Shown: in pieces, positions 1-64,000 of the stretch
How positions within the stretch are numbered: the stretch's first letter is position 1
How the letters are laid out: every line of letters starts with the position of its first letter
Virus record (IMG/VR): IMGVR_UViG_3300033463_000034
Length of the DNA: 64,000 nt
Reading direction: 5' to 3' (one strand)
DNA from: a virus
Taxonomy: Duplodnaviria; Heunggongvirae; Uroviricota; Caudoviricetes
The notes under the pieces: model-generated
What the model was told of the DNA's origin: nothing
What the model saw: the letters and a program-made list of their open reading frames with translations, nothing else
The model's database searches: none
Translations under genes and position numbers: made by a program

Positions 1-193
1 AGTAAATCATGCAGAAGTTCGAGAAATTGGTGGATATACAGAAGAAGATTTTAAAAGAGAATTTAAATTAGGAAGATTTGTTGATGGAAAAAGAGAAACT
101 TTAGCAGATTGTACTAATATAAAATGTCCTTTCAATCAAAATGGTAAATGTTGGAATAGCAATAAAGATAATGATTGCGGGCATAGATTATAA
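1..193 (+). CDS. C-terminal fragment of a hypothetical protein (Cys-rich tail CPFNQNGKCW..DCGH), 5' partial
   Basis: Open frame from the window edge in frame 2, TAA at 191-193. Confidence 0.4.
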   Translation, partial: VNHAEVREIGGYTEEDFKREFKLGRFVDGKRETLADCTNIKCPFNQNGKCWNSNKDNDCGHRL

Positions 194-210
194 GATAGGA
201 GTTGATTAAA

Positions 211-663
211 ATGAGTAAAATGTATTTAATGTGTGGATGCCCAGGAGTAGGAAAATCATATTATATTAAAACACATTTAAAAGAAGGCGAAAAGATAATT
301 TCAAGAGATGAAATTCGTTTTAGTATGCTTAAAGATGAAGATGAATATTTTTCAAAAGAAAAAGAAGTTTATAATGAATTTCTTAGAAGAATAAATGCGG
401 AAATAGCAGCTGGATCGGACTTTTATGTCGATCAAACATCTCTTAATACCGGGGCCCGCGCAAAATTATTAAATAAATTAAATAAAAAACCTGATAAATT
501 AATTGCAATTTATATTAATAAACCACTAAATATTATATTAAATCAAAATGCTCAAAGAACAGGACGCGCTTTTGTCCCTGAAGATGCAGTAATTAATATG
601 TTTAATTCAATAGAAAAACCTACAAAAAAAGAAGGTTTTGATGAAATATGGGAGATTAAATAA
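211..663 (+). CDS. P-loop polynucleotide kinase, similar to the T4 Pnk kinase domain
   Basis: RBS AGGAG 9 nt upstream of ATG 211. Walker A GCPGVGKS. ISRDEIRFSM and VDQTSLN match T4 Pnk INRDDYRQSIM and SDTNLN. Confidence 0.7.
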   Translation: MSKMYLMCGCPGVGKSYYIKTHLKEGEKIISRDEIRFSMLKDEDEYFSKEKEVYNEFLRRINAEIAAGSDFYVDQTSLNTGARAKLLNKLNKKPDKLIAIYINKPLNIILNQNAQRTGRAFVPEDAVINMFNSIEKPTKKEGFDEIWEIK

Positions 664-664
664 T

Positions 665-826
665 ATGTGGTTTTTTGAAATAAAATATGGAAATAATTGT
701 GCGCTTGGTGGACATTTTTATTCAAGAGAAGAAATGTTTGATTGGTTTGAATGTCATTTAAAATATTATACTTTTATTGATAAATTTTATGATTTACATA
801 TATGGTATAAAAAGGAGGTAGATTAA
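665..826 (+). CDS. small hypothetical protein
   Basis: ATG overlaps the kinase stop. Only 53 aa and no recognisable motif. Confidence 0.3.
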   Translation: MWFFEIKYGNNCALGGHFYSREEMFDWFECHLKYYTFIDKFYDLHIWYKKEVD

Positions 827-827
827 T

Positions 828-1517
828 ATGAAAGAATTAGTTAAATATTTTATAGAAAATGGAATATACCCTGATGAAGAATTTAAAAAAAGTGAACAAG
901 AAGCAATTAAAAAATTAAGTATTCCAATGAAAAATAATTTTTATGATTATTATAAAAAAAGAAAAATTTGGTTTACCTCAGATTTACATTTTGGTCATAA
1001 TAAAGAATTTTTATGGGGTCCAAGAGGTTTTGAATCTAGTCAAGAACATGATGAGGCGGTTATCCGCAATTGGAATAGTGTAGTAGATTATGATGATGAT
1101 GTATATGTTCTTGGAGATTTAATGCTTGGTGATAATGAATATGGACTTAATTGTATTAAAAGATTATCAGGACATATTCACATTATTCTTGGTAATCATG
1201 ATACAGAAACAAGAGCTGTATTATATTTACATTGTCCTAATGTTGAAACAATAGATTATGCAAGAGAAGAAAAATTTGAAAAAAATTATTTCTTTTTATG
1301 CCATTATCCTGTAATTACTGCAAATTATGATGATCAAAAAGCATGGGCTAAACATTTAATTAATTTACATGGACATACACATTCAGACAAAAGATTTTAT
1401 AATAATAATCCATATATGTATAATGTATCATTAGATGCACATTATAATTATCCTGTAGAATTAAACGAAATTATTGATGATATTAAGATGTTTAAAGAAC
1501 AACTTGATAAACAATAA
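828..1517 (+). CDS. calcineurin-like metallophosphoesterase
   Basis: RBS AAAGGAGG upstream. Motifs SDLHFGH, GDL and GNHD typical of metallophosphatases. Confidence 0.7.
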   Translation: MKELVKYFIENGIYPDEEFKKSEQEAIKKLSIPMKNNFYDYYKKRKIWFTSDLHFGHNKEFLWGPRGFESSQEHDEAVIRNWNSVVDYDDDVYVLGDLMLGDNEYGLNCIKRLSGHIHIILGNHDTETRAVLYLHCPNVETIDYAREEKFEKNYFFLCHYPVITANYDDQKAWAKHLINLHGHTHSDKRFYNNNPYMYNVSLDAHYNYPVELNEIIDDIKMFKEQLDKQ

Positions 1518-1556
1518 TTTTTTTTCTATAATAAAAATAAGATAGGAGAAAAGAAA

Positions 1557-1769
1557 ATGTTTAAAATTTTTAAAACTTTAATTTTAATTATTTGAATTAT
1601 TGATATATTAGATATTAATTTTTTAATTAATAATATACAAGTTGCAGAATTTCTTGATAAAACTGTACCTTTAAATTTTTGATTTTGATTAATATTATGA
1701 ATTTTTATACCAAGTTCAAATTATATAGATTTAAATAAAAGAATAGGAGAAATAAAATGAAAAAAATAA
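1557..1769 (+). CDS. small hydrophobic protein, only open if TGA=Trp (4 in-frame TGA)
   Basis: RBS AGGAGAAAAG upstream. Hydrophobic, Trp-rich translation MFKIFKTLILIIWIIDIL... Confidence 0.25.
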
Positions 1770-2203
1770 AAACTTTAGATACTTATTTTGATGAAAATGG
1801 AATCTCTTATGCAACTATTATGACTGAATTAGGTGCTTTTAATGGAACTTGTAAATTACATGATGAAGATAAAGATATAGTTTCAGAATTTCAAGGTTGT
1901 AGATGGGCGGAAATGCGTGCAGGAATCAAATATTTACAAGAAAAAGTTAAATTATTAAAAATAAAAGTTGATACATTAGAAAATTTAATTAATACTTTAT
2001 CATTAGTTAAAGGATATGAAAAAGACTCTGTAGAAGCAAGATATTTAAGAAAACAATATTTTATTAATAAAAATGAATATCAAATAAAAAAGAAAAATAT
2101 TCAAAAAATAAAAGAAAATTTATATAATTCAATGAAATATTATAGAAAAGATAAAGAAGACTTTTTAAATAAAATACAAAATAAAAAAGAGTCAGTTGAA
2201 TAA
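1757..2203 (+). CDS. hypothetical coiled-coil protein
   Basis: RBS TAGGAGAAAT upstream, 148 aa, heptad-like K/E-rich sequence. Confidence 0.5.
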   Translation: MKKIKTLDTYFDENGISYATIMTELGAFNGTCKLHDEDKDIVSEFQGCRWAEMRAGIKYLQEKVKLLKIKVDTLENLINTLSLVKGYEKDSVEARYLRKQYFINKNEYQIKKKNIQKIKENLYNSMKYYRKDKEDFLNKIQNKKESVE

Positions 2204-2237
2204 TAATTGGCTCTTTTATTCTTAGGAGATGATAAAT

Positions 2238-2786
2238 ATGAAAAAACCATTGATAAGACTTTATACAGATGGAGCATGTAGTGGAAATCCTGGAATAGGA
2301 GCATGAAGTTGTATTAGATATGATGGAGAAACTAATACTATATATGATGCTTATACTGGCGGAGAAGAAACTTATATGGATGGACATTTGATTCAAAAAG
2401 TTGAAACAACTAATAATCGTATGGAAATAAAAGGATTACTTCAAGCTCTTGAATTAGCGGTAACTAAATATAAAAATTGTGATGTGGTTATTTATTGTGA
2501 TAGTTCATATGTAGTAAATATTTTTAATGAATGGATTCACAATTGGGCGCGCAATAATTGGATTAATAGTTCTAAAGAGCAAGTTAAAAATTTAGATTTA
2601 ATATTAAAATTATATGAATATGCTAAAAAAGAATTCCCAAATTATGGAGTATATAAAATAGCAGGTCATAATAATGAATTAGGAAATGAATTAGCTGACG
2701 CTTACGCAGTTGCAGAACGAAGCGGAAATGCTACAAAATTAGCTAAAATTTTAAAAGAAAATAATATTACTCTCTCTATAGAGTAA
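2238..2786 (+). CDS. rnhA: ribonuclease H (RNase HI family)
   Basis: YTDGACSGNPGIGAW(TGA)S, then DSSYVVN and GHNNELGNELADAYA. One in-frame TGA at about 2303. Confidence 0.8.
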
Positions 2787-2790
2787 TTTT

Positions 2791-2819
2791 TTGATTTTAA
2801 AGGAAAATTTTATTATAAT
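2791..2819 (+). promoter_or_regulatory. sigma-A-type promoter TTGATT-17-TATAAT
   Basis: Exact hexamers with a 17-nt spacer upstream of the topoisomerase operon. Confidence 0.55.
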
Positions 2820-2851
2820 TAATATAGAAGATTTTATGAAAGGAGAAAATT

Positions 2852-4756
2852 ATGGCTGATAATAAATTATATACAAAAGATTCAATTGAGTCATTATCTC
2901 CATTAGAGTTTACTCGTTTAAAACCGGGTGTATATGCTGGTGATACTACATATTCAACTCAATTACTTGTAGAAATAATTTCTAATGCTGTTGATGAATT
3001 TAGATTAGGTCATGGTAATGAAATAGATATTGATATTAATAAAGATATTATATCTGTAAAAGATTATGGTCAAGGTTTTTTAGTAAATGAAAAAAGAGAA
3101 GATGGTAAAACCGTTCTAGAAGCAGCTTTCAGTGTTCTTAATACTTCTGGCAAATATCGTGAAGATGGAACTTATGAAGGAACTTCATTAGGTAGTTTTG
3201 GTATCGGATCAAAAATCACTACTTTTTTATCTCACTGGTTAGAAGTTCAAACTTGGAGAGATAATAAATCTGAATTTATTAGATTTGAAGAAGGTGTATT
3301 TAAAGATAGAGTTGTAAGAGAGGATCCATTAATCCCATCTGGAACTCTTGTAAGATGGCAACCTAGTGAACAATTTTTTACTCATACAACAGTAGAAATT
3401 AATAAAATAAAAGAATTATTTAATACAATAACTTGTTTATGTCCTGGGTTAAAAATGACTTTAACTATTGATGGAGAACAAACTATTTATTATTCAGAAA
3501 ATGGTATTAATGATTTAGTTGATGAAGCTGTTAAAAATAAAGAAATTATTGTTAATAGATTTAATATGAAATATGAAGAAGGAAAAGAAAAATTAGATAT
3601 GGTATTAACTTATACATCTAATTATTCACTTACTCTTGTTCCTTATGTTAATACAGGTTTAACAGAGAAGGGTCCTCATATCACTCAAGTTAAAACTATT
3701 ATAACAAGAGAATTTAATAAATTTTTTAAAGATAAAAAATGGTTAAAAGATAAAGAAGAAAATTTAACTGGAGATGATATACAAGAGGGTATGTATATAG
3801 TATTTAATATGACAGCTCCTAATGTTGCATATGATGCTCAAGTTAAATCAACAGTAACTAAATTAGATATGAGTAATTTTAGTGCGGCAATTGCTGAACA
3901 ATTACAATATTGGCTAATTAATAATGAAAAAGAAATAAAAGTAATCTTTGATAAAGCTGCAGCCGCACGTAAAGCAAGAGAAGCAGCTAAATCTGCACGA
4001 GAAAGAGTTAGAGAAAACAATAAGAAAAAAGAAAAAGCTCTTAAATTTGATAGTAAATTAGCAGATTGTTATTCAAAAGATAGAAGTAAATGTGAAATAT
4101 ATATCACAGAGGGTGATTCAGCTTCAGGAAATTTAAAATCAGCTAGAAATAATGAATTCCAAGCAGTAATGCCTGTTCGTGGTAAAATATTAAACACACA
4201 AAAAGCAAGTTTAGATAAGATACAAAAGAATGCAGAAATTATGACAATGATAGATGCATTTGGATTATATATTGATACTAAAACTATGCAAGTGACTTAT
4301 GATAAAAATAGTCTTCGATATGGTAAAATTATAATTGAATCAGATGCCGATGTAGATGGCGCTCATATTAAGAATTTATTCTATACATTTATATGGAACT
4401 TCTGTCCTCAACTAATTGAAGATGGTTATATTTATGCTGGTGTTCCACCATTATATAAAGTAACAATAGGAAAAGAATATAAATATATTAAAAATGATGA
4501 AGAATTAGAAGAATTTAAAAAAACAGTTGGCGATAAAAAAATAACTGTTAATCGTATGAAAGGTCTTGGTGAAATGTCGGTTGATGAAACTGAAGAAACA
4601 CTAACTGATCCTAATAACAGAATTATTAAACAAATAACAGTTGAAGATATGGCTGCCGCAGATAAACTATTTAATGATTTAATGGGAACTGCTATTGTTG
4701 TTAGAAAAGATTTTATAAAAGAACATAGTAAGGAGGCTACATACAATGCAGAATAA
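2852..4756 (+). CDS. type II topoisomerase large subunit (GyrB-like ATPase plus Toprim, as in T4 gp39)
   Basis: HATPase motifs NAVDE and GLGSFGIGSK. Toprim motifs EIYITEGDSASG, PVRGKILN and IESDADVDGAHI. Confidence 0.85.
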   Translation: MADNKLYTKDSIESLSPLEFTRLKPGVYAGDTTYSTQLLVEIISNAVDEFRLGHGNEIDIDINKDIISVKDYGQGFLVNEKREDGKTVLEAAFSVLNTSGKYREDGTYEGTSLGSFGIGSKITTFLSHWLEVQTWRDNKSEFIRFEEGVFKDRVVREDPLIPSGTLVRWQPSEQFFTHTTVEINKIKELFNTITCLCPGLKMTLTIDGEQTIYYSENGINDLVDEAVKNKEIIVNRFNMKYEEGKEKLDMVLTYTSNYSLTLVPYVNTGLTEKGPHITQVKTIITREFNKFFKDKKWLKDKEENLTGDDIQEGMYIVFNMTAPNVAYDAQVKSTVTKLDMSNFSAAIAEQLQYWLINNEKEIKVIFDKAAAARKAREAAKSARERVRENNKKKEKALKFDSKLADCYSKDRSKCEIYITEGDSASGNLKSARNNEFQAVMPVRGKILNTQKASLDKIQKNAEIMTMIDAFGLYIDTKTMQVTYDKNSLRYGKIIIESDADVDGAHIKNLFYTFIWNFCPQLIEDGYIYAGVPPLYKVTIGKEYKYIKNDEELEEFKKTVGDKKITVNRMKGLGEMSVDETEETLTDPNNRIIKQITVEDMAAADKLFNDLMGTAIVVRKDFIKEHSKEATYNAE

Positions 4757-7067
4757 TGATATTTTAAATGAGTTAAGTACAAACTTTATTGAATATGCTG
4801 TTGCAGTTAACACAGATCGTGCTATTCCAGATGCGACTTGTGGTTTAAAACCAGTAGCCCGTAGAATATTATGGGGAGCTTTTGAAAAAGGTTATACATT
4901 TAGTAAACCTCATGTTAAATCAGCAAAAATTGTCGGGGATGTAATGGGTACTTATCATCCACATGGAGATTCTTCTATATATGGAGCTCTTGTTAGATTA
5001 TCTCAACCTTGGGTTATGAGATATCCACTTATAGATTGGCATGGATCTAATGGAAATATTGATGGTGATGGTCCAGCCCATATGCGTTATACAGAAGCAA
5101 GATTATCAAAACTTGCGGAAGATGGTATGTTAAAAGGAATTAAAAAAAGAAATGTAGAATTTATTCCTAATTATTCTGAAGATGCAGAAGAACCAATTAC
5201 ATTACCTGCTATATTCCCTAATTTATTATGTAATCCTAACACAGGTATAGGGGTTGCAATGGCTTGTAATTTTGCTCCACATAACTTATGTGAAGTAGCT
5301 ACAGCTATATATGATTATATTGATGGTAAAGAACCAATGTTACCAGGTCCTGATTTTCCAACAGGTGGATTAATTATTAATATGAATGATATTCCATCTA
5401 TTATGAAAACAGGACATGGTAGTGTAAAAGTTAGAGCTAAATATAAAACAGAAGGTCAGAATATAGTATTTTATGAAATACCATATGGAACTTCCACTGA
5501 AGCACTTATTGCGGAAATAGGTGAAGTAGCAGAAAACGACATTCCTGATATAATAAATATTAGAAATGAAAGTAATAAAAAAGGTTTAAGAATAGTTGTA
5601 GAGTGTGCAAAAGGAATTAATCCAGATACAATAGCTAATAAATTATTTACAAAAACTGATTTACAAAGTAGTTTTTCATATAATCAAGTTGCTTTAATAA
5701 ACAAAACTCCAACTGAAGTTAATTTAAAAGATTGTATTAAATTATACTTAGATCATAATATTGAATGTTTAATTAAAGAAACTAAATTTGATTTACAAGC
5801 TGCAGAGGCCCGTCTTGAAGTTGTAGAAGGTTTAATAAAAGCATTAGAAGATATAGATAATATAATTGCATTTATTAAAAAGTCTGAATCAAGTGCTGCC
5901 GCAAAAGATGGTTTAGTTAAAGAATATAAATTCACAGAAGCTCAAGCTAAGTCTATTGTAGCTATGAGATTAGGTAGTTTAGCTAAATTAGAAAAAATTG
6001 AATTAAATGAAGAAAAGGCTCAATTAGAACATGATATAGATGGTTATAAATATTTATTAAATAATAAAGATGCTCAAGTTTCTACTATAAGAACTAGATT
6101 ATCTGATTTAGTTAAGAAGTATGGAGATAAGAGAAGAACTGAATTAGCACAAATTGATATTCCAAAAGAAGATAAAGAAATAATTACTGTTATTCCTGAA
6201 GATGTAGTTGTTATGGTATCTCAAACAGGAGATGTTAAGCGTATTCCTAAATCAAGTTTTAGAACACAAAGAAGAAATGGTAAAGGTATCAAATCTGAAG
6301 ATGATGCAATATTAACTACTATAAAGACTAATACTATTGATAATTTATTAGTATTTACTAACAAAGGAAAAATGTATAAAATATTAGTTGATAAACTTCC
6401 TATTGGAACAAATGTTTCAAAAGGACAAAATTTAGCTAGTTTAGTGAATATGGATGCTGATGAAAAAGTTATAGCGGCATCAAGTTTAGATAGAGATACG
6501 GATGCAGAATATGTAGTGTTTATAACTAAACAAGGTTTATTTAAGAAAACTTTATTAAGTGAATATAAATCAATTAAAAAATCAACAGGTACTCAAGCTA
6601 TTAAATTAAAAGATGGAGATAGTATTGCTAATGTAGTATTTATGAAAGAAGAAGAATTTATGATATTTACTAAATTAGGTATGGCTATCAGATTTACAAC
6701 AAAAGATATTGCAGCAATAGGTAGAGTTACTAGTGGAGTTAAAGGTATTAATTTAATAGATGGCGATGAAGTAATTTGCGGATTCCCTATATTAGATGGT
6801 AAGACTGAAATTGCTATTATTGGTAAAAATGGCTATGGAAAGAAAACTAGTTTAAATGAATTTACTTGCCAAGGTAGAGGCGGAAAAGGATTAAAATTAG
6901 GCGCGGAAATAGCAGGTGCTGCAATGATAGGGGCTGAAGATAATCTTCTATTAATTGGTAAACCAAATAGCATATGTATAGATAGTAGTGAATTACCTTT
7001 ACAAGGTAGAGCTACACTTGGTGTAAAATTAGCACAAAATGAAATTAAAAATGTTGTTATTGTATAA
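4746..7067 (+). CDS. type II topoisomerase subunit A (GyrA/ParC-like, as in T4 gp52)
   Basis: AIPDATCGLKPVARRILW and YHPHGD, with a catalytic Tyr region. Overlaps the upstream subunit by 11 nt. Confidence 0.85.
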   Translation: MQNNDILNELSTNFIEYAVAVNTDRAIPDATCGLKPVARRILWGAFEKGYTFSKPHVKSAKIVGDVMGTYHPHGDSSIYGALVRLSQPWVMRYPLIDWHGSNGNIDGDGPAHMRYTEARLSKLAEDGMLKGIKKRNVEFIPNYSEDAEEPITLPAIFPNLLCNPNTGIGVAMACNFAPHNLCEVATAIYDYIDGKEPMLPGPDFPTGGLIINMNDIPSIMKTGHGSVKVRAKYKTEGQNIVFYEIPYGTSTEALIAEIGEVAENDIPDIINIRNESNKKGLRIVVECAKGINPDTIANKLFTKTDLQSSFSYNQVALINKTPTEVNLKDCIKLYLDHNIECLIKETKFDLQAAEARLEVVEGLIKALEDIDNIIAFIKKSESSAAAKDGLVKEYKFTEAQAKSIVAMRLGSLAKLEKIELNEEKAQLEHDIDGYKYLLNNKDAQVSTIRTRLSDLVKKYGDKRRTELAQIDIPKEDKEIITVIPEDVVVMVSQTGDVKRIPKSSFRTQRRNGKGIKSEDDAILTTIKTNTIDNLLVFTNKGKMYKILVDKLPIGTNVSKGQNLASLVNMDADEKVIAASSLDRDTDAEYVVFITKQGLFKKTLLSEYKSIKKSTGTQAIKLKDGDSIANVVFMKEEEFMIFTKLGMAIRFTTKDIAAIGRVTSGVKGINLIDGDEVICGFPILDGKTEIAIIGKNGYGKKTSLNEFTCQGRGGKGLKLGAEIAGAAMIGAEDNLLLIGKPNSICIDSSELPLQGRATLGVKLAQNEIKNVVIV

Positions 7068-7084
7068 CAACATTTTTTAGTTAT

Positions 7085-7133
7085 GCGGGAGAGCCATTCT
7101 CCTGGATCTATGAGGTATTGACCGGCCGCCGCA
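7085..7133. other. GC-rich intergenic island containing CCGGCCGCCGC
   Basis: gcgggagagccattctcctggatctatgaggtattgaccggccgccgcac stands out in AT-rich DNA. It holds a short hairpin (ggaga/tctcc) and an EagI-like palindrome. Confidence 0.5.
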
Positions 7134-7134
7134 C

Positions 7135-7163
7135 TTGACAATAATAAAAAATTATTATATAAT
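7135..7163 (+). promoter_or_regulatory. consensus promoter TTGACA-17-TATAAT
   Basis: TTGACA at 7135-7140 and TATAAT at 7158-7163, both perfect. Confidence 0.65.
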
Positions 7164-7194
7164 ATATATAATAAATAAAGAAGGAGAGATACAT

Positions 7195-8310
7195 ATGAAT
7201 CCAGATAAATTAGAAGAATATAAAATGCAAGAATTAGTAGATAAATTAAATTATTATACAAAAAAATATGATGAAGGTAAACCTGAAATATCTGATTTTG
7301 AATGGGATTCTATGTATTTTCAACTACAAGATTGGGAAAATAGAACTGGAATATATCTTTCAGATAGTCCTACTCAAAATATTAATTATCAAGTAGTTAA
7401 TAAACTTAATAAAGTAGAACACAATCACCCTATGTTATCTCTTGATAAAACAAAAGATATAACAGTAGCAGATTCATTTTACAATAGTCATAAGTGTATT
7501 GTAATGGCTAAAATGGATGGACTAACTTGTTCACTTCGTTATTTAGATGGTAAACTTGTATCTGCGGAAACTCGCGGAAATGGAATAATAGGTGAAGATA
7601 TACTTCATAATGCTTTACAAGTAAAAAATATTCCTAATAGAATTGATTATTATGAAGAATTAATTGTAGATGGAGAAATTATTTGTACTTATAATGATTT
7701 TAAAGCATTTGAAAATGAATATAAAAATCCTAGAAATTTTGCTTCAGGAAGTATTAGATTATTAGATAGTCAAGAAAGCGCCACTAGAAATCTTACTTTT
7801 GTTGCATGGGATGTTGTAAAAGGATTAGATTTAGAAAATCTATCTGATAAATTAAAATGGTTAGGAGATTTAAATTTTACTGTTGTTCCAAAAGGAAATA
7901 ATTTTTATACATTTCCTGTTCAAATAGAACATATTCAAAATGAATGTAATGCTTTAGGCTATCCAATTGATGGAATTGTAATTAAATATGATAATTGTAA
8001 AGAGTATGAAATTGCAGGTAAAACTGATCATCATTTTAAAGGTGGATTAGCATATAAATTTTATGATGAAGAATATGAAACTACTCTTCTAGATATAGAA
8101 TGGAGTATGGGTAGAACTGGAGTTCTTTCTCCTATTGGAGTTTTTGAGCCTATTGAAATAGATGGTACTACAATTACTAGAGCAAGTTTATCTAATATAT
8201 CAATTATGCATCAAACATTAGGGGAAAAACCTTTTAAAGGACAGAAGATTTGGGTATCAAAACGAAATATGATAATTCCAAAAATTGAAAGAGCGGAAAA
8301 GGAGGAATAA
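7195..8310 (+). CDS. ligA: NAD-dependent DNA ligase, N-terminal half (Ia, adenylation and OB domains)
   Basis: RBS AAGGAGAG upstream. KxDG motif AKMDGLTC. The OB fold ends at IIPKIERAEKEE followed by a stop. Confidence 0.8.
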   Translation: MNPDKLEEYKMQELVDKLNYYTKKYDEGKPEISDFEWDSMYFQLQDWENRTGIYLSDSPTQNINYQVVNKLNKVEHNHPMLSLDKTKDITVADSFYNSHKCIVMAKMDGLTCSLRYLDGKLVSAETRGNGIIGEDILHNALQVKNIPNRIDYYEELIVDGEIICTYNDFKAFENEYKNPRNFASGSIRLLDSQESATRNLTFVAWDVVKGLDLENLSDKLKWLGDLNFTVVPKGNNFYTFPVQIEHIQNECNALGYPIDGIVIKYDNCKEYEIAGKTDHHFKGGLAYKFYDEEYETTLLDIEWSMGRTGVLSPIGVFEPIEIDGTTITRASLSNISIMHQTLGEKPFKGQKIWVSKRNMIIPKIERAEKEE

Positions 8311-8314
8311 TATT

Positions 8315-8782
8315 ATGAATTTAAATATAGAAAAAAGAGAATATGATGAAAATGGCATATTAAAAAATAAACAATGTAATATTTGTTTTAGAATGTTACC
8401 TATTGAACAATATTATTCTAACAAAGCTCAATATGATGGACATAGTAACACATGTAAAGAATGTGAAAATGCTTCTTTATCTGTTAGATTAAAAAATTAC
8501 AAAAGAAATGCTAAAAATAGAAATCTTAATTTTAATTTAACAAAAGAAGAATTTGATAAAATAACTTCCCAACCATGTTATTATTGTGGAGATTTGGGTG
8601 CAATATCTCCTTCTGGATTTAGATATAATGGAATAGATAGAAAAGATTCATCGCAAGGATATAACTTAGATAATATAGTTCCTTGTTGCAAGATTTGTAA
8701 TTTAATGAAATTAGATATTCCAGAAAAAGATTTTTTATATCATATTCAAAAAATATATGAATTTCAGTTATGGGGGGATTAA
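8315..8782 (+). CDS. HNH homing-type endonuclease inserted between the ligase halves
   Basis: RBS AAGGAGG 10 nt upstream. HNH signature CYYCGD...NGIDRKDSSQGYNLDNIVPCCKICN. Confidence 0.75.
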   Translation: MNLNIEKREYDENGILKNKQCNICFRMLPIEQYYSNKAQYDGHSNTCKECENASLSVRLKNYKRNAKNRNLNFNLTKEEFDKITSQPCYYCGDLGAISPSGFRYNGIDRKDSSQGYNLDNIVPCCKICNLMKLDIPEKDFLYHIQKIYEFQLWGD

Positions 8783-8783
8783 A

Positions 8784-9584
8784 ATGAAACAATATTTTGA
8801 AATTCCTGAAATCTGTCCAATATGTGGCGGCAATACTGAAATTAGAAAAGATAATGATAGTGAGATGTTGTATTGTATAAATCCTCACTGCGAAGGAAAA
8901 TTAATAAATCACCTAGACCATTTTTGTGGTAAAAATGGGTTAGATATAAAGGGGCTCTCAACGGCAACTCTCGAGAAACTTATAGACTGGGGTTGGGTTT
9001 CTAATTATATTGATATATATAAATTAGAAAACTACTCAAACGAATGGAAAAACAAAGCTGGTTTTGGAGAAAAGTCAGTAGAGAGGATCTTGAGCGCCCT
9101 TGAACTAAGTAAAAATACTACATTAAATAAAGTTATTGCGGCCGCAGGTATACCTTTAATAGGTCCTGGAGTAGCAAAAATGTTAAGTGAGATTTATCAT
9201 ACTTGGATAGAGTTTCGTAATGAAAAAGATTTTGAATATATAGATGGAATCGGTCCAGAAATGAATAATTCATTATTAAATTTTAATTATACTGAAATTG
9301 AACAAGTTATTCCTTATTTAAATATAGAAAATGATAAAATAGAAAAGAAAAATAAATTAGAAAATTTAACTTTTTGTATTACTGGTAAAGTACATACAGT
9401 AAAAAATAGAGATGAATTAAAAGCAATAATAGAAAATAATGGTGGAAAAGTTGTTGGTTCAATGTCAAGCAAAGTTAATTATTTAATTAATAATGATAAT
9501 ACTTCAACTAGTGCAAAAAATATTGCCGCAAAACAAGCAGGAATTCCAATTATTACAGAGGAAGAATTGCAATTAATGATTTAA
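8784..9584 (+). CDS. ligA: NAD-dependent DNA ligase, C-terminal half (Zn finger, HhH and BRCT)
   Basis: CPICGG...C..C Zn finger at the N-terminus, HhH region GIPLIGPGVAK, BRCT-like end. Own weak RBS GGGGGGA. Confidence 0.75.
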   Translation: MKQYFEIPEICPICGGNTEIRKDNDSEMLYCINPHCEGKLINHLDHFCGKNGLDIKGLSTATLEKLIDWGWVSNYIDIYKLENYSNEWKNKAGFGEKSVERILSALELSKNTTLNKVIAAAGIPLIGPGVAKMLSEIYHTWIEFRNEKDFEYIDGIGPEMNNSLLNFNYTEIEQVIPYLNIENDKIEKKNKLENLTFCITGKVHTVKNRDELKAIIENNGGKVVGSMSSKVNYLINNDNTSTSAKNIAAKQAGIPIITEEELQLMI

Positions 9585-9588
9585 TATT

Positions 9589-9617
9589 TTGATACCTTAA
9601 AAATTTTTATATATAAT
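9589..9617 (+). promoter_or_regulatory. promoter TTGATA-17-TATAAT
   Basis: Hexamers at 9589-9594 and 9612-9617. Confidence 0.5.
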
Positions 9618-9623
9618 ATAGAT

Positions 9624-9821
9624 ATGAAAGATAAAAAAAAGAAGGTTAAAAAAATAGCTCAACAAATCGTATCATTAGAAAATAAATGTCATCAAACTAA
9701 TAATATAGATGAAAGAAATAAATATATGATACAAATTCAAAAATTAATAGAAAATCTTTCATTAACAGAGCTATTACAAATTGATGAATATATAGTTGAA
9801 AATAGTCTTTTGACAAAATAA
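9624..9821 (+). CDS. small hypothetical protein
   Basis: 65 aa basic protein directly downstream of the promoter. No obvious RBS. Confidence 0.35.
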   Translation: MKDKKKKVKKIAQQIVSLENKCHQTNNIDERNKYMIQIQKLIENLSLTELLQIDEYIVENSLLTK

Positions 9822-9889
9822 AAATTTTTAATTATAATATTTATGTAAAAAATAATAAAATAGGTTTAAAGAGAAGGAGAAGAAAAATT

Positions 9890-10159
9890 ATGTTAAAACC
9901 AAATAGTATAACAGTTTACAATTATGTAAAAGAAAATCAAGCAAATAATATTACAGCTGCAGATATCGCTGAAGGAACTGGATTACCAGTAAGAACAATC
10001 AATGGTATCGTTACATCAGCATTCCAAAGAAAAGGTTTAATGGAAAGAATCGAAAAAGAAGTTGAATTAGAAGATGGTTCACACAAAAAAGTAAAATTCA
10101 TTAAATTAACTGCTGAAGGTGAAGCTTTCGATCCAGAAGCAACTGAAGACGCTGAATAA
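9890..10159 (+). CDS. small winged-helix-like DNA-binding protein with acidic tail
   Basis: RBS AGGAGAAG upstream. HTH-like ITAADIAEGTGLPVRTINGIV. Codon usage differs from neighbours (atc, ttc, ggt, cgt). Followed by a terminator. Confidence 0.5.
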   Translation: MLKPNSITVYNYVKENQANNITAADIAEGTGLPVRTINGIVTSAFQRKGLMERIEKEVELEDGSHKKVKFIKLTAEGEAFDPEATEDAE

Positions 10160-10178
10160 TTTTAATTATATAATAAAG

Positions 10179-10212
10179 AAAGCTAAATATTTATTTAGCT
10201 TTTTTATTTTAG
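10179..10212 (+). terminator. intrinsic terminator
   Basis: Stem aaagctaaata/tatttagcttt followed by a T-run. Confidence 0.6.
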
Positions 10213-10218
10213 AAAGGA

Positions 10219-11157
10219 TTGATTAATATAAAAGATTTTATTACAATATTTTTCTTTATTACAACAATAATATTATTTATTATATTATTATGTAAAAAAT
10301 ATAAAATTAATGAAATTAATAAAAATATTGAATTAGAAAATGAAAAATTATTAAAAAATAAAGATAATATTATAAATGAAATAAAAATTTTAAATATAAC
10401 AAAAGAAGAAAAAAATAAAGATTTACAAGAGATAGAAAAAATTACAAATAATATGAATGCGGCCGCTCATAAAGCATTTTCTGAATACTGTGATTCTTTA
10501 GATTCAGAATATAAAATTACTGAACAAGAACATGATGCAGCAATTGATGGATTAAGAACTGCATATGATAATCTTCAAGATATATTAATGATGAAAATTA
10601 AAAATACTCAAAAAGAATTAGATAAAATTTCTGCAACCCGTGCTGCCGCATTAGAAACTCAATTAAAAGAACAAGAAATAAAAAATAAACAATCTTTCTA
10701 TTGTCCGCAAATTCCTGAAGATGAATTAAAAGATGTTAAAGTTTTACATGAAATAGAATATAAATTAAATAATCCAAGAATATTAAGAATGCTTATATGA
10801 CAAACATATTATCAAAAACCTATGAATCAAGTTTGTGCAAATGTATTAGGAGATGCATCCGCAGAAAAATGCGGTATATATAAAATAACAAATCAAAAAA
10901 ACGATTTATTATATATAGGTCAAGCTGTTGATATTGCTACTCGTTGAAAAAATCATGCTAAAGCAGGTTTAGGAATAGATACTCCTGCAAATAATAAATT
11001 ATATAAAGCAATTATAGAAGATGGGCTTGAAAATTTTTCTTTTGAATTATTAGAAGAATGTAATAGAGATCAACTTAATGAAAAAGAAAAATTTTATATA
11101 AAATTATATCAATCTGATCAATTTGGATATAATTCTAATTCAGGTATAAATAAGTAA
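10219..11157 (+). CDS. membrane-anchored coiled-coil protein with C-terminal GIY-YIG nuclease domain (TTG start, 2 in-frame TGA)
   Basis: N-terminal TM FITIFFFITTIILFIILL and a long K/E coiled coil. C-terminal GIYKITNQKNDLLYIGQAVDIATRW(TGA)KNH...E..FYIKLY. Confidence 0.5.
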
Positions 11158-11178
11158 TTTGATAATTACTTATTTTTT
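11150..11178 (+). terminator. intrinsic terminator
   Basis: Stem aagtaatt/aattactt with loop tgat, followed by a T-run. Confidence 0.5.
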
Positions 11179-11222
11179 AAGTATAATAATTATATAAATA
11201 AAATAATAAAAAATAAATAAAT

Positions 11223-11251
11223 TTGACAATTATGAATTTTTTTATTATAAT
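11223..11251 (+). promoter_or_regulatory. consensus promoter TTGACA-17-TATAAT
   Basis: Perfect hexamers 17 nt apart. Confidence 0.65.
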
Positions 11252-11328
11252 ATTTATAGAAATAATGAAATCATAAGATAAATTAAATGAAATGAAGTTA
11301 TTTTAAAAGAAATAGGAGGAAAAATTAA

Positions 11329-12273
11329 ATGAGAAAACCACAAAATACAGAAAAAATTATTGGAAGAATTTATCAACATGATTTAGCTATAAAACAAGTT
11401 CAAAATAAAGATTCAGAGAACTTTGGAAAAGATTTTATAGCTGGAAATATTGAAGTAGCAACTGATGAAGAATGTTTAAATGTTATTAAAGTACATTTTA
11501 CATATGTTACACCAACAAATAAAACTGGAGCAGAAAATAAAACTTATACAGTTTTAAAGAAAATTATTGATGAAAATAAAACTATCACTTCAGTAGGAAA
11601 AGATAGTGCTATGAAAGTAAGAATTGATACTGCAATAGCATTAAATGATTTTTATAATAATAATGATGAATTAGTATCAGCAAAAACTAATGAAGGTGGA
11701 TTTGTTACTATTATAAATGATTTAGGAGAAGAAAAAGAAAGAAATATCTTCTCAGTAGATATGGTTATCACTGGAGTTACTCATGTAGATAAAGATGATG
11801 AAAAGAAAACTGAAGAATATGCATCTGTAAGAGGAGCAATATTTAATTTTAGAAATGATTTATTACCTGTTGAATTTAAAGTAAAAAGTTCTGATGGTAT
11901 TAAATATTTTGAAAATTTAGGTGCATCTAACTCAGAACCTATTTATACAAAAGTATGGGGAAAAATTATATCTGCAACTAGTACAACAACTCAAGAGGTT
12001 GAAAGTGCATTTGGAGAACCTGCAGTAAGAACTTATAGAAATACAAATAAAGAATGGGTTATTACAGGAACAGCAAAAGTTGCTTATGATTTTGGTGATG
12101 AAAATATATTAACAGCTCAAGAATTAACAAAAGCAATGCAAGATAGAGAAGTTTATTTAGCAGATGTTAAAAAAAGAGCTGAAGAATATAAAACAACAAA
12201 AGCTAGCTCTACTCCTGCAGCATCAAGTACAACTACAACAATAACAGGAAAAAAAGCCGATTTTAATTTTTAA
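11329..12273 (+). CDS. putative ssDNA-binding protein (DUF2815-like phage SSB)
   Basis: RBS AGGAGGAA upstream. Sits immediately upstream of a Sak4-like ATPase. Low-complexity tail ends ...ADFNF (aromatic C-terminus). Function is inferred from context. Confidence 0.4.
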   Translation: MRKPQNTEKIIGRIYQHDLAIKQVQNKDSENFGKDFIAGNIEVATDEECLNVIKVHFTYVTPTNKTGAENKTYTVLKKIIDENKTITSVGKDSAMKVRIDTAIALNDFYNNNDELVSAKTNEGGFVTIINDLGEEKERNIFSVDMVITGVTHVDKDDEKKTEEYASVRGAIFNFRNDLLPVEFKVKSSDGIKYFENLGASNSEPIYTKVWGKIISATSTTTQEVESAFGEPAVRTYRNTNKEWVITGTAKVAYDFGDENILTAQELTKAMQDREVYLADVKKRAEEYKTTKASSTPAASSTTTTITGKKADFNF

Positions 12274-12285
12274 TATCGGCTTCTT
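12253..12285 (+). terminator. intrinsic terminator
   Basis: Stem aagccgatttt/atcggctt followed by cttatttt. Confidence 0.45.
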
Positions 12286-12307
12286 ATTTTAAGAAAGGAG
12301 AAAGAAA

Positions 12308-13333
12308 ATGGCTATAGATTTAATGAATTTAGCACCTCATAAAGTTAGTAGAGATTTACGCGGATATAGTGTATTCTTTTATGGAGAACCTAAAAGCGGT
12401 AAAACAACAACTGCCGCACATTTTCCTGAAGCTTTACTTTTAGCTTTTGAAAAGGGATATAATGCTATTCCTGGAATTATGGCTCAACCAATAAATTCAT
12501 GGAGTGAATTTAAACAAACTTTAAGAGAATTAAAAAAACAAGAAGTAAAAGATAAATTCTCAACTATTATTATTGATACAGTTGATATTGCTTATGATTA
12601 TTGTACTAAATATATTTGTGATAATGCAAAAAGATCTGATGGAGGATTTGGAGTAGATTCAATTAGCGATATTGGATATGGAAAAGGTTATGGTATGGTT
12701 AGTCAAGAATTTGATGATAGTCTTCGTAGTATTGTTCAAATGGATTATGGTCTAGTTCTTATTAGTCATGCAACTGATAAAACTTTCAAAAATGAGAGTG
12801 GAGAAGAATATAATCAAATAGTTCCAACATTAGATAAAAGAGGAACTAATATTGTATCTCGTATGGCAGATATTATTGGTTATTCAAGAGTAGTAACTAC
12901 TGATGAAGGAGATAAAACAATGTTATTTATGAGAGGTACAAATAGATATATGGCTGGAAGTAGATTTAAATATACTCCAGATTATATTGAATTCTCATAT
13001 AAAAATCTTACAGATGCTATTGCAAATGCAATAGATATGCAATCTAAAGAAGAAGGAGAACAATATTTTACTGAAGAAAGAAGTAATTTATATGCTCCTA
13101 AAGATAATGAATTGGATTTTGATAAACTAATGGTTGAATTTCAAAATTGTATTAATCGCATGATAGCAAAAGCTGGAGATAAATTTGAATCAGAATATAC
13201 TCCAAGAATTACTCAAATAACTGAAAAATATTTAGGACGCGGTAATAAAGTAAGTCAATGTTCAAGAGAACAAGTTGAAGCATTATCATTAATAGTTGAA
13301 GATTTAAAAGATTTAGAAAAAATTAATATTTAA
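12308..13333 (+). CDS. Sak4-like RecA-family ATPase (AAA_24 recombination protein)
   Basis: Walker A GEPKSGKTT and Walker B IIIDTVD. Overall AAA_24/Sak4-like layout. Confidence 0.65.
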   Translation: MAIDLMNLAPHKVSRDLRGYSVFFYGEPKSGKTTTAAHFPEALLLAFEKGYNAIPGIMAQPINSWSEFKQTLRELKKQEVKDKFSTIIIDTVDIAYDYCTKYICDNAKRSDGGFGVDSISDIGYGKGYGMVSQEFDDSLRSIVQMDYGLVLISHATDKTFKNESGEEYNQIVPTLDKRGTNIVSRMADIIGYSRVVTTDEGDKTMLFMRGTNRYMAGSRFKYTPDYIEFSYKNLTDAIANAIDMQSKEEGEQYFTEERSNLYAPKDNELDFDKLMVEFQNCINRMIAKAGDKFESEYTPRITQITEKYLGRGNKVSQCSREQVEALSLIVEDLKDLEKINI

Positions 13334-13342
13334 TTTTATTTA

Positions 13343-13376
13343 TAAACGCCCTTTAGGAGCGTTTTTTGATTTTTTA
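13343..13376 (+). terminator. intrinsic terminator
   Basis: Stem aacgccc/agcgtt followed by ttttgatttttt. Confidence 0.45.
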
Positions 13377-13394
13377 AGAAATAAAAGTTATAAT
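13366..13394 (+). promoter_or_regulatory. promoter TTGATT-17-TATAAT
   Basis: Hexamers at 13366-13371 and 13389-13394. Confidence 0.5.
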
Positions 13395-13425
13395 ATAAAA
13401 AAGAGAAATATAAGGAGGTGCGGAA

Positions 13426-13929
13426 ATGGCAAAATTATTAGCAAAATGTTTTTATTGCGGAGAACAATTTGATCGTAATCAAGAAGAATGAATTGCGATA
13501 AATGCTCGTAGATATGCACATAAAAAATGTTATGATTTGGCTGAATCTGGTAAAACTCAAGATGAAAAAGATTATGAAGCTTTAATTAGTTATATTAAAC
13601 AAAAATTTTGTATTTCAACTATTTCCGCAAAAATAACTAGACAAATTACAGATTATAAAAAACAATATGGTTTTACTTATAGTGGAATGTTAAAAGCATT
13701 AATATGGTGGTTTGATATTAAAAAAAATAGTTTAGAAGGTACTAATGGTGGAATTGGTATTTTACCTTATATTTATAACGATGCTAAAACCTATTATTAT
13801 GGATTATATATGGCTAAATTATATAATGAAGATAAAATTATCCATAATAAAATTGAAGAGGTTGAGATAGCTCCGCCTCAAGTATATGTACAACCGCCAC
13901 GATTATTTAAATTAGAGGAGGATGAATAA
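13426..13929 (+). CDS. zinc-finger protein, possible helicase loader or accessory (1 in-frame TGA)
   Basis: RBS AAGGAGG upstream. CFYCGEQF...RYAHKKC Zn-finger-like N-terminus. Sits upstream of the DnaB-like helicase. Confidence 0.4.
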
Positions 13930-13930
13930 T

Positions 13931-15469
13931 ATGAAGTCAAAATATATAGATATTCCATCAACAATTCAAGTTATTGGAAATATATTTAATAATCCAAATC
14001 TATTAGATAATGAAAAATATACTTTTTTAGAAGAAGATTTTCCTAATGAATTTCATAAAATAATTTTTGGTTCTATATACAATCTTCATATGATGGGAGC
14101 AAAAGAAATTACAATTAATGCTGTTGAAGATTATTTGTATAATAGACCTACTTCTTATGGAATTTATCAAAATAATAAAGGAAATGAATATTTACAAAAA
14201 TTATCTGAAGAAATACAATTATCTACTTTTGATTATTATTATAATCGTTTGAAAAAAATGACATTATTAAGAGAATATGATAAAATAGGTTTAGATTTAA
14301 AATGGTTATATGATCCAGATAATATTTTAGATAGTAAAAAGAAACAAGCTCAAGAAGATTGGTTTGATAATACATCTCTTGAATCAATGGCAGAAATAAT
14401 AGATAGAAAAATAACAGATATAAAATTAAAATATGTAGATGGAACAGATGAAGAATATGTTCAAGCTGGAGATAATATTGATGAACTTATTGATAGATTA
14501 CAAAAAAATCCAGAAATAGGATATCCATTATATGGACCTCTTATTAATACAGTAACTCGCGGAGCAAGATTAAAGAAATTATATCTTCGTAGTGCAGCAA
14601 CAGGTGTTGGTAAGACTCGTGCTATGATTGCAGATGCTTGTAATATAGCCTGCGATCAAATATATAATTTAGAAACTAATCAATGGGAACTTAATGGAAC
14701 AAAAGAACCTACATTATTTATTACAACAGAACAAGAAGTTGATGAAATACAAACAATGATGTTAGCTTTTTTAAGTGGAGTTAATGAAGCACATATTATT
14801 TATAATAAATATGAAACAGGAGAGTTAGAAAGAGTTATACAAGCAGCAAAACTTATTAAAACATCTCCGCTTCATATAAAAAGATTACCTGATTTTAGTT
14901 TACAAGATATTGAAAATGCAATTAAATTTGGTATTCATGAATGGGGTATTAGATATGTATTTTTTGATTATTTACATACTTCATTAAAAATATTAGGTGA
15001 AGTATCATCTAAAGCAGGAATAAAAGGATTAAGAGAAGATAATGTATTATTTATGATAGCAATAAGATTAAAAGATATTTGTAATGAATATGGTGTATTT
15101 ATTATGACAGCAACTCAATTAAATGCAGAATATACAACAGCTCAACAATATGACCAAAATTTATTAAGAGGTGCTAAATCTATTGCTGATAAAATTGACT
15201 ATGGTGCTATTATGCTTCAAACATCACAAGAAGATAAAGATGCATTAAAACCTATATTAGTAAAACAAAATCTTCCAGAACCAATAATAAAAATATCTAT
15301 ATATAAAAATAGACGTGGGCAATATAAAGATATATTATTATGGTGCAAAGCAGATAGAGGAACTTGTAGAATAGAACCTATGTTTGCTACTGATTATCAA
15401 TATCAAATTATTGATTTACCTGACTTAAAAATTAAAATTAATCCAAATATAAGTAGTAGTGCATTTTAG
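13931..15469 (+). CDS. DnaB-family replicative DNA helicase
   Basis: Walker A RSAATGVGKT, with DnaB-like N-terminal and RecA-fold regions. Confidence 0.75.
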   Translation: MKSKYIDIPSTIQVIGNIFNNPNLLDNEKYTFLEEDFPNEFHKIIFGSIYNLHMMGAKEITINAVEDYLYNRPTSYGIYQNNKGNEYLQKLSEEIQLSTFDYYYNRLKKMTLLREYDKIGLDLKWLYDPDNILDSKKKQAQEDWFDNTSLESMAEIIDRKITDIKLKYVDGTDEEYVQAGDNIDELIDRLQKNPEIGYPLYGPLINTVTRGARLKKLYLRSAATGVGKTRAMIADACNIACDQIYNLETNQWELNGTKEPTLFITTEQEVDEIQTMMLAFLSGVNEAHIIYNKYETGELERVIQAAKLIKTSPLHIKRLPDFSLQDIENAIKFGIHEWGIRYVFFDYLHTSLKILGEVSSKAGIKGLREDNVLFMIAIRLKDICNEYGVFIMTATQLNAEYTTAQQYDQNLLRGAKSIADKIDYGAIMLQTSQEDKDALKPILVKQNLPEPIIKISIYKNRRGQYKDILLWCKADRGTCRIEPMFATDYQYQIIDLPDLKIKINPNISSSAF

Positions 15470-15486
15470 GAAGGAGGATTGCGGCA

Positions 15487-16584
15487 ATGGATGATAAAGA
15501 AAGATTAGAAGAAATAAAAAATAATTTATCAATAGAACAAATTTTTGATTTATTATTAACTTTAGGTGCAGATCCAATTCAACATGGAGATTTAATAGTA
15601 TGTCGTACTATATGTCATGGCGGATCTAGTCATAAATTATATTATTATGAAAATACGCATCTTTTTCGTTGTTATACAGAATGTTCAGATACTTTTGATA
15701 TATTTGAATTAATAGTAAAAATTGAAACATCATGCGGCCGCAAATTCTCATTACCTCAAGCATTAAATTATATAATAAATTATTTTAATTTAAGCATAGA
15801 AACTAAAAATTTTGAAAAAAATGATGACCAATTAATAGATTGGCAAATTTTAAGTAGATATAATAAAATTTTAAATAAAGAAAATAATGAAAATAAAAAA
15901 GTAGAAATAAAAATTTATGATGATAAAATATTATCATATTTACCTCATCCTCGTATACTACCTTGGGAGCAAGAAGGAATCACAAAAGAAGTAATTAAAT
16001 ATCATAATATATGCTATAATCCTTCTTCTCAAGCTATTGTTATTCCTCATTATAATATTAATAATGAATTAATAGGTATAAGAGAAAGAACTTTAATTAA
16101 AGAAAATGAAATTTATGGAAAATATAGACCTATGTATTTAAATCATCAAATGTATAATCACCCATTAGGTTTTAATTTATATAATATAAATTTTAGTAAA
16201 GATAATATAAAAAGAATTAAGAAAGCTATTGTCTTTGAAGGTGAGAAAAGTCCTCTTTTATTCGCATCCTATTTTGGACAAGAAAATGATATAACAGTAG
16301 CAGTATGTGGAAGTTCATTATCTTTATATCAAGTTCAGTTATTATTAGATCTTGGAATTGAAGAATTAATTATTGCATTTGATAAACAGTTTCAAGAACT
16401 TGGTGATAAAGAACATGGCGGTTGGGTAAAAAAATTAAAAGAGATTAATAAAAAATATAGTAAATATGTTTATATAACTTATATGTTTGATAAATGAAAT
16501 ATATTAAGTTATAAATCTAGTCCGATAGATGAAGGTAAAGAAAAATTTTTAGAATTATTTGAAAAAAGATTTAGTATAGAATAG
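15487..16584 (+). CDS. DNA primase (CHC2 zinc finger plus Toprim; 1 in-frame TGA at 16495)
   Basis: CRTICHGG..H..FRCYTEC zinc finger and a Toprim-like VFEGEKS. The reading frame continues past TGA to TAG at 16582. Confidence 0.65.
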
Positions 16585-16598
16585 GAGAAGATTATTAA

Positions 16599-18404
16599 AT
16601 GAAATATAAACTTATAAAAGAAATAGATCCAAATTTAAGTCCTATTCAAGTTATTTTATTTAATAGAGGAATTAAATTAAGTGAAATTCATCATTATCTT
16701 AATACAACAGATGAAGATATAAATAATGCGGAAATGTTCGGTAAAGACAAATTAGACCTCGCTACTTTAGAATTAGCCAAGGCTATTCAAAATAATAAAG
16801 ACACTTTAGTATTAGTAGACTGCGACTGTGATGGATATACTGCCGCCGCAATACTTATAAATTATTTATATGATTTATTTCCTTCATTTGTTGAAAATCA
16901 TTTAAAATATTATTTACATGAAGATAAAACACATGGATTATCAGATTGTATGGACTATATAGAAGATAATAATTTTGAATTAATTATTATACCTGATGCC
17001 GCAAGCAATGATTATGAATATCATAAAAAATTAAAAGAAGAAGGTAAAACTATTATTATATTAGATCACCATGAAGCACCAAAAGTATCTGAAGATGCTA
17101 TTATTATAAATAATCAATTAAGTGATTATCCAAATAAACAATTATCAGGTGCTGGTGTTGTATGACAATTTTGTAGACATTTTGATAAAATACGTGGCGG
17201 ATTTAATGCAGATCAATATATAGATTTAGCAGCGTTAGGAAATTGCGGAGATATGATGAGTCTTAAATCAATTGAGACTAAGCATATTATAACCAAAGGT
17301 TTCCGTAATGAAAATATTAAAAATCCATTTATATATGGAATGGCTGAAAAAAATAGTTATTCTTTAGGAAATAAAATTACTCCAATTGGAGCAGCATTTT
17401 ATATAGTTCCTTTTATAAATAGTATGGTTAGAAGTGGAACTCTTGAGGAAAAAGAAATATTATTTAAATCAATGTTAAAATCTGAAGCTTTCAAAGAAAT
17501 TCCTTCTAATAAAAGAGGTCATGCTCTAGGAGAAACAGAAAAATTAATAGATCAAGCATTAAGAACAGCAACAAATGTAAAGAGTAGACAAACAAGAGAA
17601 CAAGAGAAAGGTATGACTCTTGTAGAAGATATGATAATAAAAAATAATATGATGGAACATAAAGTATTATTATTTTTACTTGAACCTGGACAAATAGATC
17701 CAAATATTGCAGGTTTAATAGCAAATAAAATTATGGCTAAATATCAAAGACCTACATTAATGTTAATAAAATGTGAAGTTCTTAATCCTAATATTGTATT
17801 AACTTCTAATCCACCAAAACCCTATTATGAAATATATTATCGCGGAAGTGCTCGTGGATATTCTAAATCTGGTATAGATAATTTTAAGGATATATGTCAA
17901 GAAACTGGGTTGGTAGAATATGCAGAAGGACATCAAAATGCATTTGGTATTAGTATAAAAAGAGAATATATAGATAAATTTATAGAACTAACAGATATAA
18001 CACTTAAAGATTTACAAAGTGAACCTTTATATTATGTTGATTATATATTTAAAGGTGTAGATGTAACTCCAAATGTAATATTAGAAATAGCGGGTTTAAA
18101 TGATATATGGGGCCAAGATATGGATGAAAGTTTAATTTGTGTAGAAAATTTAAAAGTAACAAAAGAAAACTTAACTCTTATGTCTCCAGATAAAAAACCT
18201 ACATTAAAAATAATATTACCAAATAAATTATGTTTTATTAAGTTTGGAAGTTCACAAGAAGAATATGAAAAATTATTAAGTGATGGATATATAGAAATTA
18301 ATATTATAGGTAAATGTAATGCTAATGAATGAAATGGAAATGTGACTCCTCAAATATTAATTGAGGATTATGAAATAATAGGACAAAGTAAATATAATTT
18401 TTAG
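16599..18404 (+). CDS. DHH-family phosphoesterase (RecJ-like exonuclease); 2 in-frame TGA
   Basis: DHH motifs VLVDCDCDGYTAAAI and ILDHH. Protein continuity runs across the TGA at 17163 and 18330. Confidence 0.7.
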
Positions 18405-18433
18405 TTGATAAATAAATAAAAATATATTATAAT
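18405..18433 (+). promoter_or_regulatory. promoter TTGATA-17-TATAAT
   Basis: Hexamers at 18405-18410 and 18428-18433. Confidence 0.5.
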
Positions 18434-18456
18434 ATAATTATAAGTAGGAGGTGTAT

Positions 18457-19659
18457 ATGATAGAATTAAATGAAAAACAACTTGAAGGATTAAAATTAGC
18501 AGTTGATAGATATAGAGCTGGAGAAAAATGTACTATAATTGCTGGCTATGCTGGAACTGGTAAGTCAACCCTAGTTAAATTTATTATTGCTGCACTAAAA
18601 GAAGATGGAATTGATCCAGATAAAAATGTTGTATATACATCTTTTACAGGTAAAGCTACACAAGTTTTACAAAAAAAGGGAAATAAAAATGTAAGTACAT
18701 TACATAAATTATTATTTGAACATTATCCTAAGGCAGATGGAACATTTTATCGTGTTCCTGTACCTTCTATTCCATTTAAAATTGTTATTGTAGATGAATG
18801 TAGTATGGTGCCAAAAGATTTATTAAAAAGATTGGCAAGTTATAAAGTTCATATTATATGTTTAGGTGATCCAGGTCAATTACCTCCAATAGATAAAAAT
18901 GAAGATAATCATTTATTAGATATTCCGCATATTTTTCTTGATGAAATTATGCGTCAGGAAGAACAAAGTGAAATTATAAAATTAACTATGGATATAAGAG
19001 AAGGTAAACCTTTAAATCATTTTAAAGGTAAAGAAGTTCAAATTTTAGATGCTGATGAATTAACAACAGGTATGCTAACTTGAGCTGATCAAATTATTTG
19101 TGCAACCAATGCAACTAGAGTCGCTTTAAACAATCAAATGAGAAAATTATTAGGGCGTGGAGACAAACCTGAAGATGGAGATAAAGTAATTTGTTTAAGA
19201 AATTATTGGGATGTATGTAGTGAAGATGGTCAACCATTAGTGAATGGAACTATCGGAACTCTTCAAAATAGTTTTGAAAGTTTTTTAAAAATTCCTAGTT
19301 ATGTTACAAATGGAAGAACTAATAAAATAGATACTATTATTAGTAATTTTAAATCAGATGATGAAATAACTAATTTTAATAATTTATCAATGGATAAAAA
19401 AATGATATTAGATGGAGAACCTAGTTTGAATTGAAAAGAAAGTTTTAAATTAAGTAAAAATAAAAATTATATAAATAGTATTCCATTAAATTTTACTTAT
19501 GGCTATGCAATTACAGGATGGAAAGCTCAGGGTAGTGAATGGGATAATGTATTAGTTATAGAAGAAGGTTTTCCTTTTGATAAAGAAGAACATCAAAAAT
19601 TTTTATATACATGCGCAACTAGAGCAGCTAAAAAACTAGTTATTATTAGAAAGGGTTAG
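18457..19659 (+). CDS. SF1 helicase of the RecD/Dda type (AAA_30 plus UvrD_C); 3 in-frame TGA
   Basis: Walker A GYAGTGKST and DEx motif IVDECSM. The C-terminal RecD-like domain continues across TGA. Confidence 0.7.
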
Positions 19660-19664
19660 GTAAT

Positions 19665-19922
19665 ATGAATAGATATAAAATAAAAGAAGTAAAAGATGAA
19701 AGATGGGCAATTTGGTATATGGATTTTCCTAAAAGAAGAGGTGGAAAGATCGGCTGCTATAAAATTATAGATTTATTTAAACCAACAAGAGAAAAAAAAT
19801 TTGCATTTAGATATTTACCTAGAGAAGGACAAACTCAAGAGCAAAGTGATAATTTAATTATTTTAAATACAATAAATAATTTTTATAAAAAAAGAAATTT
19901 TATAGTAAATAAAGAAGATTAG
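19665..19922 (+). CDS. hypothetical protein
   Basis: 85 aa, no recognisable motif. Confidence 0.4.
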   Translation: MNRYKIKEVKDERWAIWYMDFPKRRGGKIGCYKIIDLFKPTREKKFAFRYLPREGQTQEQSDNLIILNTINNFYKKRNFIVNKED

Positions 19923-19926
19923 CGGA

Positions 19927-19962
19927 AATACTCGATTGATGAAAAATTAATCGAGGTTTTCT
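19927..19962 (+). terminator. intrinsic terminator
   Basis: Stem ctcgatt/aatcgag followed by gttttctt. Confidence 0.45.
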
Positions 19963-19996
19963 TATATTTAAACAATAATTGTAAAGGAGAATATAA

Positions 19997-20311
19997 ATGG
20001 AAAAAATAATTATACCAACTTTTATAGAATATAATGCTTGCCAATTCACTACTGATAATTTAGAAAATTTTTTAAATTTTATTGATGAATATATTTATAA
20101 AACATCTGTAAAAATTACATATAGATATTATAAAGATAAAAATATTCCTGTAAAAATTAGTTTTAAATGAAATCCTTATGAATGAGATAACCCTCCTACA
20201 ATAGAATTAGAACTTAATCAATATTTTATGTATGAAGATGGATATCCAGATAATTATAAAATAATTAATTCAGAAGAAATAAGTGAGGATTGGTATATTC
20301 ATGAAACTTAG
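19997..20311 (+). CDS. hypothetical protein (2 in-frame TGA)
   Basis: RBS AAAGGAGAA upstream. MEKIIIPTFIEYNAC... Confidence 0.4.
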
Positions 20312-20804
20312 ATTATCATATTTTTATCAAATAAGAAATTTTAAACCTAATATGATTCCAATGTCTACAGCTATGTCAGATCCAGCTTGATATCATGATT
20401 TTAAAGATCAAGATCATATATTTATAGATAAAAGAGGGATTCTTAATGGATTGAGACTTAAACCAATAATAGTACAAGGAGTTCATGAAGAAGTTCATTG
20501 CCCTTGTGAAGCTAAAGATCCAACTCAATGTCCATTAACAAAAAACTATGAGTTTGAATTAGAATTAATTGATTTACCTAAAATGATGAAAGGAATAGAA
20601 GATTTTTGTAATGATTATTGTAGAAAAAATAAAATAAAAGAAGAACCTATTGCTGTTTTAATAGTTTATGAAGCTCCTAATAATCCTTGTAGTGAACGAC
20701 ATAGTCTTTTAAAATATTTTAATAATCATGGAATAGAATGTAAAGAACTGGATTATCCAATTAATCAGCCAGTCTCAATGAAAGATGAATCATTTGATTT
20801 TTAG
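20301..20804 (+). CDS. hypothetical Cys-rich protein (1 in-frame TGA)
   Basis: Start overlaps the previous stop (ATGA). Contains HCPCEAKDPTQCP. Confidence 0.4.
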
Positions 20805-20822
20805 ATAAATTTGTTGTATAAT
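20794..20822 (+). promoter_or_regulatory. promoter TTGATT-17-TATAAT upstream of the polymerase gene
   Basis: Hexamers at 20794-20799 and 20817-20822, with TG immediately 5' of the -10 element. Confidence 0.5.
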
Positions 20823-20854
20823 ATATATAGAAAATAAAAGAGGAGGACGAAAAT

Positions 20855-23800
20855 ATGAATAAAAGATTTGAAGTTCATTCACATACATATTATAGTAATT
20901 TGCGTTTATTGGATTGTATTAATCGTCCTAAAGATTTAATAAATCGTGCGATTGAATTAGGATTATCTGGAATAGCCATTACAGATCATGAATGTATTAG
21001 TTCGCATCCAGAAATAAACTTTTATCAATCTGAAATAGAACAAGAACATCCTGATTTTAAAATAGCACTAGGGAATGAAATATATTTAACTGATGATAGA
21101 GAAAAAGGACAAAGATATTATCACTTTATTTTAATAGCAAAAAATAAAGAAGGTCATAGAGCATTAAGAGAATTATCTTCAAGAGCATGGATGAATAGTT
21201 ATTGGGATAGAGGTCTTGAAAGAGTACCAACATTAAAAAGTGATTTAGAAGAAATATTAAAAAAATATCCTAATAGTTTAATTGGAACAACAGCATGCTT
21301 AGGTGGAGAATTATCAGTTAATACATTAAATTTAATTAGAAGTGAAACAACAGGAGATGAAAATGGTGCGGTAACTGCACATAATAATATAGTAAATTTT
21401 TTATTATGGTGTAAAGAAGTATTTGGTAAAGACAATTTTTATATAGAATGTGCGCCAGGTGCTAGCCGCGATCAAGTGTTAGTTAATAAAAGATTTCCTG
21501 CTATTGCAAAAGCATTTGGATTAAAAATGGTAATAGGTTCAGATGCTCATTATCTTAAAAAAGAAGATAGATATGTTCATAAAGCATATCTTAATTCTAA
21601 AGGTGGAGAGCGTGAAGTAGATGAATTTTATGAATATGCATATCTACAAGATAATGAAGAAATAAAAAATAATTTATATGCATCTCAATTTAGTAATGAA
21701 TTTATAGAAGAAATGTTTAATAATAGTTATGAAATATATGAGAAAATAGAAAAATTTAGTTTGGCTCATGCACAAACAATTCCAAAAGTAGAAGTAGAAG
21801 ATTATCCAAAAATTAAAGTTGGAGAACTAGAAAAACAAGAATTTCCTATTTTATCTAGTATGTTAGAATCAGAAGATAAAATAGAAAGATATTGGGTTAA
21901 TCAATGCTTTAATAAATTAAAAGAAATTAATTTATATAATAATGAATATTGTCATAGATTAGAAGAAGAAGCTGATATAAAAAGAACAATTAGTGAAAAA
22001 TTAGGAACTAATATGTTTGCATATCCAGTAACATTACAACATTATGTTGATTTATTCTGGGAATGTGGTAGTATAGTTGGAGCAGGAAGAGGTTCAAGTT
22101 GTTCTGGTTTAAATCATTATCTTTTAGGTATAACTCAATTAGATCCTATTAAATGGAGTCTTCCTTTCTGGAGATATTTAAACAAAGAGCGTGTTGAATT
22201 AGGAGATATAGATTTAGATTTATGTCCAAGTAAACGTCCTAAAATTTTAAATGAAATAAAAAAAGAAAGAGGACAAAAATTTAATAAAGATATAGATGAA
22301 TTGAGTAGAAAAAATTTAGGTTGTACTTTAATAGCAACATTTGGAACAGAAGGAACAAGATCTACAATTTTAACTGCTTGCCGCGGATATAGAAGTGAAG
22401 ATTTTCCAGATGGTATTGATGTTGATACAGCTCAATATTTATCTTCATTAATTCCTAGTGAGCGTGGATTTTTATGACCACTATCTGATGTTATTAATGG
22501 AAATGAAGATAAAGAAAGAAAACCTATAAAAACTTTTATAAATGAAGTTAATCAATTTCCTGGATTATTAGATATAATGCTAGGAATAGAAGGTTTAGTA
22601 AATAAAAGAAGTAGTCATGCTTCAGGAGTTATATTATTTGATGAAGATCCATATGAGTTCGGTTCATTTATGAGAACTCCAAAAGGAGAAGTTATAACAG
22701 CATATGATCTTCATATGTGTGAAGCATGTGGTATGACAAAATATGACTTTTTAGTAACAGAAGTTCAAGATAAATTGGCGGAAGCAATTAGAATGTTACA
22801 AGATTATGGAGAAATTGAAAGTGATTTAACATTAAGAGAAGTATATGATAAATATTTTCATCCAAATGTTTTACCTATTGAAGAGGATAAATATTGGAAA
22901 GTTATTCAAGAAAATAATATATTAAATTTATTTCAATTTGATTCAGAAGTTGGTAGTCAAGCAGCTAAAAAAATTAAGCCAACAAATATGATGGAATTAG
23001 CAGATGCAAATGGTTTAATGAGATTAATGACTGCGGAAAAAGGTCAAGAATCTCCAATGGATAAATATATTAGATTTAAGAATAATATTAATTTATGGTA
23101 TAAAGAAATGGATGAATATGGTTTAACAAAAGAAGAACAAAAAGTATTAGAGCCATATTTTAAAAGTTCACATGGTGTTCCACCATCACAAGAACAATTA
23201 ATGAGAATGTTAATGGATGAAAATATTTGTAATTTTAGCTTAAAAGATGCAAACGCCGCGAGAAAAATTGTAGGTAAAAAACAAATGAGTAAGATCCCTG
23301 GATTAAGACAACAAGTATTAGATCAAGCTAAAAGTCCATGTTTAGGTAATTATGTTTGGAAATGTGGTATCGGTCCACAAATGGGTTATTCATTTAGTAT
23401 TATTCACGCTCTTGCATATAGTTTTATAGGTTTTCAAACTGCCTATATAGCAACAAAGTGGAATCCTATATATTGGAATACAGCATGTTTAATAGTAAAT
23501 AGCGGAAGTCTTGAAGAAGAAAGTGATTTTGAAGAAGATGAAGATGGATTTGTTGTAGAGAAAAAAGAAAAGACAACAGATTATAGTAAAATAGCAAAAG
23601 CATTAAGTGATATTATAAATAAAGGAATAAAAGTTAGTTTAGTAGATATAAATAAATCAGATTATAGTTTTGAACCAGATGTTGATAATAATGAAATATT
23701 ATTTGGAATGAAAGCATTAAGTAATGTAGGAGGTCCAATAATAGAACAAATTAAAGCTGGTCGTCCATATGCAGGAATTGCAGATTTTATGGTTAAATGT

Positions 23801-24808
23801 CCATTAAATAAAAGTGCAATGATAAGTTTAATTAAAGCGGGGGCTTTTGATAAAATAGATAATAAAAATGCGAAAGAAGCAAATGTTGAACCTAGATTAT
23901 GGGTTATGACATATTATTTATCTAAAGTGTGTGATGCAAAAAAAAGATTAACTTTACAAAATTTTAATGGTTTATTACAACATAATTTAATTCCTGAAGA
24001 ATTAGATTTACAAAAAAGAGTATTTAATTTTAATAAATATTTAAAAGCAAATCAAAAAGTAGGAAAATATTATGTATTTAATCAACCTTGTGAAGATTTT
24101 TATAATAAATATTTTGATTTAGATCAGTTAGAAGTAATAAATGGTATTACATGTATTCTTCAAACAAGATGGGATAAAATATATCAAGATATAATGGGAA
24201 CAGCTAGAGATTATTTACAAGTACATCAAGATGAAATGTTAAAGAAATTTAATACAATGTTATTTAAAGAATGTTGGGATAAATATGCACAAGGAAATAT
24301 TTCTGCGTGGGAAATGGAATCTTTATGTTTTTATTATCATGAACATGAATTAGCTCATATTAATAATTTAAAATATGGATTAACAAATTTCTTTGATTTA
24401 TCTCCATCTCCAGAAATTGATACAATGTTTAAAAGAAATGGTAAAGAAATTCCTATATTTAAAACTTTTAAAATAGTTGGAACAGTTATTAATAAAAATG
24501 ATAATAAAAATAGTATAACTTTATTAACAACAAATGGTATTGTTATTGTTAAATTTACAAAAGAATATTTTGCAATGTTTAATAGACAATTAAGTGAAAT
24601 GGGAGAAGATGGAACTAAACATGTTATTGAAAAAGGTTGGTTTACAAGAGGAACTAAAGTAATGATAACAGGTTTTAGAAGAGATGATACTTTTGTAGCA
24701 AAAACTTATACACGAACAGCAACTCATCAATTATATAAAATAGAAAAAGTATTTGAAAATGGAGATATGGAATTAACTCATGAAAGAGGAAATAATAATG
24801 AAGAATAG
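20855..24808 (+). CDS. DNA polymerase III alpha-family replicative polymerase (PHP domain plus pol core plus OB), about 1317 aa; in-frame TGA at 22478
   Basis: RBS AGAGGAGGA upstream. PHP motif HSHTYYS...ITDHE. The two track ORFs are in the same frame and joined by TGA. Confidence 0.75.
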
Positions 24809-24845
24809 CGGCGGATCCAGTTCTATAGAATCTTTAGACACGGTC

Positions 24846-24859
24846 CTCCGCAAGGAGGT
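24846..24859 (+). promoter_or_regulatory. hairpin cctccgcaaggagg that sequesters the Shine-Dalgarno sequence
   Basis: Stem CCTCC/GGAGG with loop GCAA. The 3' arm is the AGGAGG RBS for ATG 24865. Confidence 0.4.
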
Positions 24860-24864
24860 TTAAA

Positions 24865-25131
24865 ATGAAAAAAATAATAGAGCATGGATATAAATATCAT
24901 ATGGAAACTAAATGTCCTTCATGTGGTTGTAAATTTTCGTATGATTGGGAAGATGTATTAAAAACTGATTTATATCATTATGGATACAATGGTTATTATA
25001 CTTACCCAAATTATAAAATTACTTGCCCAGAATGTGGAGCTGAATTTCAAATATTAAATTGGACTTTTAATTATCCTAGTGATACAATTACCTGTATTCA
25101 TACTTCAGGAGATACAAAAAATGAAAATTAA
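24865..25131 (+). CDS. zinc-ribbon protein
   Basis: CPSCGC...CPECG pairs. Confidence 0.45.
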   Translation: MKKIIEHGYKYHMETKCPSCGCKFSYDWEDVLKTDLYHYGYNGYYTYPNYKITCPECGAEFQILNWTFNYPSDTITCIHTSGDTKNEN

Positions 25132-25678
25132 AATTATAGCATTATTTGGGGCAAGTGGTAGCGGAAAAGATACATTATCAAAAATTTTAGCAAAGCAAGA
25201 TAATATAAACGAAATAATTAGTAATACAACAAGACCTAAAAGAGATTATGAACAAGATGGAATAGATTATCATTTTTTAACCGAAGCAGAATTTACTAAA
25301 AAAATATTAAAAGGGGATATGTTAGAAGCAACTAGTTTCCGCAACTGATTCTATGGAACTTCTATTGATTCATTAAAAGAAGATAAAATAAATGTTGGAG
25401 TATTTAATATTCAAGGAATTGAATGTCTTTTAAAAGATGAAAGATTAGAAGTGTATCCAATTTTAATTGCTTGTGAAGATAAACTTCGTTTACAAAGATG
25501 TTTAGATAGAGAAGCAAATCCAGATTGTGAAGAGATTTGTCGCAGATTCTTAGCAGATTTAAAAGATTTTGAAGATATACCTTTTGAATATAATATACAT
25601 TATAATGGAGCAAAAGTAGAGCCATCATGGATTATTCAAGATCTTATCGACTTAAATATACTCAACAAGATAGATTAA
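25121..25678 (+). CDS. gmk: guanylate kinase-like nucleoside monophosphate kinase (1 in-frame TGA)
   Basis: P-loop GASGSGKDT and signature TTRPKRDYEQDGIDYHFLTEAEF. Continues across the TGA at 25346. Confidence 0.65.
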
Positions 25679-25757
25679 TTTATATAAGCTAAAAATAAAA
25701 TAATATAGAGGGTAATTTTAACCACTCGAAATAATTTATATACTGAGGAGGTTGACT

Positions 25758-28010
25758 ATGAAAGTCATAAAACGTGACGGTCGTATTGTAGAATTCGATC
25801 CTACTAAAATCCATAACGCAATTTTAGCAGCTTTTCAAAGTGTTGATGGAGAAATTACTGATTATGCAAAAGATAAAGCTGAAAATATAGCAAGTTATAT
25901 TGAAGGATATTATTTAGATGTTGATGAAACACCTGGGATAGAAGATATCCAAGATTTAGTTGAAAAAGGATTAATGGCAACTAAAAGAAAAGATGTAGCT
26001 AAAGCTTATATATTATATAGAGAAGAAAGAAATAAAAAAAGACAATTAAAAACTTCTTTAATGCAAAATGTAAAAGAAAAAATTGAAGCTTCAGATGTAC
26101 AAAATCAAAATGCTAATGTTGATGAATATTCATTTGGTGGAAGAATGGGTGAAGCCCGCAGTGAAGTAATGAAAGATTATGCACTTAATTATATTGTATC
26201 TGATATGGCTAAACAAAATCATTTAAATAATGAAGTATATATCCATGATTTAGATTCATATGCTGTTGGTATGCATAACTGTTTAACCGTACCTTTTGAT
26301 CATTTATTATCACATGGTTTTAATACTAGACAAACAGATGTTCGTCCAGCTCGTTCAATTAATACTGCATTTCAACTAGTAGCAGTTATATTCCAATTAC
26401 AATCACTTCAACAATTTGGTGGAGTTAGTGCAAGTCATTTAGATTGGACTATGGTACCATATGTTCGTATGAGTTTTTATAAACATTTTCAAGATGGTTT
26501 AAAATATATTTCACCAGATCCATATTATAGTGGAGATGATTTTAATAGTGATATGTCTATTGAAGATGAGCAATATAAGAAATATCCAAAAGCATATAAA
26601 TATGCAATGGATATGACTGAAAAAGAATTAAATCAAGCTGTTCAAGGTATGTACCATAACTTAAATACATTACAATCTAGAAGCGGAAATCAATTACCTT
26701 TTACTTCAATTAATTATGGTACTTGTACTTTACCAGAAGGTAGAATGGTTACAAAAGCATTATTAGAAGGTAGTATTGAAGGTGTTGGTAAAGTTAGAAA
26801 AACTCCAATATTCCCATGTAGTATATTCCAATGTATGAATGGTGTTAATCGTAAACATGGAGATCCAAACTATGATTTATTTAAATTAGCACTTAAATCA
26901 ACAGCTCAAAGATTATATCCAAACTATGTTAATGTAGATTGGTCTGTAAATGCGGGTTATGATAAAAACGACCCTAAAACATATGTTTCTACAATGGGAT
27001 GTCGTACATATAATGGAGCAGATATAAATGCTGAACCTGGAACTAATCCACAAACTAAAGATGGCCGCGGAAATATTTGCCCTGTTACAGTTATTATGCC
27101 TACTTTAGCAATGGAAGCTAAAAAATTAGCTGATGAAGAGTATGAAGCTACAGGTCAAGCTGATATTATTGATGCTTTTATGTCTTTGTTAGATAAAAAA
27201 ATTCATGAAGCAAAAGATATGCTTATTGAAAGATATAATTATATTATCAGCCAAAGTCCTAATGGAGCAAAATTTATGTATGAAAATGGTTGTATATTAG
27301 GTTATGATGGTAAAACAGTAGAAAGTGCTATGAAACATGGAACATTAGCTCTTGGTCAAATAGGTCTTGCAGAAACACTTCAAATATTAATTGATAAAGA
27401 TCACACAACACCTGAAGGTATGGAATTAGCAAAAAAAATAGAACAATTATTTAAAGATAGATGTGCTGAATTTAAAAAAGAATATAAATTAAATATTGGT
27501 GTATATTATACTCCAGCTGAAAATTTATGTTATACAGCTATGAAAAAATTTAAAAACAAATATGGAATAATTCCTAATGTAAGTGATAGAGATTACTTCA
27601 CTAATTCAATTCATGTTCCAGTTTGAAAAGAAATGAGTCCTTTTGATAAAATAGATATTGAAAGTCAATTAACTGGATATAGTAATGCAGGATGTATTAC
27701 TTATGTTGAATTAGATGGCGGAGTTAAAAATAATTTAGATGCATTAGAAACAATTGTAAATTATGCTATTGATAAAGATATACCTTATTTTGCAATTAAT
27801 GTTCCAAATGATACCTGTTTAGATTGTGGATATACAGATGAATTTAATGATAATTGTCCAATGTGTGGAGGTACACATATTCAACAATTGCGTAGAGTAA
27901 CAGGATATTTAACTGGAGATTATAAAACTGCTTTCAATAAAGGAAAACAACAAGAAACTGAACAAAGAATAAAACATCAAAAATTTAATGGAGATTGTTC
28001 TCATGATTAG
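25758..28010 (+). CDS. nrdD: anaerobic ribonucleoside-triphosphate reductase (class III); in-frame TGA at 27627
   Basis: RBS GAGGAGG upstream. ATP cone at the N-terminus. C-terminal glycyl-radical motif RRVTGYL with a Cys cluster CLDCG...CPMCG. Confidence 0.8.
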
Positions 28011-28500
28011 AATAGCAGGAATTAATGAAAATGATATGGTGAATGGAGAAGGAGTAAGTGTTAGTTTATTTCTCCAAGGATGTCCATTTCATTGTAAAGG
28101 ATGTCATAATCCAGAAACATGAGATCCTGAAGGCGGCAATGCCTGATTTGAAGAGAATTTAATTAAACATATTAAAGAACTAATTGCCGCAAATGGAATA
28201 CAAAGAAATTTAAGTATTTTAGGTGGCGAACCATTAGACACTCCTGATAAATTAAATTTTCTTGAAAAATTAATATTTTCAGTAAAAAATAAATATCCTA
28301 ATATAATAATTTGTTTATGAACAGGTTATAATTATGAATATTTACAAACAAGATGAGATATGAATTTTATATTAAATAATATAGATTATTTGATAGACGG
28401 TCCTTTTAAAATAAAAGAACGCGATATAACTTTAAAATGACGCGGCAGCCGCAATCAAAGAATAATAGATTTAAAAAAGGGACTAATTATTCAAAATTAG
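28003..28500 (+). CDS. nrdG: anaerobic RNR activating enzyme (radical SAM); 5 in-frame TGA
   Basis: CPFHCKGCHNPETW aligns with E. coli NrdG CPGCYNKSTW. ICLWTGY aligns with DIWVWTGY and LKWRGS with LIWRGS. The TGA codons fall on conserved Trp positions. Confidence 0.8.
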
Positions 28501-28512
28501 TCCTTTTATTTT
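28468..28512 (+). terminator. intrinsic terminator
   Basis: Stem gggactaat/attagtcc followed by ttttatttttt. Confidence 0.6.
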
Positions 28513-28541
28513 TTATATATATCAAAGAGAGTGTGATATCT

Positions 28542-29006
28542 ATGCGTACAGTAGTAAATGAAATGATAAAAGATTATGATTTAAAAAAATGAAATTGTGA
28601 TTTTATGGGCTATACTTTTGATACTATTAAAGATTTAAGTTTTCATCATTTAATCATTCCTAAAAGAGATAGTAAAAAAAATGGTATTGGTGAAGGTTAT
28701 GTATCTTGAAATGGTGCTATTTTAAATAGAGATACTTCACATCCTTATTTACATACAATAGAAAGAATTGATAGAAATTTATTTTTAAAAATTACACAAG
28801 AAATGGTAGAAGAAAATATAAATAAAAAATTGACAAAAGAAAATTTAGAAAATATTAGAGATATGCTATTATGATTTGAAAGTAAGTATGAAGATACTAT
28901 AACTTCACATGAAAAATTAATTGTAAAACCTGAATTTAAAACAAAAAGATTAGTTTTATCTATTGATGAAGAATGAAATTGAAAAAATAAAAAATATAAA
29001 TTATAA
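28542..29006 (+). CDS. putative HNH-family endonuclease (at least 6 in-frame TGA)
   Basis: SFHHLIIPKRDSKKNG....N.AILNRDTSHPYLH resembles an HNH core. Very dense in TGA. Confidence 0.35.
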
Positions 29007-29007
29007 T
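28979..29007 (+). promoter_or_regulatory. promoter TTGAAA-17-TATAAT
   Basis: Hexamers at 28979-28984 and 29002-29007. Confidence 0.45.
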
Positions 29008-29039
29008 ATTTATATATAAAAGAAAGAAGGTAATAATAT

Positions 29040-29498
29040 ATGATAAGACCAATTTTTAAATATCCACAAGATAAAGATATATTAACAAAAGAAAGTTATA
29101 AGGTAGAAGTTCCTTACACAGAAGAAATAAAACAAACTATTGAAGATTTAGTGGATACATTAAAATCATCAAATGGAGTAGGTATTTCCGCAATTCAAAT
29201 AGGAAAGCCATACTGTATTTGTGCTATTAATTGGAATGGAATTCATGTATTAGTTAATCCAGAAATAACAAGAGTTAGGGGTGAACATACTATGAGAGAA
29301 GGATGTTTGTCTGTTCCTGGATTATTTATAGATACAACTAGATATCAAAAAGTATGGATCAAAGCATTAAATGAAAACGAACAAGAAATAGAATATGCTG
29401 AAGGCGGAAATGGCAGTTATATAGCTCAACATGAATTAGATCATTTTAAAGGTAAATGTAATTTATTTGATGCTTATGATAATTTAAAAGAAGAATAA
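29040..29498 (+). CDS. def: peptide deformylase
   Basis: GVGISAIQIG, EGCLSVPG and QHELDHFKG correspond to the three PDF motifs. Confidence 0.75.
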   Translation: MIRPIFKYPQDKDILTKESYKVEVPYTEEIKQTIEDLVDTLKSSNGVGISAIQIGKPYCICAINWNGIHVLVNPEITRVRGEHTMREGCLSVPGLFIDTTRYQKVWIKALNENEQEIEYAEGGNGSYIAQHELDHFKGKCNLFDAYDNLKEE

Positions 29499-29519
29499 AA
29501 AGAAAGAAGGGAGAATAAT

Positions 29520-29681
29520 ATGAATATAAGTACTTTAAGTGCATTTAATTGAGGATTAATCATAGGTTTTATTATATGTTTTATTCTCCCATTTTTTATA
29601 GATATAGATGATGAAGATGATGAGGAGGATAATTTCAATGAAATTCCTAAAAAAAATCAAGAAAAACACAACAAAAAATAA
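29520..29681 (+). CDS. small membrane protein with acidic tail (1 in-frame TGA)
   Basis: RBS AAGGGAGAA upstream. TM segment GLIIGFIICFILPFF followed by DDEDDEED. Confidence 0.35.
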
Positions 29682-30063
29682 TAAAGTTGAAATAGGAACT
29701 TTATATGATATAAATAAAAATTTAATAGAAAAAAATATTAAAGATTTAACCATAGAAGAAATAAATAATAAAAAAGAATTATTTGAAGAATATATTGAAA
29801 AAACACAAAATGAATATTATATGTTATTATGTAATGATAGAAAAGATTATACTATATTTAGAAGAACTGGAATAGGATCTGAAGATAGTATAGGATGTTG
29901 TTTAATAGATATATTACTTAATGAATGCTTGCCTAATCGTGGTAATACAAAATCTATAGAATTAACAGAAAATAAAGATGCTATTGAAATATGGATTTCA
30001 ATTGATGGAGAAAGTTATTGTTATTATTTCTTCCCATATGATACAGCAATTATAGAATGCTAA
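29638..30063 (+). CDS. hypothetical protein
   Basis: RBS GAGGAGGA upstream. Overlaps the previous small ORF in another frame. Confidence 0.4.
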   Translation: MKFLKKIKKNTTKNNKVEIGTLYDINKNLIEKNIKDLTIEEINNKKELFEEYIEKTQNEYYMLLCNDRKDYTIFRRTGIGSEDSIGCCLIDILLNECLPNRGNTKSIELTENKDAIEIWISIDGESYCYYFFPYDTAIIEC

Positions 30064-30074
30064 GGAGGTGCAAA

Positions 30075-30341
30075 ATGAAAATTATAGTAAATTTAAAAGG
30101 CTTTACTTTAGCATATCAAGTCATGTTTATAGATGATCAAGAACATGTTACTATTACAAAATCTACTTTAAAAAATATTCCTGAGGTAGTAAGTGAATTG
30201 GCAAATAAATATAATTGTAATAATGTTTTAATTTATGGAAATAAAACATTTGCAAAAAATATTGGTGATAATATAAAAAATACTTTTTCTGCTAAATTTA
30301 GAGAAAAAGAAATGTTAAATGTAGAAATATATACAAAATAA
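30075..30341 (+). CDS. hypothetical protein
   Basis: RBS AAGGAGGTG upstream. Confidence 0.45.
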   Translation: MKIIVNLKGFTLAYQVMFIDDQEHVTITKSTLKNIPEVVSELANKYNCNNVLIYGNKTFAKNIGDNIKNTFSAKFREKEMLNVEIYTK

Positions 30342-30370
30342 TAAAAGTATATATTTCTACTTTTTTTTAT
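30322..30370 (+). terminator. intrinsic terminator
   Basis: Stem gtagaaatatatac/gtatatatttctac followed by a T8 run. Confidence 0.55.
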
Positions 30371-30374
30371 TTGT

Positions 30375-30403
30375 TTGAAAATATTAAAAAAATATATTAT
30401 AAT
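30375..30403 (+). promoter_or_regulatory. promoter TTGAAA-17-TATAAT
   Basis: Hexamers at 30375-30380 and 30398-30403. Confidence 0.5.
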
Positions 30404-30431
30404 ATAATTAAATAAAGGAGGAAATATAATA

Positions 30432-30683
30432 ATGAGATATTTAATTGAAGTTACAGAAAATTATAGAGTAGATAATGAAGCAGAAGCAAAAACTTTAATT
30501 GAAGAAGCTAAAGCTGGAAATAATTATATTGTTAAAAAATACTCTTCTCAATATAAAGAAAGAAAACAAAAGGGAGAAGTTGTAGATGCTTGGTATAAAG
30601 TTGTTTTAGTAAAAAGTTTTACAAGTGAAAAAGAACCTGATGCTCAAATTGAAATAGAATATAAAGAAGGAAGTGCTTTTTAA
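30432..30683 (+). CDS. hypothetical protein
   Basis: RBS AAAGGAGGAA upstream. Confidence 0.45.
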   Translation: MRYLIEVTENYRVDNEAEAKTLIEEAKAGNNYIVKKYSSQYKERKQKGEVVDAWYKVVLVKSFTSEKEPDAQIEIEYKEGSAF

Positions 30684-30685
30684 TT

Positions 30686-31156
30686 ATGTTTGGAATAGAT
30701 ATATTAGGAAGATATGAAACTAAATTTATTAAATATAAAAAATTAAATGAATTAGCAATAGAACCAACTAGAGGAAGTGCTACAGCAGCTGGCTACGATC
30801 TTTATGCTGCGATTAGCGATCCTGTAAAGATTCCCGCACATTCAACAGTAAAGATAGGAACAGGATTAGCTTTTGCATTACCTAATAACACTTTCGCAGC
30901 AATATTTGCTAGAAGCGGATTAGCTACTAAAGAAGGATTAAGACCAGCAAATTGTGTTGGAGTATGTGATAGTGATTATCGTGGAGAATATATAGTAGCA
31001 TTACATAACGATACAGATAGTGAAAAATTTATTAATCCAGGTGAAAGGATTGCTCAAATGATTTTAATACCATATATTCCAATGATATTTGAAGAAGTAG
31101 AAGAACTTTCAGATACTAATCGTGGTAATGGAGGATTTGGAAGCACAGGAAAATAA
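30686..31156 (+). CDS. dut: dUTP diphosphatase
   Basis: dUTPase motifs GSATAAGYDLYA, RSGLA, GVCDSDYRGE and the C-terminal GGFGSTG. Confidence 0.8.
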   Translation: MFGIDILGRYETKFIKYKKLNELAIEPTRGSATAAGYDLYAAISDPVKIPAHSTVKIGTGLAFALPNNTFAAIFARSGLATKEGLRPANCVGVCDSDYRGEYIVALHNDTDSEKFINPGERIAQMILIPYIPMIFEEVEELSDTNRGNGGFGSTGK

Positions 31157-31178
31157 TATATAAGAAAGGGGTTTTATT

Positions 31179-31265
31179 ATGTTATTAAATATTTTATGTT
31201 TTTTAGGTGGTACTATTACAGGTGCTATTCTTATGGCAGCAATTGCCGCAGGTAAAGAAAGATAA
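31179..31265 (+). CDS. small membrane peptide
   Basis: 28 aa hydrophobic peptide MLLNILCFLGGTITGAILMAAIAAGKER. Confidence 0.3.
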   Translation: MLLNILCFLGGTITGAILMAAIAAGKER

Positions 31266-31286
31266 AAAAAGAAAGGGAAAATTTTT

Positions 31287-32738
31287 ATGGATTTAATTTT
31301 ATTATTTAGTATTATAGGAGGAATACTTTTATTAATTATATTGTTAACATCAAGTTATGTTAAATGCCCTCCTGATATGGTATTTATTATTTCAGGTTTA
31401 AGAAAAAAACCTAGAGTTATTATTGGAAAAGCTACTCTTAGAATTCCATTCTTTGAAAGAGTAGATAAATTAACCTTAGAGTTAATACAAATTGATGTTC
31501 AAGCTCATAATGTTCCAACATCTGATTTTATTAATGTAGATGTTGATGCTGTTGCAAATGTAAGAATTCCAAATAATCCAGATTTAATTCAAGTTGCAGC
31601 AAGACATTTTTTAAATCAAACTTCTAAATATATTGCAGATAATGTACAACAAGTACTTGAAGGAAATATGCGTGAAATTATAGGACAAATGAATTTAGTT
31701 GCTCTTGTAAATGATAAACAATTATTTTCTCAAAAGATACAAGAAAATGCAAGTGATGATATAAAAAATATAGGATTGGAAATTGTTAATTTAAATGTTC
31801 AAAGTTGTACTGATGATAATCAAGCTATTGAAAATTTAGGAATTGATAATTTAGTTAAGATACAAAAGGCAGCTAAAATTGCAAAAGCTCAAGCTGAAAA
31901 AGAAATTAAAGTTGCGGAAGCAGCCGCTGACGAAGAAGGAGCTCGAGCTCGTGCAGAAGCAGATGCTAAAATAGCTGAACAACAAAAAAATTTACAACTT
32001 AAAAAAGCAGAATATAAAATCGAACAAGATAAAAAGAAAGCTGATGCAGATGCCGCATATGAAATACAAAAGGCAGTTCAACAAAAAACAATTAATGAAA
32101 ATAATGTAGAAGCAGAAGTTGCTAAAACTGAAAAGTTAACCGCTTTAAAACAAAAAGAAGTTGCTTTAAAAGAACAAACTTTGGAAGCAGAAATTAAAAA
32201 GCAAGCTGATGCTGAAAGATATGCTGCGGAAATTCAAGCTGAAGTTGATAAAACTCGTGCTATTAAAGCCGCTGAAGCTGAAGCTCAAGCAAGAATAGCT
32301 CGTGCTGAAGCTGAAAAAGAAGCTAATGTAAAAGAGGCAGAAGGTATTCGTGCAAAATTACAAGCTGAAGCTGATGGTAAAAAAGCCATATTACTTGCTG
32401 AAGCAGAAGGTGTTCGTGCCAAAGCATTAGCTGAAGCTGAAGGTATTGAAAAGAAAGCAGAAGCTCAAAAGAAAATGGGTGAAGCATCTATCGTTGAAAT
32501 GATTATGAATGCATTACCACAAGTAGCTAAAGAAGTATCTGCTCCATTAGCAAATGTAGATAATATTACAATGTATGGCGACCAATCAACTAAACTTATT
32601 GAAAATAATACTCAAAAAATAGATCAAGTATTAAAAGTGGCTCAAGATAGTTTAGGACTTGACCTTAAGAGTCTTATAGCAGGGTTTGCCGCAAACAAAA
32701 TATTAGACAATAAAAAACCTGGAGACTTAGACAAATAA
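31287..32738 (+). CDS. SPFH/band-7 flotillin-like protein with long Ala/Glu-rich coiled coil
   Basis: N-terminal TM, SPFH domain, then about 200 aa of AEAEA-type repeats as in FloT/YqiK flotillins. Confidence 0.65.
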   Translation: MDLILLFSIIGGILLLIILLTSSYVKCPPDMVFIISGLRKKPRVIIGKATLRIPFFERVDKLTLELIQIDVQAHNVPTSDFINVDVDAVANVRIPNNPDLIQVAARHFLNQTSKYIADNVQQVLEGNMREIIGQMNLVALVNDKQLFSQKIQENASDDIKNIGLEIVNLNVQSCTDDNQAIENLGIDNLVKIQKAAKIAKAQAEKEIKVAEAAADEEGARARAEADAKIAEQQKNLQLKKAEYKIEQDKKKADADAAYEIQKAVQQKTINENNVEAEVAKTEKLTALKQKEVALKEQTLEAEIKKQADAERYAAEIQAEVDKTRAIKAAEAEAQARIARAEAEKEANVKEAEGIRAKLQAEADGKKAILLAEAEGVRAKALAEAEGIEKKAEAQKKMGEASIVEMIMNALPQVAKEVSAPLANVDNITMYGDQSTKLIENNTQKIDQVLKVAQDSLGLDLKSLIAGFAANKILDNKKPGDLDK

Positions 32739-32753
32739 TCTAAGTCTTTTTTG
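32722..32753 (+). terminator. intrinsic terminator
   Basis: Stem agacttag/ctaagtct followed by a T6 run. Confidence 0.55.
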
Positions 32754-32779
32754 ATGAAATAAAAAATCTTTATTATACT
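32751..32779 (+). promoter_or_regulatory. promoter TTGATG-17-TATACT for the polysaccharide-modification operon
   Basis: Hexamers at 32751-32756 and 32774-32779. Confidence 0.45.
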
Positions 32780-32856
32780 ATAATTAGGGACTGAATAAAA
32801 TAATAAAAATAATCAAATTTTTATAATATAATAGAATATAAAAAGGAGAATATATT

Positions 32857-33810
32857 ATGAATACTTACCCTATTGATATCGTTGTAACTTTTTTAGATAA
32901 TTCGGATAAAAACTGACAAAAAGAATTTTACAAATATAAAAAAGAAGAAATAAAAAACAGAATTACTCAAGCAGAAAATTCTCAAGCATTTGGAAAAGAT
33001 AGATTTCGTGAATGAGATGTGTTCAAATATTGGTTTAGAGGAGTTGAAAAGAATTGTTCATGAGTAAACAAGATATTTTTAATAGTTCAAAGTGAAACAC
33101 AAATTCCTAAATGATTAAATAAAAATCATCCAAAATTAAGAATTGTTTATCATGAAGAATATATTCCTAAAGAATTATTACCTACTTTTAATGATAGACC
33201 TATTGAATTTTATACTTGTTTTATTAAAGATTTATCTAAAAATTATATTAGAAGTAACGATGATTGTTATTTTTTAAATCCAATTCCTGAAGATATGTTT
33301 TTTAAAAATGATAGACCAGTATTACCAGATAATCAAAGACCATTTGAATTTTTTGAGGCTAAAGGTTCAGGTGCAACATTTTGAGGAGCATTAAATAATA
33401 ATTTAGAATTAGAAAAAGAATATTTAAATGGAAAAAATTATACTTATGGTATAGCTCATTTACAAATGGCATGTGATAAAAATTTTGAATTAAAAATAAT
33501 TAATAATCATAAAGAAAAATTTTTATCTGCTTTATCTTATAGTCGTTTTAGAAGTGAAAAACATTATACAATTTATTTATTTGATGATTTAGAAAGAATA
33601 TGTGAAAACGCAATTTTAGATAAAAACATTTTTAATACAAGTTGTTATTGTTATTTAAATAAAAATTTAAATTTTGAAGATATAAAAAATAAATTATGTG
33701 TTTGCTTAAATGATACAGATAAAGCAAATTCAGATTATTCTTTAATTAAAAAAAATATGCAAAAATTTTTTGAAGATAAATTTCCTAATAAATCTTCTTT
33801 TGAAATTTAA
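32857..33810 (+). CDS. Stealth-family hexose-1-phosphoryl transferase (capsule/teichoic-acid phosphotransferase-like); 5 in-frame TGA
   Basis: Stealth CR1-like PIDIVVTFLDNSDKNW(TGA)QKEF and a CR2-like segment. Confidence 0.55.
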
Positions 33811-33823
33811 TAAAGGAGGCTAT

Positions 33824-34483
33824 ATGAAAATATTAGTATTAAGCTGTGATAAAAATGAAGATACTTTTAAAGCATTTCATCATTGTATGGAAAAATATTA
33901 TCCAAATCATCCTGAAGTAATATATGCAACAGAAACATTAAAAAATCCATATTATAAAACAATAAGTAAAAATTATCCTTTAAATTTATGAACTAAAAGA
34001 ATAAGAGAAACTTTAAAAGAAATTGATGATGATAAAATATTATTAATGATAGATGATTGTTTTATTAGAGAACCTGTTGATACAAAAAGAATTCAATATG
34101 CAATAGATAATTTAAAAGGAAATATTGCAATGTTTAATTTTGAAAAATCATTTGATAATACCGATGAAGAAACTAATCTAATAGATTTTAAAAAAAGAAA
34201 ACATGGATCTTCTTATGAAGTTAGTTTGTTATGTGGATTATGACAAAAAGATAAATTAATAAAAGTTATTTCTACTGATAGTGATCCATGATCAATAGAA
34301 TATGGTCAAAAAAATTATAATTTTGATTATTATATTAATAGTGGTGATTATATTATTGATTGAGGATATAAAACTTGGAAACCAGCAGGTATTTTTAAAG
34401 GTTTATGATGTAAAGAAGTGGTGCCATTTTTTGAAAAGGAGGGTATCAAGATTGATTATGACAAACGAGGATTTTCTAATTAG
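33824..34483 (+). CDS. hypothetical protein, possible sugar-transferase accessory (5 in-frame TGA)
   Basis: RBS AAAGGAGG upstream. No firm motif. Confidence 0.35.
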
Positions 34484-35045
34484 TATTATAACTCCTTATT
34501 ATAATACATTAACACAAACAAAAAAATTAGCAAAAATATTAGAACCACAACTTACAGAAGAAATAGAATGAATAATTATAGATGATGGATGTCATGAAAA
34601 AAAATTAGATAATATAAAAGCAAAAGTTATTCATCTCGAAAATAATAGCGGCGGAGGTAGTGTCCCTAGAAATGTCGGTTTAGATAATGCTAAAGGAAAA
34701 TATATATTATTTATAGATAGTGATGATATGATCAAAACTAATTATATAGAAACTATAATAGATAAAATTAATCAAGAAGATTTTGATTATTGTTACTTTG
34801 GTTGAGAATCACATACATTTTCTATTATAATAACAGATGAACCTCCAGAATGAAATTGTTGTATATGAGATTGTATTTATAAAAAAGAATTAATTGGAAA
34901 TGTTAGATTTGATCCAAAATTACGAGTAGGGGAAGACTTAGATTTTAATAAAAAAGTTAGAAAAGGTAAAAAAGCTCATATTCATAAAATTTTATATTAT
35001 TATAATGATACTCCTAACTCCTTAACAAAACGAGGTGACAAATAA
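34458..35045 (+). CDS. family 2 glycosyltransferase (GT-A fold); 4 in-frame TGA
   Basis: ISIITPYYN, IIIDDG and GKYILFIDSDD (DxD motif). Confidence 0.7.
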
Positions 35046-36145
35046 TGCATTTTACTAATATTTATTATTTTTATTATCTTAATGTTATAGGTGGAACAGA
35101 AACTTTTTTATATCAATTAGCAAAAAAATATAAAGATTATGATTTAACTATTATATATCGTTATGCAGATGCTAAACAAGTTGAAAGATTAAAAAAATAT
35201 GTTCGATGTATAAAATTTACAGGGCAACAAATTGAATGCGATAGAGCGTTTTTTAATTATGGTGCAGATATTATAGGAAATGTTCATGCTAAAGATTATT
35301 ATTTAGTTGTTCATGCAGATTATGAAGCAGTTGCAAAAACAAATCCTAATTTTATGGCAAGTTTTTCTCCAAAAATAAATCATTTTATTGGAGTTAGTGA
35401 TTTAGCTTGCAAAGCGTTTACAAAAGTAACTGGAAAATTATGTGAAAAAAGTTATAATCCAATTGAAATAGAAAAACCTAAAAAAGTATTAAATCTTATT
35501 AGTGCAACAAGATTATCAAAAGAAAAGGGTAAACATAGAATGGAACAACTTGCGGCCGCACTTGATAAAGAAGGAATACCTTATATATGAACAATATTTA
35601 CAACAGATACTAATGCTATTGATAATCCTAATATAGTATATATGAAACCTAGATTAGATATTACTAATTTTATTGCTAATGCAGATTATCTTGTACAATT
35701 ATCAGATAATGAAGGATATTGTTATTCGGTTGTAGAAGCATTGGGTATGGGAACTCCAGTAATAGTAACTCATTGTCCTGTATTTGATGAAATAGGTTTA
35801 AAAAATAAAGAAAATTGTTTCTTATTAGATTTTGATATGAAAAATATTCCTATTAAAGAAATTTATGAAAGTGAATTAAAATTTACTTATACGCCTCTTC
35901 CAGATAGTTGAGATAAATTTATTATAAAAAACCCTTCAACATATAAAGAAGAAATTAATACAATATATACGGTTCAAGCATTAAAAACTTATGAAGAAAA
36001 TCATATTGAAGATGGACAATTACATATGATTCCAAATCCTGGATTTAAATGAGATGTTGATTGTGAACGTATGAGAGTATTGACTGGAGATAATGATAGG
36101 CATTTAAAATTCGTAAAAGTAGTTAGTGAAAGAAAAAAAGACTAA
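35045..36145 (+). CDS. GT-B-fold glycosyltransferase (GT4-like); 3 in-frame TGA
   Basis: N-terminal VIGGTETF and C-terminal EGYCYSVVEALGMGTPVIVT. Confidence 0.6.
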
Positions 36146-36166
36146 CTTCTTTTTTTTATATAAAAA

Positions 36167-36195
36167 TTGCGTTTTAAAAAATTTTTAAGTATACT
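36167..36195 (+). promoter_or_regulatory. promoter TTGCGT-17-TATACT
   Basis: Hexamers at 36167-36172 and 36190-36195. Confidence 0.45.
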
Positions 36196-36224
36196 GTAGT
36201 TAAGAAATATAGGAGTTGATTAAT

Positions 36225-36722
36225 ATGATATTATTATCATTAGATTTAAGTACAAAAAGTTCAGGTTGGGCAATATTTAAAGATGGTTTATTAATGGATT
36301 CTGGATGTATTACCTCTTCATCTACAGATTTGTTAAAAAGAATTAATGTAATGATAAATGGATTAAAAACAATAGTAGAACAATATCAACCTAATAGAAT
36401 AATTGCGGAAGAAGTAAGACCTGAAAATGGAATGCAAAATCTTAAAACTCATCGTGCTCTTATGTGATTACAAGGTGGCATTGCTTTAATGATTTATGCT
36501 TATAATAAAAATTTAGAATTAGAATTAATATATCCTAGTTCTTGAAGGGCGGCAATTGGTATTAAAACTGGGCGCGGAATTAAAAGAACTACATTAAAAG
36601 AAAAAGATATACAATTTGTAAAAGAAAATTATAATCTTGATGTTAATGATGATGAAGCTGATGCAATTTGTATAGGATATGCAAATTGTCATGATATAGA
36701 AACTGAAATTAATTGAGAATAA
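36225..36722 (+). CDS. ruvC: RuvC-like Holliday junction resolvase; 4 in-frame TGA
   Basis: RBS AGGAG upstream. LSLDLSTKSSGWAIF start, catalytic-type acidic residues EE and DDEADA, similar to phage RuvC. Confidence 0.65.
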
Positions 36723-36732
36723 AAAATTTTAC

Positions 36733-36775
36733 ACTTTATGATACTTTTATCATAAAGTTATTTTTTTTTATATTT
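36733..36775 (+). terminator. intrinsic terminator for the + strand module
   Basis: Stem cactttatgata/tatcataaagt followed by a T9 run. Confidence 0.65.
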
Positions 36776-36799
36776 CCTGCCAAATTTTAAGCATAAAAA

Positions 36800-36838
36800 A
36801 ATAGCACAGATATAAAAATCTGTGCTTTTTTATTTTTA
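36800..36838. terminator. bidirectional terminator between convergent modules
   Basis: Stem agcacagat/atctgtgct flanked by T-runs on both strands. The minus-strand gene stops at 36836. Confidence 0.6.
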
Positions 36839-39688
36839 TAATTTTGTTTGTACTTGTATTGCCGCAATATTCATAGTTCCACTTATAGTTAAAGGTATTG
36901 AAATAGATTTTATCATAAAATCTCCATGAATATCTGCATCTATAGATTGAACTGTAATTCTAGTATTAGGTTCAAGATGGTAAATTGGAATAACTGATAA
37001 ACTAATACTACTATTATAATCAGTATAATCTCATAATAATTCTTTAATTCTATTAAAACAACTATTATTTAATCCACCAATTATTAACATATTATATAAA
37101 TTTTCACTCATTAAATAATAATCTTGTCCTCTTTTTTCACATTCTTCAATCTTAGATTGAGTATCTGATTGATTATTTTCTATAATTACAATATCAGGAA
37201 TATCAGATTCAAAAATACAATTATATTCATTTCTATTTTCAACAATACTTCTTCTTCCTATATTTGAAACATTAAATTGACTAATTGCCGCCTCGCTATC
37301 TATAAAATCTAATCAATAATTTACATCTCAAGGATTTAATTTAACTTCTTGATAAAAATCACCAGTATAAATAACATCTCCTGTTTCGCTATCTATGTAA
37401 CTATTTGCTTGTAAATTATATAATTTTGGTCATTCTGCAGCAAGTTCAGCATAATAATAATTATTTGCTAAACCTAATGGTTCAGAAGAAACTCCATCTA
37501 AATATAATTCACTTCTTCAATCTGTTGTTTTTACTTTTACTAATCTAGCTCCTTCATATTCTATATATTCAGGTTGAGATAATAAATAATTAGTTTTATT
37601 AGTTTCATAAGTTCTTTCTAAATTATTTAAAACTTCATTATAATTATTAATTAATTCTTGTTTATCGCTAATTTGATTTTCTAAATCATTATATGTATTA
37701 TCATAATCTATAAGAGCTTCATTTAACGGTATTAATGATTCTTCAGTTTCAAGTTTTTCATCAGTTCAATTTATAATATTATTATTATTTTGAATTATTT
37801 TATTATTAGCTCTATTATTTTCTTCTTGTAATTTTTCAATATCAGAATTTAAACTATCTATTTCAGATTGAATTTGGGCTCTTCTAACTGGATCTGTTTC
37901 ATGTTCTAATTCATCTTCTAATATTGCAATTTGATTTAATTTTTGAGTAATTAAATTAGAATTAGCATTTATTAATTCTTGTAATTCTACATTTTCTTCA
38001 GTAGCAGTATTTATTTGTGAAGTTAATAAATCTATTTGTTTATTTAATTGATTTCTAGGAATAATTCATTTAATATATTGATTATATAAATCAGTTTCTT
38101 GCTCTTTTAAATTATTTATTTGTATATTTATATTATCAATAATATCTAAATATCCCTGTTTTTCAATATCATATTCATTTTTTAAAATATTTAATTGATT
38201 AACTACAGTTTGATAATGAGCAGAACCAGGATTTAAACTTCATATATATTGTTTATTAGTACTTGTACTAATGTAAATAATATCATATTGACCAATATCA
38301 GGAAAATCATTTATATTATCATATTCTTCATAATAATATCCTTCAGGAGAAACATACATTTGTTTTTCCGCATCTCATTTATATATGATTCCTGTATTTT
38401 CGCTCATATAAAATAATTCTTCTACTCCAGGATAAGGAAATCTAGTTATATTACTATATTTAATTGGGCATTTAGCTTTTCTTAATCCATCAATAGGATC
38501 TATATAAAAAAATACTTCATATATATTTCCAATTTGAGGCTTTTTATCAATAACTAAATGATATCTTATAGGAATTTTTATATTATTTGTATCTTCTTTT
38601 ATACCTCATACAACATAATCATTTTTTATTCTATTATATTGAGGGCTATTTGAATAATTTGTTATTAATTTACCATCTAAAAAACTATATACTGATTTGC
38701 CTTTGGCAATATCAATTATATAATCATCATTTTTCATTTTATTTAATTCTACAGTAGCTTGAGTAGTATTAAGATAATCTTTTATTTCTTGTCATATAAA
38801 ATTACCTCATATGTCATAATAATATTCATAGTTACCTAATAAATTTTTTATTTTATCCAAGACAGTACAAACACTATCTCCAGCATTTGCAGTTAATTCA
38901 GATGGATAAATAAAATCTTCTAAAATAAAACCAACATTCATTCCATAAGAAAGTTCTTGAATTATTCCTCCAAATTGAATAGCTTCAACTTCATTCGTTG
39001 TATATAAATGACTATTATCTTTAGTTGCTAAATATAAAGGATTCTCTGCTGTTCATTTCATAACTGTTTTTATTTTATCATCTACATCATGAACAATAAT
39101 TCTAGCTAAATTTTCATTTCCAAAATGATTAACTATTTCTTTAATAATTTGAGATATTAAAGGTTTTTTTAATATAATTTGACCAGTTGAATCTTCAATA
39201 GTATCATAAGTATCTAGTTGAACTGCGGAAGTAATGGTTCCACCGCATTCGCCATTTAATAAACACATTTTATCTTTTAATTGAGCAGATAAAGTAGTTG
39301 CTTGCCCAACTCCAAAAGATACACTACAAGATGTAAAAATAAATAACCCTTGTGGATATCATAAAATAGGATAATCTGAATATTGATTAGTTTTATTTTC
39401 TATTCCTATTTCTAAATATACTTTTTTATTAATAGAAATTAAATTTTTTGTATCTGTAATTTTCCCTGTTGAAATATCTTTTACTGTCATATTTAAACTA
39501 CATGTTCTACGAATTGCGGAGTCACCGTTTAGAGAAACGGTTCCTCCAGTTGCAATTCCTTGGATTTCTTCTAATGGATTTTCATCTCAATCAAGTAAAG
39601 TTAATTTTACATATTGATTTTGTAATTTTTCAGTGTCTGCTAAATATAAAAATTTTTCATCTTGTAAATAAGGATAACTTTTTTTCAT
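36836..39688 (-). CDS. large virion structural protein (tail or baseplate) with central coiled coil, 951 aa; many in-frame TGA
   Basis: RBS GGAGG 7 nt upstream of ATG (complement 39686-39688). The frame was traced by hand to TAA at 36836-36838. Confidence 0.5.
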
Positions 39689-39691
39689 ATG

Positions 39692-42028
39692 CTATTCCTC
39701 CATAATAGGAACAGAAATTTTTTCATATTCATCTGTATTATTATTCCAAATATATAAATCATTTACTTCGTCAGTATATAATCTTCTTGAAACTCCAGTT
39801 AAACCATCTGTACTTGGATCAACATAATTCCAAATTGGAGCAGAAATTAAAATATATTGATTAGTATTTACATCTCAAATATATATTTCTTTTTTATAAA
39901 TATATAATACATTTTTTCTTCCTTCTTCAGGAAATTGACTATTATCATCAATAAATACAATTCTTTTGATAGGTGTTAATGTATTTGGCTCATCTCCGCC
40001 AGAACTAATAACAGTACTATTATCATAAACTGTTATTACTTTATATTTATCAAAATTATTTAAATTACATTCATCAATTTCATAAGCATTACTTGAAAAA
40101 CTCCATAGTCTACGACCTAAAGTTTGATTAGGTTGAAATTGAACATCCATAAGTTTTATTAAAAAATTTCCTTCTGTTGGACTACGAAATAATTTAACAT
40201 CATCAGCATATAAGAAATCTAAAATTTTATCTCTAAAGAATTTTTCTCAAATTACATCTCTTCAACGAGGAATTTCATTATCTTCATTATATTGATTATA
40301 TTGAGGTAAATAATCTCCAAAAACTTCTTGTTTAGAAGTAAATGTTCCACTTGCATCCATTGCAGATGAAATAAATCCCCCTAAAGGAAATTGAACATAA
40401 TTAATATATCCATTTCTTTTAATAAAAGGATATTTACTTCCTATTGTATCTGTACGAACCTCACTAATAGTTCTTTTAAATGAAGATAAAGATGGATTAA
40501 ATTCTAATTTTAATTGTCTATCTCCACTTGTTAAAAATATATGTTCAAAATTTAATAATAAAGGTTCTTCTATCATAACCATTTGAGTACGAGTTTGATT
40601 ACTACTCATTCCTTGTACTCCATATCTATACCATATACCATTCTCAACAGTATAATCATATCAATCTAAATTTATTATTCCAGCTTGATCAAAATTAGTA
40701 ATATACATATCATCTCATATTGTATAATTATTTTTATTACAAGCTCTTCTTATAATTAATTTACCAGTATATGTTTGAGAACTTGCTGATGTTTTCTCAA
40801 TATGAATTTTTACTCTTCCATTTTCTTCATCTTTTTCTGCGGCTATTGAAAAATCAAAACCTTCAGATGGAGCTGGAATGACATTAAAATCATAACTAAT
40901 TGTTTCTTGATATAAATTTTGAGTTGTATAAGTTATATCAAAATGATAAAATTCTCCAACAGTAAATCAATATTGAATATTATAATAAAAATTGTTTACA
41001 TCTGAAAATTGATTTGCAAAAATTTCTCCACTATCAGTTAATAAATTATTACTATTATCATAAGATTTTATTCTAAAACTTCTTAATGTTTCAGTTTCAT
41101 TTTCATCTGCAAATCTTAATTCACCAAGAATTAATGTATTAATAACTGAATCATAAATTTCAGTAGCAGACCCTGGATCAAAATCTTGAATAACTAAATC
41201 TGGAACTGAAATCCCTCTAATTAAACATACTGTTGACCATTCACTAAAATTATATAAATTTTTAGTTAATCATCCATCAATAGCTTGAACAGCATCTTTA
41301 TCACTTAAATCAATACCTGGATCATCTGCATTACTACTTGTAAATCTAATTTGTACTTTGTAATATTGATCTATGATAAAATTACAATCTTTTAAATCTT
41401 CAGGTCTAATTTCAATAAAATATTTATCATCACTAACTCTATGCTCATCTAATTGAATATTTTGTAACATTATTTCACATGGATATTTATCAGGATGTAA
41501 AACTGTTTTATTTGTTAATTGACTTCTGACAGTAATTTGTGCATTCTGAATTTGAGATAAAGAATTATAAGGAGATAAAGCAAAATATATTCTACAAATA
41601 AATTTATTATCAGTAGTATCAACAGTATTAAACTCTGCAGATTTAGAAATAACAACAGCTGAAGGTTCTTCTGCAAAGAAAATTTCTTCAGTTTTAGTTT
41701 TTTTAGAACTTCCTTGTAATAATTCTTCTAAATAACCTCGATATTCTATTTTTAATAATCTTTCTTGTTCAATTTCTTCTGGAGTAATACCACCTGCACG
41801 TAAAGCAGCTAATTTTGCTTCATATTCTTCTCAAAGTTCTTCTACACCATCTATTTCTGAATTTGTAATATATTCATCAACAGCATTCTCATATGCATCT
41901 TCTGCGGCATATGATGTTATTGTATATTGTTTAGTAATTTTAGTTACATTTTCCGAATTATCTTTAACTAAAAATGCTGGCATATATGTTTCTATTAAAG
42001 GTGGGTATAAATTAGTAGTTACTGCCAT
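39692..42028 (-). CDS. large structural protein (baseplate-like), 778 aa; many in-frame TGA
   Basis: RBS GGAG plus 8 nt spacer to ATG (complement 42026-42028). Frame verified through track ORFs 41831, 41270, 40262 and 39875. Its TAG stop overlaps the next RBS. Confidence 0.5.
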
Positions 42029-42132
42029 ATAAACATCTCCTTTTATCTCGCGGCGGCCGGTGTTAGAATATTCACCAAGACTCATCAAATGATGAACCTG
42101 ATTTCCGCATTATCTATTATTATCTTCTTCTT

Positions 42133-42594
42133 TTATTTTTTAGCTTCATAAGATGTAACTTCTATTGTTTTCTTAGGTAAAGCTCTTATTTCTCTCATTA
42201 AATCTTCTACAAAGCTATTTCCGCCTTCATCTTTATAATGAGAATATCTTTTCTCTATACAATCTAAATTATAATCATCTATAAATCCTAATTTATAACA
42301 AAAATAATGATGTTCTCTTGTTATATAAGCTTTAATATCATCTTTATCAGAAGCAACTAATAAATCAATTGTATCATCAATTTGAGTTATTTTATCTAAT
42401 ATTTTATCTACAGTTTCTTTTAATTCATTAATATCTTGTTTTAAAGTTTCTTCTTCTTTTTTCTTACCCATTTTTTCCATAATTTTTCCTTTTGCTCAAT
42501 CTATTCATGTAATAACCCCTTTTATTGCAACTGCTAATAAGATAATAAATATAATGATTTCTTGTATACTATAAGTTTCTAATAGTTGTTTCAT
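42133..42594 (-). CDS. membrane protein (N-terminal TM plus coiled coil), 153 aa
   Basis: Track ORF 42133-42480 extends in frame through 2 TGA to ATG at 42594, which has a GGAG RBS upstream. Confidence 0.4.
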
Positions 42595-42676
42595 AATTTA
42601 TCATCTCCATTTTTCTAATTTATATTAAAAATAATTAATGTAAATGATTTATTTTAGTCCAAATAAAAAAGATATA

Positions 42677-43783
42677 TTAATTATTATCTTTTTTATTATA
42701 ATAATCTTTAGCACATACTCCACATTCTATATTTTTATTTTTTATTTCTTCAGGAATTTTTGCTTGTATTGAATAAATATCATCTTCATTATATTCTAAT
42801 TCTGATAACATATCCATAAATTGGACTATATTTGGCTGTGCCATAAATATTTGTGCTGAAGTTGACATTTCTCCACATCAAATTTTAAAATTTTCATTAA
42901 AACTATTGATAAATTGTTCAGTATGATAATCTAAATTATATTGTTTTCAAGTATAATAATAAAATTTTTTAATATATTCTAAATTTTGTTCTTGAAACAT
43001 TTCAGAATTTGCACCTACATCACAATAAGTAAAATATAGAAATATAATTGCTCCAATAATTTCTTCTATAATAACTTCTTTTTTTATATTATGATTTCTA
43101 GCTCATTCAAAAGTTTCAATCATCCCATCTACAAATCCACATACACTTTGATCATATGTATATTGTCCATGATTAATTCTTGTAATAGAATTAGAACGAA
43201 CATGTCATAAATAAGTAAATGCATCCATAAAAGGAATTGTTTTATTTTCATTCATATAATAAATTAATATTTTTCTATTAAAACAAGTATCTTCATTAGC
43301 CCTTAAATCTGTAAAAGTAATCTTATTATCTATTAAAAATTGTCTACGATAAATTTTGCCAAAAACTCAGACAGTATCCCCATAATGAGGTATATAATTA
43401 TCATCATGTTCTTCTATAAAACCACTAAATAAGACATTTTCTTTAGATATTTCAATTTGTTTATAAAATTCTTTAAAAGTAAATCCTCCCATATAACTAT
43501 CATCTGCATCTGCAAACATTATATAGGGGCAAGAAGTATGCTCAATTCCATATCTTCTAGCATAACCTGGTCCATGATTTTCAGGAAGACGTCTAACATT
43601 TATATCTAATTTTTCTTTAAATAATTTTGCAATAGATTTATAATCTCCTTCAGGACAATGATCATCTACTATTGTTACTTTTACCAATTCAGAACCATCT
43701 TGCATAGCAATAGAACATAAAGTTTTAAAAATAGATTTATGAGCTTTATAAGCAGGAATAATTACATCAATTTGTTTTTCCAT
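42677..43783 (-). CDS. family 2 glycosyltransferase in the late module; several in-frame TGA
   Basis: VIIPAYKA, VTIVDD and FADADD. Track ORFs 43367 and 42677 are in the same frame. Confidence 0.6.
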
Positions 43784-43837
43784 ATTATCATATTCCTTTC
43801 TTTTAAATATTATACTATATTTTTTTCTTTTTGTCCA

Positions 43838-43880
43838 TAAAAAAAGAACATGCGGCGATCGGTTAGTCGCTCTTCCGCAT
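43838..43880 (-). terminator. intrinsic terminator (minus strand)
   Basis: GC-rich stem aacatgcgg...ccgcatgtt (9 bp plus inner stem), then T7 on the minus strand. Confidence 0.6.
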
Positions 43881-43891
43881 GTTTTAAAAAT

Positions 43892-44322
43892 TATCTTGGT
43901 ATCATTGAAAAATAATAATAAACTTTATCTTCTTTTGCATCTTCATCTTTTATAAAATCTTTACTATATCTTGCATACATTTCAATATTATCTTTAAAAA
44001 TATCATTATAATCATTATAGGCGCTATTCATCACAATTCAAAAATCAACAGGTCTAATATCATCAAAACCATAACTAGTTCTTACACTTTCTGTATCTGG
44101 TAATCCTCATTTCATACCAAATGGTTTCATATTTTCAATTAAATATTTTGCTTTTTCTTCATTTAGAACTCTACCTTCTGCTATTTCATATAATTTTCTT
44201 TCAGTTTCTTCTAAATCTTCATCCATATGTTTTAAAATTTCACACATTCAATGAGATAAATCATTTTTTTTATCTACATTATCTGAAGATAAAATTTTAT
44301 CAATATAATATTTAATTTCCAT
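43892..44322 (-). CDS. hypothetical protein, about 143 aa (several in-frame TGA)
   Basis: RBS GGAAGGGAA upstream. Translation MEIKYYIDKILSS... Confidence 0.4.
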
Positions 44323-44512
44323 TTTTATTCCCTTCCACCTTTCTTAAAATTTCATTTAATATTTTATTTTGATATTCTAATTTATTTTCCATATCAAAAA
44401 TAATAATATCAAGTTTTTTACTTTGAGATTCATTCTCTTCATAAGAATGAAGAGAAATATATGACAATAGTACAGTTAATAAGTCTAAGGCATCTATGTC
44501 TCTATTTATCAT
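44312..44512 (-). CDS. hypothetical protein
   Basis: 66 aa. Overlaps the downstream gene start. Confidence 0.35.
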   Translation of the reverse strand: MINRDIDALDLLTVLLSYISLHSYEENESQSKKLDIIIFDMENKLEYQNKILNEILRKVEGNKNGN

Positions 44513-44513
44513 A

Positions 44514-44870
44514 TTAAATACTTCCTATTGTATCAGATGAAACACTTTTTGGACATATACAATTTTGAATAACAAATTGACCATTTTCATAATTGTCATT
44601 ATCATTACCATATATAATTGTATATCTTATTCTTGTATCTAATTGATTAGCATATACTGTATTTCCAGCTTTACATAAAACAGGAATATCTCCTATATTT
44701 GTTCTAATAAATACTGGCAAATTTGCGGTTGCAGCAGCATTTGAACAGATTACTAATCCATAAGTAGAAGTATTAATTAAATTTTTTATTGCTCTATTTG
44801 GCACTAAAACAACAGTAGTTTGAGTTGTTTCTGCGGTAGAACAATACATTGTATTACAATTACAGCTCAT
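44514..44870 (-). CDS. hypothetical Cys-rich protein
   Basis: RBS GGAGAATTG upstream. MSCNCNTMYCS...NCICPKS. Confidence 0.4.
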   Translation of the reverse strand: MSCNCNTMYCSTAETTQTTVVLVPNRAIKNLINTSTYGLVICSNAAATANLPVFIRTNIGDIPVLCKAGNTVYANQLDTRIRYTIIYGNDNDNYENGQFVIQNCICPKSVSSDTIGSI

Positions 44871-44887
44871 TTCAATTCTCCTTTCCT

Positions 44888-44922
44888 AATAAAAAAAATG
44901 CGGAAGCAATTTGACCCGCTTC
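44888..44922 (-). terminator. intrinsic terminator (minus strand)
   Basis: Perfect 11-bp stem aatgcggaagc/gcttccgcatt, followed by T8 on the minus strand. Confidence 0.6.
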
Positions 44923-44961
44923 CGCATTATCTCAACTTGCAAAGCAAGGAATTATTAACTA

Positions 44962-45537
44962 CTAATAAAGTGAATTACATCCGCAATTAGTATAGCAAGG
45001 TGGATTTAATACATATCTACCTTGTAAATTTAAGATTGAATCTGTTGAGTTTTGAATTGCGGCTGTTAAAGCAGCTGTTTGATTTGCATTAGATAAAGCA
45101 TCTCTTGTAGTTTGAAGTTTATCACTTAATTCTCTAATGTAATTATCTTGAATCATTGATCTTGTAGCAGCATTTTCGCTTACAACTAAATTTCCAATTG
45201 CGGCAATACTATTACCAATTTGTTGAGAAATATCTTTCATAGTTGATAAGCTATTATAGCTTGCATTTAAGACTGTATCAGTAATTCCACATTGACCTTG
45301 AGCTAAACCTCTAATGGCATTATCTTGACTTTGGAAATATAATGAATTTTGTAAGTCACTTTGTCCTAAAGCAGTAGCTCCAGCATTATTTCCCCAGAAT
45401 CCACCATTTCCACCAAATAATAAGATGAATATGATAATTAATGAGAAGATTCCCATAGAACCACCAAATAATCCACCATCATTAGATCTTGTTAATGCTA
45501 ATACATCAGCAGCTGACATTCCAGTTGTGTCGTTCAT
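44962..45537 (-). CDS. membrane protein (one TM, Gly-rich)
   Basis: RBS GGGAGGAAA upstream. TM segment IFSLIIIFILLF followed by GGNGGFWGNN. Confidence 0.45.
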   Translation of the reverse strand: MNDTTGMSAADVLALTRSNDGGLFGGSMGIFSLIIIFILLFGGNGGFWGNNAGATALGQSDLQNSLYFQSQDNAIRGLAQGQCGITDTVLNASYNSLSTMKDISQQIGNSIAAIGNLVVSENAATRSMIQDNYIRELSDKLQTTRDALSNANQTAALTAAIQNSTDSILNLQGRYVLNPPCYTNCGCNSLY

Positions 45538-45596
45538 AAATTTCCTCCCTTTCCATAAAAATAAAATATTATATATAATAAAAAATTAGTAAAATA

Positions 45597-45821
45597 CTAA
45601 CTTTTATTACCATTCATTAAATTAAGCATCCAAGCTAATTGTTCTTTTGAAATTCCTTTTTGATTACATAAATTTGCAATAGCTTCCGCCTTTTGTTGAT
45701 CTGGTTGACCATTTAATTGATTAAAAATTTGTTGTTGTTGTGGATTTAACAGGCTTAACAATGCTTGTTGTGGTTGTTTTGACATCATTACTTGAGATAA
45801 TAGACTCTGAATGTTTATCAT
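45597..45821 (-). CDS. Gln-rich small protein
   Basis: Strong RBS GGAGGAGAAG. Overlaps the 3' end of the upstream gene out of frame. Confidence 0.4.
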   Translation of the reverse strand: MINIQSLLSQVMMSKQPQQALLSLLNPQQQQIFNQLNGQPDQQKAEAIANLCNQKGISKEQLAWMLNLMNGNKS

Positions 45822-46194
45822 TTATCTTCTCCTCCAATTCTAAAATTTTATTTTCTAATTCTTCTATTTTTAAATCTTTTTCATCTTTAGGAATTATAAT
45901 ATCATAAGATTTAGAAATAGTTCCATCTACCTCTTTTAAACATATTTTAGTTCTAGGTTCATCTATAAATAATGTTTTTTTAGTAATAAGAATATTTGAA
46001 ATATCATCATCTTTATTTAAAAACTTGACATCTATATCTGATCCAGTTCCAGATGTAGTAGTATTAATAATATTTTGAACTGGAGCCTGTGGATTCATAA
46101 GACCTTGAGAATATTGAGCTATCATATTTTCAATATTATCTTTATAACGATAAAGTTGATTCATCATTCCCGCATTATTATAATTATATGCCAT
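45721..46194 (-). CDS. hypothetical protein with coiled coil and Thr-rich tail
   Basis: RBS GGGAGAGAAA upstream. ATG (complement 46192-46194) gives MAYNYNNAG... Confidence 0.45.
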   Translation of the reverse strand: MAYNYNNAGMMNQLYRYKDNIENMIAQYSQGLMNPQAPVQNIINTTTSGTGSDIDVKFLNKDDDISNILITKKTLFIDEPRTKICLKEVDGTISKSYDIIIPKDEKDLKIEELENKILELEEKINDKHSESIISSNDVKTTTTSIVKPVKSTTTTNF

Positions 46195-46227
46195 AATTTT
46201 CTCTCCCTTTCTAAAACACAAAAAAAC

Positions 46228-46262
46228 CATGCAATAAGGAAATGAATTTAATCCTTATTGCA
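46228..46262 (-). terminator. intrinsic terminator (minus strand)
   Basis: 14-bp stem ccatgcaataagga/tccttattgcatgg followed by T7 on the minus strand. Confidence 0.6.
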
Positions 46263-46413
46263 TGGTAATATATACTTAATCCTGCATTTAAATTTCTTTT
46301 CAATCCATTTCCCTTTATAAATTCATATAGAAAAAATATTATTTCTTTTTTCTACATTATTATTTTATTTTTAGCTTATATAAATTATAAACTTTGTCCC
46401 AATTTTTATAAAA

Positions 46414-49400
46414 TTAGCTTATTTTTTCTATTGTAAAATTACCTAATCATAATGTAGTAGTTATCCCATCTGCAGCTAAACCATAATTATAATTTATATA
46501 TGTTACATCACCAACAGCGGTAAAATTAAATGTTAATCTTTGAGTTTGAACATTTGATAAAGGAGATAAAAGAATTTCATTTATAACATTTGAATTAACT
46601 CTTTCATCACTATCAGTAGGTAATGATCTTAAAGCTTGACATGAAATACCAGTATATCCACTTAAAGGTGTATATCCATTTGGATTAAAATAATCAAATG
46701 TAACTCTATAAGTAGAACCACTTTCAGTTGCAAAAGGATAATATAATTCTTCGCAACCGCTTGATCCAACACATGATACTCTATTTAATTCAAGTTCATT
46801 ATCATAAGTAATATTTCATCTTGAACTATAATCTGATTCTTTTCAATATTTTCAATAGCAGAAATTATCATATTTGTCTATTTTAGCTTTTGTCCAATTA
46901 CCACTATTTTTAATATAACATTGTTTAGCATCTACTCAATTTCCATTAATTTTAATTTTTGGAATTCCTCTTAATCATTTTGATTGAGATTCAACAATAG
47001 ATCCAGCAGTAAAAGTACCTGTTCCAGCATTAGTAAAAAATGTATTTGAAACTAAATCATATAATCCAACTACATTATCACTATTTCTTTCCGCAGGCAC
47101 ATAATCTCTTAATAAATTACCTTCAAAATCATATAATTTTAAATAATATAATTTTAATCCTGGCGCAAGTTGAGTTGCGGAACCAACAGAGTTATTTGCA
47201 AATATATACATATTATAAGTTTCAGGTTCGTATTCACCTCTAGGAACATTATAATTATAATTAGTTCCATTAATTTTAATTTTTTCTTTAAGAATATTAA
47301 AATCAATTTCATAATCAGTATTAATTGTAAATGAAGCTATTTGTACACTTTTATTTCCTCATTGAGGACGTAATGTTGTTCCTGATTGGATTCTTATTCC
47401 ACATCCAGGTCAAATATCATCTATTACATATTCTGAAAAACATACTGAATTTCAACTATTTCCAATAGAAGTACAATTAAATTTAGTTATGATTTCTCCA
47501 ATATTAGATCCAGGAATTTCACTATTAATATATTGAGTTCCTGAATTTTGAATATAACTTAATTGAGTATATCCTGCTGGGAAATTTCTTTTAATTTTTA
47601 CTATTGGAGATTGAATAGCTGTTGTTGCATTACTTACTTTATAATCAAAAGTATCATAAGCATTTGCTCCTGTATGAGTTGCAATTACCCCATTTGCTAA
47701 ATAATAAGTAGTATTTTCTTTTAATCCATCATATACAAAAGCATCATCATCTTTATATTGTAATGCTTGGAATGATAAATCATTAAATACTCCTGTTGTA
47801 GATCCAGTACCAGCAGTATCATTTGTTAAATAAAAAGTTAAACGATAAAATGGAAAAATACTTTTATCTACATAAAAACATATTTCTTTGTTAGCAGTTG
47901 CATCTTTATATATAACTCTATTACTAGTTGGAGATCTATGAGCAGAAACAGATATTGCTCCTCAATAAGTAGAACCTCCAGTTATAGAAAAACTACCTGT
48001 TGATATTTTATAAAAAGTTTTATCTTCTAATAAATCACTAATATCTATATAAGTAGAACTTCAAGTTTGTCCTGAAGTATTTTTAACTACCGTTACTTTA
48101 GTTGCACTATTAACAGTTACGTCAGATTGAGGATCTCCATTTCTTAAATCTATTTCTGAATTTTTATTTGTTCAAATTCCATAATAATAATTTAAAGTTC
48201 TAGAAGGTGTTATAGATGCGGCAATGGAATCTTTTATACTATTTGGAGTAATACGATTAATAATAGGATCTGATACAGTTGGTAAAGGTAAATATGTAGA
48301 TTGTGTTCATGTAGTAGAAGTGTCACTCATAGAATGAGAATATGAACCATAACTTAAACTTCATGCTTTAACTTTAAAACTGTAATCTGTATCTGGAGAT
48401 AATCCAGTCCAAGTATAATAAGGGCTGTCATCAACAAATGCTACATAATCTCCTGTAGAATTTGTTCCAAAATAAATATTACTAAATGTTTGACTTTGTC
48501 CACTTACATCAATATCAAATCTTAAACATGCATATACCGCATTGCTAGGTGAAGTAAATGATGCAACACGTCTTTCTGAAGTTGCTGCATCTGAAAATGC
48601 TGCATGACTTAAATAATTTCAATTTGTGTCATATCAAAATACAAAAGCCTGAGTTTGAACATTTGCATTACTTGGAGTATAACCAAAATAATATAAAGTA
48701 TTAGGAGCAACAGGAAAACCATATTTTCCAACTATACCTTTTTGAACTTCTGTAACAGATGATGAAGTCATATGATAAGTATTTGTATAACTATCACTAT
48801 CTATTGAAGTAAAAGTTATACTAGTTCCGCTTATTGTAGCTGAAGCTCCACCTTTAACAGCTACTCCGCAATTTGCTCATCTTTGAAAATTAAATAAATT
48901 TCTATTATTTCTTTTTCAAGTTGTTCCACCATCAGAACTAAATAAATATTCTAAAGGAGTTCTATATCCAGTAGCAGTAACTCTTTGTCTAATAGAAGTT
49001 GTTGTTACATTATCAAAATAATGATCTGCAATAGTAACCTCACTTAATAAAGTTGAATAAGAAATTGTAGACGATGTAGATGTTCCAACTGAATTAGTAG
49101 CAGTAAAATATATTGTATAATCTTGATCTGTTACTAATCCTGTAATTTGTTTTGAAGTAGAAGTTCCTGCACTAACACTAGAATAATTTGAATCAGTTGG
49201 TCTCTTATAATAAATAGTATAATTTGTTATAGGAGTCCCTGAATCTGCAGTAGCACTAAAACTAACTGTAATAGTATTATAAGTATGTGCAGTTGCAGAA
49301 ATTGTTAAATTACTAGGTTTGTTTCCAGTTGTTTTTCCTTGTACTGAACTATAAACATATGGACTTTCATTTCCACTTGCAGAAGAAGTTGTTTTAGCTC

Positions 49401-49995
49401 TTAAATAAAAAGTATATGTAGTATTAGGAGTTAAACTACTAAATACATTACTACTTTGTCATGAACTATTATCTCTTGAATATTCAACAGTAGGTGTTGT
49501 AGTATTTAAATTTAAATATAATTGTGGATTTCCACTATCTGTTGTTTTGTTAAATATATAATTATTTGTTGAACCTCCTGTATTATGAATCTGTAATCAA
49601 AATGCTTGATTTCCTGATGGAACTATACCAACATTAAAATTGTCAGTAACATATTTATTTTGAGCATTATCTTTTCATTCCCAATAAGCTCCATTAGATG
49701 TATTTAAGAAAAAGTGAACATTTTGATTAATAACTGTAGAACCAAATCCCATATTAACTCAACAGTTATTATATCTACTATAACTATTTGATGAACCACG
49801 TCTTCCACGCATATTATTTATAAAAAATGAACCTGTAGTAGGTGCGGCAATAGAACTTGATAAAGTTATTTGAGTTTGTGCATTAGAAGCAGTAAAGGAA
49901 GTTACTGAAGGTGCATTTGGTACAAAAGATCAATAAGTCATTAATCTCATCCCAGTACTATTAGTACAAACAATATTAGTAAAAATTGCTGCCAT
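46414..49995 (-). CDS. large tail protein with fibronectin type III-like repeat and C-terminal lectin-like domain, about 1190 aa; very Trp(TGA)-rich
   Basis: RBS AGGAAG upstream of ATG (complement 49993-49995). Stop hand-indexed at 46414-46416. FN3-like segment TISATAHTYNTITVSFSA...YTIYF. Confidence 0.5.
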
Positions 49996-50013
49996 ATTAT
50001 AACTTCCTTTCTA

Positions 50014-51228
50014 TTAAATTAACACATATAAATCTCCGTCTGCTCCAATTGAAGCTGATGGAGTTGTAGATCCAGAATAAATTTCATGAGTGGCTCCTCC
50101 ACCACCAGATGAAGCAATTGATTGACCTAACCAAACAAAGTTAGTTCCATCATACATGTATATAACAGGCTTATTTGCTGTTCCTATAATATCTAAATTT
50201 GCAGTAGTAATTAAAGCTCCATTATATTTAATGCTTTTAGCTCCTTTACTATTAACATTTAAAGTTGGATTTGAAGCACTGTTTGTATTTGTAAAATTAA
50301 TTACTACAATAGCACCTGTTTGTAAATTTCAATTACTATTTTCAGATACTGTAACTACTTTTGCGGCAGTTGCTGCAGCAGTATCACAAGTTGCATAAGT
50401 AATATTTGTATAATCTATTTTTGCTTTATCAGTAGTAGACATTAAACCATGAGTTGATGTAGTTGCATCATTATAAGTTGTATCTGTAAATTTTGCTCCA
50501 CTAGGAACATTTTCAGCTACTGTTTTTCCATTAACTGTTGCGGCATCACCAGTAATACTTGCAGTTAATTTACCATCTGTTCTGAAATAATAATTTGTTC
50601 CATCATAATAAGTTAAATAAGAACCTGCAGGTAATGTATAGTTAGTTGAACTTGAAGCTGTACCATTAATATAAATTGGACAAGCTGTTTTACTATTAAC
50701 TTTAAATGTTAATGCAGATGCACTAGTATTTGAATTTTTAATAATTACATGTAAATATGAATTATTTAATAAAACATAATCAGTGCAAGATGCTGTTTTA
50801 GCAGCAGTATCTGCGGCAGTAGTACAATAAGCTGATGGAATTGTATTTGAATTATCATTTGCATCATATCCGCCACTTATCCAAACCCAATATGTTCCAT
50901 CATATTGATAAAATAATGTTCTATTAGCATAACCAGTAATCATTGAAGAATTTCCAGTATAAGGTATATTTGTACTATATACTATACTTATATCTCCAGT
51001 TTCATTAACATTAAGTGTACATGATGAAGCACTATTAGTATTTGTAAATTTAACACCTATAATATCTCCTGTTTGTAAATTCCAAGTAGGATCTGCAATA
51101 GTAACTACTTTAGCTGCGGTTGCCGCTGCAGTGCTACAAGTACCATAAGCAAGTTTTGGAGAACTATTATAAATATTTCCAATAAACTTTGAATCACCAG
51201 TAACTATTAAATCTTTTAATTGTGCCAT
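50014..51228 (-). CDS. tail fibre protein with internal repeats (TC[SD]TAAATAAKVVT x2), about 404 aa
   Basis: RBS GGAGGAAAAAGG upstream. Translation MAQLKDLIVTGDSKF. Frame continues past TGA at 50329 to TAA at 50014. Confidence 0.55.
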
Positions 51229-51245
51229 GTCCTTTTTCCTCCTTC

Positions 51246-53723
51246 TTATATTTCAATAAAATTGTTTGAAACAATTTTATTACCTTCATAAATTTGTGCA
51301 TTTGGTATCGAATACCCTATTTTTAATTGAGTTTTTATATCATTACTTGTAACATTAATGTTATTTTCATCAAGATACAATTTAATACTATTAAGTTGAT
51401 TAATTAATTCTTTATCAGTAATAGTTTCATAAATTGGATTTTCTAATACATAATATACTGTTGTGTTATGTGTTAATAATCAATCTTTAAAACCTGTGAC
51501 ATCTATACTAGATAATCTATTTCTTTTTATTTCAAAATATATTGCATCATTAGCAGTACCATATCCTTCATTGCCATCTTGTGAACTTTGGCTATAACTA
51601 AAATAATTACAATATTTATTATTACCATATGGCATAATAAAATTTGATAAATTAAAAGATATTGTTGTACTTCCATCACCTGTATTTCTTTGTGTATAAT
51701 TTTCACTACCATCTAAAACAACCTTACCAATATTTCTCTTAATAAATAAATCTTTTTTATAAGGTTCATATGATGTGGCTATACTTCCTTTTTCAATTTG
51801 AATATATGTTGAAAAATTAATAACATTTTGGAATTGCAAATAATAACAATTATTTGGTGTTGTGAATGTATATTTATTTAATGAATTAATTATATTATCT
51901 GAACGACTTATCCATACTTTTTCTTTTGTATAATAATATATTCTTGATACTGCACTTGTTAAAACACCACTTATTGTATAAGTAGTATTTGGTTCTACTA
52001 ATGTATAAGATGTTGTATAATTACCACCTATATTTGCTGTTTCATTTCCACTATCATCTTTTGCATAATCATTTTTTATAGTTTGATTATCTTCATCAAA
52101 TAAATTTTTTCCATTATTGCTAATTAATTCATCTTGATAACTACCAATACCATATAATTTTATTGGTGTTTTGTATGGTACATAATCTGTTGCGGTAGAA
52201 CCTTTTTCTAACATTGGATTGTTAACTTCGCAAGTATCTCCAATACCAACAGCTTCACTTGAACTAACATATATACCGATTCTTATTTTTGAATTTGTAT
52301 TTCCGCTATTAAATGTATATGAACCATTACTATCTATTGTTCCTTGTGCAATATAAGAACTTCACATGGTTCCTACATATATTGTTAAATTATTTTTTGT
52401 AACATCTTTTATTTTGTAGTCTCCCATACTAAATGTATAATTTGTATTAGGTTCAGGAATAAAATCTCAAGTTATAGGAAAACTATTTTCATTAGCAGTA
52501 TTAGATGTAGCAATAACTTTATTTTCACTACCTACAACTGTATATTGAGTACTATATGATGAACTAGCAGTTAAATTATTAATTAAATTTTTTCCTAAAT
52601 TTAATTTAAAATTTTGTCCTTTATAGGATTCATAAGTCATATCTTCATCATCTATTGTTAATACCATATCAGTAAAATCTATATAATCATTTTGATTTAT
52701 TGTACCTGCTTCTGTATTTACATATAAATTTAAATACAAATATGTTTGATTTCCACTTAATTCTGGTACTATAAAACTTACAATACCACCACTTGTGCTG
52801 CTAGTACTTTTTGAAGTTCTATTACTTCCATCTGCATTACATAATCCTATAATATATCTTCCTCTATTAGAAGAACTTGCAATAAATTTTGCTTTAAATC
52901 TAATTGTTTTCCCAACATAATTTGATAAATCCATTATTGTATAAATTAAAAATTGAGTTGTTGCTGATGCTGTACTAGAAGTATATGTTAATCTTTTTCC
53001 TGTATCTAATGTAGTATCAGTTATTACAGAATATTGACCTTGTGTTTTTCTTACAATTGATTTATCAAAATAATTTTTTCCACATATATTAATATTTTGT
53101 TCTCCTGTAACAATTTTTATATCTTGTGGATAATCTGGATTTGGACTTGCAATTCCACCAACATAAGGTTCATAATCAGTTGCTGGTGAACCTAATTCCA
53201 ATTGAGGTTTTATTTGTACATTTTCTAATTTTGTTCCATTTGATATTCTTATTGTAAATCTTACATTTTGAGTAGTATCATTAGTAAATGTTGTATTATT
53301 ATTTAGTAAAGTAAATCTTGTTAAACTACCGGATAAATTTGTTGTTGTATCCTGTAATCTTAAACTTATATAATCATTTGTATTAGTAGATGAAAAATTA
53401 TTATTTGCACTTAATGAATAAGTTCCTTGTTTTAATTCAAATTGATTAGTTCTTACAACAAAATCTGTTGTACAAGTTCCATTTAATGTTATAGAACCAT
53501 CTCTATTATTTGTAATAGTTATTCCATTTATTTCTTGAGTTGTTAATGTTGATAAGTTTAATAAATTCTTTCCAGTGTATTGTTGTTGTTCACATTTACC
53601 TTTCAATGCTATTAAAGAAGGATTTTCTGATGTATTATTTTTCATATTGAAATTAAAACCTTCTGCAGTTTTAAATTCTTGTATATTTTCATTTTCTCAA
53701 ATACCATTTTTATAAATACTCAT
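51246..53723 (-). CDS. receptor-binding-like protein built from repeated beta-sandwich modules (EKGSxATDYEPY repeated at least 3 times), about 825 aa
   Basis: RBS GAGGAGGAA upstream of ATG (complement 53721-53723). Track ORFs 52467 and 51480 are in frame. Stop at 51246. Confidence 0.5.
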
Positions 53724-53725
53724 AA

Positions 53726-54970
53726 TTATTCCTCCTCTATAAATTCATATGAATAAGAATTTCCTTTATTATCTATAATAGCAAAAGCCTCATATAATTG
53801 TTTTACATCATTTGCAGAAAGTGCTGTGACATAAAAACGTAAATCACTCATATATCCTTGAAATTGTCCAGTATTTTTTCTTCCGCCAATATTTAAAACT
53901 TCTTTACTATAAACAGTTCCATTTGTTGAAATTTGTTGATTTTGAATTCCATTTATATATAAAGTTAAAGTTTGTGCCGTACTATTATGAACTAAAGTAA
54001 GATATTGTCAAACATTATCAGTTGCATTTCATGTTCCTACATGTGCAGTTCCTGAAGAATCATATATAAAAAATCTATTTTTTTCAAGAGCAACTGTAAT
54101 AGCATTTGCATTATCTCCTGCATAATAACAAGTTCCATCTGTATGATAAAATCATCCACTAATAGTAAAATCTTTTGAATTAGCTAATACATTTCCGATA
54201 GAAACATTTAATAATTGAGATCCTGTAAAAATTGCACTTTTATCATATCTAGGACTTTCATTATTTAAAGTTAAAGTTCCTACACTAGTTGTATTATAAC
54301 CATTTCCACTTACATCAGTATTAATAAAATCTAAATTATTTAATTTATAATGACATATTAAACCTTTACTTAATTCTTTTATCTCTTTTGTAGATAAAGC
54401 CTCATCATAAAGTCTAAAATCATTTAATAAACCTTTAAATTTATACCCATTTGCAATTCATCCTATATACATTTGAGTTTCTGGTATAGAATAAATTTCA
54501 GAACAAGCTACAGTTTTTTCTAATATACCATCAATATATAAACGAAGTTTTTCTCCATTAAAAGTTCCACATATATGATGTCATTTACCATCTTTAACAC
54601 TTGATGTTGAATAAGCTACAGTTCTATGACCTTCTGTATCAGTTCCATCTTGTGTAGTTCAAAATCTAATACGACCATCATCATAAATATCAAAATGATA
54701 TTGATTATGATAACCTCTTCCACAAAGTCTTCTTCAAGTTTGCGTAGCTGGAACATCTTCATCTTTTATTCAAATACTCATAGTAAAACTTGTTGTATAA
54801 TTTCCAACACTTGAAGTAGGAGTAGTTAAATAACTATCTCCATCAAAACTATAACACTTTCCTATTTTACCTGTATCACTAACAGTGGCATTAATATTTG
54901 CAAACCTAAGATTACTTAAACCTTTATTTTTTAAATCGCCATTAAGAGGCAGCCAAACACGTAAAGCCAT
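53726..54970 (-). CDS. tandem concanavalin-A/LamG-like lectin-domain protein
   Basis: RBS GGAGGTAAT upstream. Two LamG-type ends (FRLYDEALSTKEI and LRFYVTALSANDV). Its stop overlaps the next RBS. Confidence 0.5.
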
Positions 54971-54983
54971 ATTTGATTACCTC

Positions 54984-56393
54984 CTAAGCAAAAATAAATT
55001 CTATACATTTATCTGTTGAATTATATTGCATTGTTGCAGCAGTTCCACCAACTTGCACTGATTTAGTAGTAAGAACCCCATCAGTAGCATATATTTCATT
55101 ATCTGAATAAGTTTGTGGATTAGCAGCTTGACTAGTTGCACCAATTAAATAAATTTTACTTGATGTATCTGTTGAGCCAGCAGTATTTTTAGTATTTGTA
55201 TAACAAGCAGTTGGAATAGTTCCACTTAATTTAGTTGCATCTAAAGTAGAAGCAGCAGTAAGTGGAGTAATTGTTTCACTACCTAAAGTAATAGTGCCAT
55301 TTTCTAATTTAGCATCTGTAATTCCATAACCACTTATTGTAGTTGGATTAGTTCCCCCAGTAACATGTCCTGTTTCATTAACTGTTACAGAAGTATAAGT
55401 TCCAGCTGTAACTCCTGAATTAGCGTGTGATATTGTTCTAGTACCACTTGTTGTAATTGCACTTGTACTATTTACTGCAATAGGTGAAGTAGCTTTTATA
55501 ACAATACTTGTTACAGTTCCACTTGGTTCATCTCCAGAAGGAATTAATTCCCAAGTATTTGCATTAGAAGTTTTTGTTAAACATATAAAAGTATCTCCAA
55601 TCTTTGCATTTTGAGATGCATATACTCCAGCAGTAATAACTTTATAAGTATCACCAACATCTGCAGAACCATCAACAGGTAAATCAGTAATAGTTCCATC
55701 TGTTCCTAAACTACCTTTAAATACCATTGGTTCTGGTAAATTATCAATAGCAGTTTTAACAAATGAAGTTGTTGCTATTTGATCTGTATTAGTACCAGCA
55801 TCCGCAGTTGGTGCACTTGGAATACCATTTACAATACTAATAGCTTCTTTATAATTATTACTTACTGTATTACCTAAAGATAATCTAGCATTTGCATCAT
55901 CTGTAGTTGTAAGAGCTGTAACGCCAGTATCTGCAGTAGTAGAAGCGTAATTTAATTTAAAACCATCTGAAGATCCAGTTACCTCTATAATATTTGTTGA
56001 AGCAACAGTCCCACTACCAGCTAAAGTATTTTTTAATACACTAGCTTCAGTAGCATAAGGTACTGTAATTGATTGAGCGCTTCCAGAACTAGGTGTTAAT
56101 TTAATTTGTTTATTTGTTGTATCTGCCTCTAATAAATAAGTAGTATTATTATCAGGCATTGTAATTTCATGAGATGTTCCACTTGGATCTGTAAAAATTA
56201 ATTTATGAGTATCAGTTCCATCTTGAATTAAATTATAAGAACTAATTTCAATACGATTTGAATTAGTTTGATCTAAATATAATCTTTTTGTATCTGTTAC
56301 AAAAATAAGTTGCCCTGCAGTAATAGGTAAAGAAGAAAGATTAGTATTAGTTGTTTGATAAAATTTTACTAATGTTCTGTTTGTTTCAGCCAT
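54984..56393 (-). CDS. tail fibre protein
   Basis: RBS GGAGGAAAT upstream. N-terminal anchor motif GQLIFVTDTKRLYLD, then Thr/Ser-rich shaft. Confidence 0.55.
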   Translation of the reverse strand: MAETNRTLVKFYQTTNTNLSSLPITAGQLIFVTDTKRLYLDQTNSNRIEISSYNLIQDGTDTHKLIFTDPSGTSHEITMPDNNTTYLLEADTTNKQIKLTPSSGSAQSITVPYATEASVLKNTLAGSGTVASTNIIEVTGSSDGFKLNYASTTADTGVTALTTTDDANARLSLGNTVSNNYKEAISIVNGIPSAPTADAGTNTDQIATTSFVKTAIDNLPEPMVFKGSLGTDGTITDLPVDGSADVGDTYKVITAGVYASQNAKIGDTFICLTKTSNANTWELIPSGDEPSGTVTSIVIKATSPIAVNSTSAITTSGTRTISHANSGVTAGTYTSVTVNETGHVTGGTNPTTISGYGITDAKLENGTITLGSETITPLTAASTLDATKLSGTIPTACYTNTKNTAGSTDTSSKIYLIGATSQAANPQTYSDNEIYATDGVLTTKSVQVGGTAATMQYNSTDKCIEFIFA

Positions 56394-56409
56394 TTTATTT
56401 CCTCCTTCA

Positions 56410-56450
56410 TATTATTGCGGAAGATCTCGATTTAATATTCTTTAAATCGG
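56410..56450. other. GC-containing imperfect stem-loop between fibre genes
   Basis: gatctcgatttaa / ttaaatcgggatc with one mismatch, flanked by gcggaag and agcgcc. Confidence 0.3.
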
Positions 56451-56471
56451 GATCCAGCGCCTTTATTTACA

Positions 56472-57824
56472 TTAAGCTGAATAAGTTTCCCAAGCTAGGA
56501 TACTTTCAGCGTAAGCTTTTGCTCCATAGATTGTATTTGCAGTAGCAGTGTCTGAAGCAGTTCCTATTGCTGTACTTAATGCAGCAGCAGCACTACCACT
56601 TGCATCATAAGCACTACTTGCAGTATAAGCAGCTGATCCTAAACCATGGACACTAACTTCTGCAGTTGTTCCACCAGTATTAACACTAATTGTACCATTA
56701 TTAGATCCTTCAGCTACGCTTCTAACTGCGTTATCAGCTAAAGTTCCTTGAGCAGCAGTTGCATAATTTGAAGCTAAACTATCTGCATATTTTTTAGCAC
56801 CATAAATAGTATTAGCAGTTGCAGCATCACTACTTGAACCAATAACTTCTGATTTAACTGTTGCAGCAGCTCCGCTAGCATCATAAGCTGATGAAGCAGT
56901 ATAAGCAGCACTACCTAAACCATAAACTGCAACATCTGTACCATCAACTGCAATTGTACCATTAGTAGCACCAGTTGTAATATCTGCAGCTTGTAATGCG
57001 CTATCAGCAGCATTAATTGAGCTTTGTAATGAACTAGATAATTTTGCTTTTGTTACATTAGCATCTAAAATTTTTGCAGTTGTAACAGCATCATCAGCTA
57101 ATTCTGTAGCAGTAACTGATCCAGCTACGATTGAACCACTAATTACATTAGCATTACTAATAGCTAATTGAATTTGACTAGCATTTTGTTCTGCAGTATA
57201 AATATCTACTAAATCTTTAGCAGCAATATATAATACATCACTTGAGCTATTAGCGATTTGTAATTTAATATATTTACCAGCATCTGCAGCAGTAGCAGTT
57301 CCACCTTGACCTTTGATTTTTTCAGTTACATCTGTTTGTCCATCATATAATTTTCCATCTTCAGAGTTATAAGTGATATCTACAACAGATCCACTTTCAA
57401 CTACCATATCTTTTGGAATATCAATATTTACATTTAATCCTGTAGCAGATTGAACTACATTATATCTTTTTGAATATGGATCCCCAGTTTGTCCTGAAGT
57501 TTCAGTAATTGCTACTGTATAATTAGTTTGACTAGGTACATTAACGTATAATCCTTTTTCTCCTGCTCCAGTTTGTAAACTTAAACTATTTCCTGATTTT
57601 TCAGAAATTTGAACTTTAATTTTTTTATTATCTGAAACTACAATTGAATCATCTTTACCTTCAACAGCAGTTAAGAAACTTGATAAATCTTGATCTGTTA
57701 AATGTCTTTCTCCTAGATATAATTCATTAGTATCAGTTAATAAATAAAAATAATCTGCATTAACTGTTCCTGCAGTTTTTAATGCAGCATATTCACTAGC
57801 TAAAATTTTAATAAATTTAATCAT
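56472..57824 (-). CDS. tail fibre protein with tandem repeats (YGLGSAAYTASSAYDASG and TATANTIYGAK[KA]YA, each x2)
   Basis: RBS GAAAGGAAG upstream. N-terminal YFYLLTDTNELYLG motif. Confidence 0.55.
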   Translation of the reverse strand: MIKFIKILASEYAALKTAGTVNADYFYLLTDTNELYLGERHLTDQDLSSFLTAVEGKDDSIVVSDNKKIKVQISEKSGNSLSLQTGAGEKGLYVNVPSQTNYTVAITETSGQTGDPYSKRYNVVQSATGLNVNIDIPKDMVVESGSVVDITYNSEDGKLYDGQTDVTEKIKGQGGTATAADAGKYIKLQIANSSSDVLYIAAKDLVDIYTAEQNASQIQLAISNANVISGSIVAGSVTATELADDAVTTAKILDANVTKAKLSSSLQSSINAADSALQAADITTGATNGTIAVDGTDVAVYGLGSAAYTASSAYDASGAAATVKSEVIGSSSDAATANTIYGAKKYADSLASNYATAAQGTLADNAVRSVAEGSNNGTISVNTGGTTAEVSVHGLGSAAYTASSAYDASGSAAAALSTAIGTASDTATANTIYGAKAYAESILAWETYSA

Positions 57825-57848
57825 ATTTTTTCTTCCTTTCTTTTATTA

Positions 57849-58286
57849 TTAAATTGATTGATTAGAATAATTTTCCCAATCATTTCCGCCTAATCGATAA
57901 TAACTATCCATTTCTCCATTTCAACGATACATTTTATCATTTTTTACATAGATAACATCTTCAATTCCTATATAAGGTAAATCACCATCTATAAAAATTA
58001 TATTAGGCTCTTCTTGTCCTGTCATTTGAATCCATTCACCGAAATAACTCCATAAAGTATTAGTACTCATTACATAGTAATATCCTTCAAAAGGAGATTC
58101 AATAGCTAATCTAGCTTCTTCATCGGCTACATTTAAAATTGATTGATAAGGTGTTCTCTCATCATTAACATCTAAATATATTGCTCTAGTATCTGAACAG
58201 AAAATTAATTGTCCTGCTTTAACTTCTATATATGGAAGTTTATTAGATGTAGTAGCAATAAAATGCATACTTGGTTTAACAGCCAT
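57849..58286 (-). CDS. short fibre/anchor protein sharing the N-terminal motif (GQLIFCSDTRAIYLD)
   Basis: Track ORF 57921 continues across one TGA. Ends in three consecutive TAA codons at 57843-57851. Confidence 0.45.
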
Positions 58287-58302
58287 ATTTTATTCCTCCT
58301 TT

Positions 58303-58653
58303 TTAAAAAATATCTAATACTAAAGAACCATCAATACTTTCGATTACATCTTGAATGATTTCTTCTTTATCCTCGCCAGTATAGTAATCTACTCCTTTTT
58401 GAGGAATGTACATAGGAACTTCTCCTGAATCAATAGTATCACCATTTGACATAGTACATATTAAATGATTATCTTCATTAATATAAACGTCAATTATAGA
58501 AATACCATCTTCTGGAGCTGGGAAATCAATCTCTAAAATTTCTCCGCTTTTTGTTTCAATATAAAGTGTAGTCTCTTCAACCCACATTCTTTCAATTCCT
58601 GAAGCGGCTGCACCTGCTATTTTTTTACAAAGAGCATATGTAACTATATCCAT
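58303..58653 (-). CDS. hypothetical protein
   Basis: 116 aa acidic protein. Confidence 0.4.
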   Translation of the reverse strand: MDIVTYALCKKIAGAAASGIERMWVEETTLYIETKSGEILEIDFPAPEDGISIIDVYINEDNHLICTMSNGDTIDSGEVPMYIPQKGVDYYTGEDKEEIIQDVIESIDGSLVLDIF

Positions 58654-58683
58654 ACTATCTTCCTTTCTTCCTCAAAAATTTTA

Positions 58684-58869
58684 TTGAGCAATTCATTCTT
58701 TTTGAGAATTTAGAATATAAACAGCACCAGTTGCAATGATGTAAGCTACACTCCCTGCAACAATATTAGGGAATTTTGTAAGAACTTGATTTAATTCACT
58801 TGCGGAATCTAGGAACACTTCCATATAATTATAATCAGTTCTTCCACCTTGTTTAACTATTTGCATATT
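58684..58869 (-). CDS. small protein with C-terminal hydrophobic segment (about 61 aa; bounds approximate)
   Basis: RBS GGAGGAGTG upstream. MQIVKQGGRTDYNYMEVF... Confidence 0.3.
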
Positions 58870-58927
58870 ACACTCCTCCTTCTGAAACTATTTAAAAATT
58901 GCCTTTTTTCTATTTTCTTAATTTGAC

Positions 58928-58962
58928 CATAAAAAAAACGCGGAAATAACTCCGCAATCTTT
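58928..58962. terminator. bidirectional terminator
   Basis: Stem gcgga/tccgc (with flanking pairs), followed by T-runs on both strands. Confidence 0.45.
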
Positions 58963-58970
58963 TTTATTTA

Positions 58971-59405
58971 TTATTTTTCTTCATTTTCAGGAACTTTTAC
59001 TTCCCAAGTAATTTCTTCATTATTAGCTTTTACAGTTAATAATTGACCAATTCCTTCTAAAGCCTTTTTTCCTTGTGCTATTATAGAATTGATTACAATA
59101 CCTAATACTGCAACTGTACTTAAAGTATTCAAAGTATCACTTGCAATAAGTTGAATTCCATATACATTAGTAATCATATCATTAACAAAAGGTAACATTG
59201 TGAAAGCTATAGATAATAAAGCTGAACAAATATAGAATACTATAGCTTTTAAAATTCCTTTAAAGAAAACTTTTCAAGAAAAACTTTCTCCCTTTTTATT
59301 AATATTAAATATTACACCACAAACAGTATTAATTGTTACTAAAATTCCTAAAACAACTCCTAACCAACCTACTATTTGTAATGTAGACATTATAGCTTCA
59401 TACAT
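58971..59405 (-). CDS. holin-like membrane protein (3-4 TM segments), about 144 aa; 1 in-frame TGA
   Basis: RBS GGAGGTAAAG upstream. Hydrophobic segments LQIVGWLGVVLGILV, AIVFYICSALLSIAF and AVLGIVINSII. Sits directly downstream of the lysin. Confidence 0.5.
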
Positions 59406-59418
59406 AAAACTTTACCTC

Positions 59419-60840
59419 CTATAATTTTTTTAAGGCATCAGCTTGATAAAATCCAGTAGTACCAGTATTATTACCAACTTGATATGGATAAGGTTTACCA
59501 TTCCAAATTTTTAATATTTGTCTTGTCCAGCCAATACCATAAGCAGTATTACAATCTCCATAACAAGAACCATTACCAGTGCCTATAATTTGAACTTTAT
59601 CTCCAACTTTTAATTCTTCTGGTTTTGGTGGTACAGGTGTTGGAGTTGGTTCTGGATCTACATAAGGACTAATAGAATCTTCAGCCATCCAACCTAAATC
59701 TCCAGTAGTATTATATGGATAAGGATGTCCCCATGCAATTCTAGTAATATTAGTTACTTTATTATGCGCAGTTTTACCAGGATATTTTCCATCTGCGGTT
59801 CCATATAATTGACCATTAATAATAACCTTATCCCCTATATTATATTTAGGAGTAGGTTGTGGTTGTGCAGGATAAATAGTTGTCCATTCATCACTTGAAG
59901 CTATCCATTGTTCATCTGCAATTCTATACCATATATAACCTGATGCTTCCGCAGTTTCATAATAATTATAATATCCAATATGAGCAAATCCTAAAACTTC
60001 TTTATCAGTTCCAGCACCTTTTCTAACTCTTAAATTAGATATTTTTACTTCTATTTGATCTTTATAAATATCTCTATCTACATTTGGAGTAATTGGTGAT
60101 TCTCCACCATCAACCCATTTTTGTACGTCATCTGGTAAATAAATAAAACATCTAAATGTATAAGCAGATCCTTGTCCCCATCTACCATTTTTATTAGATC
60201 TTGTTGTATTTCTAAATGTATAAGAATTATATCCTGATTCAGAAACATAAATCGAACCATCTGCATTAATTCTTTCTACAACAGCAACATGTCCAGCCCC
60301 ATCTTTACTAGCTAAAGAGCCTTTTTGCCATACTATAATAGCACCAACTTTTGGAGTTGATCCAGTTTTTAACCCAGCTGGGATAGCTCTTTCAGGGAAG
60401 TTTTCTGCATTACAATTTAATGTTTTATAAGTACATCCAGTTGTATTTCTTGCTTCGTTAATAATTTCATTAAAACGACCTGAAGCATATCCAACACAGT
60501 TTGCTAATACATTAGCTTCTGGATCTTTTGGTTTACCTAAAATACAAGTATTCCATCCACCTGTTCCAGCCTTTATAAAGTTTTTATTATTTTTTGGTTT
60601 AGTAGTTCTCATTGAAAACCCACTAGCTCCAATACCTTCTTGCTCTTCTTCATTAACATTTTCTATTGAAATAATATCTTCCATATCATCTTGTTCTTCT
60701 TGAGGATCTGTATTAAATAAATATTGTACATCCTCATCATCAATATCATCTCTTAAGAAGGCTTTAGCTACCATATGTTGTACTTCAATAGGAGCCATTT
60801 CAACTCTAGCTATTCTTTCTTCTGAAGTTAATTGTGCCAT
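59419..60840 (-). CDS. peptidoglycan hydrolase: CHAP amidase/peptidase domain plus two SH3-like wall-binding domains, with an acidic N-terminal extension
   Basis: CHAP Cys/His region GGWNTCILG...NCVGYASG...AGHVAVVE. SH3_5-like GDKVIINGQLYGTADGK and GDKVQIIGTGNG. Confidence 0.65.
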   Translation of the reverse strand: MAQLTSEERIARVEMAPIEVQHMVAKAFLRDDIDDEDVQYLFNTDPQEEQDDMEDIISIENVNEEEQEGIGASGFSMRTTKPKNNKNFIKAGTGGWNTCILGKPKDPEANVLANCVGYASGRFNEIINEARNTTGCTYKTLNCNAENFPERAIPAGLKTGSTPKVGAIIVWQKGSLASKDGAGHVAVVERINADGSIYVSESGYNSYTFRNTTRSNKNGRWGQGSAYTFRCFIYLPDDVQKWVDGGESPITPNVDRDIYKDQIEVKISNLRVRKGAGTDKEVLGFAHIGYYNYYETAEASGYIWYRIADEQWIASSDEWTTIYPAQPQPTPKYNIGDKVIINGQLYGTADGKYPGKTAHNKVTNITRIAWGHPYPYNTTGDLGWMAEDSISPYVDPEPTPTPVPPKPEELKVGDKVQIIGTGNGSCYGDCNTAYGIGWTRQILKIWNGKPYPYQVGNNTGTTGFYQADALKKL

Positions 60841-60841
60841 A

Positions 60842-61078
60842 TTAATTTTCCTCCTTTTCTATTATATCTGCGGAAGGAACCGCTTGTTCTTCTTGAACCT
60901 CTTCTTTAGATTCTTGAGCGGCCGCCGCATTTTGTTCTCTTTCTAATTGAAGTTGCTGATTATAAAGACTAGTAACTTCATTCATTATATCTTTCATTAC
61001 ATAATATATTACATCAATACTTAAACCCGATTGATTTAATACTTTTGTAATATTTACTCTTAAATCATTTAAAATCAT
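60842..61078 (-). CDS. hypothetical acidic protein (contains the GCGGCCGCCGC Ala4 stretch)
   Basis: 78 aa. Poly-Ala encoded as gcg gcg gcc gct. Confidence 0.4.
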   Translation of the reverse strand: MILNDLRVNITKVLNQSGLSIDVIYYVMKDIMNEVTSLYNQQLQLEREQNAAAAQESKEEVQEEQAVPSADIIEKEEN

Positions 61079-61103
61079 TTTTTACCTTCTTTCTTTTGTA
61101 TTT

Positions 61104-64000
61104 TTAAGTATTACAAATTAATCCATGTCTAATCTTATAAGCAGTGCCATTAATATTTATTGATATATCATTAGCAGCTTGATTTCCTTTTACTATTATT
61201 TGACCTATATCAGTTCCAAAATTAAAAGTATAAGTATTTAAATAAATACCTGTACCAGCTGTTAAAGTAATACTATTAGTTGTAGTTGCTCTTTGAATAA
61301 TACGTGTATTTCCATTAATTAAGATTCCTCCATTGTTATCAGATAAATCAGAACGAATTTTAATTTCACCATTACTACCATCAACATTTAAACCAGATAC
61401 TTGAGGATGTTTAGTGCTAACTCCCATTCTAAAATAATAAGTACTGTTTCCTAAACTTATTCCATCAGTACCAACATATATTCCTTGGGTATTACTTGTC
61501 CTAGAATTTTTCTTATTGTATAAAGATGAACCTGTAATAGTAAAACCACCTATTGTACCCATCCTTGAAAAAATAGCTCCATCATGTCCTACTCTAAAAG
61601 GGGCACTTGCTGAACTTCCTTGTTCTGCTCCAGCTCAAAATGCTCAATCTGTATGATCTGGTTCTGAACACATACCAACTTGACTTCCATATAATCTTCA
61701 TTCATCTATTGTATATCCACCAATTTTACCTGATCTAGCTGTTAAAGCTCCTGCTGTAGTTACTTGAAATGGATTTCCTAAAGTAGAATCATAAGCTCCT
61801 AAAGCAATTCCATCAGTACCTATATAAAAACCATTATTGGTATTATTAAATGATGATTTACTTCCTGAATAAATTGAACTATTTGAAGTATTATTTGTAC
61901 CAATATTAATTTTATTAGTTCCATCTCCAAAAGTTCCAGTTTTAGCATTTATTGTTCCAGTAATTTCTGCACTTGAAGCATATAATCCACCATTATGACT
62001 AACTTTAAATTTAGCATTTGTTTCTGAAGTACCATTTTTACTATTTGTTTCTCCAGCTCAAAATGCATACTTTGCAGTATCAGAACTCATACCTGTTTTA
62101 TTATCTACATAAATTCTTGTTGCATCAATAGTTCAACCACCTATTTTACCATTTTCAGCAGTTATTGTTCCTTTTATATTAGCATTTGCAGCAAATAAAT
62201 TACCAGCAGAATTTACCCCAAAATTATCTCCTGCTTTAAATACTATACTATTATGACTTTCATTACCAATAACAACATTATCTAAACCTGTAGTTCCTAA
62301 ATATAAATTATTATTTGTAGTATATAAAGCACTATTACTTAATGTCCAGCCACCTATTTGTCCAGCACCAGCATAAATAGTCCCATGTATTAATGCATTA
62401 TCAGCTTCTAATAAACCATTTTTACTAATTTTAACATAATTATTTGCATGTGTTGAAGTATCTTGAGTACCAATACCAACATTAGTATAAACATATCCAT
62501 CTGAAGTAGATGTATATGTTGTATACGTTTGTTCTACTCCATTTATATCTTTAAATGTTACAGTATCTGTAATCAAATGTCCATCTGAAGATGTTGTTCT
62601 TGTATGTTGTATATCTCCTTGATAAAGAACGCCTAATGCTTCAACTTCATCATCAATAGCATTATTTAATCCATCTACTTTATTTGCTGGAACTGTTACT
62701 CCATCAGCCAAAGTTAAACTTGTTGCTGTAATAGCTCCAGAGATATTTGCCTCTGTTGCATTTAAAACTCCATTATTATTTACACTAAATTTATCACTAC
62801 CAAATTTTATTTCAGGAGTAGTAAAATCAATTAACATACCACTTATTCCAGGTACATAATTACCAGATTGAATTTTTGCTGTGTTATTAGTTGGATCTAA
62901 AATAATTTGTCCAGCCCCAGCTTTACCAAATTCAGCTTTACCTGTATTTGCATCTAAAAAGATTGTTCTTTGACCATTATGATAACCAAATAATCCTTCT
63001 TCTGCATTATCTCTGCCAGATTCTTTTACTGAACCCATTAACACTCCAGTAAATTGATTAGCATTATTTTTCTTTCCTGCACCAACTTGAGGAGCTAATA
63101 TTGCACCTAATTCATCATTAAGTGTAATTTTATTCCCATCTCAATCATTAAGTGCAGCAATACCATATTTATATAAATATAAATGAACAGGAATATGAAT
63201 TGAACCAATATTTGTTAAATTAGAATCTTGTAAATTGGCATGAATTGTATTATTTATACATTCTCCATCATATTCTTCATTTGGAATAAAAAATTTTGAA
63301 TTTCCTGTCAAATCATTTTCTTTTGTTAAATATTCTTTATTTATTCAAGTAGTTCCATTATAAATACTTCCTGAAGAAGACCAATTATAAATAACTTGAT
63401 ATTGATTTTCAATAGTTGAGACATCTTCTCAATAACCATTGATTTTCCTTTTTACTTCAAGAGTAAATGGATGCATATTATCATACTGTGGACTGCGGCC
63501 ATCACTTGTATAAAGAACATATCTAAAACCAGTGCCTTCTACTAATTTTATTTGATATTCATTAATATCATAATTTGCACAAATTAAAGGTAATGTTGCA
63601 TAATATTTTTGTCCTAAATATTTAATTTCCGCTTTTATAATATTTGCATCGGCATTATTATAAGTACCATTATAAGTAAAATCTCCATTATTATCAATAT
63701 TTATTGAACTACTATTTTCAATTTCATTTGTATATTTATTTTTTAAAATAGACCATTTTAAATCTATACCAGCTATAGCATCAGATTGATATCCTTCTCA
63801 AATTTTATTTCCGCTTTTCCATAATTGAACCTTAAATCATTTTTTAGCAACTGCTATTGAATAATTTGGAGTTCCATTAATTAACATTGGATAATCTTTA
63901 AAATCTTCATCTGTTGTATTTAGTACTATTTTACAAATTACTTCAGAACCATTAGTTCCAGGTTCTCCCTCTTTTATAAAATTAAAAGTTGTTTTTGCTT
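61104..64000 (-). CDS. large tail protein with repeated G[KT]IGG[WYF]TI motifs (fibre or tail-associated); 5' end lies beyond the window
   Basis: Track ORFs 61104 and 62133 share a frame and are joined by TGA. Coding continues to the window edge. Confidence 0.5.

What the first reader, a model, noticed from the sequence alone, without database searches (positions are those of the whole stretch)
1..64000. Every gene, early and late, uses TGA=Trp, yet the lysin targets peptidoglycan
At least 25 genes need TGA read as a sense codon to give full-length conserved proteins. Examples are NrdG (TGA sits on Trp positions conserved with E. coli NrdG), RecJ-like, PolIII-alpha, RNase H, RuvC, the glycosyltransferases and all tail genes. 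That excludes code 25 (TGA=Gly) and standard code. Natural code-4 hosts (Mollicutes) have no cell wall, but this element encodes a CHAP+SH3 lysin, a holin and wall-polysaccharide-modifying enzymes. It is therefore either a fully TGA-recoded phage of a walled Firmicute-like host, or a phage of an undescribed walled code-4 lineage. Recoding is uniform across early and late genes, which differs from the late-gene-biased recoding reported for gut phages.
Basis: partly seen in the sequence, partly recalled or inferred. Interest (0 to 1): 0.8.

Follow-up and report, generated by a model that had tools for sequence, protein, structure and literature searches.

The report
Opal-recoded gut phage, known type
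This is part of a large phage from a ruminant-type gut that reads the stop codon TGA as tryptophan in about half of its genes, mostly late ones. That is a known kind of phage-specific recoding, but its close relatives carry an unusual five-armed tRNA that probably does the decoding.

Summary
The core observation holds. TGA is a sense codon here and it means tryptophan, not glycine. Reading TGA as sense raises coding density from 70% to 94%. Window TGA codons align mainly with TGG or TGA in relatives (263 of 380) and with glycine codons only 4 times.

The claims "every gene" and "uniform" are wrong. Only 31 of 61 ORFs contain TGA. TGA makes up 21% of Trp codons in the replication block, 78% in the nrdG-to-RuvC block and 68% in the late block (p = 7e-15). 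The CHAP lysin has 0 TGA and 11 TGG.

The cell-wall paradox dissolves. This is the known pattern of a recoded phage that infects a standard-code host, and it best resembles the "Agate" phages of Borges et al. Related ~105-145 kb phages include TGA-recoded, TAG-recoded and standard-code members.

The window holds no tRNA. A relative with 94.5% nucleotide identity carries a 22-tRNA array about 10 kb upstream. That array includes a 95-nt tRNA-Trp-like molecule with two anticodon-type hairpins, one UCA and one CCA. I found 68 distinct copies, all five helices covary, and I found no description of it in the literature I could search. This tRNA is the most interesting lead.

The parts
2852..9584 (+). 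Replication block free of TGA. It holds GyrB-like (2852-4756) and GyrA/ParC-like (4746-7067) topoisomerase subunits and an NAD-dependent DNA ligase in two pieces (7135-8310 and 8757-9584).
   Evidence: Pfam hits. Across these ORFs there are 0 TGA and 20 TGG. They can be translated with the standard code.
8286..8813 (+). A 528-bp insertion that splits the ligase gene. It carries a Cys-rich 165-aa ORF (8285-8782) that I take to be an HNH-type homing endonuclease.
   Evidence: Relatives L001 and L002 have one intact ligase ORF of 638-640 aa. The blastn alignment breaks at window 8285 and resumes at 8814. Rfam finds no group I intron. The endonuclease assignment comes from reading the sequence; Pfam gave no hit for it.
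10219..11157 (+). GIY-YIG endonuclease ORF inside the early block, with 2 TGA and 0 TGG.
   Evidence: Pfam GIY-YIG; codon counts. In relatives the two TGA positions align with TGG 37 times and TGA 7 times out of 49.
20855..24808 (+). DNA polymerase III alpha subunit, with 1 TGA (codon 541) against 17 TGG.
   Evidence: Pfam PHP, DNA_pol3_alpha, finger and HHH_6 domains; codon counts. It shows that even replication needs some TGA decoding.
25752..28010 (+). Anaerobic ribonucleotide reductase NrdD, with 1 TGA (codon 625) and 2 TGG.
   Evidence: Pfam NRDD at 3e-149; codon counts.
27988..28500 (+). NrdG activase, with 5 TGA and 0 TGG.
   Evidence: ORF listed. Four of the 5 TGA columns are W in at least 99 of 120 homologues. 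The first TGA aligns with W of PflA.
28437..29006 (+). ORF of unknown family with 5 TGA and 0 TGG. It may be a mobile endonuclease.
   Evidence: Codon counts. No Pfam or PHROG match. The function is a guess.
32857..36722 (+). Strongly recoded accessory block: Stealth-family phosphotransferase (32857-33810), GT2 (34302-35045), GT4 (35045-36145) and RuvC (36216-36722).
   Evidence: Pfam. The four ORFs hold 15 TGA and 3 TGG.
36836..42088 (-). Two large tail or baseplate proteins. 36836-39688 has 15 TGA and 0 TGG; 39692-42088 has 8 TGA and 5 TGG.
   Evidence: PHROG tail-protein and unknown-function hits; codon counts. In relatives these TGA positions align mostly with TGG or TGA.
46414..49995 (-). 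Fibre-like protein containing FN3 domains, with 23 TGA and 3 TGG. It is the most recoded gene in the window.
   Evidence: Pfam fn3; codon counts.
58971..59405 (-). Membrane protein just downstream of the lysin, holin-like, with 1 TGA (codon 44) and 2 TGG.
   Evidence: Hydrophobic segments in the sequence. A homologue sits next to the lysin homologue in L074. There is no family match, so the function is inferred.
59419..60840 (-). CHAP-domain endolysin, with 0 TGA and 11 TGG. Its GC content is 0.327 against 0.268 for the window.
   Evidence: Pfam CHAP at 1e-13. SH3_3 reaches only E = 0.41. Counts and GC. The chance of 0 TGA in 11 Trp codons at the late-block rate is 3.6e-6.
61104..64000 (-). 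C-terminal 927+ residues of a 1634-aa tail protein immediately upstream of the lysis genes. The gene starts beyond the window end. It has 13 TGA and 7 TGG over its full length.
   Evidence: L007 is 100% identical to window 60134-64000 and holds the whole gene.
36700..36840 (.). Point where the + strand and - strand gene blocks converge and the GC skew changes sign.
   Evidence: Composition profile; ORF map.

Best explanation
The window is about half of a ~130-140 kb, 27% GC, virulent tailed phage from a herbivore or ruminant gut. The phage has reassigned the opal codon TGA to tryptophan in part of its genome.

The host is most likely a walled, low-GC Firmicute (Bacilli-type) that uses the standard code. 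Genes needed first, such as the topoisomerase, ligase, DnaB and AAA_24 ATPase genes, contain no TGA, so the unmodified host machinery can translate them. Accessory, structural and most lysis-cassette genes are full of TGA. They give full-length protein only once a phage-encoded opal-decoding tRNA is present, so recoding acts as a timing or safety device.

The decoding agent is inferred to be a phage tRNA-Trp derivative with anticodon UCA. It lies in a large tRNA array about 10 kb upstream of the window start. In all close relatives examined this tRNA has a fifth arm: next to the UCA anticodon arm it keeps a copy of the normal tRNA-Trp anticodon hairpin with loop CUCCAAA.

Shown: TGA is sense, it means Trp, its use is partial and late-biased, the lysin is a CHAP enzyme, and relatives use other codes and carry the tRNA.

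Inferred: the window's own genome carries the tRNA, the host uses the standard code, recoding controls timing, and the CCA arm plays a role.
For: - Specific gain in coding density: 70% to 94% with TGA as sense, against 74% with TAG as sense.
- Window TGA positions align with TGG 135, TGA 128, Phe/Tyr 55 and Gly 4 of 380 in relatives, the same substitution profile as window TGG.
- NrdG Trp columns support Trp.
- Only 31 of 61 ORFs contain TGA. The TGA share of Trp codons is 0.21, 0.78 and 0.68 in the three blocks, p = 7e-15.
- The Borges et al. preprint reports that 26-71% of genes are recoded in phages of standard-code hosts, against about 90% in phages matched to their host's code.
- The lysin carries a CHAP domain.
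- The same family contains TGA-recoded loci (L059-L063, L066), TAG-recoded loci (L020, L022-L025) and a standard-code locus (L064), and tRNA(CUA) or tRNA(UCA) occurs in their tRNA arrays.
- L069, from a 133.7 kb scaffold with 94.5% nucleotide identity to window 1-6111, has 22 tRNAs including tRNA(UCA) at 16343-16437 and tRNA-Trp(CCA) at 16660-16733.
- The five-helix fold shows compensatory changes in every helix, and 0 of 500 shuffles reach the observed score.
- There are 68 distinct copies.
- Rfam scores it as a tRNA at 58 bits with the UCA hairpin as the anticodon arm.
- Its two halves match annotated tRNA-Trp genes.
- Lysin homologues lie in standard-code phage regions binned with gut Bacilli or "Mollicutes" MAGs.
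Against: - The window has no tRNA, and I could not recover the tRNA region of the identical genome. The nearest is 94.5% identical.
- One TGA-recoded relative (IMGVR_UViG_3300028591_000112, L056) showed no tRNA(UCA) in the 10 kb sampled.
- Several replication genes contain 1-2 TGA (PolIII-alpha, RecJ-like, SF1 helicase, NrdD), so the split between early standard-code genes and late recoded genes is not clean.
- The lysin has no TGA, which does not fit the idea that recoding directly gates lysis.
- The host is not identified. The MAG labels may reflect mis-binning; two hits sit in Methanobrevibacter bins.
- No expression, proteomic or aminoacylation data exist.
Confidence: 0.82

Rival explanations
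1. The phage infects a host that itself reads TGA as Trp. That host would be a Mollicutes-type or an undescribed walled lineage, and the phage simply shares its code.
For: The GC content is low at 27%. Lysin relatives occur in MAGs labelled "uncultured Mollicutes bacterium" and "Bacilli bacterium". Some replication genes also carry TGA.
Against: - Half of the ORFs avoid TGA, including a lysin with 11 TGG, and use is strongly heterogeneous. Phages matched to their host's code recode about 90% of genes.
- Sister phages use TAG recoding or the standard code.
- Relatives encode their own tRNA(UCA) beside tRNA-Trp(CCA).
- The MAG regions with lysin homologues have no in-frame TGA.
- The CHAP lysin implies peptidoglycan.
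- The Codetta survey found no walled UGA=Trp lineage and reported UGA as stop in RF39-order genomes.
Confidence: 0.08
2. TGA is decoded as selenocysteine, serine or another residue. The reasons to consider this are that the tRNA(UCA) is called tRNA-SeC by ARAGORN and has a long extra arm like class II tRNAs.
For: ARAGORN labels 61 of the 63 copies it called as SeC (tca). The extra arm sits where the variable arm of Ser, Leu or Sec tRNAs sits. The discriminator is G73, which from memory also occurs in E. coli tRNA-Ser.
Against: - TGA positions align with Trp and aromatic residues. Ser is 5, Cys 2 and Gly 4 of 380.
- There are about 127 TGA codons in 31 ORFs, far too many for SECIS-dependent insertion.
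- The tRNA has a 7-bp acceptor stem, a 5-bp T stem and a 4-bp D stem. From my knowledge of bacterial tRNA-Sec, that molecule has 8/5 stems and a 6-bp D stem.
- Rfam's best family is the general tRNA model.
- Both halves match tRNA-Trp genes.
Confidence: 0.04
3. TGA=Gly (code 25), or the in-frame TGAs are assembly errors or pseudogenes.
For: None beyond the bare presence of in-frame TGA.
Against: Gly codons align with window TGA in only 4 of 380 cases. Independent assemblies from JGI, ENA and Logan are 100% identical over window 1-3447, 57831-61575 and 60134-64000, and a fourth is 99.98% identical over 56567-62793. TGA positions are conserved as TGA or TGG across relatives.
Confidence: 0.01

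Closest known systems
"Agate" clade of alternatively coded gut phages (Borges et al., bioRxiv 10.1101/2021.08.26.457843; published as Nat Microbiol 2022, from memory)
   Same: - TGA read as Trp, with genomes of ~127-154 kb; the paper's named examples come from cattle, pig and giant tortoise samples.
- GC skew pattern indicating bidirectional replication.
- A clade that mixes codes 4, 15 and 11.
- A largely standard-code replication module.
- Heavy TGA use in a homing endonuclease, in the tail protein just upstream of the lysis cassette, and in a membrane protein of that cassette (compared).
   Different: Membership was not tested, because the clade is defined by terminase phylogeny and no terminase lies in the window. 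Here several replication genes carry 1-2 TGA and the lysin carries none. The paper detected TGA suppressor tRNAs in only 35% of code-4 genomes and does not describe a five-armed tRNA in the text I read.
TGA- or TAG-recoded crAss-like and Lak phages
   Same: They also show phage-specific stop-codon reassignment in a standard-code host, late-gene bias and phage-encoded suppressor tRNAs.
   Different: Those phages infect Bacteroidota and are unrelated in gene content. The phage here has a CHAP lysin and a Firmicute-like gene set.
tRNA-Trp(UCA) of Mycoplasma and Spiroplasma, and laboratory opal-suppressor derivatives of tRNA-Trp
   Same: A tRNA-Trp body with anticodon UCA reads UGA as Trp. The features G73, A1-U72 and the T arm are Trp-like (the identity rules are from memory of the B. 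subtilis and E. coli literature).
   Different: Those are ordinary four-armed tRNAs of 74-76 nt. The phage molecule is 95-98 nt and keeps a second hairpin with the wild-type CCA anticodon loop.
Class II tRNAs and allo-tRNAs (long variable arm; Mukai et al. 2017, from memory)
   Same: An extra helix lies between the anticodon arm and the T arm. Tools mislabel such tRNAs as SeC.
   Different: From my knowledge, variable arms normally have loops of 3-5 nt, and their length rather than their sequence serves as an identity mark for SerRS, LeuRS or TyrRS. Here the extra arm has a 7-nt loop, CUCCAAA in every copy (fixed by the search pattern in most, but also present in the six copies found independently of it), that copies the anticodon loop of the cognate tRNA-Trp.

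Membership tests
Stop-codon-recoded phage, TGA to Trp (code 4), in a standard-code host | In-frame TGA in conserved genes, with a coding-density gain specific to TGA | tested here: met
   Coverage is 70% under table 11, 94% with TGA as sense and 74% with TAG as sense. 31 of 61 ORFs contain TGA.
Stop-codon-recoded phage, TGA to Trp (code 4), in a standard-code host | TGA positions correspond to Trp in homologues | tested here: met
   TGG 135, TGA 128, Phe/Tyr 55 and Gly 4 of 380. NrdG columns. PflA alignment.
Stop-codon-recoded phage, TGA to Trp (code 4), in a standard-code host | Only part of the genes are recoded, with bias to late, structural and lysis modules | tested here: met
   51% of ORFs contain TGA. 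The TGA share of Trp codons is 0.21 in the replication block against 0.68-0.78 elsewhere, p = 7e-15.
Stop-codon-recoded phage, TGA to Trp (code 4), in a standard-code host | Phage-encoded UGA-decoding tRNA | tested here: inconclusive
   The window has none. It is present in a 94.5%-identical relative (L069) and in other relatives. The identical genome's tRNA region was not recovered.
Stop-codon-recoded phage, TGA to Trp (code 4), in a standard-code host | The host uses TGA as stop | not testable with these tools
   The host is not identified.
Agate clade (Borges et al.) | Placement in the clade by large-terminase phylogeny | not tested
   No terminase lies in the window and no Agate reference sequences were available.
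Agate clade (Borges et al.) | Genome of ~127-154 kb from an animal gut, with GC skew indicating bidirectional replication | tested here: met
   Contigs of close relatives are 133.7 and 141.6 kb. The skew sign change lies at about 36.7 kb. MAG record titles name sheep, goat and rabbit samples and one human-gut MAG (UMGS1109).
Agate clade (Borges et al.) | Close relatives use codes 11, 15 and 4 | tested here: met
   Coverage profiles and suppressor anticodons of L020-L025 and L059-L066.
Phage of a natural code-4 host (Mycoplasma or Spiroplasma type) | Nearly all genes use TGA, and no peptidoglycan-degrading lysin is needed | tested here: not met
   30 of 61 ORFs have no TGA. A CHAP lysin is present.
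Code 25 (TGA = Gly) phage of Absconditabacteria or Gracilibacteria | TGA aligns with Gly | tested here: not met
   4 of 380.
Bacterial tRNA-Sec (for the tRNA that ARAGORN calls SeC) | 8-bp acceptor stem plus 5-bp T stem, a 6-bp D stem, and a match to the Rfam tRNA-Sec model | tested here: not met
   The tRNA has 7/5 stems and a 4-bp D stem. Its best Rfam family is RF00005 tRNA. The defining features themselves are from my knowledge.
tRNA-Trp (for the five-armed tRNA) | Trp-type acceptor end (A1-U72, G73) and body similar to tRNA-Trp genes | tested here: met
   Alignment with neighbouring tRNA-Trp(CCA) genes. Positions 50-96 and 6-40 match annotated tRNA-Trp genes in GenBank phages.
tRNA-Trp (for the five-armed tRNA) | Charged by TrpRS and decodes UGA | not testable with these tools
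   This needs biochemistry.

The most novel reading that the evidence does not exclude
The opal reassignment in this phage lineage is carried out by a class of tRNA that has not been described. It is a tRNA-Trp in which the anticodon stem-loop has been duplicated in tandem. One copy has mutated to UCA and reads UGA on the ribosome. The other copy keeps the CCA loop and sits in the variable-arm position, where it may preserve recognition by the host TrpRS or serve another identity or protection role. Such a molecule would also explain why Borges et al. detected suppressor tRNAs in only about a third of code-4 phages.
Probability: 0.4. Interest if true: 0.75.

Novelty: new member of a known kind. 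Interest (0 to 1): 0.45.

Why it matters
For the window itself, the result is mainly a correction. The apparent paradox of a mycoplasma code combined with a peptidoglycan lysin is the established signature of phage-specific opal recoding. The genome must be annotated with table 4, because ENA-type table-11 gene calls truncate about half of its proteins.

The scientifically useful by-product is the five-armed tRNA-Trp(UCA/CCA). It gives a concrete, testable molecule for how a phage converts a standard-code cell to TGA=Trp. It may also be of interest for engineering opal suppressors that remain good TrpRS substrates.

The TGA-free lysin sitting next to heavily recoded neighbours is also a useful data point for testing the idea that recoding gates lysis.

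Tried and rejected
- Megablast of window 46000-64000 against GenBank phages gave no match. tblastn with the topoisomerase A subunit gave only hits of about 40% identity, probably bacterial gyrA-like or contaminant records, so no close GenBank relative exists.
- The search for related loci with the recoded tail protein failed, probably because of its TGA codons and divergence. TGA-free queries worked.
- I tried to reach the rest of the window's own genome by exact-protein look-ups. Large contigs were indexed but not returned for the right-hand end. Only 2.2 kb beyond the window end (L007) and 1.2 kb before its start (L003) were recovered at 100% identity.
- A metagenome scan for the tRNA motif found 78 contigs, but none is the window's own genome; the best is about 84% identical.
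- PDB searches gave only one informative Trp column for NrdG, and an aromatic residue (Tyr) for RuvC.
- Rfam at gathering thresholds found nothing in the window. There is no group I intron around the endonuclease ORFs.
- ARAGORN's tmRNA calls in relatives were not confirmed by Rfam in L069.
- The SH3 claim for the lysin is not supported (E = 0.41).
- Searching papers for the sample accessions found nothing.
- Three literature searches for a tRNA with two anticodon arms or a phage opal suppressor with an extra arm found nothing relevant. This is absence within the searchable library only.
- The selenocysteine, serine and glycine readings of TGA were considered and rejected on the alignment evidence.


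Full report
**What is in the window**

The 64-kb window has 27% GC and no tRNA genes. Genes run on the + strand up to about 36.7 kb and on the - strand after that. The GC skew changes sign at the same point.

With TGA read as sense, a simple non-overlapping ORF set covers 94% of the sequence in 61 ORFs with a mean length of 328 aa. Table 11 gives 70% coverage and TAG-as-sense gives 74%.

Pfam identifies these genes on the + strand:
- Replication: RNase H, GyrB-like and GyrA-like topoisomerase subunits, an NAD-dependent ligase, a GIY-YIG endonuclease, an AAA_24 ATPase, DnaB, a primase-like protein (weak Toprim hit, E = 0.006, below Pfam's cutoff), a DHH/RecJ-like protein, an SF1 helicase and PolIII-alpha.
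- Nucleotide and protein metabolism: guanylate kinase, NrdD, peptide deformylase and dUTPase.
- Accessory genes: an SPFH/flotillin protein, a Stealth-family enzyme, GT2, GT4 and RuvC.

NrdG (27988-28500) was missed by my greedy ORF set and recovered by hand.

The - strand carries large tail, baseplate and fibre proteins, another GT2, a membrane protein, a CHAP endolysin and a large tail protein. That tail protein runs off the window. Its full length is 1634 aa in L007, which is 100% identical to the window end.

**Checking the observation**

TGA is a sense codon. The ORF set contains 124-127 in-frame TGA codons, and every complete ORF ends in TAA (47) or TAG (13).

I aligned the window proteins to 10-20 kb loci from related phages fetched from IMG/VR, ENA, JGI and Logan, and read the subject codon opposite each window TGA. 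The result was TGG 135, TGA 128, Phe/Tyr 55, Gly 4, Ser 5 and Cys 2 out of 380. Window TGG codons show the same profile.

In NrdG, four of the five TGA columns are W in 99-120 of 120 homologues. One aligns with the Trp of E. coli pyruvate formate-lyase activase. So TGA means Trp, and code 25 and the standard code are excluded.

- Only 31 of 61 ORFs contain TGA. 22 Trp-containing ORFs use only TGG.
- TGA makes up 21% of Trp codons in the replication block (202-28010), 78% in the nrdG-to-RuvC block and 68% in the late block.
- Heterogeneity among genes with at least 4 Trp codons gives chi-square 121 on 24 degrees of freedom, p = 7e-15.
- The topoisomerase, ligase, DnaB and AAA_24 genes are TGA-free. 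PolIII-alpha has 1 TGA against 17 TGG.
- The most recoded genes are tail or fibre proteins (15/0 and 23/3 TGA/TGG), NrdG (5/0), an unknown ORF at 28437-29006 (5/0), Stealth (5/1) and a small membrane ORF at 1557-1769 (5/0).
- The lysin has 0 TGA and 11 TGG. The chance of this at the late-block rate is 3.6e-6. Its GC content is also higher, 0.327 against 0.268.
- The CHAP domain is solid. The SH3 domain is not (E = 0.41).

**Where it comes from and what its relatives look like**

Exact-protein look-ups place identical or near-identical sequence in several sources. These are JGI samples 3300028887 and 3300031993, Logan runs SRR9008933 and SRR10393135, and ENA assemblies that include contigs of 141.6 kb and 133.7 kb.

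IMG/VR holds a family of ~105-145 kb contigs whose topoisomerase A subunit is 56-88% identical to the window's.

Within this family:
- Structural-region loci L059-L063 and L066 gain coverage only with TGA as sense.
- L020 and L022-L025 gain coverage only with TAG as sense.
- L064 needs neither.

The tRNA arrays match this pattern. More distant relatives carry tRNA(CUA), closer ones carry tRNA(UCA), and L035 and L091 carry both.

Several published descriptions of the "Agate" clade match the window. The paper reports ~127-154 kb genomes, with named examples from cattle, pig and giant tortoise samples. It also reports a mix of codes 4, 15 and 11, GC skew indicating bidirectional replication, mostly standard-code replication genes and accumulation of TGA in structural and lysis modules. 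Three gene families are especially TGA-rich there: a homing endonuclease, the tail protein upstream of the lysis cassette and a membrane protein in that cassette (Borges et al. preprint). In the window, the GIY-YIG ORF (2/0), the 1634-aa tail protein (13/7) and the membrane protein (1/2) sit in the corresponding places.

I could not test clade membership, because it rests on terminase phylogeny.

**Host and the wall paradox**

The paradox disappears once the recoding is seen as phage-specific.
- The preprint reports that phages matched to a recoded host have about 90% of genes recoded, while those in standard-code hosts have 26-71%. Here the figure is 51%.
- Lysin relatives (63-71% identity) were found in contigs binned into MAGs labelled Bacilli (sheep colon), "uncultured Mollicutes" (human gut) and Methanobrevibacter (goat ileum). 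A weak match to the lysin's C-terminal region (44% identity over residues 412-473; its function is not established) occurs in a rabbit-gut Bacilli MAG.
- The flanking genes there are phage-like and contain no in-frame TGA in most ORFs.
- These labels are weak host hints and may reflect mis-binning.
- The Codetta survey of more than 250,000 genomes found UGA=Trp only in Mycoplasmatales, Entomoplasmatales and insect endosymbionts. It concluded that the few NCBI-labelled Mycoplasmatales/Entomoplasmatales species it examined that GTDB assigns to order RF39 have RF2 and use UGA as stop (PMC8629427).

I therefore put the code-4-host rival at about 8%.

**The likely decoder**

The window has no tRNA. 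The region about 5-14 kb upstream of its start holds a large tRNA array in relatives.

L069 comes from a 133.7 kb scaffold and is 94.5% identical to window 1-6111. It has 22 tRNAs, including a 95-nt gene that ARAGORN calls tRNA-SeC(tca) at 16343-16437 and a normal tRNA-Trp(CCA) at 16660-16733. The same pair occurs in L034, L035, L039, L070 and L071.

The molecule folds with these features:
- a normal 7-bp acceptor stem with G73 and an encoded CCA end;
- a 4-bp D stem and a 5-bp T stem;
- two hairpins that each have a 7-nt anticodon-type loop, the first CUUCAAA (UCA) and the second CUCCAAA (CCA).

MAFFT aligns the second hairpin with the anticodon arm of the neighbouring ordinary tRNA-Trp, and the UCA hairpin appears as a ~22-nt insertion.

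A motif scan found the tRNA in 19 IMG/VR contigs and 78 metagenome contigs, giving 68 distinct full-length sequences. On 16 diverse copies, all five helices show compensatory changes. 99% of cells are paired, 14 pairs change on both sides, and 0 of 500 shuffles reach the observed score. The 68 copies have 16 distinct UCA stems and 30 distinct CCA stems. The inner two base pairs and both loops were fixed by the search pattern, so their invariance in that set carries no information.

Rfam scores the tRNA as an ordinary tRNA at 58 bits. It places the UCA hairpin as the anticodon arm and the CCA hairpin in the variable-arm insertion.

No GenBank phage record contains the whole molecule. Its 3' half and its 5' part each match annotated tRNA-Trp genes. 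It is therefore best described as a tRNA-Trp with a tandemly duplicated anticodon arm.

It is not tRNA-Sec. It has 7/5 stems and a short D stem, and TGA positions are Trp.

The tRNA was present in 3 of the 4 TGA-recoded relatives for which I had both regions, and absent from the tRNA arrays of about 10 relatives carrying tRNA(CUA).

That it decodes UGA as Trp, and that the retained CCA arm helps TrpRS recognition, are inferences. Three literature searches found no description of such a tRNA. The preprint notes that only 35% of code-4 phages had a detectable suppressor and suspects non-canonical tRNAs.

**Mechanism proposed**

1. Shown: early core replication genes are TGA-free and can be translated by the host.
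2. Inferred: the phage tRNA array, including tRNA(UCA), is expressed.
3. Shown as a requirement: accessory, structural and most lysis-cassette genes need UGA decoding to give full-length products.
4. Inferred: this couples late protein synthesis to accumulation of the tRNA.

Caveats: several replication genes need at least one UGA read-through. The lysin needs none, so if lysis is gated at all, it is gated through its neighbours (the tail protein and the membrane protein) rather than through the lysin.

**Verdict**

The element is a new member of a known kind of phage-specific opal-to-Trp recoding and is Agate-like. The unusual tRNA in its relatives is the part that deserves follow-up.

Noticed in passing
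L069:16343-16437; also L070:13439-13534, L071:8016-8110, L034:15261-15356, L035:15600-15695, L039:11267-11362 (about 10 kb upstream of the window start in relatives): A 95-98-nt tRNA-Trp-like gene with two anticodon-type hairpins (loops CUUCAAA and CUCCAAA). ARAGORN calls it tRNA-SeC. It usually lies near a normal tRNA-Trp(CCA). There are 68 distinct copies in public data, all five helices covary, no GenBank phage has it, and I found no paper describing it.
   Followed up: yes
window 8286-8813 (ORF 8285-8782), between ligase pieces 7135-8310 and 8757-9584: The NAD-dependent DNA ligase is one 638-640-aa gene in relatives L001 and L002. Here a 528-bp insertion with a Cys-rich, endonuclease-like ORF splits it. 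Rfam detects no group I intron, so the ligase may work as two polypeptides (a gene in pieces).
   Followed up: partly
window 59419-60840: The CHAP lysin uses TGG for all 11 Trp codons and has higher GC (0.327) than its surroundings, while its neighbours are heavily recoded. Homologues of 63-71% identity lie in standard-code phage regions. This suggests recent acquisition or selection for code-independent expression.
   Followed up: partly
L069:19216-19631, L071:10889-11304, L034:18316-18689, L035:19800-20218: ARAGORN predicts a tmRNA inside the phage tRNA array of relatives. Rfam at gathering threshold did not confirm one in L069, so it may be a false call or a very divergent tmRNA.
   Followed up: partly
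L035 and L091 (IMGVR_UViG_3300028832_000114 and 3300033463_006083): These relatives carry both a tRNA(UCA) and a tRNA(CUA) in one array. They may be intermediates between codes or users of two reassignments.
   Followed up: no
L073-L076: Phage-like contigs with lysin homologues are binned into MAGs labelled Bacilli, Mollicutes and even Methanobrevibacter. The 129-kb and 181-kb contigs may be whole phage genomes sitting in bacterial bins.
   Followed up: no
window 29040-29498, 31287-32738, 32857-36145, 42677-43783: The phage carries several auxiliary genes: a peptide deformylase, an SPFH/flotillin protein, a Stealth-family phosphotransferase and three glycosyltransferases, one of them inside the structural block. 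Their targets (host envelope, virion or DNA) are unknown.
   Followed up: no
L001/L002/L070 versus L003/L069 gene tables: Public gene calls differ by pipeline. Some ENA contigs were called with table 11, giving RNase H of 136 aa and missing the 70-aa ORF. JGI and other contigs were called with TGA as sense, giving 182 aa. Protein databases therefore hold both truncated and full versions.
   Followed up: no
window 1557-1769: A 70-aa hydrophobic ORF in the early block has 5 TGA and 0 TGG. These positions are conserved as TGA or TGG in relatives (27 TGA and 15 TGG of 45). It is a strongly recoded gene among TGA-free neighbours.
   Followed up: partly
window 36216-36722 and 58681-58866: In RuvC and in a 61-aa ORF, the last TGA lies 1-3 codons before the TAA stop. 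Whether these are sense codons or leftover stops cannot be decided from sequence.
   Followed up: no

What the first reader, a model, noticed from the sequence alone, without database searches (positions are those of the whole stretch)
1..1517. T4 Pnk-like polynucleotide kinase next to a separate metallophosphoesterase: putative RNA or tRNA end-healing pair
The kinase shares P-loop, RD..R and DxT/SLN motifs with the T4 Pnk kinase domain but lacks the HAD phosphatase. The adjacent gene is a calcineurin-like phosphoesterase, as in bacterial Pnkp. Such pairs heal tRNA breaks made by host anticodon nucleases, so this is a candidate counter-defence module. The truncated upstream ORF (1-193) could be the ligase partner.
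Basis: partly seen in the sequence, partly recalled or inferred. Interest (0 to 1): 0.55.

Follow-up and report, generated by a model that had tools for sequence, protein, structure and literature searches.

The report
Phage RNA end-healing gene cassette
A phage that reads the stop codon TGA as tryptophan carries a conserved three-gene cassette (zinc-ribbon protein, T4-Pnk-like kinase, metallophosphoesterase) that most likely repairs cut RNA ends; related phages have an RNA ligase beside it, while this one has a Ro60-like RNA-binding protein there instead.

Summary
Window 211-663 encodes a 150-aa P-loop kinase whose only significant relatives are polynucleotide kinases and the tRNA kinase PSTK. 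Window 828-1517 encodes a metallophosphoesterase (MPE) with all metal-binding motifs intact.

- The truncated upstream ORF (2-193) is not a ligase. It is the end of a 107-aa zinc-ribbon protein, which sits directly upstream of the kinase in 20 of 23 related loci.
- No RNA ligase was found in the 64-kb window or in about 12 kb upstream in the closest relative.

Comparison with related phages still supports an RNA-repair role. The kinase and MPE are adjacent in 23 of 23 non-redundant related loci. The slot just upstream holds a DraRnl-type or T4 Rnl1-type RNA ligase in many relatives, and a Ro60-like protein (DUF2828) in this phage. Distant relatives fuse kinase, phosphoesterase and Rnl1 ligase into one protein. 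tRNA gene arrays lie next to the cassette.

Verdict: a probable RNA or tRNA end-healing cassette, a new variant of a known kind. The enzyme activities and the source of the ligase are untested.

The parts
2..193 (+). C-terminal 63 codons of a 107-aa Cys-rich zinc-ribbon protein. Its N-terminus (CxxC...CxxC) lies upstream of the window. It is the conserved first gene of the cassette.
   Evidence: The full gene is L001 5390-5713. L003 is 100% identical to window 1-3447. It lies directly upstream of the kinase in 20 of 23 related loci, often overlapping the kinase start by 8 nt. PHROG 1257 'ribosome associated inhibitor A; zinc finger domain', 1.5e-12. No Pfam or NCBIfam hit.
211..663 (+). 150-aa stand-alone polynucleotide-kinase-like P-loop kinase (T4 Pnk / bacterial Pnkp / PSTK clade). 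Predicted to act as a 5'-OH kinase.
   Evidence: G9, G14, K15, R32, D33, R36, D74, Q75, T76, N113 and R116 are invariant in 22 family members.
638..826 (+). Small 61-62-aa ORF between the kinase and the MPE. Its start overlaps the kinase 3' end, and its stop abuts the MPE start codon (TAAtATG).
   Evidence: Called as a gene on L001-L005. Homologues occur only in a subset of relatives (L034, L014/L015). No family hit. Its role is unknown and it may not be part of the core.
828..1517 (+). 229-aa binuclear metallophosphoesterase of the aq_1665 clade, with a lineage-specific 42-aa helical N-terminal extension. Predicted to act on RNA 3' ends (2',3'-cyclic phosphate or 3'-phosphate).
1557..1769 (+). 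70-aa hydrophobic ORF that is open only if TGA is read as Trp. It follows the MPE.
   Evidence: Homologues occupy the same position in L013, L019, L032-L034, L036 and L047. Function unknown, and membership of the cassette is uncertain.
1757..2203 (+). Conserved 148-aa ORF of unknown function that follows the MPE and precedes the RNase H gene in most related loci.
   Evidence: phmmer hits on 51 ORFs across about 40 related loci, the listed ones all downstream of the MPE. No significant Pfam, NCBIfam or PADLOC hit. Membership of the cassette is uncertain.

Best explanation
The window opens inside a conserved early-gene cassette: zinc-ribbon protein, Pnk-like kinase, aq_1665-type metallophosphoesterase. 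The cassette most likely heals broken RNA ends, probably tRNA cut by anticodon nucleases or other metal-independent RNases.

Proposed steps:
1. A ribonuclease leaves a 2',3'-cyclic phosphate (or 3'-phosphate) end and a 5'-OH end.
2. The MPE converts the 3' end to 3'-OH. This is inferred from its intact binuclear metal site and its gene linkage only.
3. The kinase transfers the gamma-phosphate of ATP to the 5'-OH. This is inferred from homology and from conservation of the T4 Pnk catalytic residues.
4. An ATP-dependent RNA ligase seals the break. The ligase sits beside the cassette in many relatives. It was not found in this window, so it must be encoded elsewhere in this genome or be absent.

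In this phage the slot occupied by the ligase in relatives holds a Ro60-like ring protein with a vWA domain. It probably binds or scaffolds the damaged or misfolded RNA. The zinc-ribbon protein is probably a nucleic-acid-binding or adaptor subunit.

The cassette heads the rightward early operon and is transcribed divergently from the arm that carries the phage's tRNA genes.

Shown here: the homologies, the conserved catalytic residues, the predicted folds and the synteny. Inferred: every enzymatic activity, the RNA substrate, and the counter-defence purpose.
For: Kinase:
- Its only significant solved relatives are PSTK, C. thermocellum Pnkp, T4 Pnk, mammalian PNKP and Pnkp1.
- hhalign to a T4-like Pnkp kinase domain gives 98.1% probability with the catalytic motifs aligned.
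- The window has a separate guanylate-kinase-like gene at 25079-25678, so nucleotide phosphorylation already has a plausible dedicated enzyme.

MPE: all metallophosphoesterase motifs are invariant, and the model is confident.

Linkage:
- The kinase is followed by the MPE in 23 of 23 non-redundant related loci, and preceded by the zinc-ribbon gene in 20 of 23.
- In several gene tables the zinc-ribbon and kinase ORFs overlap by 8 nt.

RNA ligase association:
- A DraRnl-type ligase (PF09414 + PF21189; TIGR02306) lies directly upstream of the cassette in L012, L014-L016, L020, L021, L032 and L034.
- Of 63 viral contigs anchored on that ligase, 35 carry the kinase, 33 the MPE and 25 all three genes within 3 kb downstream.
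- In L022 the ligase is T4 Rnl1-type (PF09511), with a Band_7 gene nearby.
- L026 and L028 encode single proteins that fuse kinase, Metallophos and Rnl1 domains.
- Bacillus phages Nate and pW2 have an Rnl1-type ligase directly upstream of the kinase homologue.
- Six ligase loci carry the aq_1665-type MPE without a detectable kinase: L057, L059, L060, L063, L092 and L093.
- Relatives with nothing upstream of the cassette still carry the DraRnl-type ligase 14-17 kb away on the same contig (L045/L019 and L046/L017).

Ro60-like neighbour:
- The top 12 Foldseek hits of the model of the upstream 502-aa DUF2828 + DUF7788 protein are all Ro60/Rsr, including a Thermus phage Ro60.
- It carries a vWA-type DxSxS motif (D299, S301, S303).
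- PHROG 850 'RNA-binding protein', 6e-110.
- Many contigs show the full order Ro60-like, lambda-phosphatase-like MPE, ligase, zinc ribbon, kinase, MPE (L137, L139; L152, L194 and L196 with one element missing).

tRNA genes: up to 19, including a UCA suppressor, lie in the divergent arm within 4-10 kb in relatives, and one tRNA-Ile lies in L001.

Literature: phage RNA repair systems combine ATP-grasp ligases, polynucleotide kinases, phosphoesterases (calcineurin-like in a minority) and ROT/TROVE proteins (PMC7824862).
Against: - No RNA ligase was detected in the 64-kb window by ligase HMMs or by Pfam on the ORFs scanned. None lies within 10 kb upstream of the Ro60-like gene in the closest relative. 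About half of the genome was not visible.
- The MPE clade has no characterised member, and it is not the lambda-phosphatase clade used by Pnkp.
- Relatives that carry the ligase often carry a second, lambda-phosphatase-like MPE, which could be the true 3'-end healing enzyme.
- The cassette is embedded among DNA replication genes: RNase H, topoisomerase II and NAD-dependent DNA ligase.
- MPE homologues in cultured phages have mixed neighbourhoods, some of them DNA-related.
- No Y RNA was detected by Rfam in L001 or in five related loci.
- No biochemical data exist for any component.
Confidence: 0.6

Rival explanations
1. RNA surveillance or processing without ligation. Together with the Ro60-like ring protein, the kinase and MPE remodel RNA ends for quality control, decay or maturation. 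Examples would be marking 5'-OH fragments for 5'-phosphate-dependent nucleases, or removing 2',3'-cyclic phosphates that act as damage signals. No break is resealed.
For: - In this phage and its closest relatives the ligase slot is taken by a Ro60-like protein, and no ligase was found within reach.
- The cellular Ro60 homologue Rsr works with Y RNA and the exonuclease PNPase in RNA degradation (abstracts of PMC4201824 and 10.1101/312249).
- Some relatives have the cassette with nothing upstream of it.
Against: - The same cassette is tightly linked to RNA ligases of two families in many relatives, and is fused to one in L026 and L028.
- Relatives with a bare cassette still have the ligase 14-17 kb away.
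- Ro60-like and ligase genes co-occur on at least ten contigs.
Confidence: 0.17
2. DNA end-healing. The kinase and MPE convert 5'-OH and 3'-phosphate DNA nicks or breaks into ends that the phage NAD-dependent DNA ligase can seal during replication or repair.
For: - The cassette lies in one co-oriented block with RNase H, topoisomerase II and LigA in every relative examined.
- T4 Pnkp and mammalian PNKP also act on DNA (established knowledge; PNKP hits).
- MPE homologues in Bacillus phage Phrodo and coliphage nieznany sit near recombination genes or a DNA ligase.
Against: - The variable neighbours are RNA-specific: DraRnl-type and Rnl1-type RNA ligases, a Ro60-like protein and Band_7.
- The domain fusions are with RNA ligase, not DNA ligase.
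- The replication genes are simply the next genes of a long early operon.
Confidence: 0.12
3. The two enzymes act on something other than polynucleotide ends. The kinase could be a PSTK/KTI12-like enzyme acting on an aminoacyl-tRNA or on the suppressor tRNA. The MPE could be a nuclease or a phosphodiesterase for cyclic-nucleotide defence signals.
For: - PSTK is nominally the best solved and NCBIfam hit (1e-12).
- The phage decodes TGA, and relatives carry an unusual 96-nt UCA tRNA that ARAGORN labels SeC.
- Calcineurin-like phosphodiesterases have been proposed as anti-signalling enzymes in jumbo phages (PMC7824862).
Against: - The PSTK score (48 bits) is far below the family cut-off of 290, and the PSTK C-terminal tRNA-binding domain is absent.
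- Pnkp and T4 Pnk score almost as well as PSTK.
- TGA+TGG makes up 1.0-1.4% of codons in all gene classes, as expected for Trp rather than Ser or Sec.
- The UCA tRNA resembles the neighbouring tRNA-Trp, with the same AGGG 5' end and the same G before the CCA end.
- The kinase family also occurs in a TAG-recoded phage and in standard-code Bacillus phages.
- There are no PADLOC hits.
Confidence: 0.06

Closest known systems
Phage T4 Pnkp with Rnl1 (tRNA repair after cleavage by the PrrC anticodon nuclease)
   Same: - The kinase domain is homologous, with the P-loop, RDxxR, xTxLN and lid arginine motifs aligned (hhalign 98.1%).
- The phage context is the same.
- Relatives place a T4 Rnl1-type ligase next to the kinase (L022, L026, L028, Bacillus phages).
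   Different: - There is no HAD 3'-phosphatase domain. A separate binuclear metallophosphoesterase takes its place.
- A conserved zinc-ribbon partner is present.
- No ligase was found in this phage's window.
Bacterial Pnkp (Clostridium thermocellum Pnkp, partnered with Hen1)
   Same: It combines a Pnk-type kinase (profile E 7.5e-10) with a calcineurin-superfamily phosphoesterase for RNA end healing (PMC2190708 abstract).
   Different: - Here the two activities are on separate polypeptides.
- There is no adenylyltransferase domain, and no Hen1 was seen.
- Lambda-phosphatase-like MPEs do occur as additional genes in relatives.
aq_1665 (PDB 1XM7) family of small metallophosphoesterases, equivalent to PHROG 547 phage 'phosphoesterase'
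   Different: - The family has no assigned function.
- Here it is strictly linked to a Pnk-like kinase, and often to RNA ligases. That linkage offers a functional hypothesis for the family.
- This copy has a 42-aa N-terminal extension.
Ro60/Rsr with Y RNA, and the bacterial rsr-yrlA-rtcB-rtcA RNA repair operon
   Same: The upstream DUF2828 + DUF7788 protein has the Ro60 architecture of a ring domain plus a vWA domain (top 12 Foldseek hits). It is linked to RNA repair genes, as Rsr is in Salmonella (PMC7790460).
   Different: - There is no sequence-level similarity to Ro60.
- No Y RNA was detected.
- The linked enzymes are kinase, MPE and ATP-dependent ligase, rather than RtcB and RtcA.

Membership tests
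T4-type Pnkp (bifunctional kinase plus HAD phosphatase) | N-terminal P-loop 5'-kinase domain with the catalytic Lys/Ser (P-loop), Asp and Arg (RDxxR) and lid Arg | tested here: met
   hhalign 98.1%, E 8.7e-14, with the motifs in register. K15, D33, R36 and R116 are invariant; S16 is conserved in at least 90% of members.
T4-type Pnkp (bifunctional kinase plus HAD phosphatase) | C-terminal HAD (DxDxT) 3'-phosphatase domain in the same polypeptide | tested here: not met
   The protein is 150 aa and ends at the kinase-domain boundary. No HAD family hit.
Bacterial Pnkp (C. thermocellum type) | Kinase domain homologous to the Pnkp N-terminal domain | tested here: met
   PDB 4GP7/4JST at 7.5e-10. TIGR04075 at 2.7e-10, a domain-level match only.
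Bacterial Pnkp (C. thermocellum type) | Lambda-phosphatase-type metallophosphoesterase domain | tested here: not met
Bacterial Pnkp (C. thermocellum type) | C-terminal ligase-like adenylyltransferase domain and a Hen1 partner | tested here: not met
   The proteins are separate and short. No ligase or methyltransferase family was found in the neighbourhood.
PSTK (O-phosphoseryl-tRNA(Sec) kinase) | Full-length match including the C-terminal tRNA-binding domain, and a score above the equivalog cut-off | tested here: not met
   TIGR03574 scores 48 bits against a cut-off of 290.5. The match covers model positions 3-143 of 249 only.
aq_1665-type metallophosphoesterase (PHROG 547) | Fold and binuclear-site motifs DxH, GD, GNH(D/E), H and GHxH | tested here: met
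Phage RNA repair system (healing plus sealing) | 5'-kinase and 3'-phosphoesterase genes that are linked | tested here: met
   Adjacent in the window and in 23 of 23 related loci.
Phage RNA repair system (healing plus sealing) | An RNA ligase (ATP-grasp type or RtcB) in the same genome or module | tested here: inconclusive
   None in the window or within about 12 kb upstream in the closest relative. Adjacent to the cassette in many relatives, and 14-17 kb away in others. The rest of this genome was not available.
Phage RNA repair system (healing plus sealing) | Enzymatic activity on broken RNA ends | not testable with these tools
   This needs biochemical assays.
Ro60/TROVE (upstream neighbour) | Ring-shaped TROVE domain plus a vWA domain with a metal-binding (DxSxS) motif | tested here: met
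   Foldseek top 12 hits are all Ro60/Rsr over the full length, E 2e-6 to 1e-3, TM about 0.47, model pLDDT 76.6. D299, S301 and S303 are invariant.
Ro60/TROVE (upstream neighbour) | An associated Y RNA | tested here: inconclusive
   No Rfam Y-RNA hit in L001 or in five related loci. No de novo search for a structured RNA was made.

The most novel reading that the evidence does not exclude
The cassette is a safeguard for recoded translation. These phages write Trp as TGA in most of their late genes, so they depend on their own tRNA set, including a UCA suppressor. The cassette sits next to that tRNA arm. Together with the Ro60-like protein it may protect or repair the phage's own tRNAs against host anticodon nucleases. 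If so, the aq_1665 metallophosphoesterase family, without a function since its structure was solved in 2004, would be an RNA 3'-end healing enzyme, and the zinc-ribbon protein would be a new targeting subunit.
Probability: 0.2. Interest if true: 0.7.

Novelty: new variant of a known kind. Interest (0 to 1): 0.47.

Why it matters
Phage RNA repair is the classic counter to tRNA-cleaving host defences, but only a few systems have been characterised.

- This cassette is widespread in large, uncultured rumen and gut phages. The kinase search returned 387 protein clusters and the MPE search more than 2,300.
- It separates the healing activities onto small single-domain proteins.
- It links an uncharacterised phosphoesterase clade and an uncharacterised zinc-ribbon protein to RNA ligases.
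- A Ro60-like protein and an RNA ligase can occupy the same slot in the cassette.

If the predicted activities are confirmed, the aq_1665 family (PHROG 547, found in more than 700 sequenced phages) and DUF2828 would gain a functional context. The work would also suggest that stop-codon-recoded phages invest in keeping their tRNAs intact.

Tried and rejected
- **Upstream ORF as ligase:** rejected. It is a 107-aa zinc-ribbon protein.
- **RNA ligase in the window:** HMMs of the DraRnl-type and Rnl1-type ligases, and phmmer with phage ligases and a partial RtcB, found nothing. Pfam on most ORFs from 7 to 36.7 kb and on one minus-strand ORF found none. Most late-gene ORFs on the minus strand were not scanned with Pfam.
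- **Walking upstream:** L001 reaches 3.8 kb and L199 reaches 10 kb upstream of the Ro60-like gene, with no ligase. The tools do not allow going further for this phage.
- **Window source:** the window's own contig is not in the viral collection; the best kinase match there is 74% identical. One exact-protein look-up failed because the window diverges from the recorded contigs after position 7077.
- **Y RNA:** no Rfam hit.
- **NMP-kinase or other P-loop kinase assignment:** rejected.
- **5-hmdU DNA kinase:** only a weak partial Pfam hit (E 0.009), far below the cut-off.
- **Defence-system component:** no PADLOC hits.
- **PSTK/selenocysteine reading:** considered because of the PSTK top hit and a 'SeC' tRNA call. 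Rejected on codon frequencies and on the tRNA's similarity to tRNA-Trp.
- **Amino acid encoded by TGA, from alignments:** uninformative. The NrdD position is variable in homologues, and the codon-column comparison had too few sites.
- **Literature:** searches for DUF2828 found nothing relevant. The Burroughs and Aravind 2016 RNA-repair survey is not held in the library, so it is cited only through PMC7824862.
Full report
**What is at 1-1517**

ORF listing and the raw sequence show three co-oriented genes on the + strand.
- The 3' end of an ORF at 2-193.
- A 150-aa ORF at 211-663, with AGGAG 9 nt upstream of the ATG.
- A 229-aa ORF at 828-1517, with AAGGAGG upstream of the ATG.

A 61-aa ORF (638-826) bridges the last two.

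**The kinase**

- It matches Pfam AAA_33 (1.2e-13) and PHROG 505 'polynucleotide kinase' (1.8e-15).
- A profile built from 22 family members hits only the following in the PDB: PSTK (1e-12), the C. thermocellum Pnkp kinase domain (7.5e-10), T4 Pnk (1.3e-9), mammalian PNKP (3e-6) and Pnkp1 (4.5e-6). The next hit has E = 0.024.
- hhalign against the Pnkp of a T4-like phage gives 98.1% probability. It aligns GCPGVGKS, SRDEIR, DQTSLN and NAQRTGRAFVP with GCPGSGKS, NRDDYR, SDTNLN and NAKR-GTKAVP. The protein ends exactly where the T4 HAD domain would start.
- G9, G14, K15, R32, D33, R36, D74, Q75, T76, N113 and R116 are invariant in the family.

**The phosphoesterase**

- PHROG 547 at 2e-45. Pfam Metallophos_2 falls just below its cut-off.
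- All five metallophosphoesterase motifs are invariant in 41 homologues.
- The AlphaFold model is confident (pLDDT 87.6).
- Everything else is at superfamily distance: LpxH 11.3, YfcE and MJ0936 10.4, lambda phosphatase 10.1, P. putida nuclease MPE 10.0, and the C. thermocellum Pnkp phosphatase 8.1.
- So 'calcineurin-like' is correct, but 'as in bacterial Pnkp' holds only at superfamily level.

**What lies upstream**

An exact-protein look-up recovered contigs that extend beyond the window. L003 is 100% identical to window 1-3447, and L001 is 97.7% identical over the first 7 kb.

- The truncated ORF is the end of a 107-aa protein with an N-terminal CxxC...CxxC ribbon and a Cys/His-rich tail. 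It has no Pfam or NCBIfam family. It matches PHROG 1257 'ribosome associated inhibitor A; zinc finger domain' at 1.5e-12. It is not a ligase.
- Upstream of it is a 502-aa DUF2828 + DUF7788 protein. This is the first gene after a divergent intergenic region that contains a near-consensus promoter. Promoter-like matches in the region are not more frequent than chance.
- The model of that protein (pLDDT 76.6) has Ro60/Rsr structures as its top 12 Foldseek hits over the full length, including the Ro60 of Thermus phage phiLo.
- It carries an invariant DxSxS motif, and PHROG 850 calls it 'RNA-binding protein'. Sequence searches against the PDB find nothing.

**Comparative context**

I anchored searches on the kinase, on the ligase of relatives and on the Ro60-like protein. 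I then scanned about 200 loci with local HMMs.

- Among 23 non-redundant loci with a strong kinase hit and enough flanking sequence, 23 have the aq_1665-type MPE within 2.5 kb downstream on the same strand. Twenty have the zinc-ribbon gene directly upstream, often overlapping the kinase start by 8 nt.
- The slot upstream of the zinc-ribbon gene varies between phages:
  - (A) The Ro60-like gene: window/L001-L003, L011, L033, L036, L199.
  - (B) A lambda-phosphatase-like PF00149 MPE, a 222-aa ORF and a DraRnl-type RNA ligase (PF09414 + PF21189; TIGR02306): L012, L014-L016, L032, L034.
  - (C) Nothing: L017/L035, L018, L019. Two of these three contigs (those of L017 and L019) carry the same ligase 14-17 kb away in the divergent arm (L045, L046).
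- L022 has sigma-70, Band_7, a T4 Rnl1-type ligase, then zinc ribbon, kinase and MPE.
- L026 and L028 encode 732-742-aa proteins that fuse kinase, Metallophos and Rnl1 domains.
- Many Ro60-anchored contigs show all or most of the order Ro60-like, lambda-phosphatase-like MPE, ligase, zinc ribbon, kinase, MPE.
- Of 63 ligase-anchored contigs, 35 have the kinase, 33 the MPE and 25 all three genes within 3 kb downstream. Six have the MPE without a detectable kinase.
- Cultured Bacillus phages place an Rnl1-type ligase directly before the kinase homologue.
- The TAG-recoded gut phage Phass-1 keeps the kinase and MPE 1.3 kb apart.
- This is the modular arrangement described for phage RNA repair: ligase, kinase, phosphoesterase and ROT/TROVE or Band-7 scaffolds (PMC7824862).

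**What is missing in this phage**

- No RNA ligase was found in the 64-kb window by ligase HMMs or by Pfam on the ORFs scanned.
- None lies within 10 kb upstream of the Ro60-like gene in the 98%-identical relative L199.
- The other half of the genome could not be reached. Ro60-like and ligase genes co-occur on at least ten viral contigs, so a ligase elsewhere in the genome is plausible but not shown.

**Mechanism**

The best-supported reading is an RNA end-healing cassette.
1. The MPE removes 2',3'-cyclic or 3'-phosphates.
2. The kinase phosphorylates 5'-OH ends.
3. An ATP-dependent ligase seals the break. Such ligases need 3'-OH and 5'-phosphate ends.

The Ro60-like ring protein and the zinc-ribbon protein would act as RNA-binding or scaffolding partners.

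Likely substrates are tRNAs. The divergent arm next to the cassette carries 5-19 tRNA genes in relatives, including a UCA suppressor, and one tRNA-Ile in L001.

All activities are inferred. Three rivals remain open:
- a ligation-free role in RNA surveillance;
- DNA end-healing that feeds the neighbouring NAD-dependent DNA ligase;
- a different substrate for the MPE.

The second, lambda-phosphatase-like MPE in ligase-bearing relatives leaves open which MPE performs 3'-end healing.

**Genome background**

- The window is 26.8% G+C and reads TGA as a sense codon.
- DnaE and NrdD each contain one in-frame TGA, and many late genes are open only under genetic code 4.
- TGA+TGG is 1.0-1.4% of codons in all gene classes. 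TGA accounts for 22% of these in early genes and 68% in late genes, as expected for Trp.
- There are no close relatives among GenBank phages.
- The cassette genes themselves contain no in-frame TGA.

**Verdict**

The cassette is a new variant (split proteins, aq_1665-type MPE, zinc-ribbon partner, Ro60-like or ligase in the same slot) of the known phage RNA-repair theme.

Noticed in passing
whole window; for example minus strand 36836-39691, 46414-50010 and 61104-63998; plus strand 20855-24808 (DnaE) and 25752-28010 (NrdD): TGA is a sense codon, most likely Trp. Long late genes are open only under genetic code 4. DnaE, NrdD and a RecJ-like gene (16599-18404; two in-frame TGAs) are split by in-frame TGA under code 11. 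TGA+TGG is 1.0-1.4% of codons everywhere, but TGA makes up 22% of these in early genes and 68% in late genes.
   Followed up: partly
window 7135-9584: The NAD-dependent DNA ligase gene is split into two ORFs (7135-8310 and 8757-9584) by an insertion of about 480 nt that is absent from L001 and L002. The insertion carries a 165-aa HNH/endonuclease VII-like ORF at 8285-8782 (PHROG 1035, 2e-24), so it looks like a homing endonuclease insertion.
   Followed up: partly
L035 2613-2708 (minus strand) and L019 1659-1754 (minus strand): The UCA suppressor tRNA of related phages is 96 nt long. Its long variable arm looks like a second anticodon arm carrying CCA. The 5' end and the G before the CCA end resemble those of the neighbouring tRNA-Trp. 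ARAGORN labels it SeC.
   Followed up: partly
L033 251-522 (minus strand): Rfam OLE (ornate large extremophilic) RNA hit at 103 bits (E 8e-26) covering model positions 281-595 of 616. It lies in the tRNA arm of a related phage contig and overlaps a tRNA-Gly call. There is no Rfam hit in the window itself.
   Followed up: no
window 31287-32738: A 483-aa Band_7/SPFH-flotillin protein. In relative L022 a Band_7 gene sits within the RNA-repair neighbourhood.
   Followed up: no
L117 and L118 (IMG/VR contigs 3300033463_000977 and 3300028797_000126): A variant in which the Ro60-like and zinc-ribbon genes are followed directly by the homologue of the 148-aa ORF, with no kinase or MPE detected.
   Followed up: no
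window 2229-2786: The RNase H gene is 136 aa from its ATG under code 11. It extends to about 185 aa if an upstream in-frame TGA is read as Trp, which matches the 175-182-aa RNase H genes called in relatives.
   Followed up: partly
window 32857-36145 and 42677-43783: Several glycosyltransferase genes (Stealth CR2/CR4, GT2, GT1) lie between the early and late blocks, with many in-frame TGA codons.
   Followed up: no

What the first reader, a model, noticed from the sequence alone, without database searches (positions are those of the whole stretch)
7085..60935. Family of NotI-like GC-rich motifs TGCGGC(GGC)CGC in a roughly 27% GC genome
The 10-mer CGGCCGCCGC occurs three times (7122 +, 42050 minus strand, 60918 +), and the 11-mer CCGGCCGCCGC twice. 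Four more sites share TGCGGCCGC (9140, 10460, 15735, 35556). GCGGCGG also occurs at 24810 and 34647. The chance expectation for any 8-mer of this composition in 64 kb is far below 0.1. Two copies are intergenic, directly upstream of operon starts (7135 promoter; the baseplate gene at 42028). Inside genes the motif is produced by encoding Ala-Ala-Ala with GCG/GCC codons although GCT/GCA dominate elsewhere, which suggests selection at the DNA level. Candidate roles are a binding site for a phage or host protein (parS-like, packaging, regulator) or a modification/restriction-related target.
Basis: seen in the sequence. Interest (0 to 1): 0.65.

Follow-up and report, generated by a model that had tools for sequence, protein, structure and literature searches.

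The report
Selected CCGC word behind NotI-like motifs
The rare GC-rich NotI-like sequences in this AT-rich, TGA-recoded phage are real, but they are pile-ups of a shorter word, CCGC/GCGG, which this phage lineage keeps at silent codon positions across its genome for a reason not yet known.

Summary
The sequences exist, with coordinates off by 1-5 nt, and they are not chance. There are 5 NotI sites against 0.23 expected in 200 synonymous-codon shuffles. However, the 8-11-mers are not a self-contained site family.

- **Shorter word.** They are the largest overlaps of CCGC/GCGG (often TGCGG or GCSGC). This is the most over-represented tetranucleotide against the synonymous shuffles: 166 observed against 71.5±5.6. 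The excess holds in both orientations, several frames, genes and spacers.
- **Lineage.** Relatives show the excess at 3-6x the composition expectation. SPbeta, c-st, phage K and unrelated phages that share the lysin do not.
- **Conservation.** G/C at four-fold sites inside the word is kept in relatives at 63%, against 19% for other G/C (p=3e-9). New G/C appears three times more often where it completes the word. DNA-level selection or drive is therefore real, but the agent is unknown.
- **Intergenic 11-mers.** Both are GC clamps of a repeated 45-70-nt stem-loop element. One is a window-specific insertion between a terminator and a promoter. The other lies just 5' of a late gene's ribosome-binding site in four of five genomes.
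- **Residual signal.** NotI stays about 5x above a CCGC-only null.

No methylase motif, tRNA or Rfam family was found.

The parts
1..64000 (.). Genome-wide excess of the word CCGC/GCGG: 166 copies, one per about 385 bp. Preferred forms are TGCGG (89) and GCSGC (59).
   Evidence: Against synonymous shuffles: 166 observed, 71.5±5.6 expected. Markov ratio 2.37 and zero-order ratio 4.0. Both orientations are enriched 1.8-2.9x in both arms. Intergenic DNA has 19 copies in 4163 nt at 21.8% GC (count), against about 1.2 expected by my zero-order estimate from that GC content.
7084..7133 (+). Intergenic element A: TGCGG-N33-CCGGCCGCCGC-A. It lies between the terminator of the GyrA-like gene and the ligase promoter, and it contains the 11-mer at 7122-7132.
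   Evidence: Sequence. The element is absent from the same spacer in L001, L002, L003, L004, L006 and L024. Its minus strand aligns with L004 5074-5134, sharing TGCGGCGGCCGGTCAAT. On the minus strand, the outer stem TGCGG/CCGCA is paired in the minimum-free-energy fold. The plus-strand fold is no better than shuffles.
7135..7163 (+). Sigma-70-type promoter TTGACA-17-TATAAT for the split NAD-ligase gene, directly 3' of element A.
   Evidence: 12/12 consensus match. The same promoter architecture occurs in relatives without element A.
9137..9146 (+). TGCGGCCGCA in the C-terminal part of the NAD-ligase gene; codons GCG GCC GCA (Ala-Ala-Ala).
   Evidence: Relatives keep GCG GCA but not NotI: GCG GCA GCA, GCG GCA GCC GGT or GCG GCA GCG.
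10458..10466 (+). TGCGGCCGC at the 5' end of a conserved gene with a GIY-YIG domain; codons AAT GCG GCC GCT (Asn-Ala-Ala-Ala).
   Evidence: NotI is conserved in L002, L003, L004 and L024. L006 has GCC GCC GCC, and L001 has lost it.
15733..15742 (+). TGCGGCCGCA in the primase gene (Zn-finger region); codons TGC GGC CGC (Cys-Gly-Arg), not an Ala run.
   Evidence: The rare codon pair GGC CGC is kept in L001, L002, L003, L004 and L006 (the near-identical contig L026 has the same site). L003, L004 and L006 have ACC GGC GGC CGC.
16842..16849 (+). GCCGCCGC in the RecJ-like gene (Ala-Ala-Ala).
   Evidence: GCC GCA, or GCG GCA in L002, is kept in all five relatives covered.
24808..24851 (+). Intergenic stem-loop GCGGCGGATCC...GGTCCTCCGC. 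It lies between the Pol III alpha stop codon and the AAGGAGG ribosome-binding site of gene 24865. Same architecture as element B.
   Evidence: The outer GCGG/CCGC stem is paired; dG -17.2 kcal/mol. Sequence.
34648..34654 (+). GCGGCGG in a family-2 glycosyltransferase gene; codons AGC GGC GGA (Ser-Gly-Gly).
   Evidence: The homologous GGC GGC GG block is present in L168 and L170.
35551..35560 (+). TGCGGCCGCA in a glycosyltransferase gene; codons GCG GCC GCA (Ala-Ala-Ala).
   Evidence: The site is window-specific: relatives encode A-K or A-N here.
42050..42110 (-). Intergenic element B: ATGCGG-N44-CCGGCCGCCGC, directly 5' of GAGATAAAAGGAG and the ATG at 42028 of a 778-aa late gene.
   Evidence: Sequence. 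L167, L168 and L170 carry a stem-loop at the same place, TGCGG-N29-33-CCGCA followed by GAGATAAAAGGAG; L166 has none. The outer stem is invariant, and the inner stem has 2 compensatory pairs. The fold is not better than shuffles for the window copy.
60918..60928 (-). GCGGCGGCCGC in a 78-aa late ORF; codons GCG GCG GCC GCT (Ala x4).
   Evidence: It is identical in two other contigs of the same phage, L149 and L150. No diverged relatives were found for this region.
43852..43878 (.). Bidirectional terminator-type hairpin closed by TGCGG/CCGCA.
44900..44925 (-). Intrinsic terminator TGCGGAAGC...GCTTCCGCA followed by a T run.
   Evidence: dG -18.1 kcal/mol. Sequence.
58940..58955 (.). Bidirectional terminator hairpin GCGGA...TCCGC with T runs on both sides.

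Best explanation
**Shown.** The NotI-like 8-12-mers are not an independent element.

- They are places where two or three copies of a short duplex-DNA word, CCGC/GCGG, overlap. Its preferred forms are TGCGG and GCSGC.
- This word is held at high density by selection or a directional drive acting on DNA throughout this phage lineage. The lineage is a TGA-recoded rumen/gut phage of about 105-145 kb with an SPbeta-like replication module, probably of the 'Agate' type.
- In genes, the pile-ups arise where the protein allows it: Ala-Ala-Ala as GCG GCC GCN, or x-Gly-Arg as NGC GGC CGC.
- In spacers, the same word forms the G-C clamp (TGCGG...CCGCA) of terminators and of a repeated 45-70-nt stem-loop element.
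- The window holds three copies of that element. Element A is a recent insertion upstream of a promoter. The elements at 24808 and B lie directly 5' of ribosome-binding sites.

**Inferred.**

- Because the excess is strand-symmetric, frame-independent, Poisson-spaced and limited to this lineage, the word is most likely read by a lineage-specific DNA-processing protein that must meet a site every few hundred base pairs.
- My first choice is a Chi-like signal that tames a host AddAB/RecBCD-type exonuclease on a DNA whose ends can lie anywhere (about 0.25).
- Second is a start word for the phage's own DnaG-type primase (about 0.15).
- Third is the target of a protective DNA modification (about 0.1).
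- The stem-loop elements most likely act at the RNA level, in processing or 5' stabilisation, or as REP-like extragenic palindromes.
For: **Enrichment**
- CCGC/GCGG has the highest z among 4-mers against synonymous shuffles: 166 observed, 71.5±5.6 expected, z about 17. By Markov expectation the ratio is 2.37.
- Other all-G/C 4-mers are not enriched.
- Both orientations are enriched in both arms.
- The word occurs in four frame/orientation combinations.
- Intergenic DNA has 19 copies against about 1.2 expected from its GC content (my zero-order estimate).

**Lineage specificity**
- The word ranks first or second among 4-mers in L001, L002, L004, L006, L007, L012 and L023 and is 3.9-4.7x in L166-L170.
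- Control ratios are 0.32 in c-st, 0.55 in phage K, 0.70 in SPbeta, and about 1 in unrelated phages or MAG loci sharing the lysin.

**Conservation**
- G/C at four-fold third positions inside the word is retained at 62-76%, against 24% for other G/C. Pooled Fisher p is 3.7e-18.
- Per site, retention is 0.63 against 0.19, p = 3e-9. The difference also holds within Ala and within Gly codons.
- The result replicates in the late arm and in relatives at 67-71% identity.
- It is absent in the weakly enriched subclade L015-L018.

**Gains and swaps**
- Where one genome has A/T, the other has G/C at 22.9% of sites where G/C completes the word, against 7.0% elsewhere.
- GCC/GCG swaps keep GCSGC.

**Spacing**
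- Inter-site spacing has a coefficient of variation near 1. There is no position bias within genes.

**Hairpin family**.
Against: - NotI (5 sites) and GCSGC (59) remain above a null in which only CCGC is favoured to the observed level: 0.9 expected for NotI (maximum 3 in 120 simulations) and 45-47 for GCSGC. Something beyond the 4-mer is therefore also preferred.
- The 12-mer GCGGCNGCCGRT recurs in elements and in coding DNA of the same genome. This looks more like a longer specific site.
- No agent was identified. No methylase motif was found, only about half of the genome was seen, and the host is unknown.
- For the Chi-like reading, there is no orientation bias, and AGCGG, the B. subtilis Chi, is the least enriched flank variant.
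- For the primase reading, I know of no precedent for genome-wide enrichment of a primase word.
- The window copies of elements A and B do not fold better than shuffled sequence.
Confidence: 0.6

Rival explanations
1. The long motifs are true binding sites of a sequence-specific, probably dimeric, protein. The full site would be TGCGG.CCGCA or GCGGCNGCCGGT, and the many isolated CCGC/TGCGG copies would be half-sites or low-affinity sites of the same protein. Candidates are a phage regulator, a nucleoid-type protein, or strong sites for the phage's type II topoisomerase.
For: - NotI is 5 against 0.9 under a CCGC-only null.
- Head-to-head GCGG>CCGC at distance 4 is the favoured arrangement.
- The perfect 10-bp palindrome TGCGGCCGCA occurs three times.
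- GCGGCNGCCGRT with up to one mismatch gives 4 matches against 0.02 expected.
- The L004 genome has five copies, two of them in the same genes (ligase, primase) that carry NotI in the window.
- Element A, L004_5074 and L006_4882 lie next to strong promoters.
Against: - Sites 9138 and 35552 are window-specific, and 60918 could not be compared.
- Element A is missing from six relatives.
- In relatives, the 3' arm of element B lacks the 11-mer.
- The exact sequence at conserved positions differs between genomes.
- Most of the signal (166 words) lies outside long motifs, and those words are equally conserved: CCGC-only sites are retained at 62%.
Confidence: 0.2
2. There is no function. A neighbour-dependent mutation bias, or a very-short-patch-type repair or gene-conversion drive linked to a CCGC-specific cytosine methylase, creates and preserves CCGC.
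For: - The excess is strand-symmetric and frame-independent.
- Both better retention and more frequent gain of the word occur, as a drive would give.
- CpG is otherwise strongly depleted: ACGT 0.35x, TCGA 0.55x, CCGG 0.47x.
Against: - The predicted deamination products CTGC/GCAG (0.96x) and CCAC/GTGG (1.05x) are not depleted.
- No C5- or N6-methylase motif occurs in the window or in the loci fetched from relatives with strong enrichment.
- Other all-G/C words are not enriched.
- The effect is 2.3-4x, which from memory is larger than the CCWGG excess attributed to Vsr in E. coli.
- It is absent from a sister subclade and from phages or MAG loci of a probably similar host.
Confidence: 0.12
3. 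The excess of GCSGC is a by-product of avoiding GCWGC (TseI/ApeKI/BbvI-type restriction sites) at Ala-Ala and similar codon pairs.
For: - GCWGC is 71 against 96.1±3.1 expected, 0.74x, z = -8.
- Ala-Ala uses GCS as its first codon in 40 of 106 cases, although GCS makes up under 10% of Ala codons.
- Clostridium phage c-st and Staphylococcus phage K have zero GCWGC in 50 kb.
- Palindromic 4-mers are clearly avoided here.
Against: - 71 GCWGC sites remain.
- CCGC words outside GCSGC (GCGGA, TGCGG, NGC GGN) are as enriched and nearly as conserved, 62% against 76%.
- Intergenic enrichment and the hairpin clamps are not explained.
Confidence: 0.05
4. The pattern is translational codon-pair bias, with tRNA or ribosome preference for NNC/NNG before G-starting codons.
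For: The effect is strongest at specific dipeptides: AA 38%, CG 26%, GG 22% and AE 20% of opportunities used.
Against: - The reverse complement is equally enriched on the coding strand.
- Intergenic DNA has 19 copies, about 16 times my zero-order estimate of 1.2.
- Several frames are involved.
- Early (standard-code) and late (recoded) genes behave alike.
Confidence: 0.03

Closest known systems
Chi sites and other over-represented 'architecture' words (E. coli GCTGGTGG; B. subtilis AGCGG, cited in PMC4824097; S. aureus GAAGCGG, from memory)
   Same: A short G-rich word containing GCGG, far above compositional expectation, dispersed every few hundred base pairs and kept by selection. From memory (Bobay et al. 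2013), phages lacking nuclease inhibitors are known to accumulate host Chi.
   Different: - Here both orientations are enriched alike.
- The core is only 4 nt.
- AGCGG is the least enriched flank variant.
- The host and its Chi are unknown.
- Pile-ups into palindromes are not a Chi feature.
REP/BIME elements of enterobacteria
   Same: Repeated GC-rich imperfect palindromes of 35-70 nt lying between genes, in both orientations, several copies per genome, with presence/absence differences between close relatives. REP elements stabilise mRNA and bind gyrase (from memory). This phage encodes its own GyrB/GyrA-like topoisomerase.
   Different: - These elements are in a phage genome, with only a few copies.
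- Their consensus is different: TGCGGCSGCCGGTCAAT...TCCCGCA.
- No RAYT-type transposase was seen.
- Folding support is uneven.
GC clusters of yeast mitochondrial DNA and Rickettsia palindromic elements
   Same: Short GC-rich, palindrome-ended insertions scattered in a very AT-rich genome and variable between strains.
   Different: Mobility is not shown here beyond one insertion/deletion difference (element A) and multi-copy similarity (L004_350 against L168_B). No in-frame insertions into genes were seen.
RNase III processing hairpins of phage T7 and 5' stabiliser stem-loops of Bacillus phage and host mRNAs
   Same: Related stem-loops sit between genes, immediately 5' of a ribosome-binding site (element B, the 24808 element, and the homologues in L167, L168 and L170).
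   Different: No cleavage or stability data exist. Element A lies between a terminator and a promoter, where little transcript is expected.
Restriction/modification targets: NotI GCGGCCGC, EagI CGGCCG, AciI CCGC, TauI GCSGC, Fnu4HI GCNGC; the SPbeta/phi3T multispecific C5-methylase (GGCC + GCNGC, from memory; the mtbP gene is in SPbeta)
   Same: The sequences are identical to those recognition sites. The replication module is collinear with that of SPbeta.
   Different: - The sites are enriched, not avoided.
- No methylase motif was found in the window or relatives.
- SPbeta itself has no CCGC excess, 0.70x.
Preferred Dnd phosphorothioation site of Streptomyces lividans, c-cGGCCgccg (from memory only)
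   Same: It is nearly the same string as the intergenic 11-mer CCGGCCGCCGC.
   Different: That site is from a high-GC organism, where such strings are common. No dnd or ssp genes were seen here. This is a lead only and was not tested.

Membership tests
Restriction/modification target site | A cognate methyltransferase or endonuclease gene in the phage (or host) | tested here: not met
   A regex scan of six-frame code-4 ORFs for C5 motifs I/IV and the N6 DPPY motif covered the window, L001-L026 and L166-L170. The only hits were in L016 and L017, which belong to the weakly enriched subclade. Only about half of the genome was seen, and the host is unknown.
Restriction/modification target site | The site is under-represented in genomes exposed to the enzyme | tested here: not met
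   CCGC is 2.3x, GCSGC 2.7x and NotI about 22x above synonymous-shuffle expectation. True avoidance is seen for ACGT, TCGA, CCGG, GTAC and GATC.
Restriction/modification target site | Base modification at the site in native DNA | not testable with these tools
   This needs PacBio or ONT reads of native virion DNA.
Chi-like nuclease-attenuating word | A short word strongly over-represented relative to composition and dispersed along the genome | tested here: met
   166 observed against 71.5 expected. Spacing coefficient of variation is about 1.
Chi-like nuclease-attenuating word | Orientation bias relative to replication direction or DNA ends | tested here: not met
   Left arm: GCGG(+) 2.17x and CCGC(+) 2.88x. 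Right arm: 2.87x and 1.81x. Both orientations are enriched everywhere.
Chi-like nuclease-attenuating word | The same word is recognised by the host AddAB/RecBCD and enriched in the host genome | not testable with these tools
   The host is unknown. Lysin homologues lie on Bacilli or 'Mollicutes' MAG contigs, and those loci show no excess. They may themselves be phage DNA.
Repeated extragenic palindrome (REP-like or GC-cluster-like), for the intergenic 11-mers | Several copies per genome sharing a consensus, located between genes | tested here: met
   The window has element A, the 24808 element and element B. The L004/L168 genome has L004_350, L004_5074 and L168_B. L006 has copies at 1989 and 4882. 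Alignment A1 gives the consensus TGCGGCnGCCGGTCnATCA...TTCnGCA.
Repeated extragenic palindrome (REP-like or GC-cluster-like), for the intergenic 11-mers | Stem-loop supported by energy or covariation | tested here: inconclusive
   - The outer stem UGCGG/CCGCA is invariant in four orthologous copies, with only 2 compensatory pairs inside.
- L006_1989 has z = -6.5.
- Window elements A and B have z = +0.7 and -0.4.
Repeated extragenic palindrome (REP-like or GC-cluster-like), for the intergenic 11-mers | Presence/absence polymorphism between close relatives | tested here: met
   Element A is absent from the same spacer in six relatives. The B-type element is absent from L166.
Intrinsic terminator, for elements A and B | G+C-rich stem followed by a T/U run | tested here: not met
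   No terminator-like site was found at 6500-7700 or 41500-42700. Elements A and B are followed by a -35 box and a ribosome-binding site respectively. True terminators with the same clamp exist at 43852, 44900 and 58940.
parS / pac-type clustered binding sites | Clustered copies near partition or packaging genes | tested here: not met
   The seven sites are spread over 54 kb in unrelated genes and spacers. No ParB or terminase gene lies next to them in the window.
Known RNA families / tRNA | Match to a curated covariance model | tested here: not met
   Rfam found nothing in the whole window at gathering thresholds. Only chance-level hits (E = 0.7-1) appeared around elements A and B. ARAGORN found no tRNA.

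The most novel reading that the evidence does not exclude
CCGC/TGCGG, with its NotI-like pile-ups, is the recognition word of an undescribed, lineage-specific DNA transaction in TGA-recoded 'Agate'-type phages. Candidates are a self-marking or protective modification, a Chi-like nuclease brake, or a primase start word. The transaction would be important enough to override strong A+T pressure at silent sites genome-wide, and it would be paired with a REP-like family of GC-clamped stem-loops that carry the same word.
Probability: 0.35. Interest if true: 0.8.

Novelty: new variant of a known kind. Interest (0 to 1): 0.62.

Why it matters
Selected short DNA words such as Chi, uptake sequences and KOPS are classic in bacteria. 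In phages they are rarely documented, apart from borrowed host Chi.

In this case a 4-mer is held at about four times its compositional expectation in a 27% G+C genome. It is conserved at nearly saturated silent sites, and it is gained preferentially where a single base completes it. This gives a clean, testable handle on an unknown protein-DNA interaction in a large uncultivated phage group that is already notable for stop-codon recoding.

There are two practical points. The word count separates this lineage from other AT-rich phages, which could serve as a taxonomic or host-linked signature. The work also shows that striking long GC-rich motifs in AT-rich genomes can be overlaps of a shorter selected word.

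If the agent is a nuclease brake or a modification target, it bears on phage defence and counter-defence in gut and rumen Firmicutes.

Tried and rejected
- **14-mer scan.** Scanning IMG/VR for the 14-mer GACCGGCCGCCGCA returned only high-GC phages by chance. The three low-GC hits were unrelated.
- **Late-region relatives.**
  - The 778-aa late protein and the 78-aa ORF found no relatives.
  - The CHAP lysin found only unrelated phages.
  - The lysin look-up returned only short contigs identical to the window.
  - Conservation of the site at 60918 therefore could not be tested.
- **VSP-type repair.** The predicted depletion of CTGC and CCAC is not seen.
- **GCWGC avoidance as sole cause.** The depletion is only 0.74x, and CCGC outside GCSGC behaves the same.
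- **mRNA hairpins in genes.** The excess of convergent GCGG...CCGC pairs within 40 nt comes mostly from NotI-type overlaps (distances 4 and 7), and intergenic stems closed by the pair are listed.
- **Even spacing.** This is expected if a minimum density were selected, but the coefficient of variation is about 1.
- **Position within genes.** The distribution is flat.
- **Shared replisome as cause.** SPbeta, with the collinear yorG-yorL module, has no excess.
- **tRNA, Rfam families and Pfam on neighbouring small proteins.** Nothing relevant was found.
- **Literature.** Searches for CCGC over-representation in phages and for a primase recognising GCGG found nothing pertinent. The Agate-phage paper does not mention the motif.
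- **Assembly or cloning artefact.** This is rejected because the sites recur in independent samples and at orthologous positions.

Full report
**Observation**

The window is 26.8% G+C. It reads as densely coding only under code 4, TGA = Trp. TGA codons are few in the plus-strand early arm (1-36.7 kb) and reach 23 per gene in the minus-strand late arm.

- Seven CGGCCG sites: 7123, 9139, 10460, 15735, 35553, 42054, 60919.
- Five NotI sites: 9138, 10459, 15734, 35552, 60918.
- The 11-mer CCGGCCGCCGC at 7122(+) and 42050-42060(-).
- GCGGCGG at 24808 and 34648, plus four more copies.

Four coding NotI sites are Ala runs written GCG GCC GCN. The one in the primase gene is TGC GGC CGC, Cys-Gly-Arg.

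In 200 shuffles that keep each protein and each gene's codon usage:
- NotI is expected 0.23 times and observed 5 times.
- CGGCCG is expected 1.4 times and observed 7 times.

**What the motif is made of**

A k-mer survey against the same shuffles shows that the primary signal is much shorter.
- CCGC/GCGG has the highest z among tetranucleotides in that test: 166 copies against 71.5±5.6, z about 17.
- Next come TGCGG/CCGCA (89 against 36), GCGGA (78 against 30) and GCSGC (59 against 22).
- A gene-call-independent Markov estimate gives 2.37x, and the zero-order ratio is 4.0.
- No other all-G/C tetranucleotide is enriched. The palindromes ACGT, TCGA, CCGG, GTAC and GATC are depleted, as expected from restriction avoidance.

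The word is enriched 1.8-2.9x in each orientation in each arm. It appears as GCG|G, nGC|GG, nCC|GC and nnC|CGC. It is about 16 times more frequent than expected in the 4.1 kb of spacers: 19 copies counted against about 1.2 from my zero-order estimate at 21.8% GC.

At the codon level:
- Half of all GCC codons are followed by another Ala codon.
- 74% of GCG codons are followed by G.
- A third of the rare CGC Arg codons follow an NGC codon.
- Of 106 Ala-Ala pairs, 40 are written GCS-GCN.

NotI = GCGG+CCGC, and CCGGCCGCCGC contains two CCGC. These long motifs are therefore overlaps of this word.

In a Metropolis null I favoured only CCGC until its count matched the observed 166.
- NotI rises to 0.9 expected, with a maximum of 3 in 120 runs.
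- GCSGC rises to 45-47.

The short word thus explains part of the long motifs but not all of them. About a five-fold excess of the palindromic pile-up remains.

**Relatives and controls**

A GyrA-like query brought in 26 related IMG/VR loci at 56-88% identity. Their contigs, where complete, are 105-145 kb, and many come from rumen samples. A RuvC query brought in the late region of the same genomes.

- CCGC ranks first or second among tetranucleotides in most relatives, at 3-5.8 times composition. It is weaker (1.6-2.3x) in the subclade L015-L018.
- It is depleted or neutral in other AT-rich Firmicute phages: c-st 0.32, phage K 0.55.
- It is neutral in SPbeta (0.70), whose yorG-yorL replication module is collinear with 12308-24808 of the window.
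- It is neutral in unrelated phages and in Bacilli or 'Mollicutes' MAG loci that share a 63-65% identical lysin.

The signature therefore belongs to this phage lineage. It does not follow from AT-richness, from the SPbeta-type replisome, or, as far as can be judged, from the host.

The genome matches the description of TGA-recoded 'Agate' phages: about 127 kb, from cattle, pig and tortoise gut, with recoding confined to late genes. The paper describing them does not mention the motif.

**Conservation**

I used codon alignments at four-fold sites where the amino acid is conserved. Silent divergence is near saturation, since A/T bases are retained at only 57-60%.

| Class of four-fold third base | Retention in six close relatives |
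|---|---|
| G/C inside GCSGC | 76% |
| G/C inside CCGC only | 62% |
| Other G/C | 24% |

- Source for the table. Pooled Fisher p = 3.7e-18.
- Counted per site, retention is 0.63 against 0.19, p = 3e-9. The difference holds within Ala codons (p = 0.01) and within Gly codons (p = 4e-4).
- It replicates in the late arm: 67% and 54% against 3% in L166.
- It persists at 67-71% protein identity: 50% against 16%, p = 3e-4.
- It vanishes in L015-L018: 0/16 against 1/51.
- GCC GCA pairs at 5898 and 10645 are identical in all eight close relatives. Where the pair at 4655 or 16845 changes, it changes to GCG GCA, which preserves GCSGC.
- Gains show the same force. Where one genome has A/T, the other has G/C at 22.9% of sites where G/C would complete the word, against 7.0% elsewhere. 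In the reverse direction the figures are 11.2% against 3.8%.

For the NotI sites themselves:
- 10459 is NotI in four relatives.
- GGC CGC at 15736 is kept in L001, L002, L003, L004 and L006.
- 9138 and 35552 are window-specific.
- 60918 could not be tested, because no diverged relatives were found.

**The two intergenic copies**

Element A (7084-7133) lies between the terminator of the GyrA-like gene and a perfect TTGACA-17-TATAAT promoter. The spacer of six relatives has the same terminator and promoter but lacks the roughly 50-nt element.

Element B (42050-42110, minus strand) is TGCGG-N-CCGC, followed at once by GAGATAAAAGGAG and the ATG at 42028.
- L167, L168 and L170 have a stem-loop TGCGG-N29-33-CCGCA at exactly this place. 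L166 has none.
- The outer stem is invariant, and the inside varies with two compensatory pairs.

A third stem-loop of the same design precedes the ribosome-binding site of gene 24865 (24808-24851).

Elements A and B align with copies at other places in relatives: L004_350, L004_5074, L006_1989, L006_4882 and L168_B.
- The shared consensus is TGCGGC(S)GCCGGTCAAT...TCCCGCA.
- Two copies from one genome resemble each other closely over about 45 nt.
- One copy is a near-perfect 63-nt palindrome with z = -6.5.

The same TGCGG/CCGCA clamp closes the bona fide terminators at 43852, 44900 and 58940. Elements A and B themselves have no T run and fold no better than shuffles. Rfam and ARAGORN find nothing.

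The intergenic 11-mers are therefore the GC clamp of a small family of repeated, variably present stem-loop elements. Their closest analogues are REP/BIME elements, mitochondrial GC clusters, and T7 RNase III or 5'-stabiliser hairpins.

One observation is not explained. The 12-mer GCGGCNGCCGRT occurs in the window twice exactly and twice with one mismatch, against 0.02 expected. In the L004 genome it occurs five times, including inside the ligase and primase genes at the positions that carry NotI in the window.

**Mechanism**

*Shown.* A duplex-level, strand-symmetric, frame-independent, lineage-specific force creates and keeps CCGC. It does so against strong A+T pressure, at a Poisson-like spacing of about 385 bp, with no preference for position within genes.

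*Rejected or weakened:*
- Translational codon-pair bias. The antisense and intergenic excess argue against it.
- VSP-type repair. CTGC and CCAC are not depleted.
- A methylase. No C5 or N6 motif was found in the window or in the loci fetched from relatives.
- GCWGC avoidance as sole cause. GCWGC is 0.74x, but CCGC outside GCSGC behaves alike.
- Relict GC. Gains are as biased as losses.

*Inferred.* The word is read by a protein that acts on either strand every few hundred base pairs.
- I rank a Chi-like brake on a host AddAB/RecBCD-type nuclease first. Firmicute Chi sequences end in GCGG (AGCGG in B. subtilis, PMC4824097), and phages are known to accumulate Chi. The lack of orientation bias fails a defining feature of Chi and would need ends that can lie anywhere.
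- Second is a start word for the phage's own primase.
- Third is a modification target.
- A dimeric protein that prefers the palindromic pile-up remains a rival (0.2), because NotI exceeds the CCGC-only null.

**Verdict**

I found no description of a selected CCGC word or of these stem-loop elements in phages. I class it as a new variant of a known kind, a selected over-represented DNA word plus REP-like elements. Interest is 0.62.

Noticed in passing
window 1-64000: The genome uses code 4 (TGA = Trp). Early plus-strand genes carry 0-2 in-frame TGA each, while late minus-strand genes carry up to 23. This fits the 'Agate' clade of TGA-recoded gut and rumen phages.
   Followed up: partly
window 7195-9584: The NAD-dependent DNA ligase is split. 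7195-8310 matches profile positions 4-383 and 8757-9584 matches positions 387-649, with an HNH-like ORF (8315-8782) between them. No group I intron model matched.
   Followed up: partly
window 12308-24808: The replication module is collinear with SPbeta yorG-yorL: an AAA_24 protein, the YorI helicase at 37% identity, a primase, a RecJ-like exonuclease and Pol III alpha. An extra RecD-like helicase lies at 18457-19659.
   Followed up: partly
window, whole: Palindromic 4-mers are depleted against synonymous shuffles: ACGT 0.35x, CCGG 0.47x, TCGA 0.55x, GTAC 0.66x, GATC 0.78x. CAGC/GCTG is 0.83x. This is typical restriction avoidance.
   Followed up: partly
L147 (Clostridium phage c-st 1-50000) and L148 (Staphylococcus phage K 20001-70000): Both control phages contain no GCWGC at all and only 0-2 GCSGC in 50 kb. 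This is near-total avoidance of GCNGC.
   Followed up: no
window 36700-36850: GC skew and gene orientation switch together at about 36.8 kb, where transcription converges and cumulative skew peaks. This is a likely replication terminus if replication is bidirectional.
   Followed up: no
window 32857-36145 and 42677-43783: Four or five glycosyltransferase-like genes (family 2 and family 4 types, plus a Stealth-like protein by eye) lie between the replication and structural modules. Whether the target is DNA, the virion or the cell surface is unknown.
   Followed up: no
window 59525, 60291, 62344, 62909 (minus strand) and 5071: The 8-mer GGCTGGAC occurs 5 times against 0.15-0.19 expected. By eye, several copies encode a repeated Gly-Trp-Thr peptide motif seen in the tail proteins, always with TGG rather than TGA.
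   Followed up: partly
L001 470-539, L004 1717-1786: By eye these are tRNA-like cloverleaf sequences with an anticodon loop CUUCCAA, read by eye; ARAGORN was not run on them. They lie upstream of the region homologous to the window start. The window itself has no tRNA.
   Followed up: no
L006 1989-2051: A near-perfect 63-nt palindrome with GCGGCGGC/GCCGCCGC arms (RNA fold -38 kcal/mol, z = -6.5). It is related to a second copy at L006 4882.
   Followed up: partly
L178, L179, L182 (genome contigs): Lysin homologues at 63-65% identity lie on contigs of 'Bacilli' and 'uncultured Mollicutes' MAGs from sheep colon and human gut. L182 (25% GC) gains much ORF length under code 4, so the host group may include TGA = Trp organisms.
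   Followed up: no
window 13419-13423 and 15480-15484: TGCGG sits between the GGAGG ribosome-binding site and the ATG of two adjacent replication genes (ggaggTGCGGaaATG and ggaggatTGCGGcaATG).
   Followed up: no
window 449-461: The longest all-G/C run in the window, the 13-mer CCGGGGCCCGCGC, lies inside gene 211-663. It is not of the NotI type.
   Followed up: no

What the first reader, a model, noticed from the sequence alone, without database searches (positions are those of the whole stretch)
7195..9584. NAD-dependent DNA ligase is split exactly at the OB/Zn-finger boundary by an HNH endonuclease gene
The N-terminal ORF ends right after the OB domain (IIPKIERAEKEE then stop). A 468-nt HNH ORF follows. 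A second ORF then resumes with the LigA Zn finger (EICPICGG) through HhH and BRCT. This looks like a homing-endonuclease-mediated gene split or a group I intron carrying an HNH ORF. Either a two-piece ligase or a spliced transcript is implied.
Basis: partly seen in the sequence, partly recalled or inferred. Interest (0 to 1): 0.6.

Follow-up and report, generated by a model that had tools for sequence, protein, structure and literature searches.

The report
Phage DNA ligase split by endonuclease gene
A selfish nuclease gene has landed in the flexible linker of a phage's NAD-dependent DNA ligase gene and cut it into two separately translated halves; this kind of event is already known, and it produces the same two-subunit layout as the phage T5 ligase.

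Summary
ligA-N (7195-8310; domains Ia, adenylation, OB), a 155-aa nuclease ORF (8315-8782) and ligA-C (8784-9584; Zn finger, HhH, BRCT) lie head to tail in three different frames. Each has its own Shine-Dalgarno sequence and ATG, and each ends in TAA.

It is not an intron. Only 4 and 1 non-coding nucleotides flank the ORF, Rfam finds nothing, and the RNA is no more structured than shuffles. It is not an intein either.

The inserted ORF is a PacI-type HNH nuclease, in which a tyrosine replaces the catalytic histidine.

A syntenic relative with 92% protein identity carries an intact 641-aa LigA. Against it, synonymous divergence jumps from about 0.06 to about 0.5 inside 8128-8919 only. That marks an imported cassette with co-converted flanks, the signature of homing.

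About 30% of the 120 closest homologues end in this same linker. In relatives the gap holds PacI-like HNH, Vsr-like or GIY-YIG endonuclease genes.

Phage T5 ligA/ligB break at the same position, and a T5-like pair has been solved as a complex (PDB 9HU3).

Verdict: a free-standing homing endonuclease has produced a two-piece ligase, a new member of a known kind. Assembly of the two pieces and nuclease activity are inferred, not shown.

The parts
7135..7163 (+). Consensus sigma-70-type promoter-like site (TTGACA-17-TATAAT) upstream of ligA-N. It is the probable start of one ligN-HNH-ligC transcript.
   Evidence: 12/12 match. No equally good site and no terminator-like site lie inside 7195-9584. 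This is a pattern match only.
7195..8310 (+). [quoted passage not shown] 371 aa, TAA stop.
   Evidence: Aligns to residues 1-369 of the intact 641-aa homologue P0001. SD AAGGAG at 7181-7186.
8128..8919 (.). Imported cassette: the endonuclease gene plus about 183 nt of left flank and 136 nt of right flank, all diverged from the otherwise near-identical intact allele (a co-conversion tract).
   Evidence: Against L002, pS is 0.52 and 0.51 inside the flanks and 0.058 and 0.077 outside. Dense differences are bounded by 8128 and 8919 (sliding identity).
8300..8305 (+). Shine-Dalgarno AGGAGG for the endonuclease ORF. It lies in the last codons (K-E-E) of ligA-N, 9 nt before ATG 8315.
   Evidence: Read directly from the sequence.
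8315..8782 (+). Free-standing PacI-type HNH (beta-beta-alpha-metal) endonuclease gene, 155 aa. Presumed homing endonuclease.
   Evidence: PHROG 1035 2.6e-24. Profile match to PacI 2.5e-6 with the motif CxYCG...GIDR.DS..GY...N...C..CN..K aligned. AF2 model pLDDT 86. Foldseek to PacI 3ldy_A E 3.7e-7, probability 1.0. Invariant residues C88, C91, D108, R109, Y116, N120, C124/125, C128, N129, K132.
8772..8777 (+). G-rich Shine-Dalgarno (GGGGGG) for ligA-C. It lies inside the last codons of the endonuclease ORF, 6 nt before ATG 8784, which suggests translational coupling.
   Evidence: Read directly from the sequence. The same tight 3' coupling (gap of 0-2 nt, or a 23-nt overlap) is seen in all seven split loci.
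8784..9584 (+). ligA-C: the C-terminal piece of the ligase (Cys4 zinc finger, HhH, BRCT). 266 aa, TAA stop.
   Evidence: Aligns to 1dgs LigA residues 402-654 and to 9hu3_B 'DNA ligase subunit B' residues 3-235.

Best explanation
A free-standing homing endonuclease gene sits in the short linker between the OB fold and the zinc finger of a phage NAD-dependent ligase gene. The nuclease is a PacI-type HNH enzyme.

The element arrived as a cassette by double-strand-break repair or recombination from a diverged donor allele. It brought about 180 nt of left flank and about 140 nt of right flank. It also brought the new gene ends: a stop codon for ligA-N that overlaps the nuclease's ribosome-binding site, and a ribosome-binding site plus ATG for ligA-C.

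The three ORFs are probably transcribed together from the promoter-like site at 7135 and translated separately. There is no RNA splicing and no protein splicing.

LigN (Ia, adenylation, OB) and LigC (Zn, HhH, BRCT) are then expected to associate non-covalently on nicked DNA and act as a two-subunit ligase. T5-type LigA/LigB, which break at the same position, do this.

Shown: the anatomy, the intact sister allele, the imported patch, the recurrence of the split, and the nuclease fold. Inferred: cleavage of the endonuclease-less allele, co-transcription, and assembly and activity of the two ligase pieces.
For: Anatomy:
- Three frames, own SD and ATG for each ORF, TAA stops, and gaps of 4 nt and 1 nt.
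- The pieces tile the LigA model at 2-384 and 394-663 of 664.

Presence and absence among relatives:
- The best homologue, P0001, is 92% identical, an intact 641-aa protein, and lies in a syntenic 129-kb contig.
- 36 of the 120 closest homologues end within 0-10 residues of the RAEK motif in the same linker.
- NJ plus Fitch parsimony needs at least 15 intact/split changes.

Import of the cassette:
- Synonymous divergence from the intact allele is 0.52 and 0.51 in the flanks and 0.058 and 0.077 elsewhere, with sharp edges at 8128 and 8919.

Other elements at the same site:
- Relatives carry a long PacI-like HNH (L004, L013), a Vsr-like nuclease with repeat modules (L009, L010, L011) or a GIY-YIG gene (L012).
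- L009 and L012 carry unrelated endonuclease genes but share an identical downstream junction.

Nuclease identity:
- PacI-like. In PacI a tyrosine replaces the catalytic histidine (PMC5714182).

Function retained:
- dN/dS is 0.2-0.4 for both pieces among split lineages.
- The KxDG motif and the Cys4 zinc finger are kept.

Precedent:
- T5 ligA (323 aa) and ligB (259 aa) break at the same position.
- Homologues of both are solved together in PDB 9HU3/9I5I.
- The T5-like phage SP3 has a GIY-YIG ORF between ligA and ligB.
- Aeh1 nrdA-a/mobE/nrdA-b is a proven functional case of the same kind (PMC3045599).
Against: - No experiment shows that this nuclease cuts the intact allele or that the two ligase pieces associate.
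- The pieces carry no long added tails like those needed by the Aeh1 NrdA halves.
- The Pfam HNH score is below threshold, and the canonical histidine is absent (the motif is GIDR), so activity rests on the PacI analogy.
- dS is near saturation in this genome (about 27% GC), so the dN/dS values are rough, and much of that divergence may predate the splits.
- The parsimony count is inflated by recombination.
- The diverged patch proves recombination with a diverged allele, not that this nuclease triggered it.
Confidence: 0.85

Rival explanations
1. A group I or group II intron carrying an HNH ORF interrupts ligA. Splicing restores a single ligase mRNA and a single polypeptide.
For: HNH ORFs do occur in phage group I introns (own knowledge, e.g. 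I-HmuI, I-TevIII). Removing 8308-8783 (476 nt, which is 2 mod 3) would fuse the two pieces in frame (arithmetic).
Against: The ORF fills 468 of the 473 nt between the pieces, so there is no room for a P3-P9 core. A permissive Rfam scan (E up to 10) of 6500-10500 finds no intron family. The minimum free energy of 8296-8800 has z = -0.83, and 21 of 100 shuffles fold as well. Each piece has its own SD and ATG. Relatives hold unrelated ORFs at the same place with the same tight coupling. No reverse-transcriptase domain is present.
Confidence: 0.03
2. The insertion simply killed the phage ligase. The two pieces are decaying remnants and the phage relies on the host LigA.
For: Many phages lack a ligase of their own (own knowledge). 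Nothing here directly shows activity.
Against: Both ORFs are full length with the catalytic motifs intact. dN/dS is 0.2-0.4 among split lineages, the same as split versus intact. About 30% of the clade keeps both pieces open, in at least 8 distinct tail variants. At least 26 of the best 150 cluster representatives at 50% identity are stand-alone C pieces that start at the zinc finger. The T5-type two-subunit ligase is conserved across hundreds of genomes and has been solved as a complex.
Confidence: 0.08
3. The nuclease is domesticated. It is a functional partner of the ligase (for example a nick-and-seal module) rather than a selfish element.
For: It is tightly translationally coupled to ligC. 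T5-like phages carry site-specific nicks and many HNH genes (annotation).
Against: The closest relative lacks it altogether. Three unrelated nuclease families are interchangeable at the site. The flanks show import from a diverged allele. T5 itself has nothing between ligA and ligB.
Confidence: 0.04
4. Assembly chimera or sequencing artefact.
For: The source is a metagenome assembly.
Against: The exact N piece lies on 3 contigs. The identical ligN-HNH-ligC stretch is on a contig from another sample (L003). A 98%-identical nuclease comes from a separate data source (P0121). Homologous split loci are found in many samples.
Confidence: 0.01

Closest known systems
Phage T5 (Demerecviridae) two-subunit NAD-dependent DNA ligase, LigA (T5.116) and LigB (T5.117). 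Homologues are solved together in PDB 9HU3/9I5I.
   Same: The domain partition is the same: adenylation plus OB in one gene, Zn-HhH-BRCT in the next. T5 LigA ends 6 residues after the aligned IIP.I motif, and LigB starts M.IEIPTQCPSCG, which matches the window's MKQYFEIPEICPICG. Adjacent co-oriented genes. One T5-like phage (SP3) even has a GIY-YIG ORF in the gap.
   Different: Only 31% and 26% identical. The window's nearest relatives are intact LigAs at 92%, so this split arose independently and recently. T5 has a 202-nt gap with annotated promoters and no endonuclease gene. T5 LigA is shorter at the N-terminus (323 aa against 371).
Aeromonas phage Aeh1 nrdA-a / mobE / nrdA-b, the 'genes in pieces' ribonucleotide reductase (PMC3045599).
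   Same: [quoted passage not shown] The endonuclease gene abuts or overlaps the downstream piece. No RNA or protein splicing is involved.
   Different: The host gene is different. Aeh1 splits an active site within a domain and needs novel tails for assembly. Here the break is in an inter-domain linker and the new tails are only 2-6 residues. Function is proven for Aeh1 and only inferred here.
'Fractured genes': split inteins with a free-standing GIY-YIG or Vsr-like endonuclease gene between the halves. One phage DNA ligase locus is among them (PMC2677866).
   Same: A phage replication gene is broken in two with an endonuclease gene in the gap. Vsr-like and GIY-YIG endonucleases also occupy the ligase gap in this clade.
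   Different: There are no intein halves here. LigN ends at the OB fold and LigC starts 7 residues before the zinc finger, so no trans-splicing can rejoin them.
PacI restriction endonuclease (PDB 3LDY/3M7K), His-Me finger group 20 (PMC5714182).
   Same: It matches over almost the whole length of PacI (residues 3-120 of 142) in the profile alignment. Two Cys-rich zinc motifs surround a beta-beta-alpha-metal site. The motif G(I/V)DR.DS..GY..N....C..CN..K is shared. The catalytic histidine is absent and the tyrosine is conserved.
   Different: 25% identity. PacI is a bacterial restriction enzyme, whereas this is a phage gene in a homing-endonuclease context. Its target sequence is unknown.
Group I intron-encoded HNH endonucleases of phages (I-HmuI, I-TevIII; own knowledge).
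   Same: An HNH-type nuclease ORF interrupts a phage DNA-metabolism gene.
   Different: There is no intron RNA around the ORF.

Membership tests
NAD-dependent DNA ligase LigA | Domain Ia plus an adenylation domain with the KxDG lysine | tested here: met
   Pfam DNA_ligase_aden 9e-44. Nlig-Ia is on record for the product. KMDG aligns to KVDG of 1v9p.
NAD-dependent DNA ligase LigA | OB fold, Cys4 zinc finger, HhH and BRCT in canonical order | tested here: met
   OB and BRCT pass Pfam's cut-offs; the Zn-finger and HhH matches fall just below theirs. The two pieces tile NF005932 at 2-384 and 394-663 of 664, though neither piece alone reaches that model's cut-off. PDB alignments.
NAD-dependent DNA ligase LigA | Single polypeptide of about 640-670 aa | tested here: not met
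   Two ORFs of 371 and 266 aa in different frames, separated by a 468-nt ORF.
T5-type two-subunit LigA/LigB | Two adjacent genes with the break between the OB fold and the zinc finger | tested here: met
T5-type two-subunit LigA/LigB | Common descent of the split with the Demerecviridae ligA/ligB genes | tested here: not met
   31% and 26% identity to T5, whereas intact LigAs are 65-92% identical. The origin is independent.
T5-type two-subunit LigA/LigB | The subunits form a complex that seals nicks | not testable with these tools
   Only the precedent of PDB 9HU3/9I5I, which holds both chains.
Free-standing homing endonuclease gene | Nuclease ORF with its own start, stop and RBS, not in frame with the host gene and not inside an intron or intein | tested here: met
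Free-standing homing endonuclease gene | Sporadic presence and absence among close relatives at one site | tested here: met
   Intact allele at 92% identity. 36 of 120 homologues are split. At least 15 state changes.
Free-standing homing endonuclease gene | Co-conversion of flanking markers | tested here: met
   pS about 0.5 in the flanks against about 0.06 outside, bounded at 8128 and 8919.
Free-standing homing endonuclease gene | Site-specific cleavage of the endonuclease-less allele | not testable with these tools
   Needs an enzyme assay on the L002-type junction.
HNH / His-Me finger nuclease, PacI group | Beta-beta-alpha-metal fold with flanking Cys4 zinc sites | tested here: met
   AF2 model pLDDT 86. 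Foldseek to 3ldy_A E 3.7e-7, and next to the Gme HNH 4h9d.
HNH / His-Me finger nuclease, PacI group | PacI motif with tyrosine in place of the general-base histidine | tested here: met
   GIDR.DS..GY..N aligns to PacI GVDRSDSFEGYSPQN. D108, R109, Y116 and N120 are invariant in 12 homologues. The role of the tyrosine is taken from PMC5714182.
HNH / His-Me finger nuclease, PacI group | Pfam PF01844 gathering score | tested here: not met
   16.0 bits against 21.4. This is expected for the histidine-less group.
Group I / group II intron | Conserved catalytic RNA core flanking or enclosing the ORF | tested here: not met
   No Rfam hit at E up to 10. 5 non-coding nt in all. Fold z = -0.83.
Intein / split intein (fractured gene) | In-frame Hint domain, or N- and C-intein fragments on the two pieces | tested here: not met
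   The pieces align end to end with the intact LigA and have no extra residues. The ORF is in another frame.

The most novel reading that the evidence does not exclude
The OB-to-zinc-finger linker of phage LigA is a convergent landing pad that at least three unrelated homing-endonuclease families (PacI-like HNH, Vsr-like, GIY-YIG) invade and swap in and out of. Once made, the split persists after the endonuclease gene is lost. On this reading the long-known two-subunit ligase of T5-like phages is a fossil of such an invasion. This uncultured clade, where intact and split alleles coexist at 92% identity, would then show the process under way.
Probability: 0.45. Interest if true: 0.5.

Novelty: new member of a known kind. 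Interest (0 to 1): 0.35.

Why it matters
- It gives a dated, natural before-and-after pair: an intact allele and a split allele that are about 98-100% identical in DNA outside the imported cassette. This pair can be used to ask how an essential multi-domain enzyme tolerates fragmentation by a selfish element.
- It offers a plausible origin for the T5-type LigA/LigB architecture.
- It marks the OB/Zn linker as a permissive site for engineering split ligases.
- It adds phage homing-type members to the small, histidine-less PacI branch of HNH nucleases.
- For annotation, the two pieces should be named as ligase subunits, not as pseudogenes. This genome also has to be translated with TGA read as Trp.

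Tried and rejected
- **Intron:** the permissive Rfam scan found only a chance miRNA hit, and the fold z-score was unremarkable.
- **Intein or split intein:** rejected by the end-to-end alignment with P0001.
- **blastn against phage records:** only phage c-st, at 68% identity over 210 nt.
- **IMG/VR scan with the N piece:** only 4 loci, all intact.
- **L003 as independent evidence of mobility:** rejected. It is 100% identical to the window from 7716 rightwards for more than 4.5 kb, so it is a mosaic with a breakpoint inside ligN, not a separate insertion.
- **L001:** it turned out not to be the window's own contig. It is 96% identical and its gyrB is frameshifted, whereas the window's is intact.
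- **Literature:** searches for an explicit report of a ligase gene split by an endonuclease found none in the library, and no paper was found for PDB 9HU3.
- **T5 itself:** it has no endonuclease gene between ligA and ligB.
- **PHROG label 'endonuclease VII':** judged imprecise. The fold and motif are PacI-like.
- **First structure job:** It was rerun without that row.
- **Table 11 translation of relatives' inserted ORFs:** failed because they hold in-frame TGA. That failure led to the recoding observation.
Full report
**Observation**

- ligA-N runs from ATG 7195 to TAA 8310. It is 371 aa and ends IIPKIERAEKEE.
- A 468-nt ORF runs from ATG 8315 to TAA 8782 and encodes 155 aa.
- ligA-C runs from ATG 8784 to TAA 9584. 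It is 266 aa and begins MKQYFEIPEICPICGG.

The ORFs are in three different frames, with 4 nt and 1 nt between them. Each has its own Shine-Dalgarno sequence:
- AAGGAG at 7181-7186 for ligA-N.
- AGGAGG at 8300-8305 for the middle ORF, inside the K-E-E codons that end ligA-N.
- GGGGGG at 8772-8777 for ligA-C, inside the last codons of the middle ORF.

A 12/12 consensus promoter-like site lies at 7135-7163. No terminator-like site lies inside the locus. That fits one transcript with coupled translation, but this is inference.

**The ligase pieces**

Pfam finds the adenylation domain and the OB fold in the first piece, both above its cut-offs. In the second it finds BRCT above its cut-off. The Zn-finger and HhH matches fall just below theirs (23.8 against 25.8 bits, and 22.1 against 27). 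The two pieces tile the NCBIfam LigA model at positions 2-384 and 394-663 of 664. That tiling and the alignment to solved LigA structures carry the Zn-finger and HhH assignment. The KxDG adenylation lysine and the four zinc-finger cysteines are in place. Nothing is missing except the short inter-domain linker.

**Not an intron, not an intein**

The ORF occupies 468 of the 473 nt between the pieces, which leaves no room for a ribozyme core. A permissive Rfam scan of 6500-10500 returned no intron family. The RNA of 8296-8800 folds no better than shuffles (z = -0.83). Removing 8308-8783 would, by arithmetic, fuse the pieces in frame. That is a 1-in-3 coincidence and nothing else supports splicing.

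The alignment with an intact homologue leaves no surplus residues that could be intein halves. The 'fractured gene' mechanism of PMC2677866 therefore does not apply.

**The inserted ORF**

Pfam HNH is below threshold. PHROG families labelled endonuclease VII and HNH match strongly. A profile of 12 homologues matches the restriction enzyme PacI over residues 3-120 of its 142 (2.5e-6). An AF2 model (pLDDT 86) has PacI as its top Foldseek hit (E 3.7e-7, probability 1.0).

The invariant motif is CxYCG...GIDR.DS..GY...N...CC..CN..K. It lacks the usual general-base histidine. This is the hallmark of the PacI group, where a tyrosine takes that role (PMC5714182). The aligned tyrosine, Y116, is invariant. 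The ORF is therefore a PacI-type HNH nuclease. Its activity and its target are not shown.

**Relatives: the decisive evidence**

The best homologue of ligA-N in 5.8 billion proteins is P0001. It is 92% identical, an intact 641-aa LigA, and lies in a syntenic 129-kb contig with the same neighbours: gyrB, gyrA, two small ORFs, a GIY-YIG-domain gene, YorF, an AAA protein and DnaB.

DNA identity between the two loci is 97-100% for kilobases on both sides. It collapses to 57-85% next to the insert. Measured codon by codon:

| Region | Synonymous divergence (pS) |
|---|---|
| ligN codons 1-299 | 0.058 |
| ligN codons 300-371 | 0.52 |
| ligC codons 1-50 | 0.51 |
| ligC codons 51-266 | 0.077 |

Dense differences are bounded sharply at 8128 and 8919. 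High synonymous divergence rules out local adaptation of the new protein ends. The nuclease gene came in together with about 183 nt and about 136 nt of flank from a diverged allele. This is the co-conversion signature of homing.

**A hotspot, not a one-off**

Of the 120 closest homologues, 36 end within 0-10 residues after the RAEK motif in this same linker, with at least eight distinct tail variants. On an NJ tree of the first 300 residues, at least 15 intact/split changes are needed. This count is rough and inflated by recombination.

Seven split loci were read. The gap holds one of four element types:

| Locus | Element in the gap |
|---|---|
| window, L003 | 155-aa PacI-like nuclease |
| L004, L013 | ~236-aa version of the same nuclease with an extra N-terminal module |
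| L009, L010, L011 | repeat modules plus a Vsr-like 'homing endonuclease' domain (phrog_9084/7140) |
| L012 | GIY-YIG plus NUMOD-like gene |

In every case the 3' end of the inserted gene is coupled to the ligC start, by a gap of 0-2 nt or a 23-nt overlap. L009 and L012 carry unrelated nucleases but share an identical downstream junction. This suggests that elements are swapped within an already split gene.

Among the best 150 cluster representatives at 50% identity for ligC, at least 26 are stand-alone proteins of about 260-307 aa that begin at the zinc finger.

**Are the pieces still a ligase?**

dN/dS is 0.2-0.4 for both pieces among split lineages, the same as for split versus intact. dS is close to saturation, so this is only supportive.

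The stronger argument is precedent. T5 ligA (323 aa) and ligB (259 aa) break at the same position to within a few residues. They are conserved in hundreds of Demerecviridae genomes. Homologues of both are solved together in PDB 9HU3/9I5I, deposited as 'DNA ligase (NAD+)' and 'DNA ligase subunit B'.

T5 has no endonuclease gene in its 202-nt gap. The T5-like Salmonella phage SP3 has a 213-aa GIY-YIG ORF there, mis-annotated as ligase subunit A. Vibrio relatives have one to three ORFs in the gap. The Aeh1 nrdA-a/mobE/nrdA-b case shows experimentally that such a fragmented enzyme can be fully active (PMC3045599).

**Comparison and novelty**

The locus works like Aeh1's split nrdA and ends up with the architecture of T5 LigA/LigB. 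It is not a descendant of the T5 split: identity to T5 is 31% and 26%, whereas intact LigAs are 65-92% identical. I found no paper describing an endonuclease-split LigA in the searchable library. All the ingredients are known, however, and similar arrangements already sit unremarked in deposited genomes.

What is new here:
- Intact and split alleles coexist at about 98-100% DNA identity outside the cassette.
- The co-conversion tract can be measured.
- Three nuclease families use one linker.
- The nuclease is of the PacI type.

I rate it a new member of a known kind, with interest 0.35.

**Caveat on genetic code**

This genome reads TGA as a sense codon. The evidence is that coding capacity in long ORFs rises sharply under table 4, and that TGA sits at Trp positions of homologues. 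The ligase pieces and the nuclease have no in-frame TGA and all three end in TAA. The split is therefore real under codes 11, 4 and 15.

Noticed in passing
whole window, e.g. 36836-39688(-), 46414-49995(-), 61104-63887(-), 20855-24808(+): The genome reads TGA as a sense codon (Trp-like, code 4). ORFs of at least 100 aa hold 13,109 aa under table 11 but 21,249 aa under table 4. Probable late genes carry 8-23 in-frame TGA and almost no TGG. The early replication genes (gyrB, gyrA, the ligase pieces, the nuclease) carry none and use TGG. No tRNA gene lies in the window. The ORF listing uses table 11 and so fragments much of the window.
   Followed up: partly
window 10219-11157 (+): A conserved 312-aa gene with an N-terminal hydrophobic segment, a coiled-coil-like middle and a C-terminal GIY-YIG domain. 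It contains two in-frame TGA at Trp-like positions, so table 11 shows it as 193 aa plus fragments. It is present in all relatives read, so it is probably a resident gene and not a mobile endonuclease.
   Followed up: partly
L010:5183-5914, L013:3443-4156: The endonuclease genes inserted in the ligase of these relatives contain 3 and 6 in-frame TGA at positions where homologues have Trp. The mobile elements therefore share the recoded genetic code of their phage hosts.
   Followed up: partly
L004:663-3388; L004:12701-13128; L011:8360-9025: Other genes in pieces occur in relatives. In L004, gyrB is split into 502 aa and 132 aa by a 176-aa GIY-YIG ORF, and a LAGLIDADG ORF lies further downstream. 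In L011, thyX (Thy1) is in two pieces of 120 and 97 aa. The clade is rich in homing-endonuclease activity.
   Followed up: no
L003 versus window 6000-12400: The contig from a sister sample is 100% identical to the window from 7716 rightwards but only about 60-88% identical to its left. This points to a recombination breakpoint (or an assembly join) inside ligA-N, roughly 400 nt upstream of the imported cassette.
   Followed up: partly
L016:1265-1906 (Salmonella phage SP3, MG387042): A 213-aa GIY-YIG ORF lies between ligA and ligB of a T5-like phage. [quoted passage not shown]
   Followed up: yes
L009:6077-6110 and L012:5770-5803: Two unrelated endonuclease genes (Vsr-like and GIY-YIG) both end ...GGAGGAATAG and are followed by the identical ligC start AAATGGAAAAAATATATTTACAT. 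This suggests that one element replaced the other within an already split gene.
   Followed up: no
window 7135-7163, 9589-9617, 9810-9838 (+): Perfect or near-perfect TTGACA-17-TATAAT sites precede ligA-N and the two small ORFs downstream of ligA-C. They may be early promoters read by the host sigma-70.
   Followed up: no
L001:1723-3562: A 96%-identical sister contig has gyrB in two overlapping ORFs (564 and 61 aa) because of a 1-nt indel. The window (2852-4756, 634 aa) and L002 have it intact. The cause is a sequencing error or a real frameshift.
   Followed up: partly
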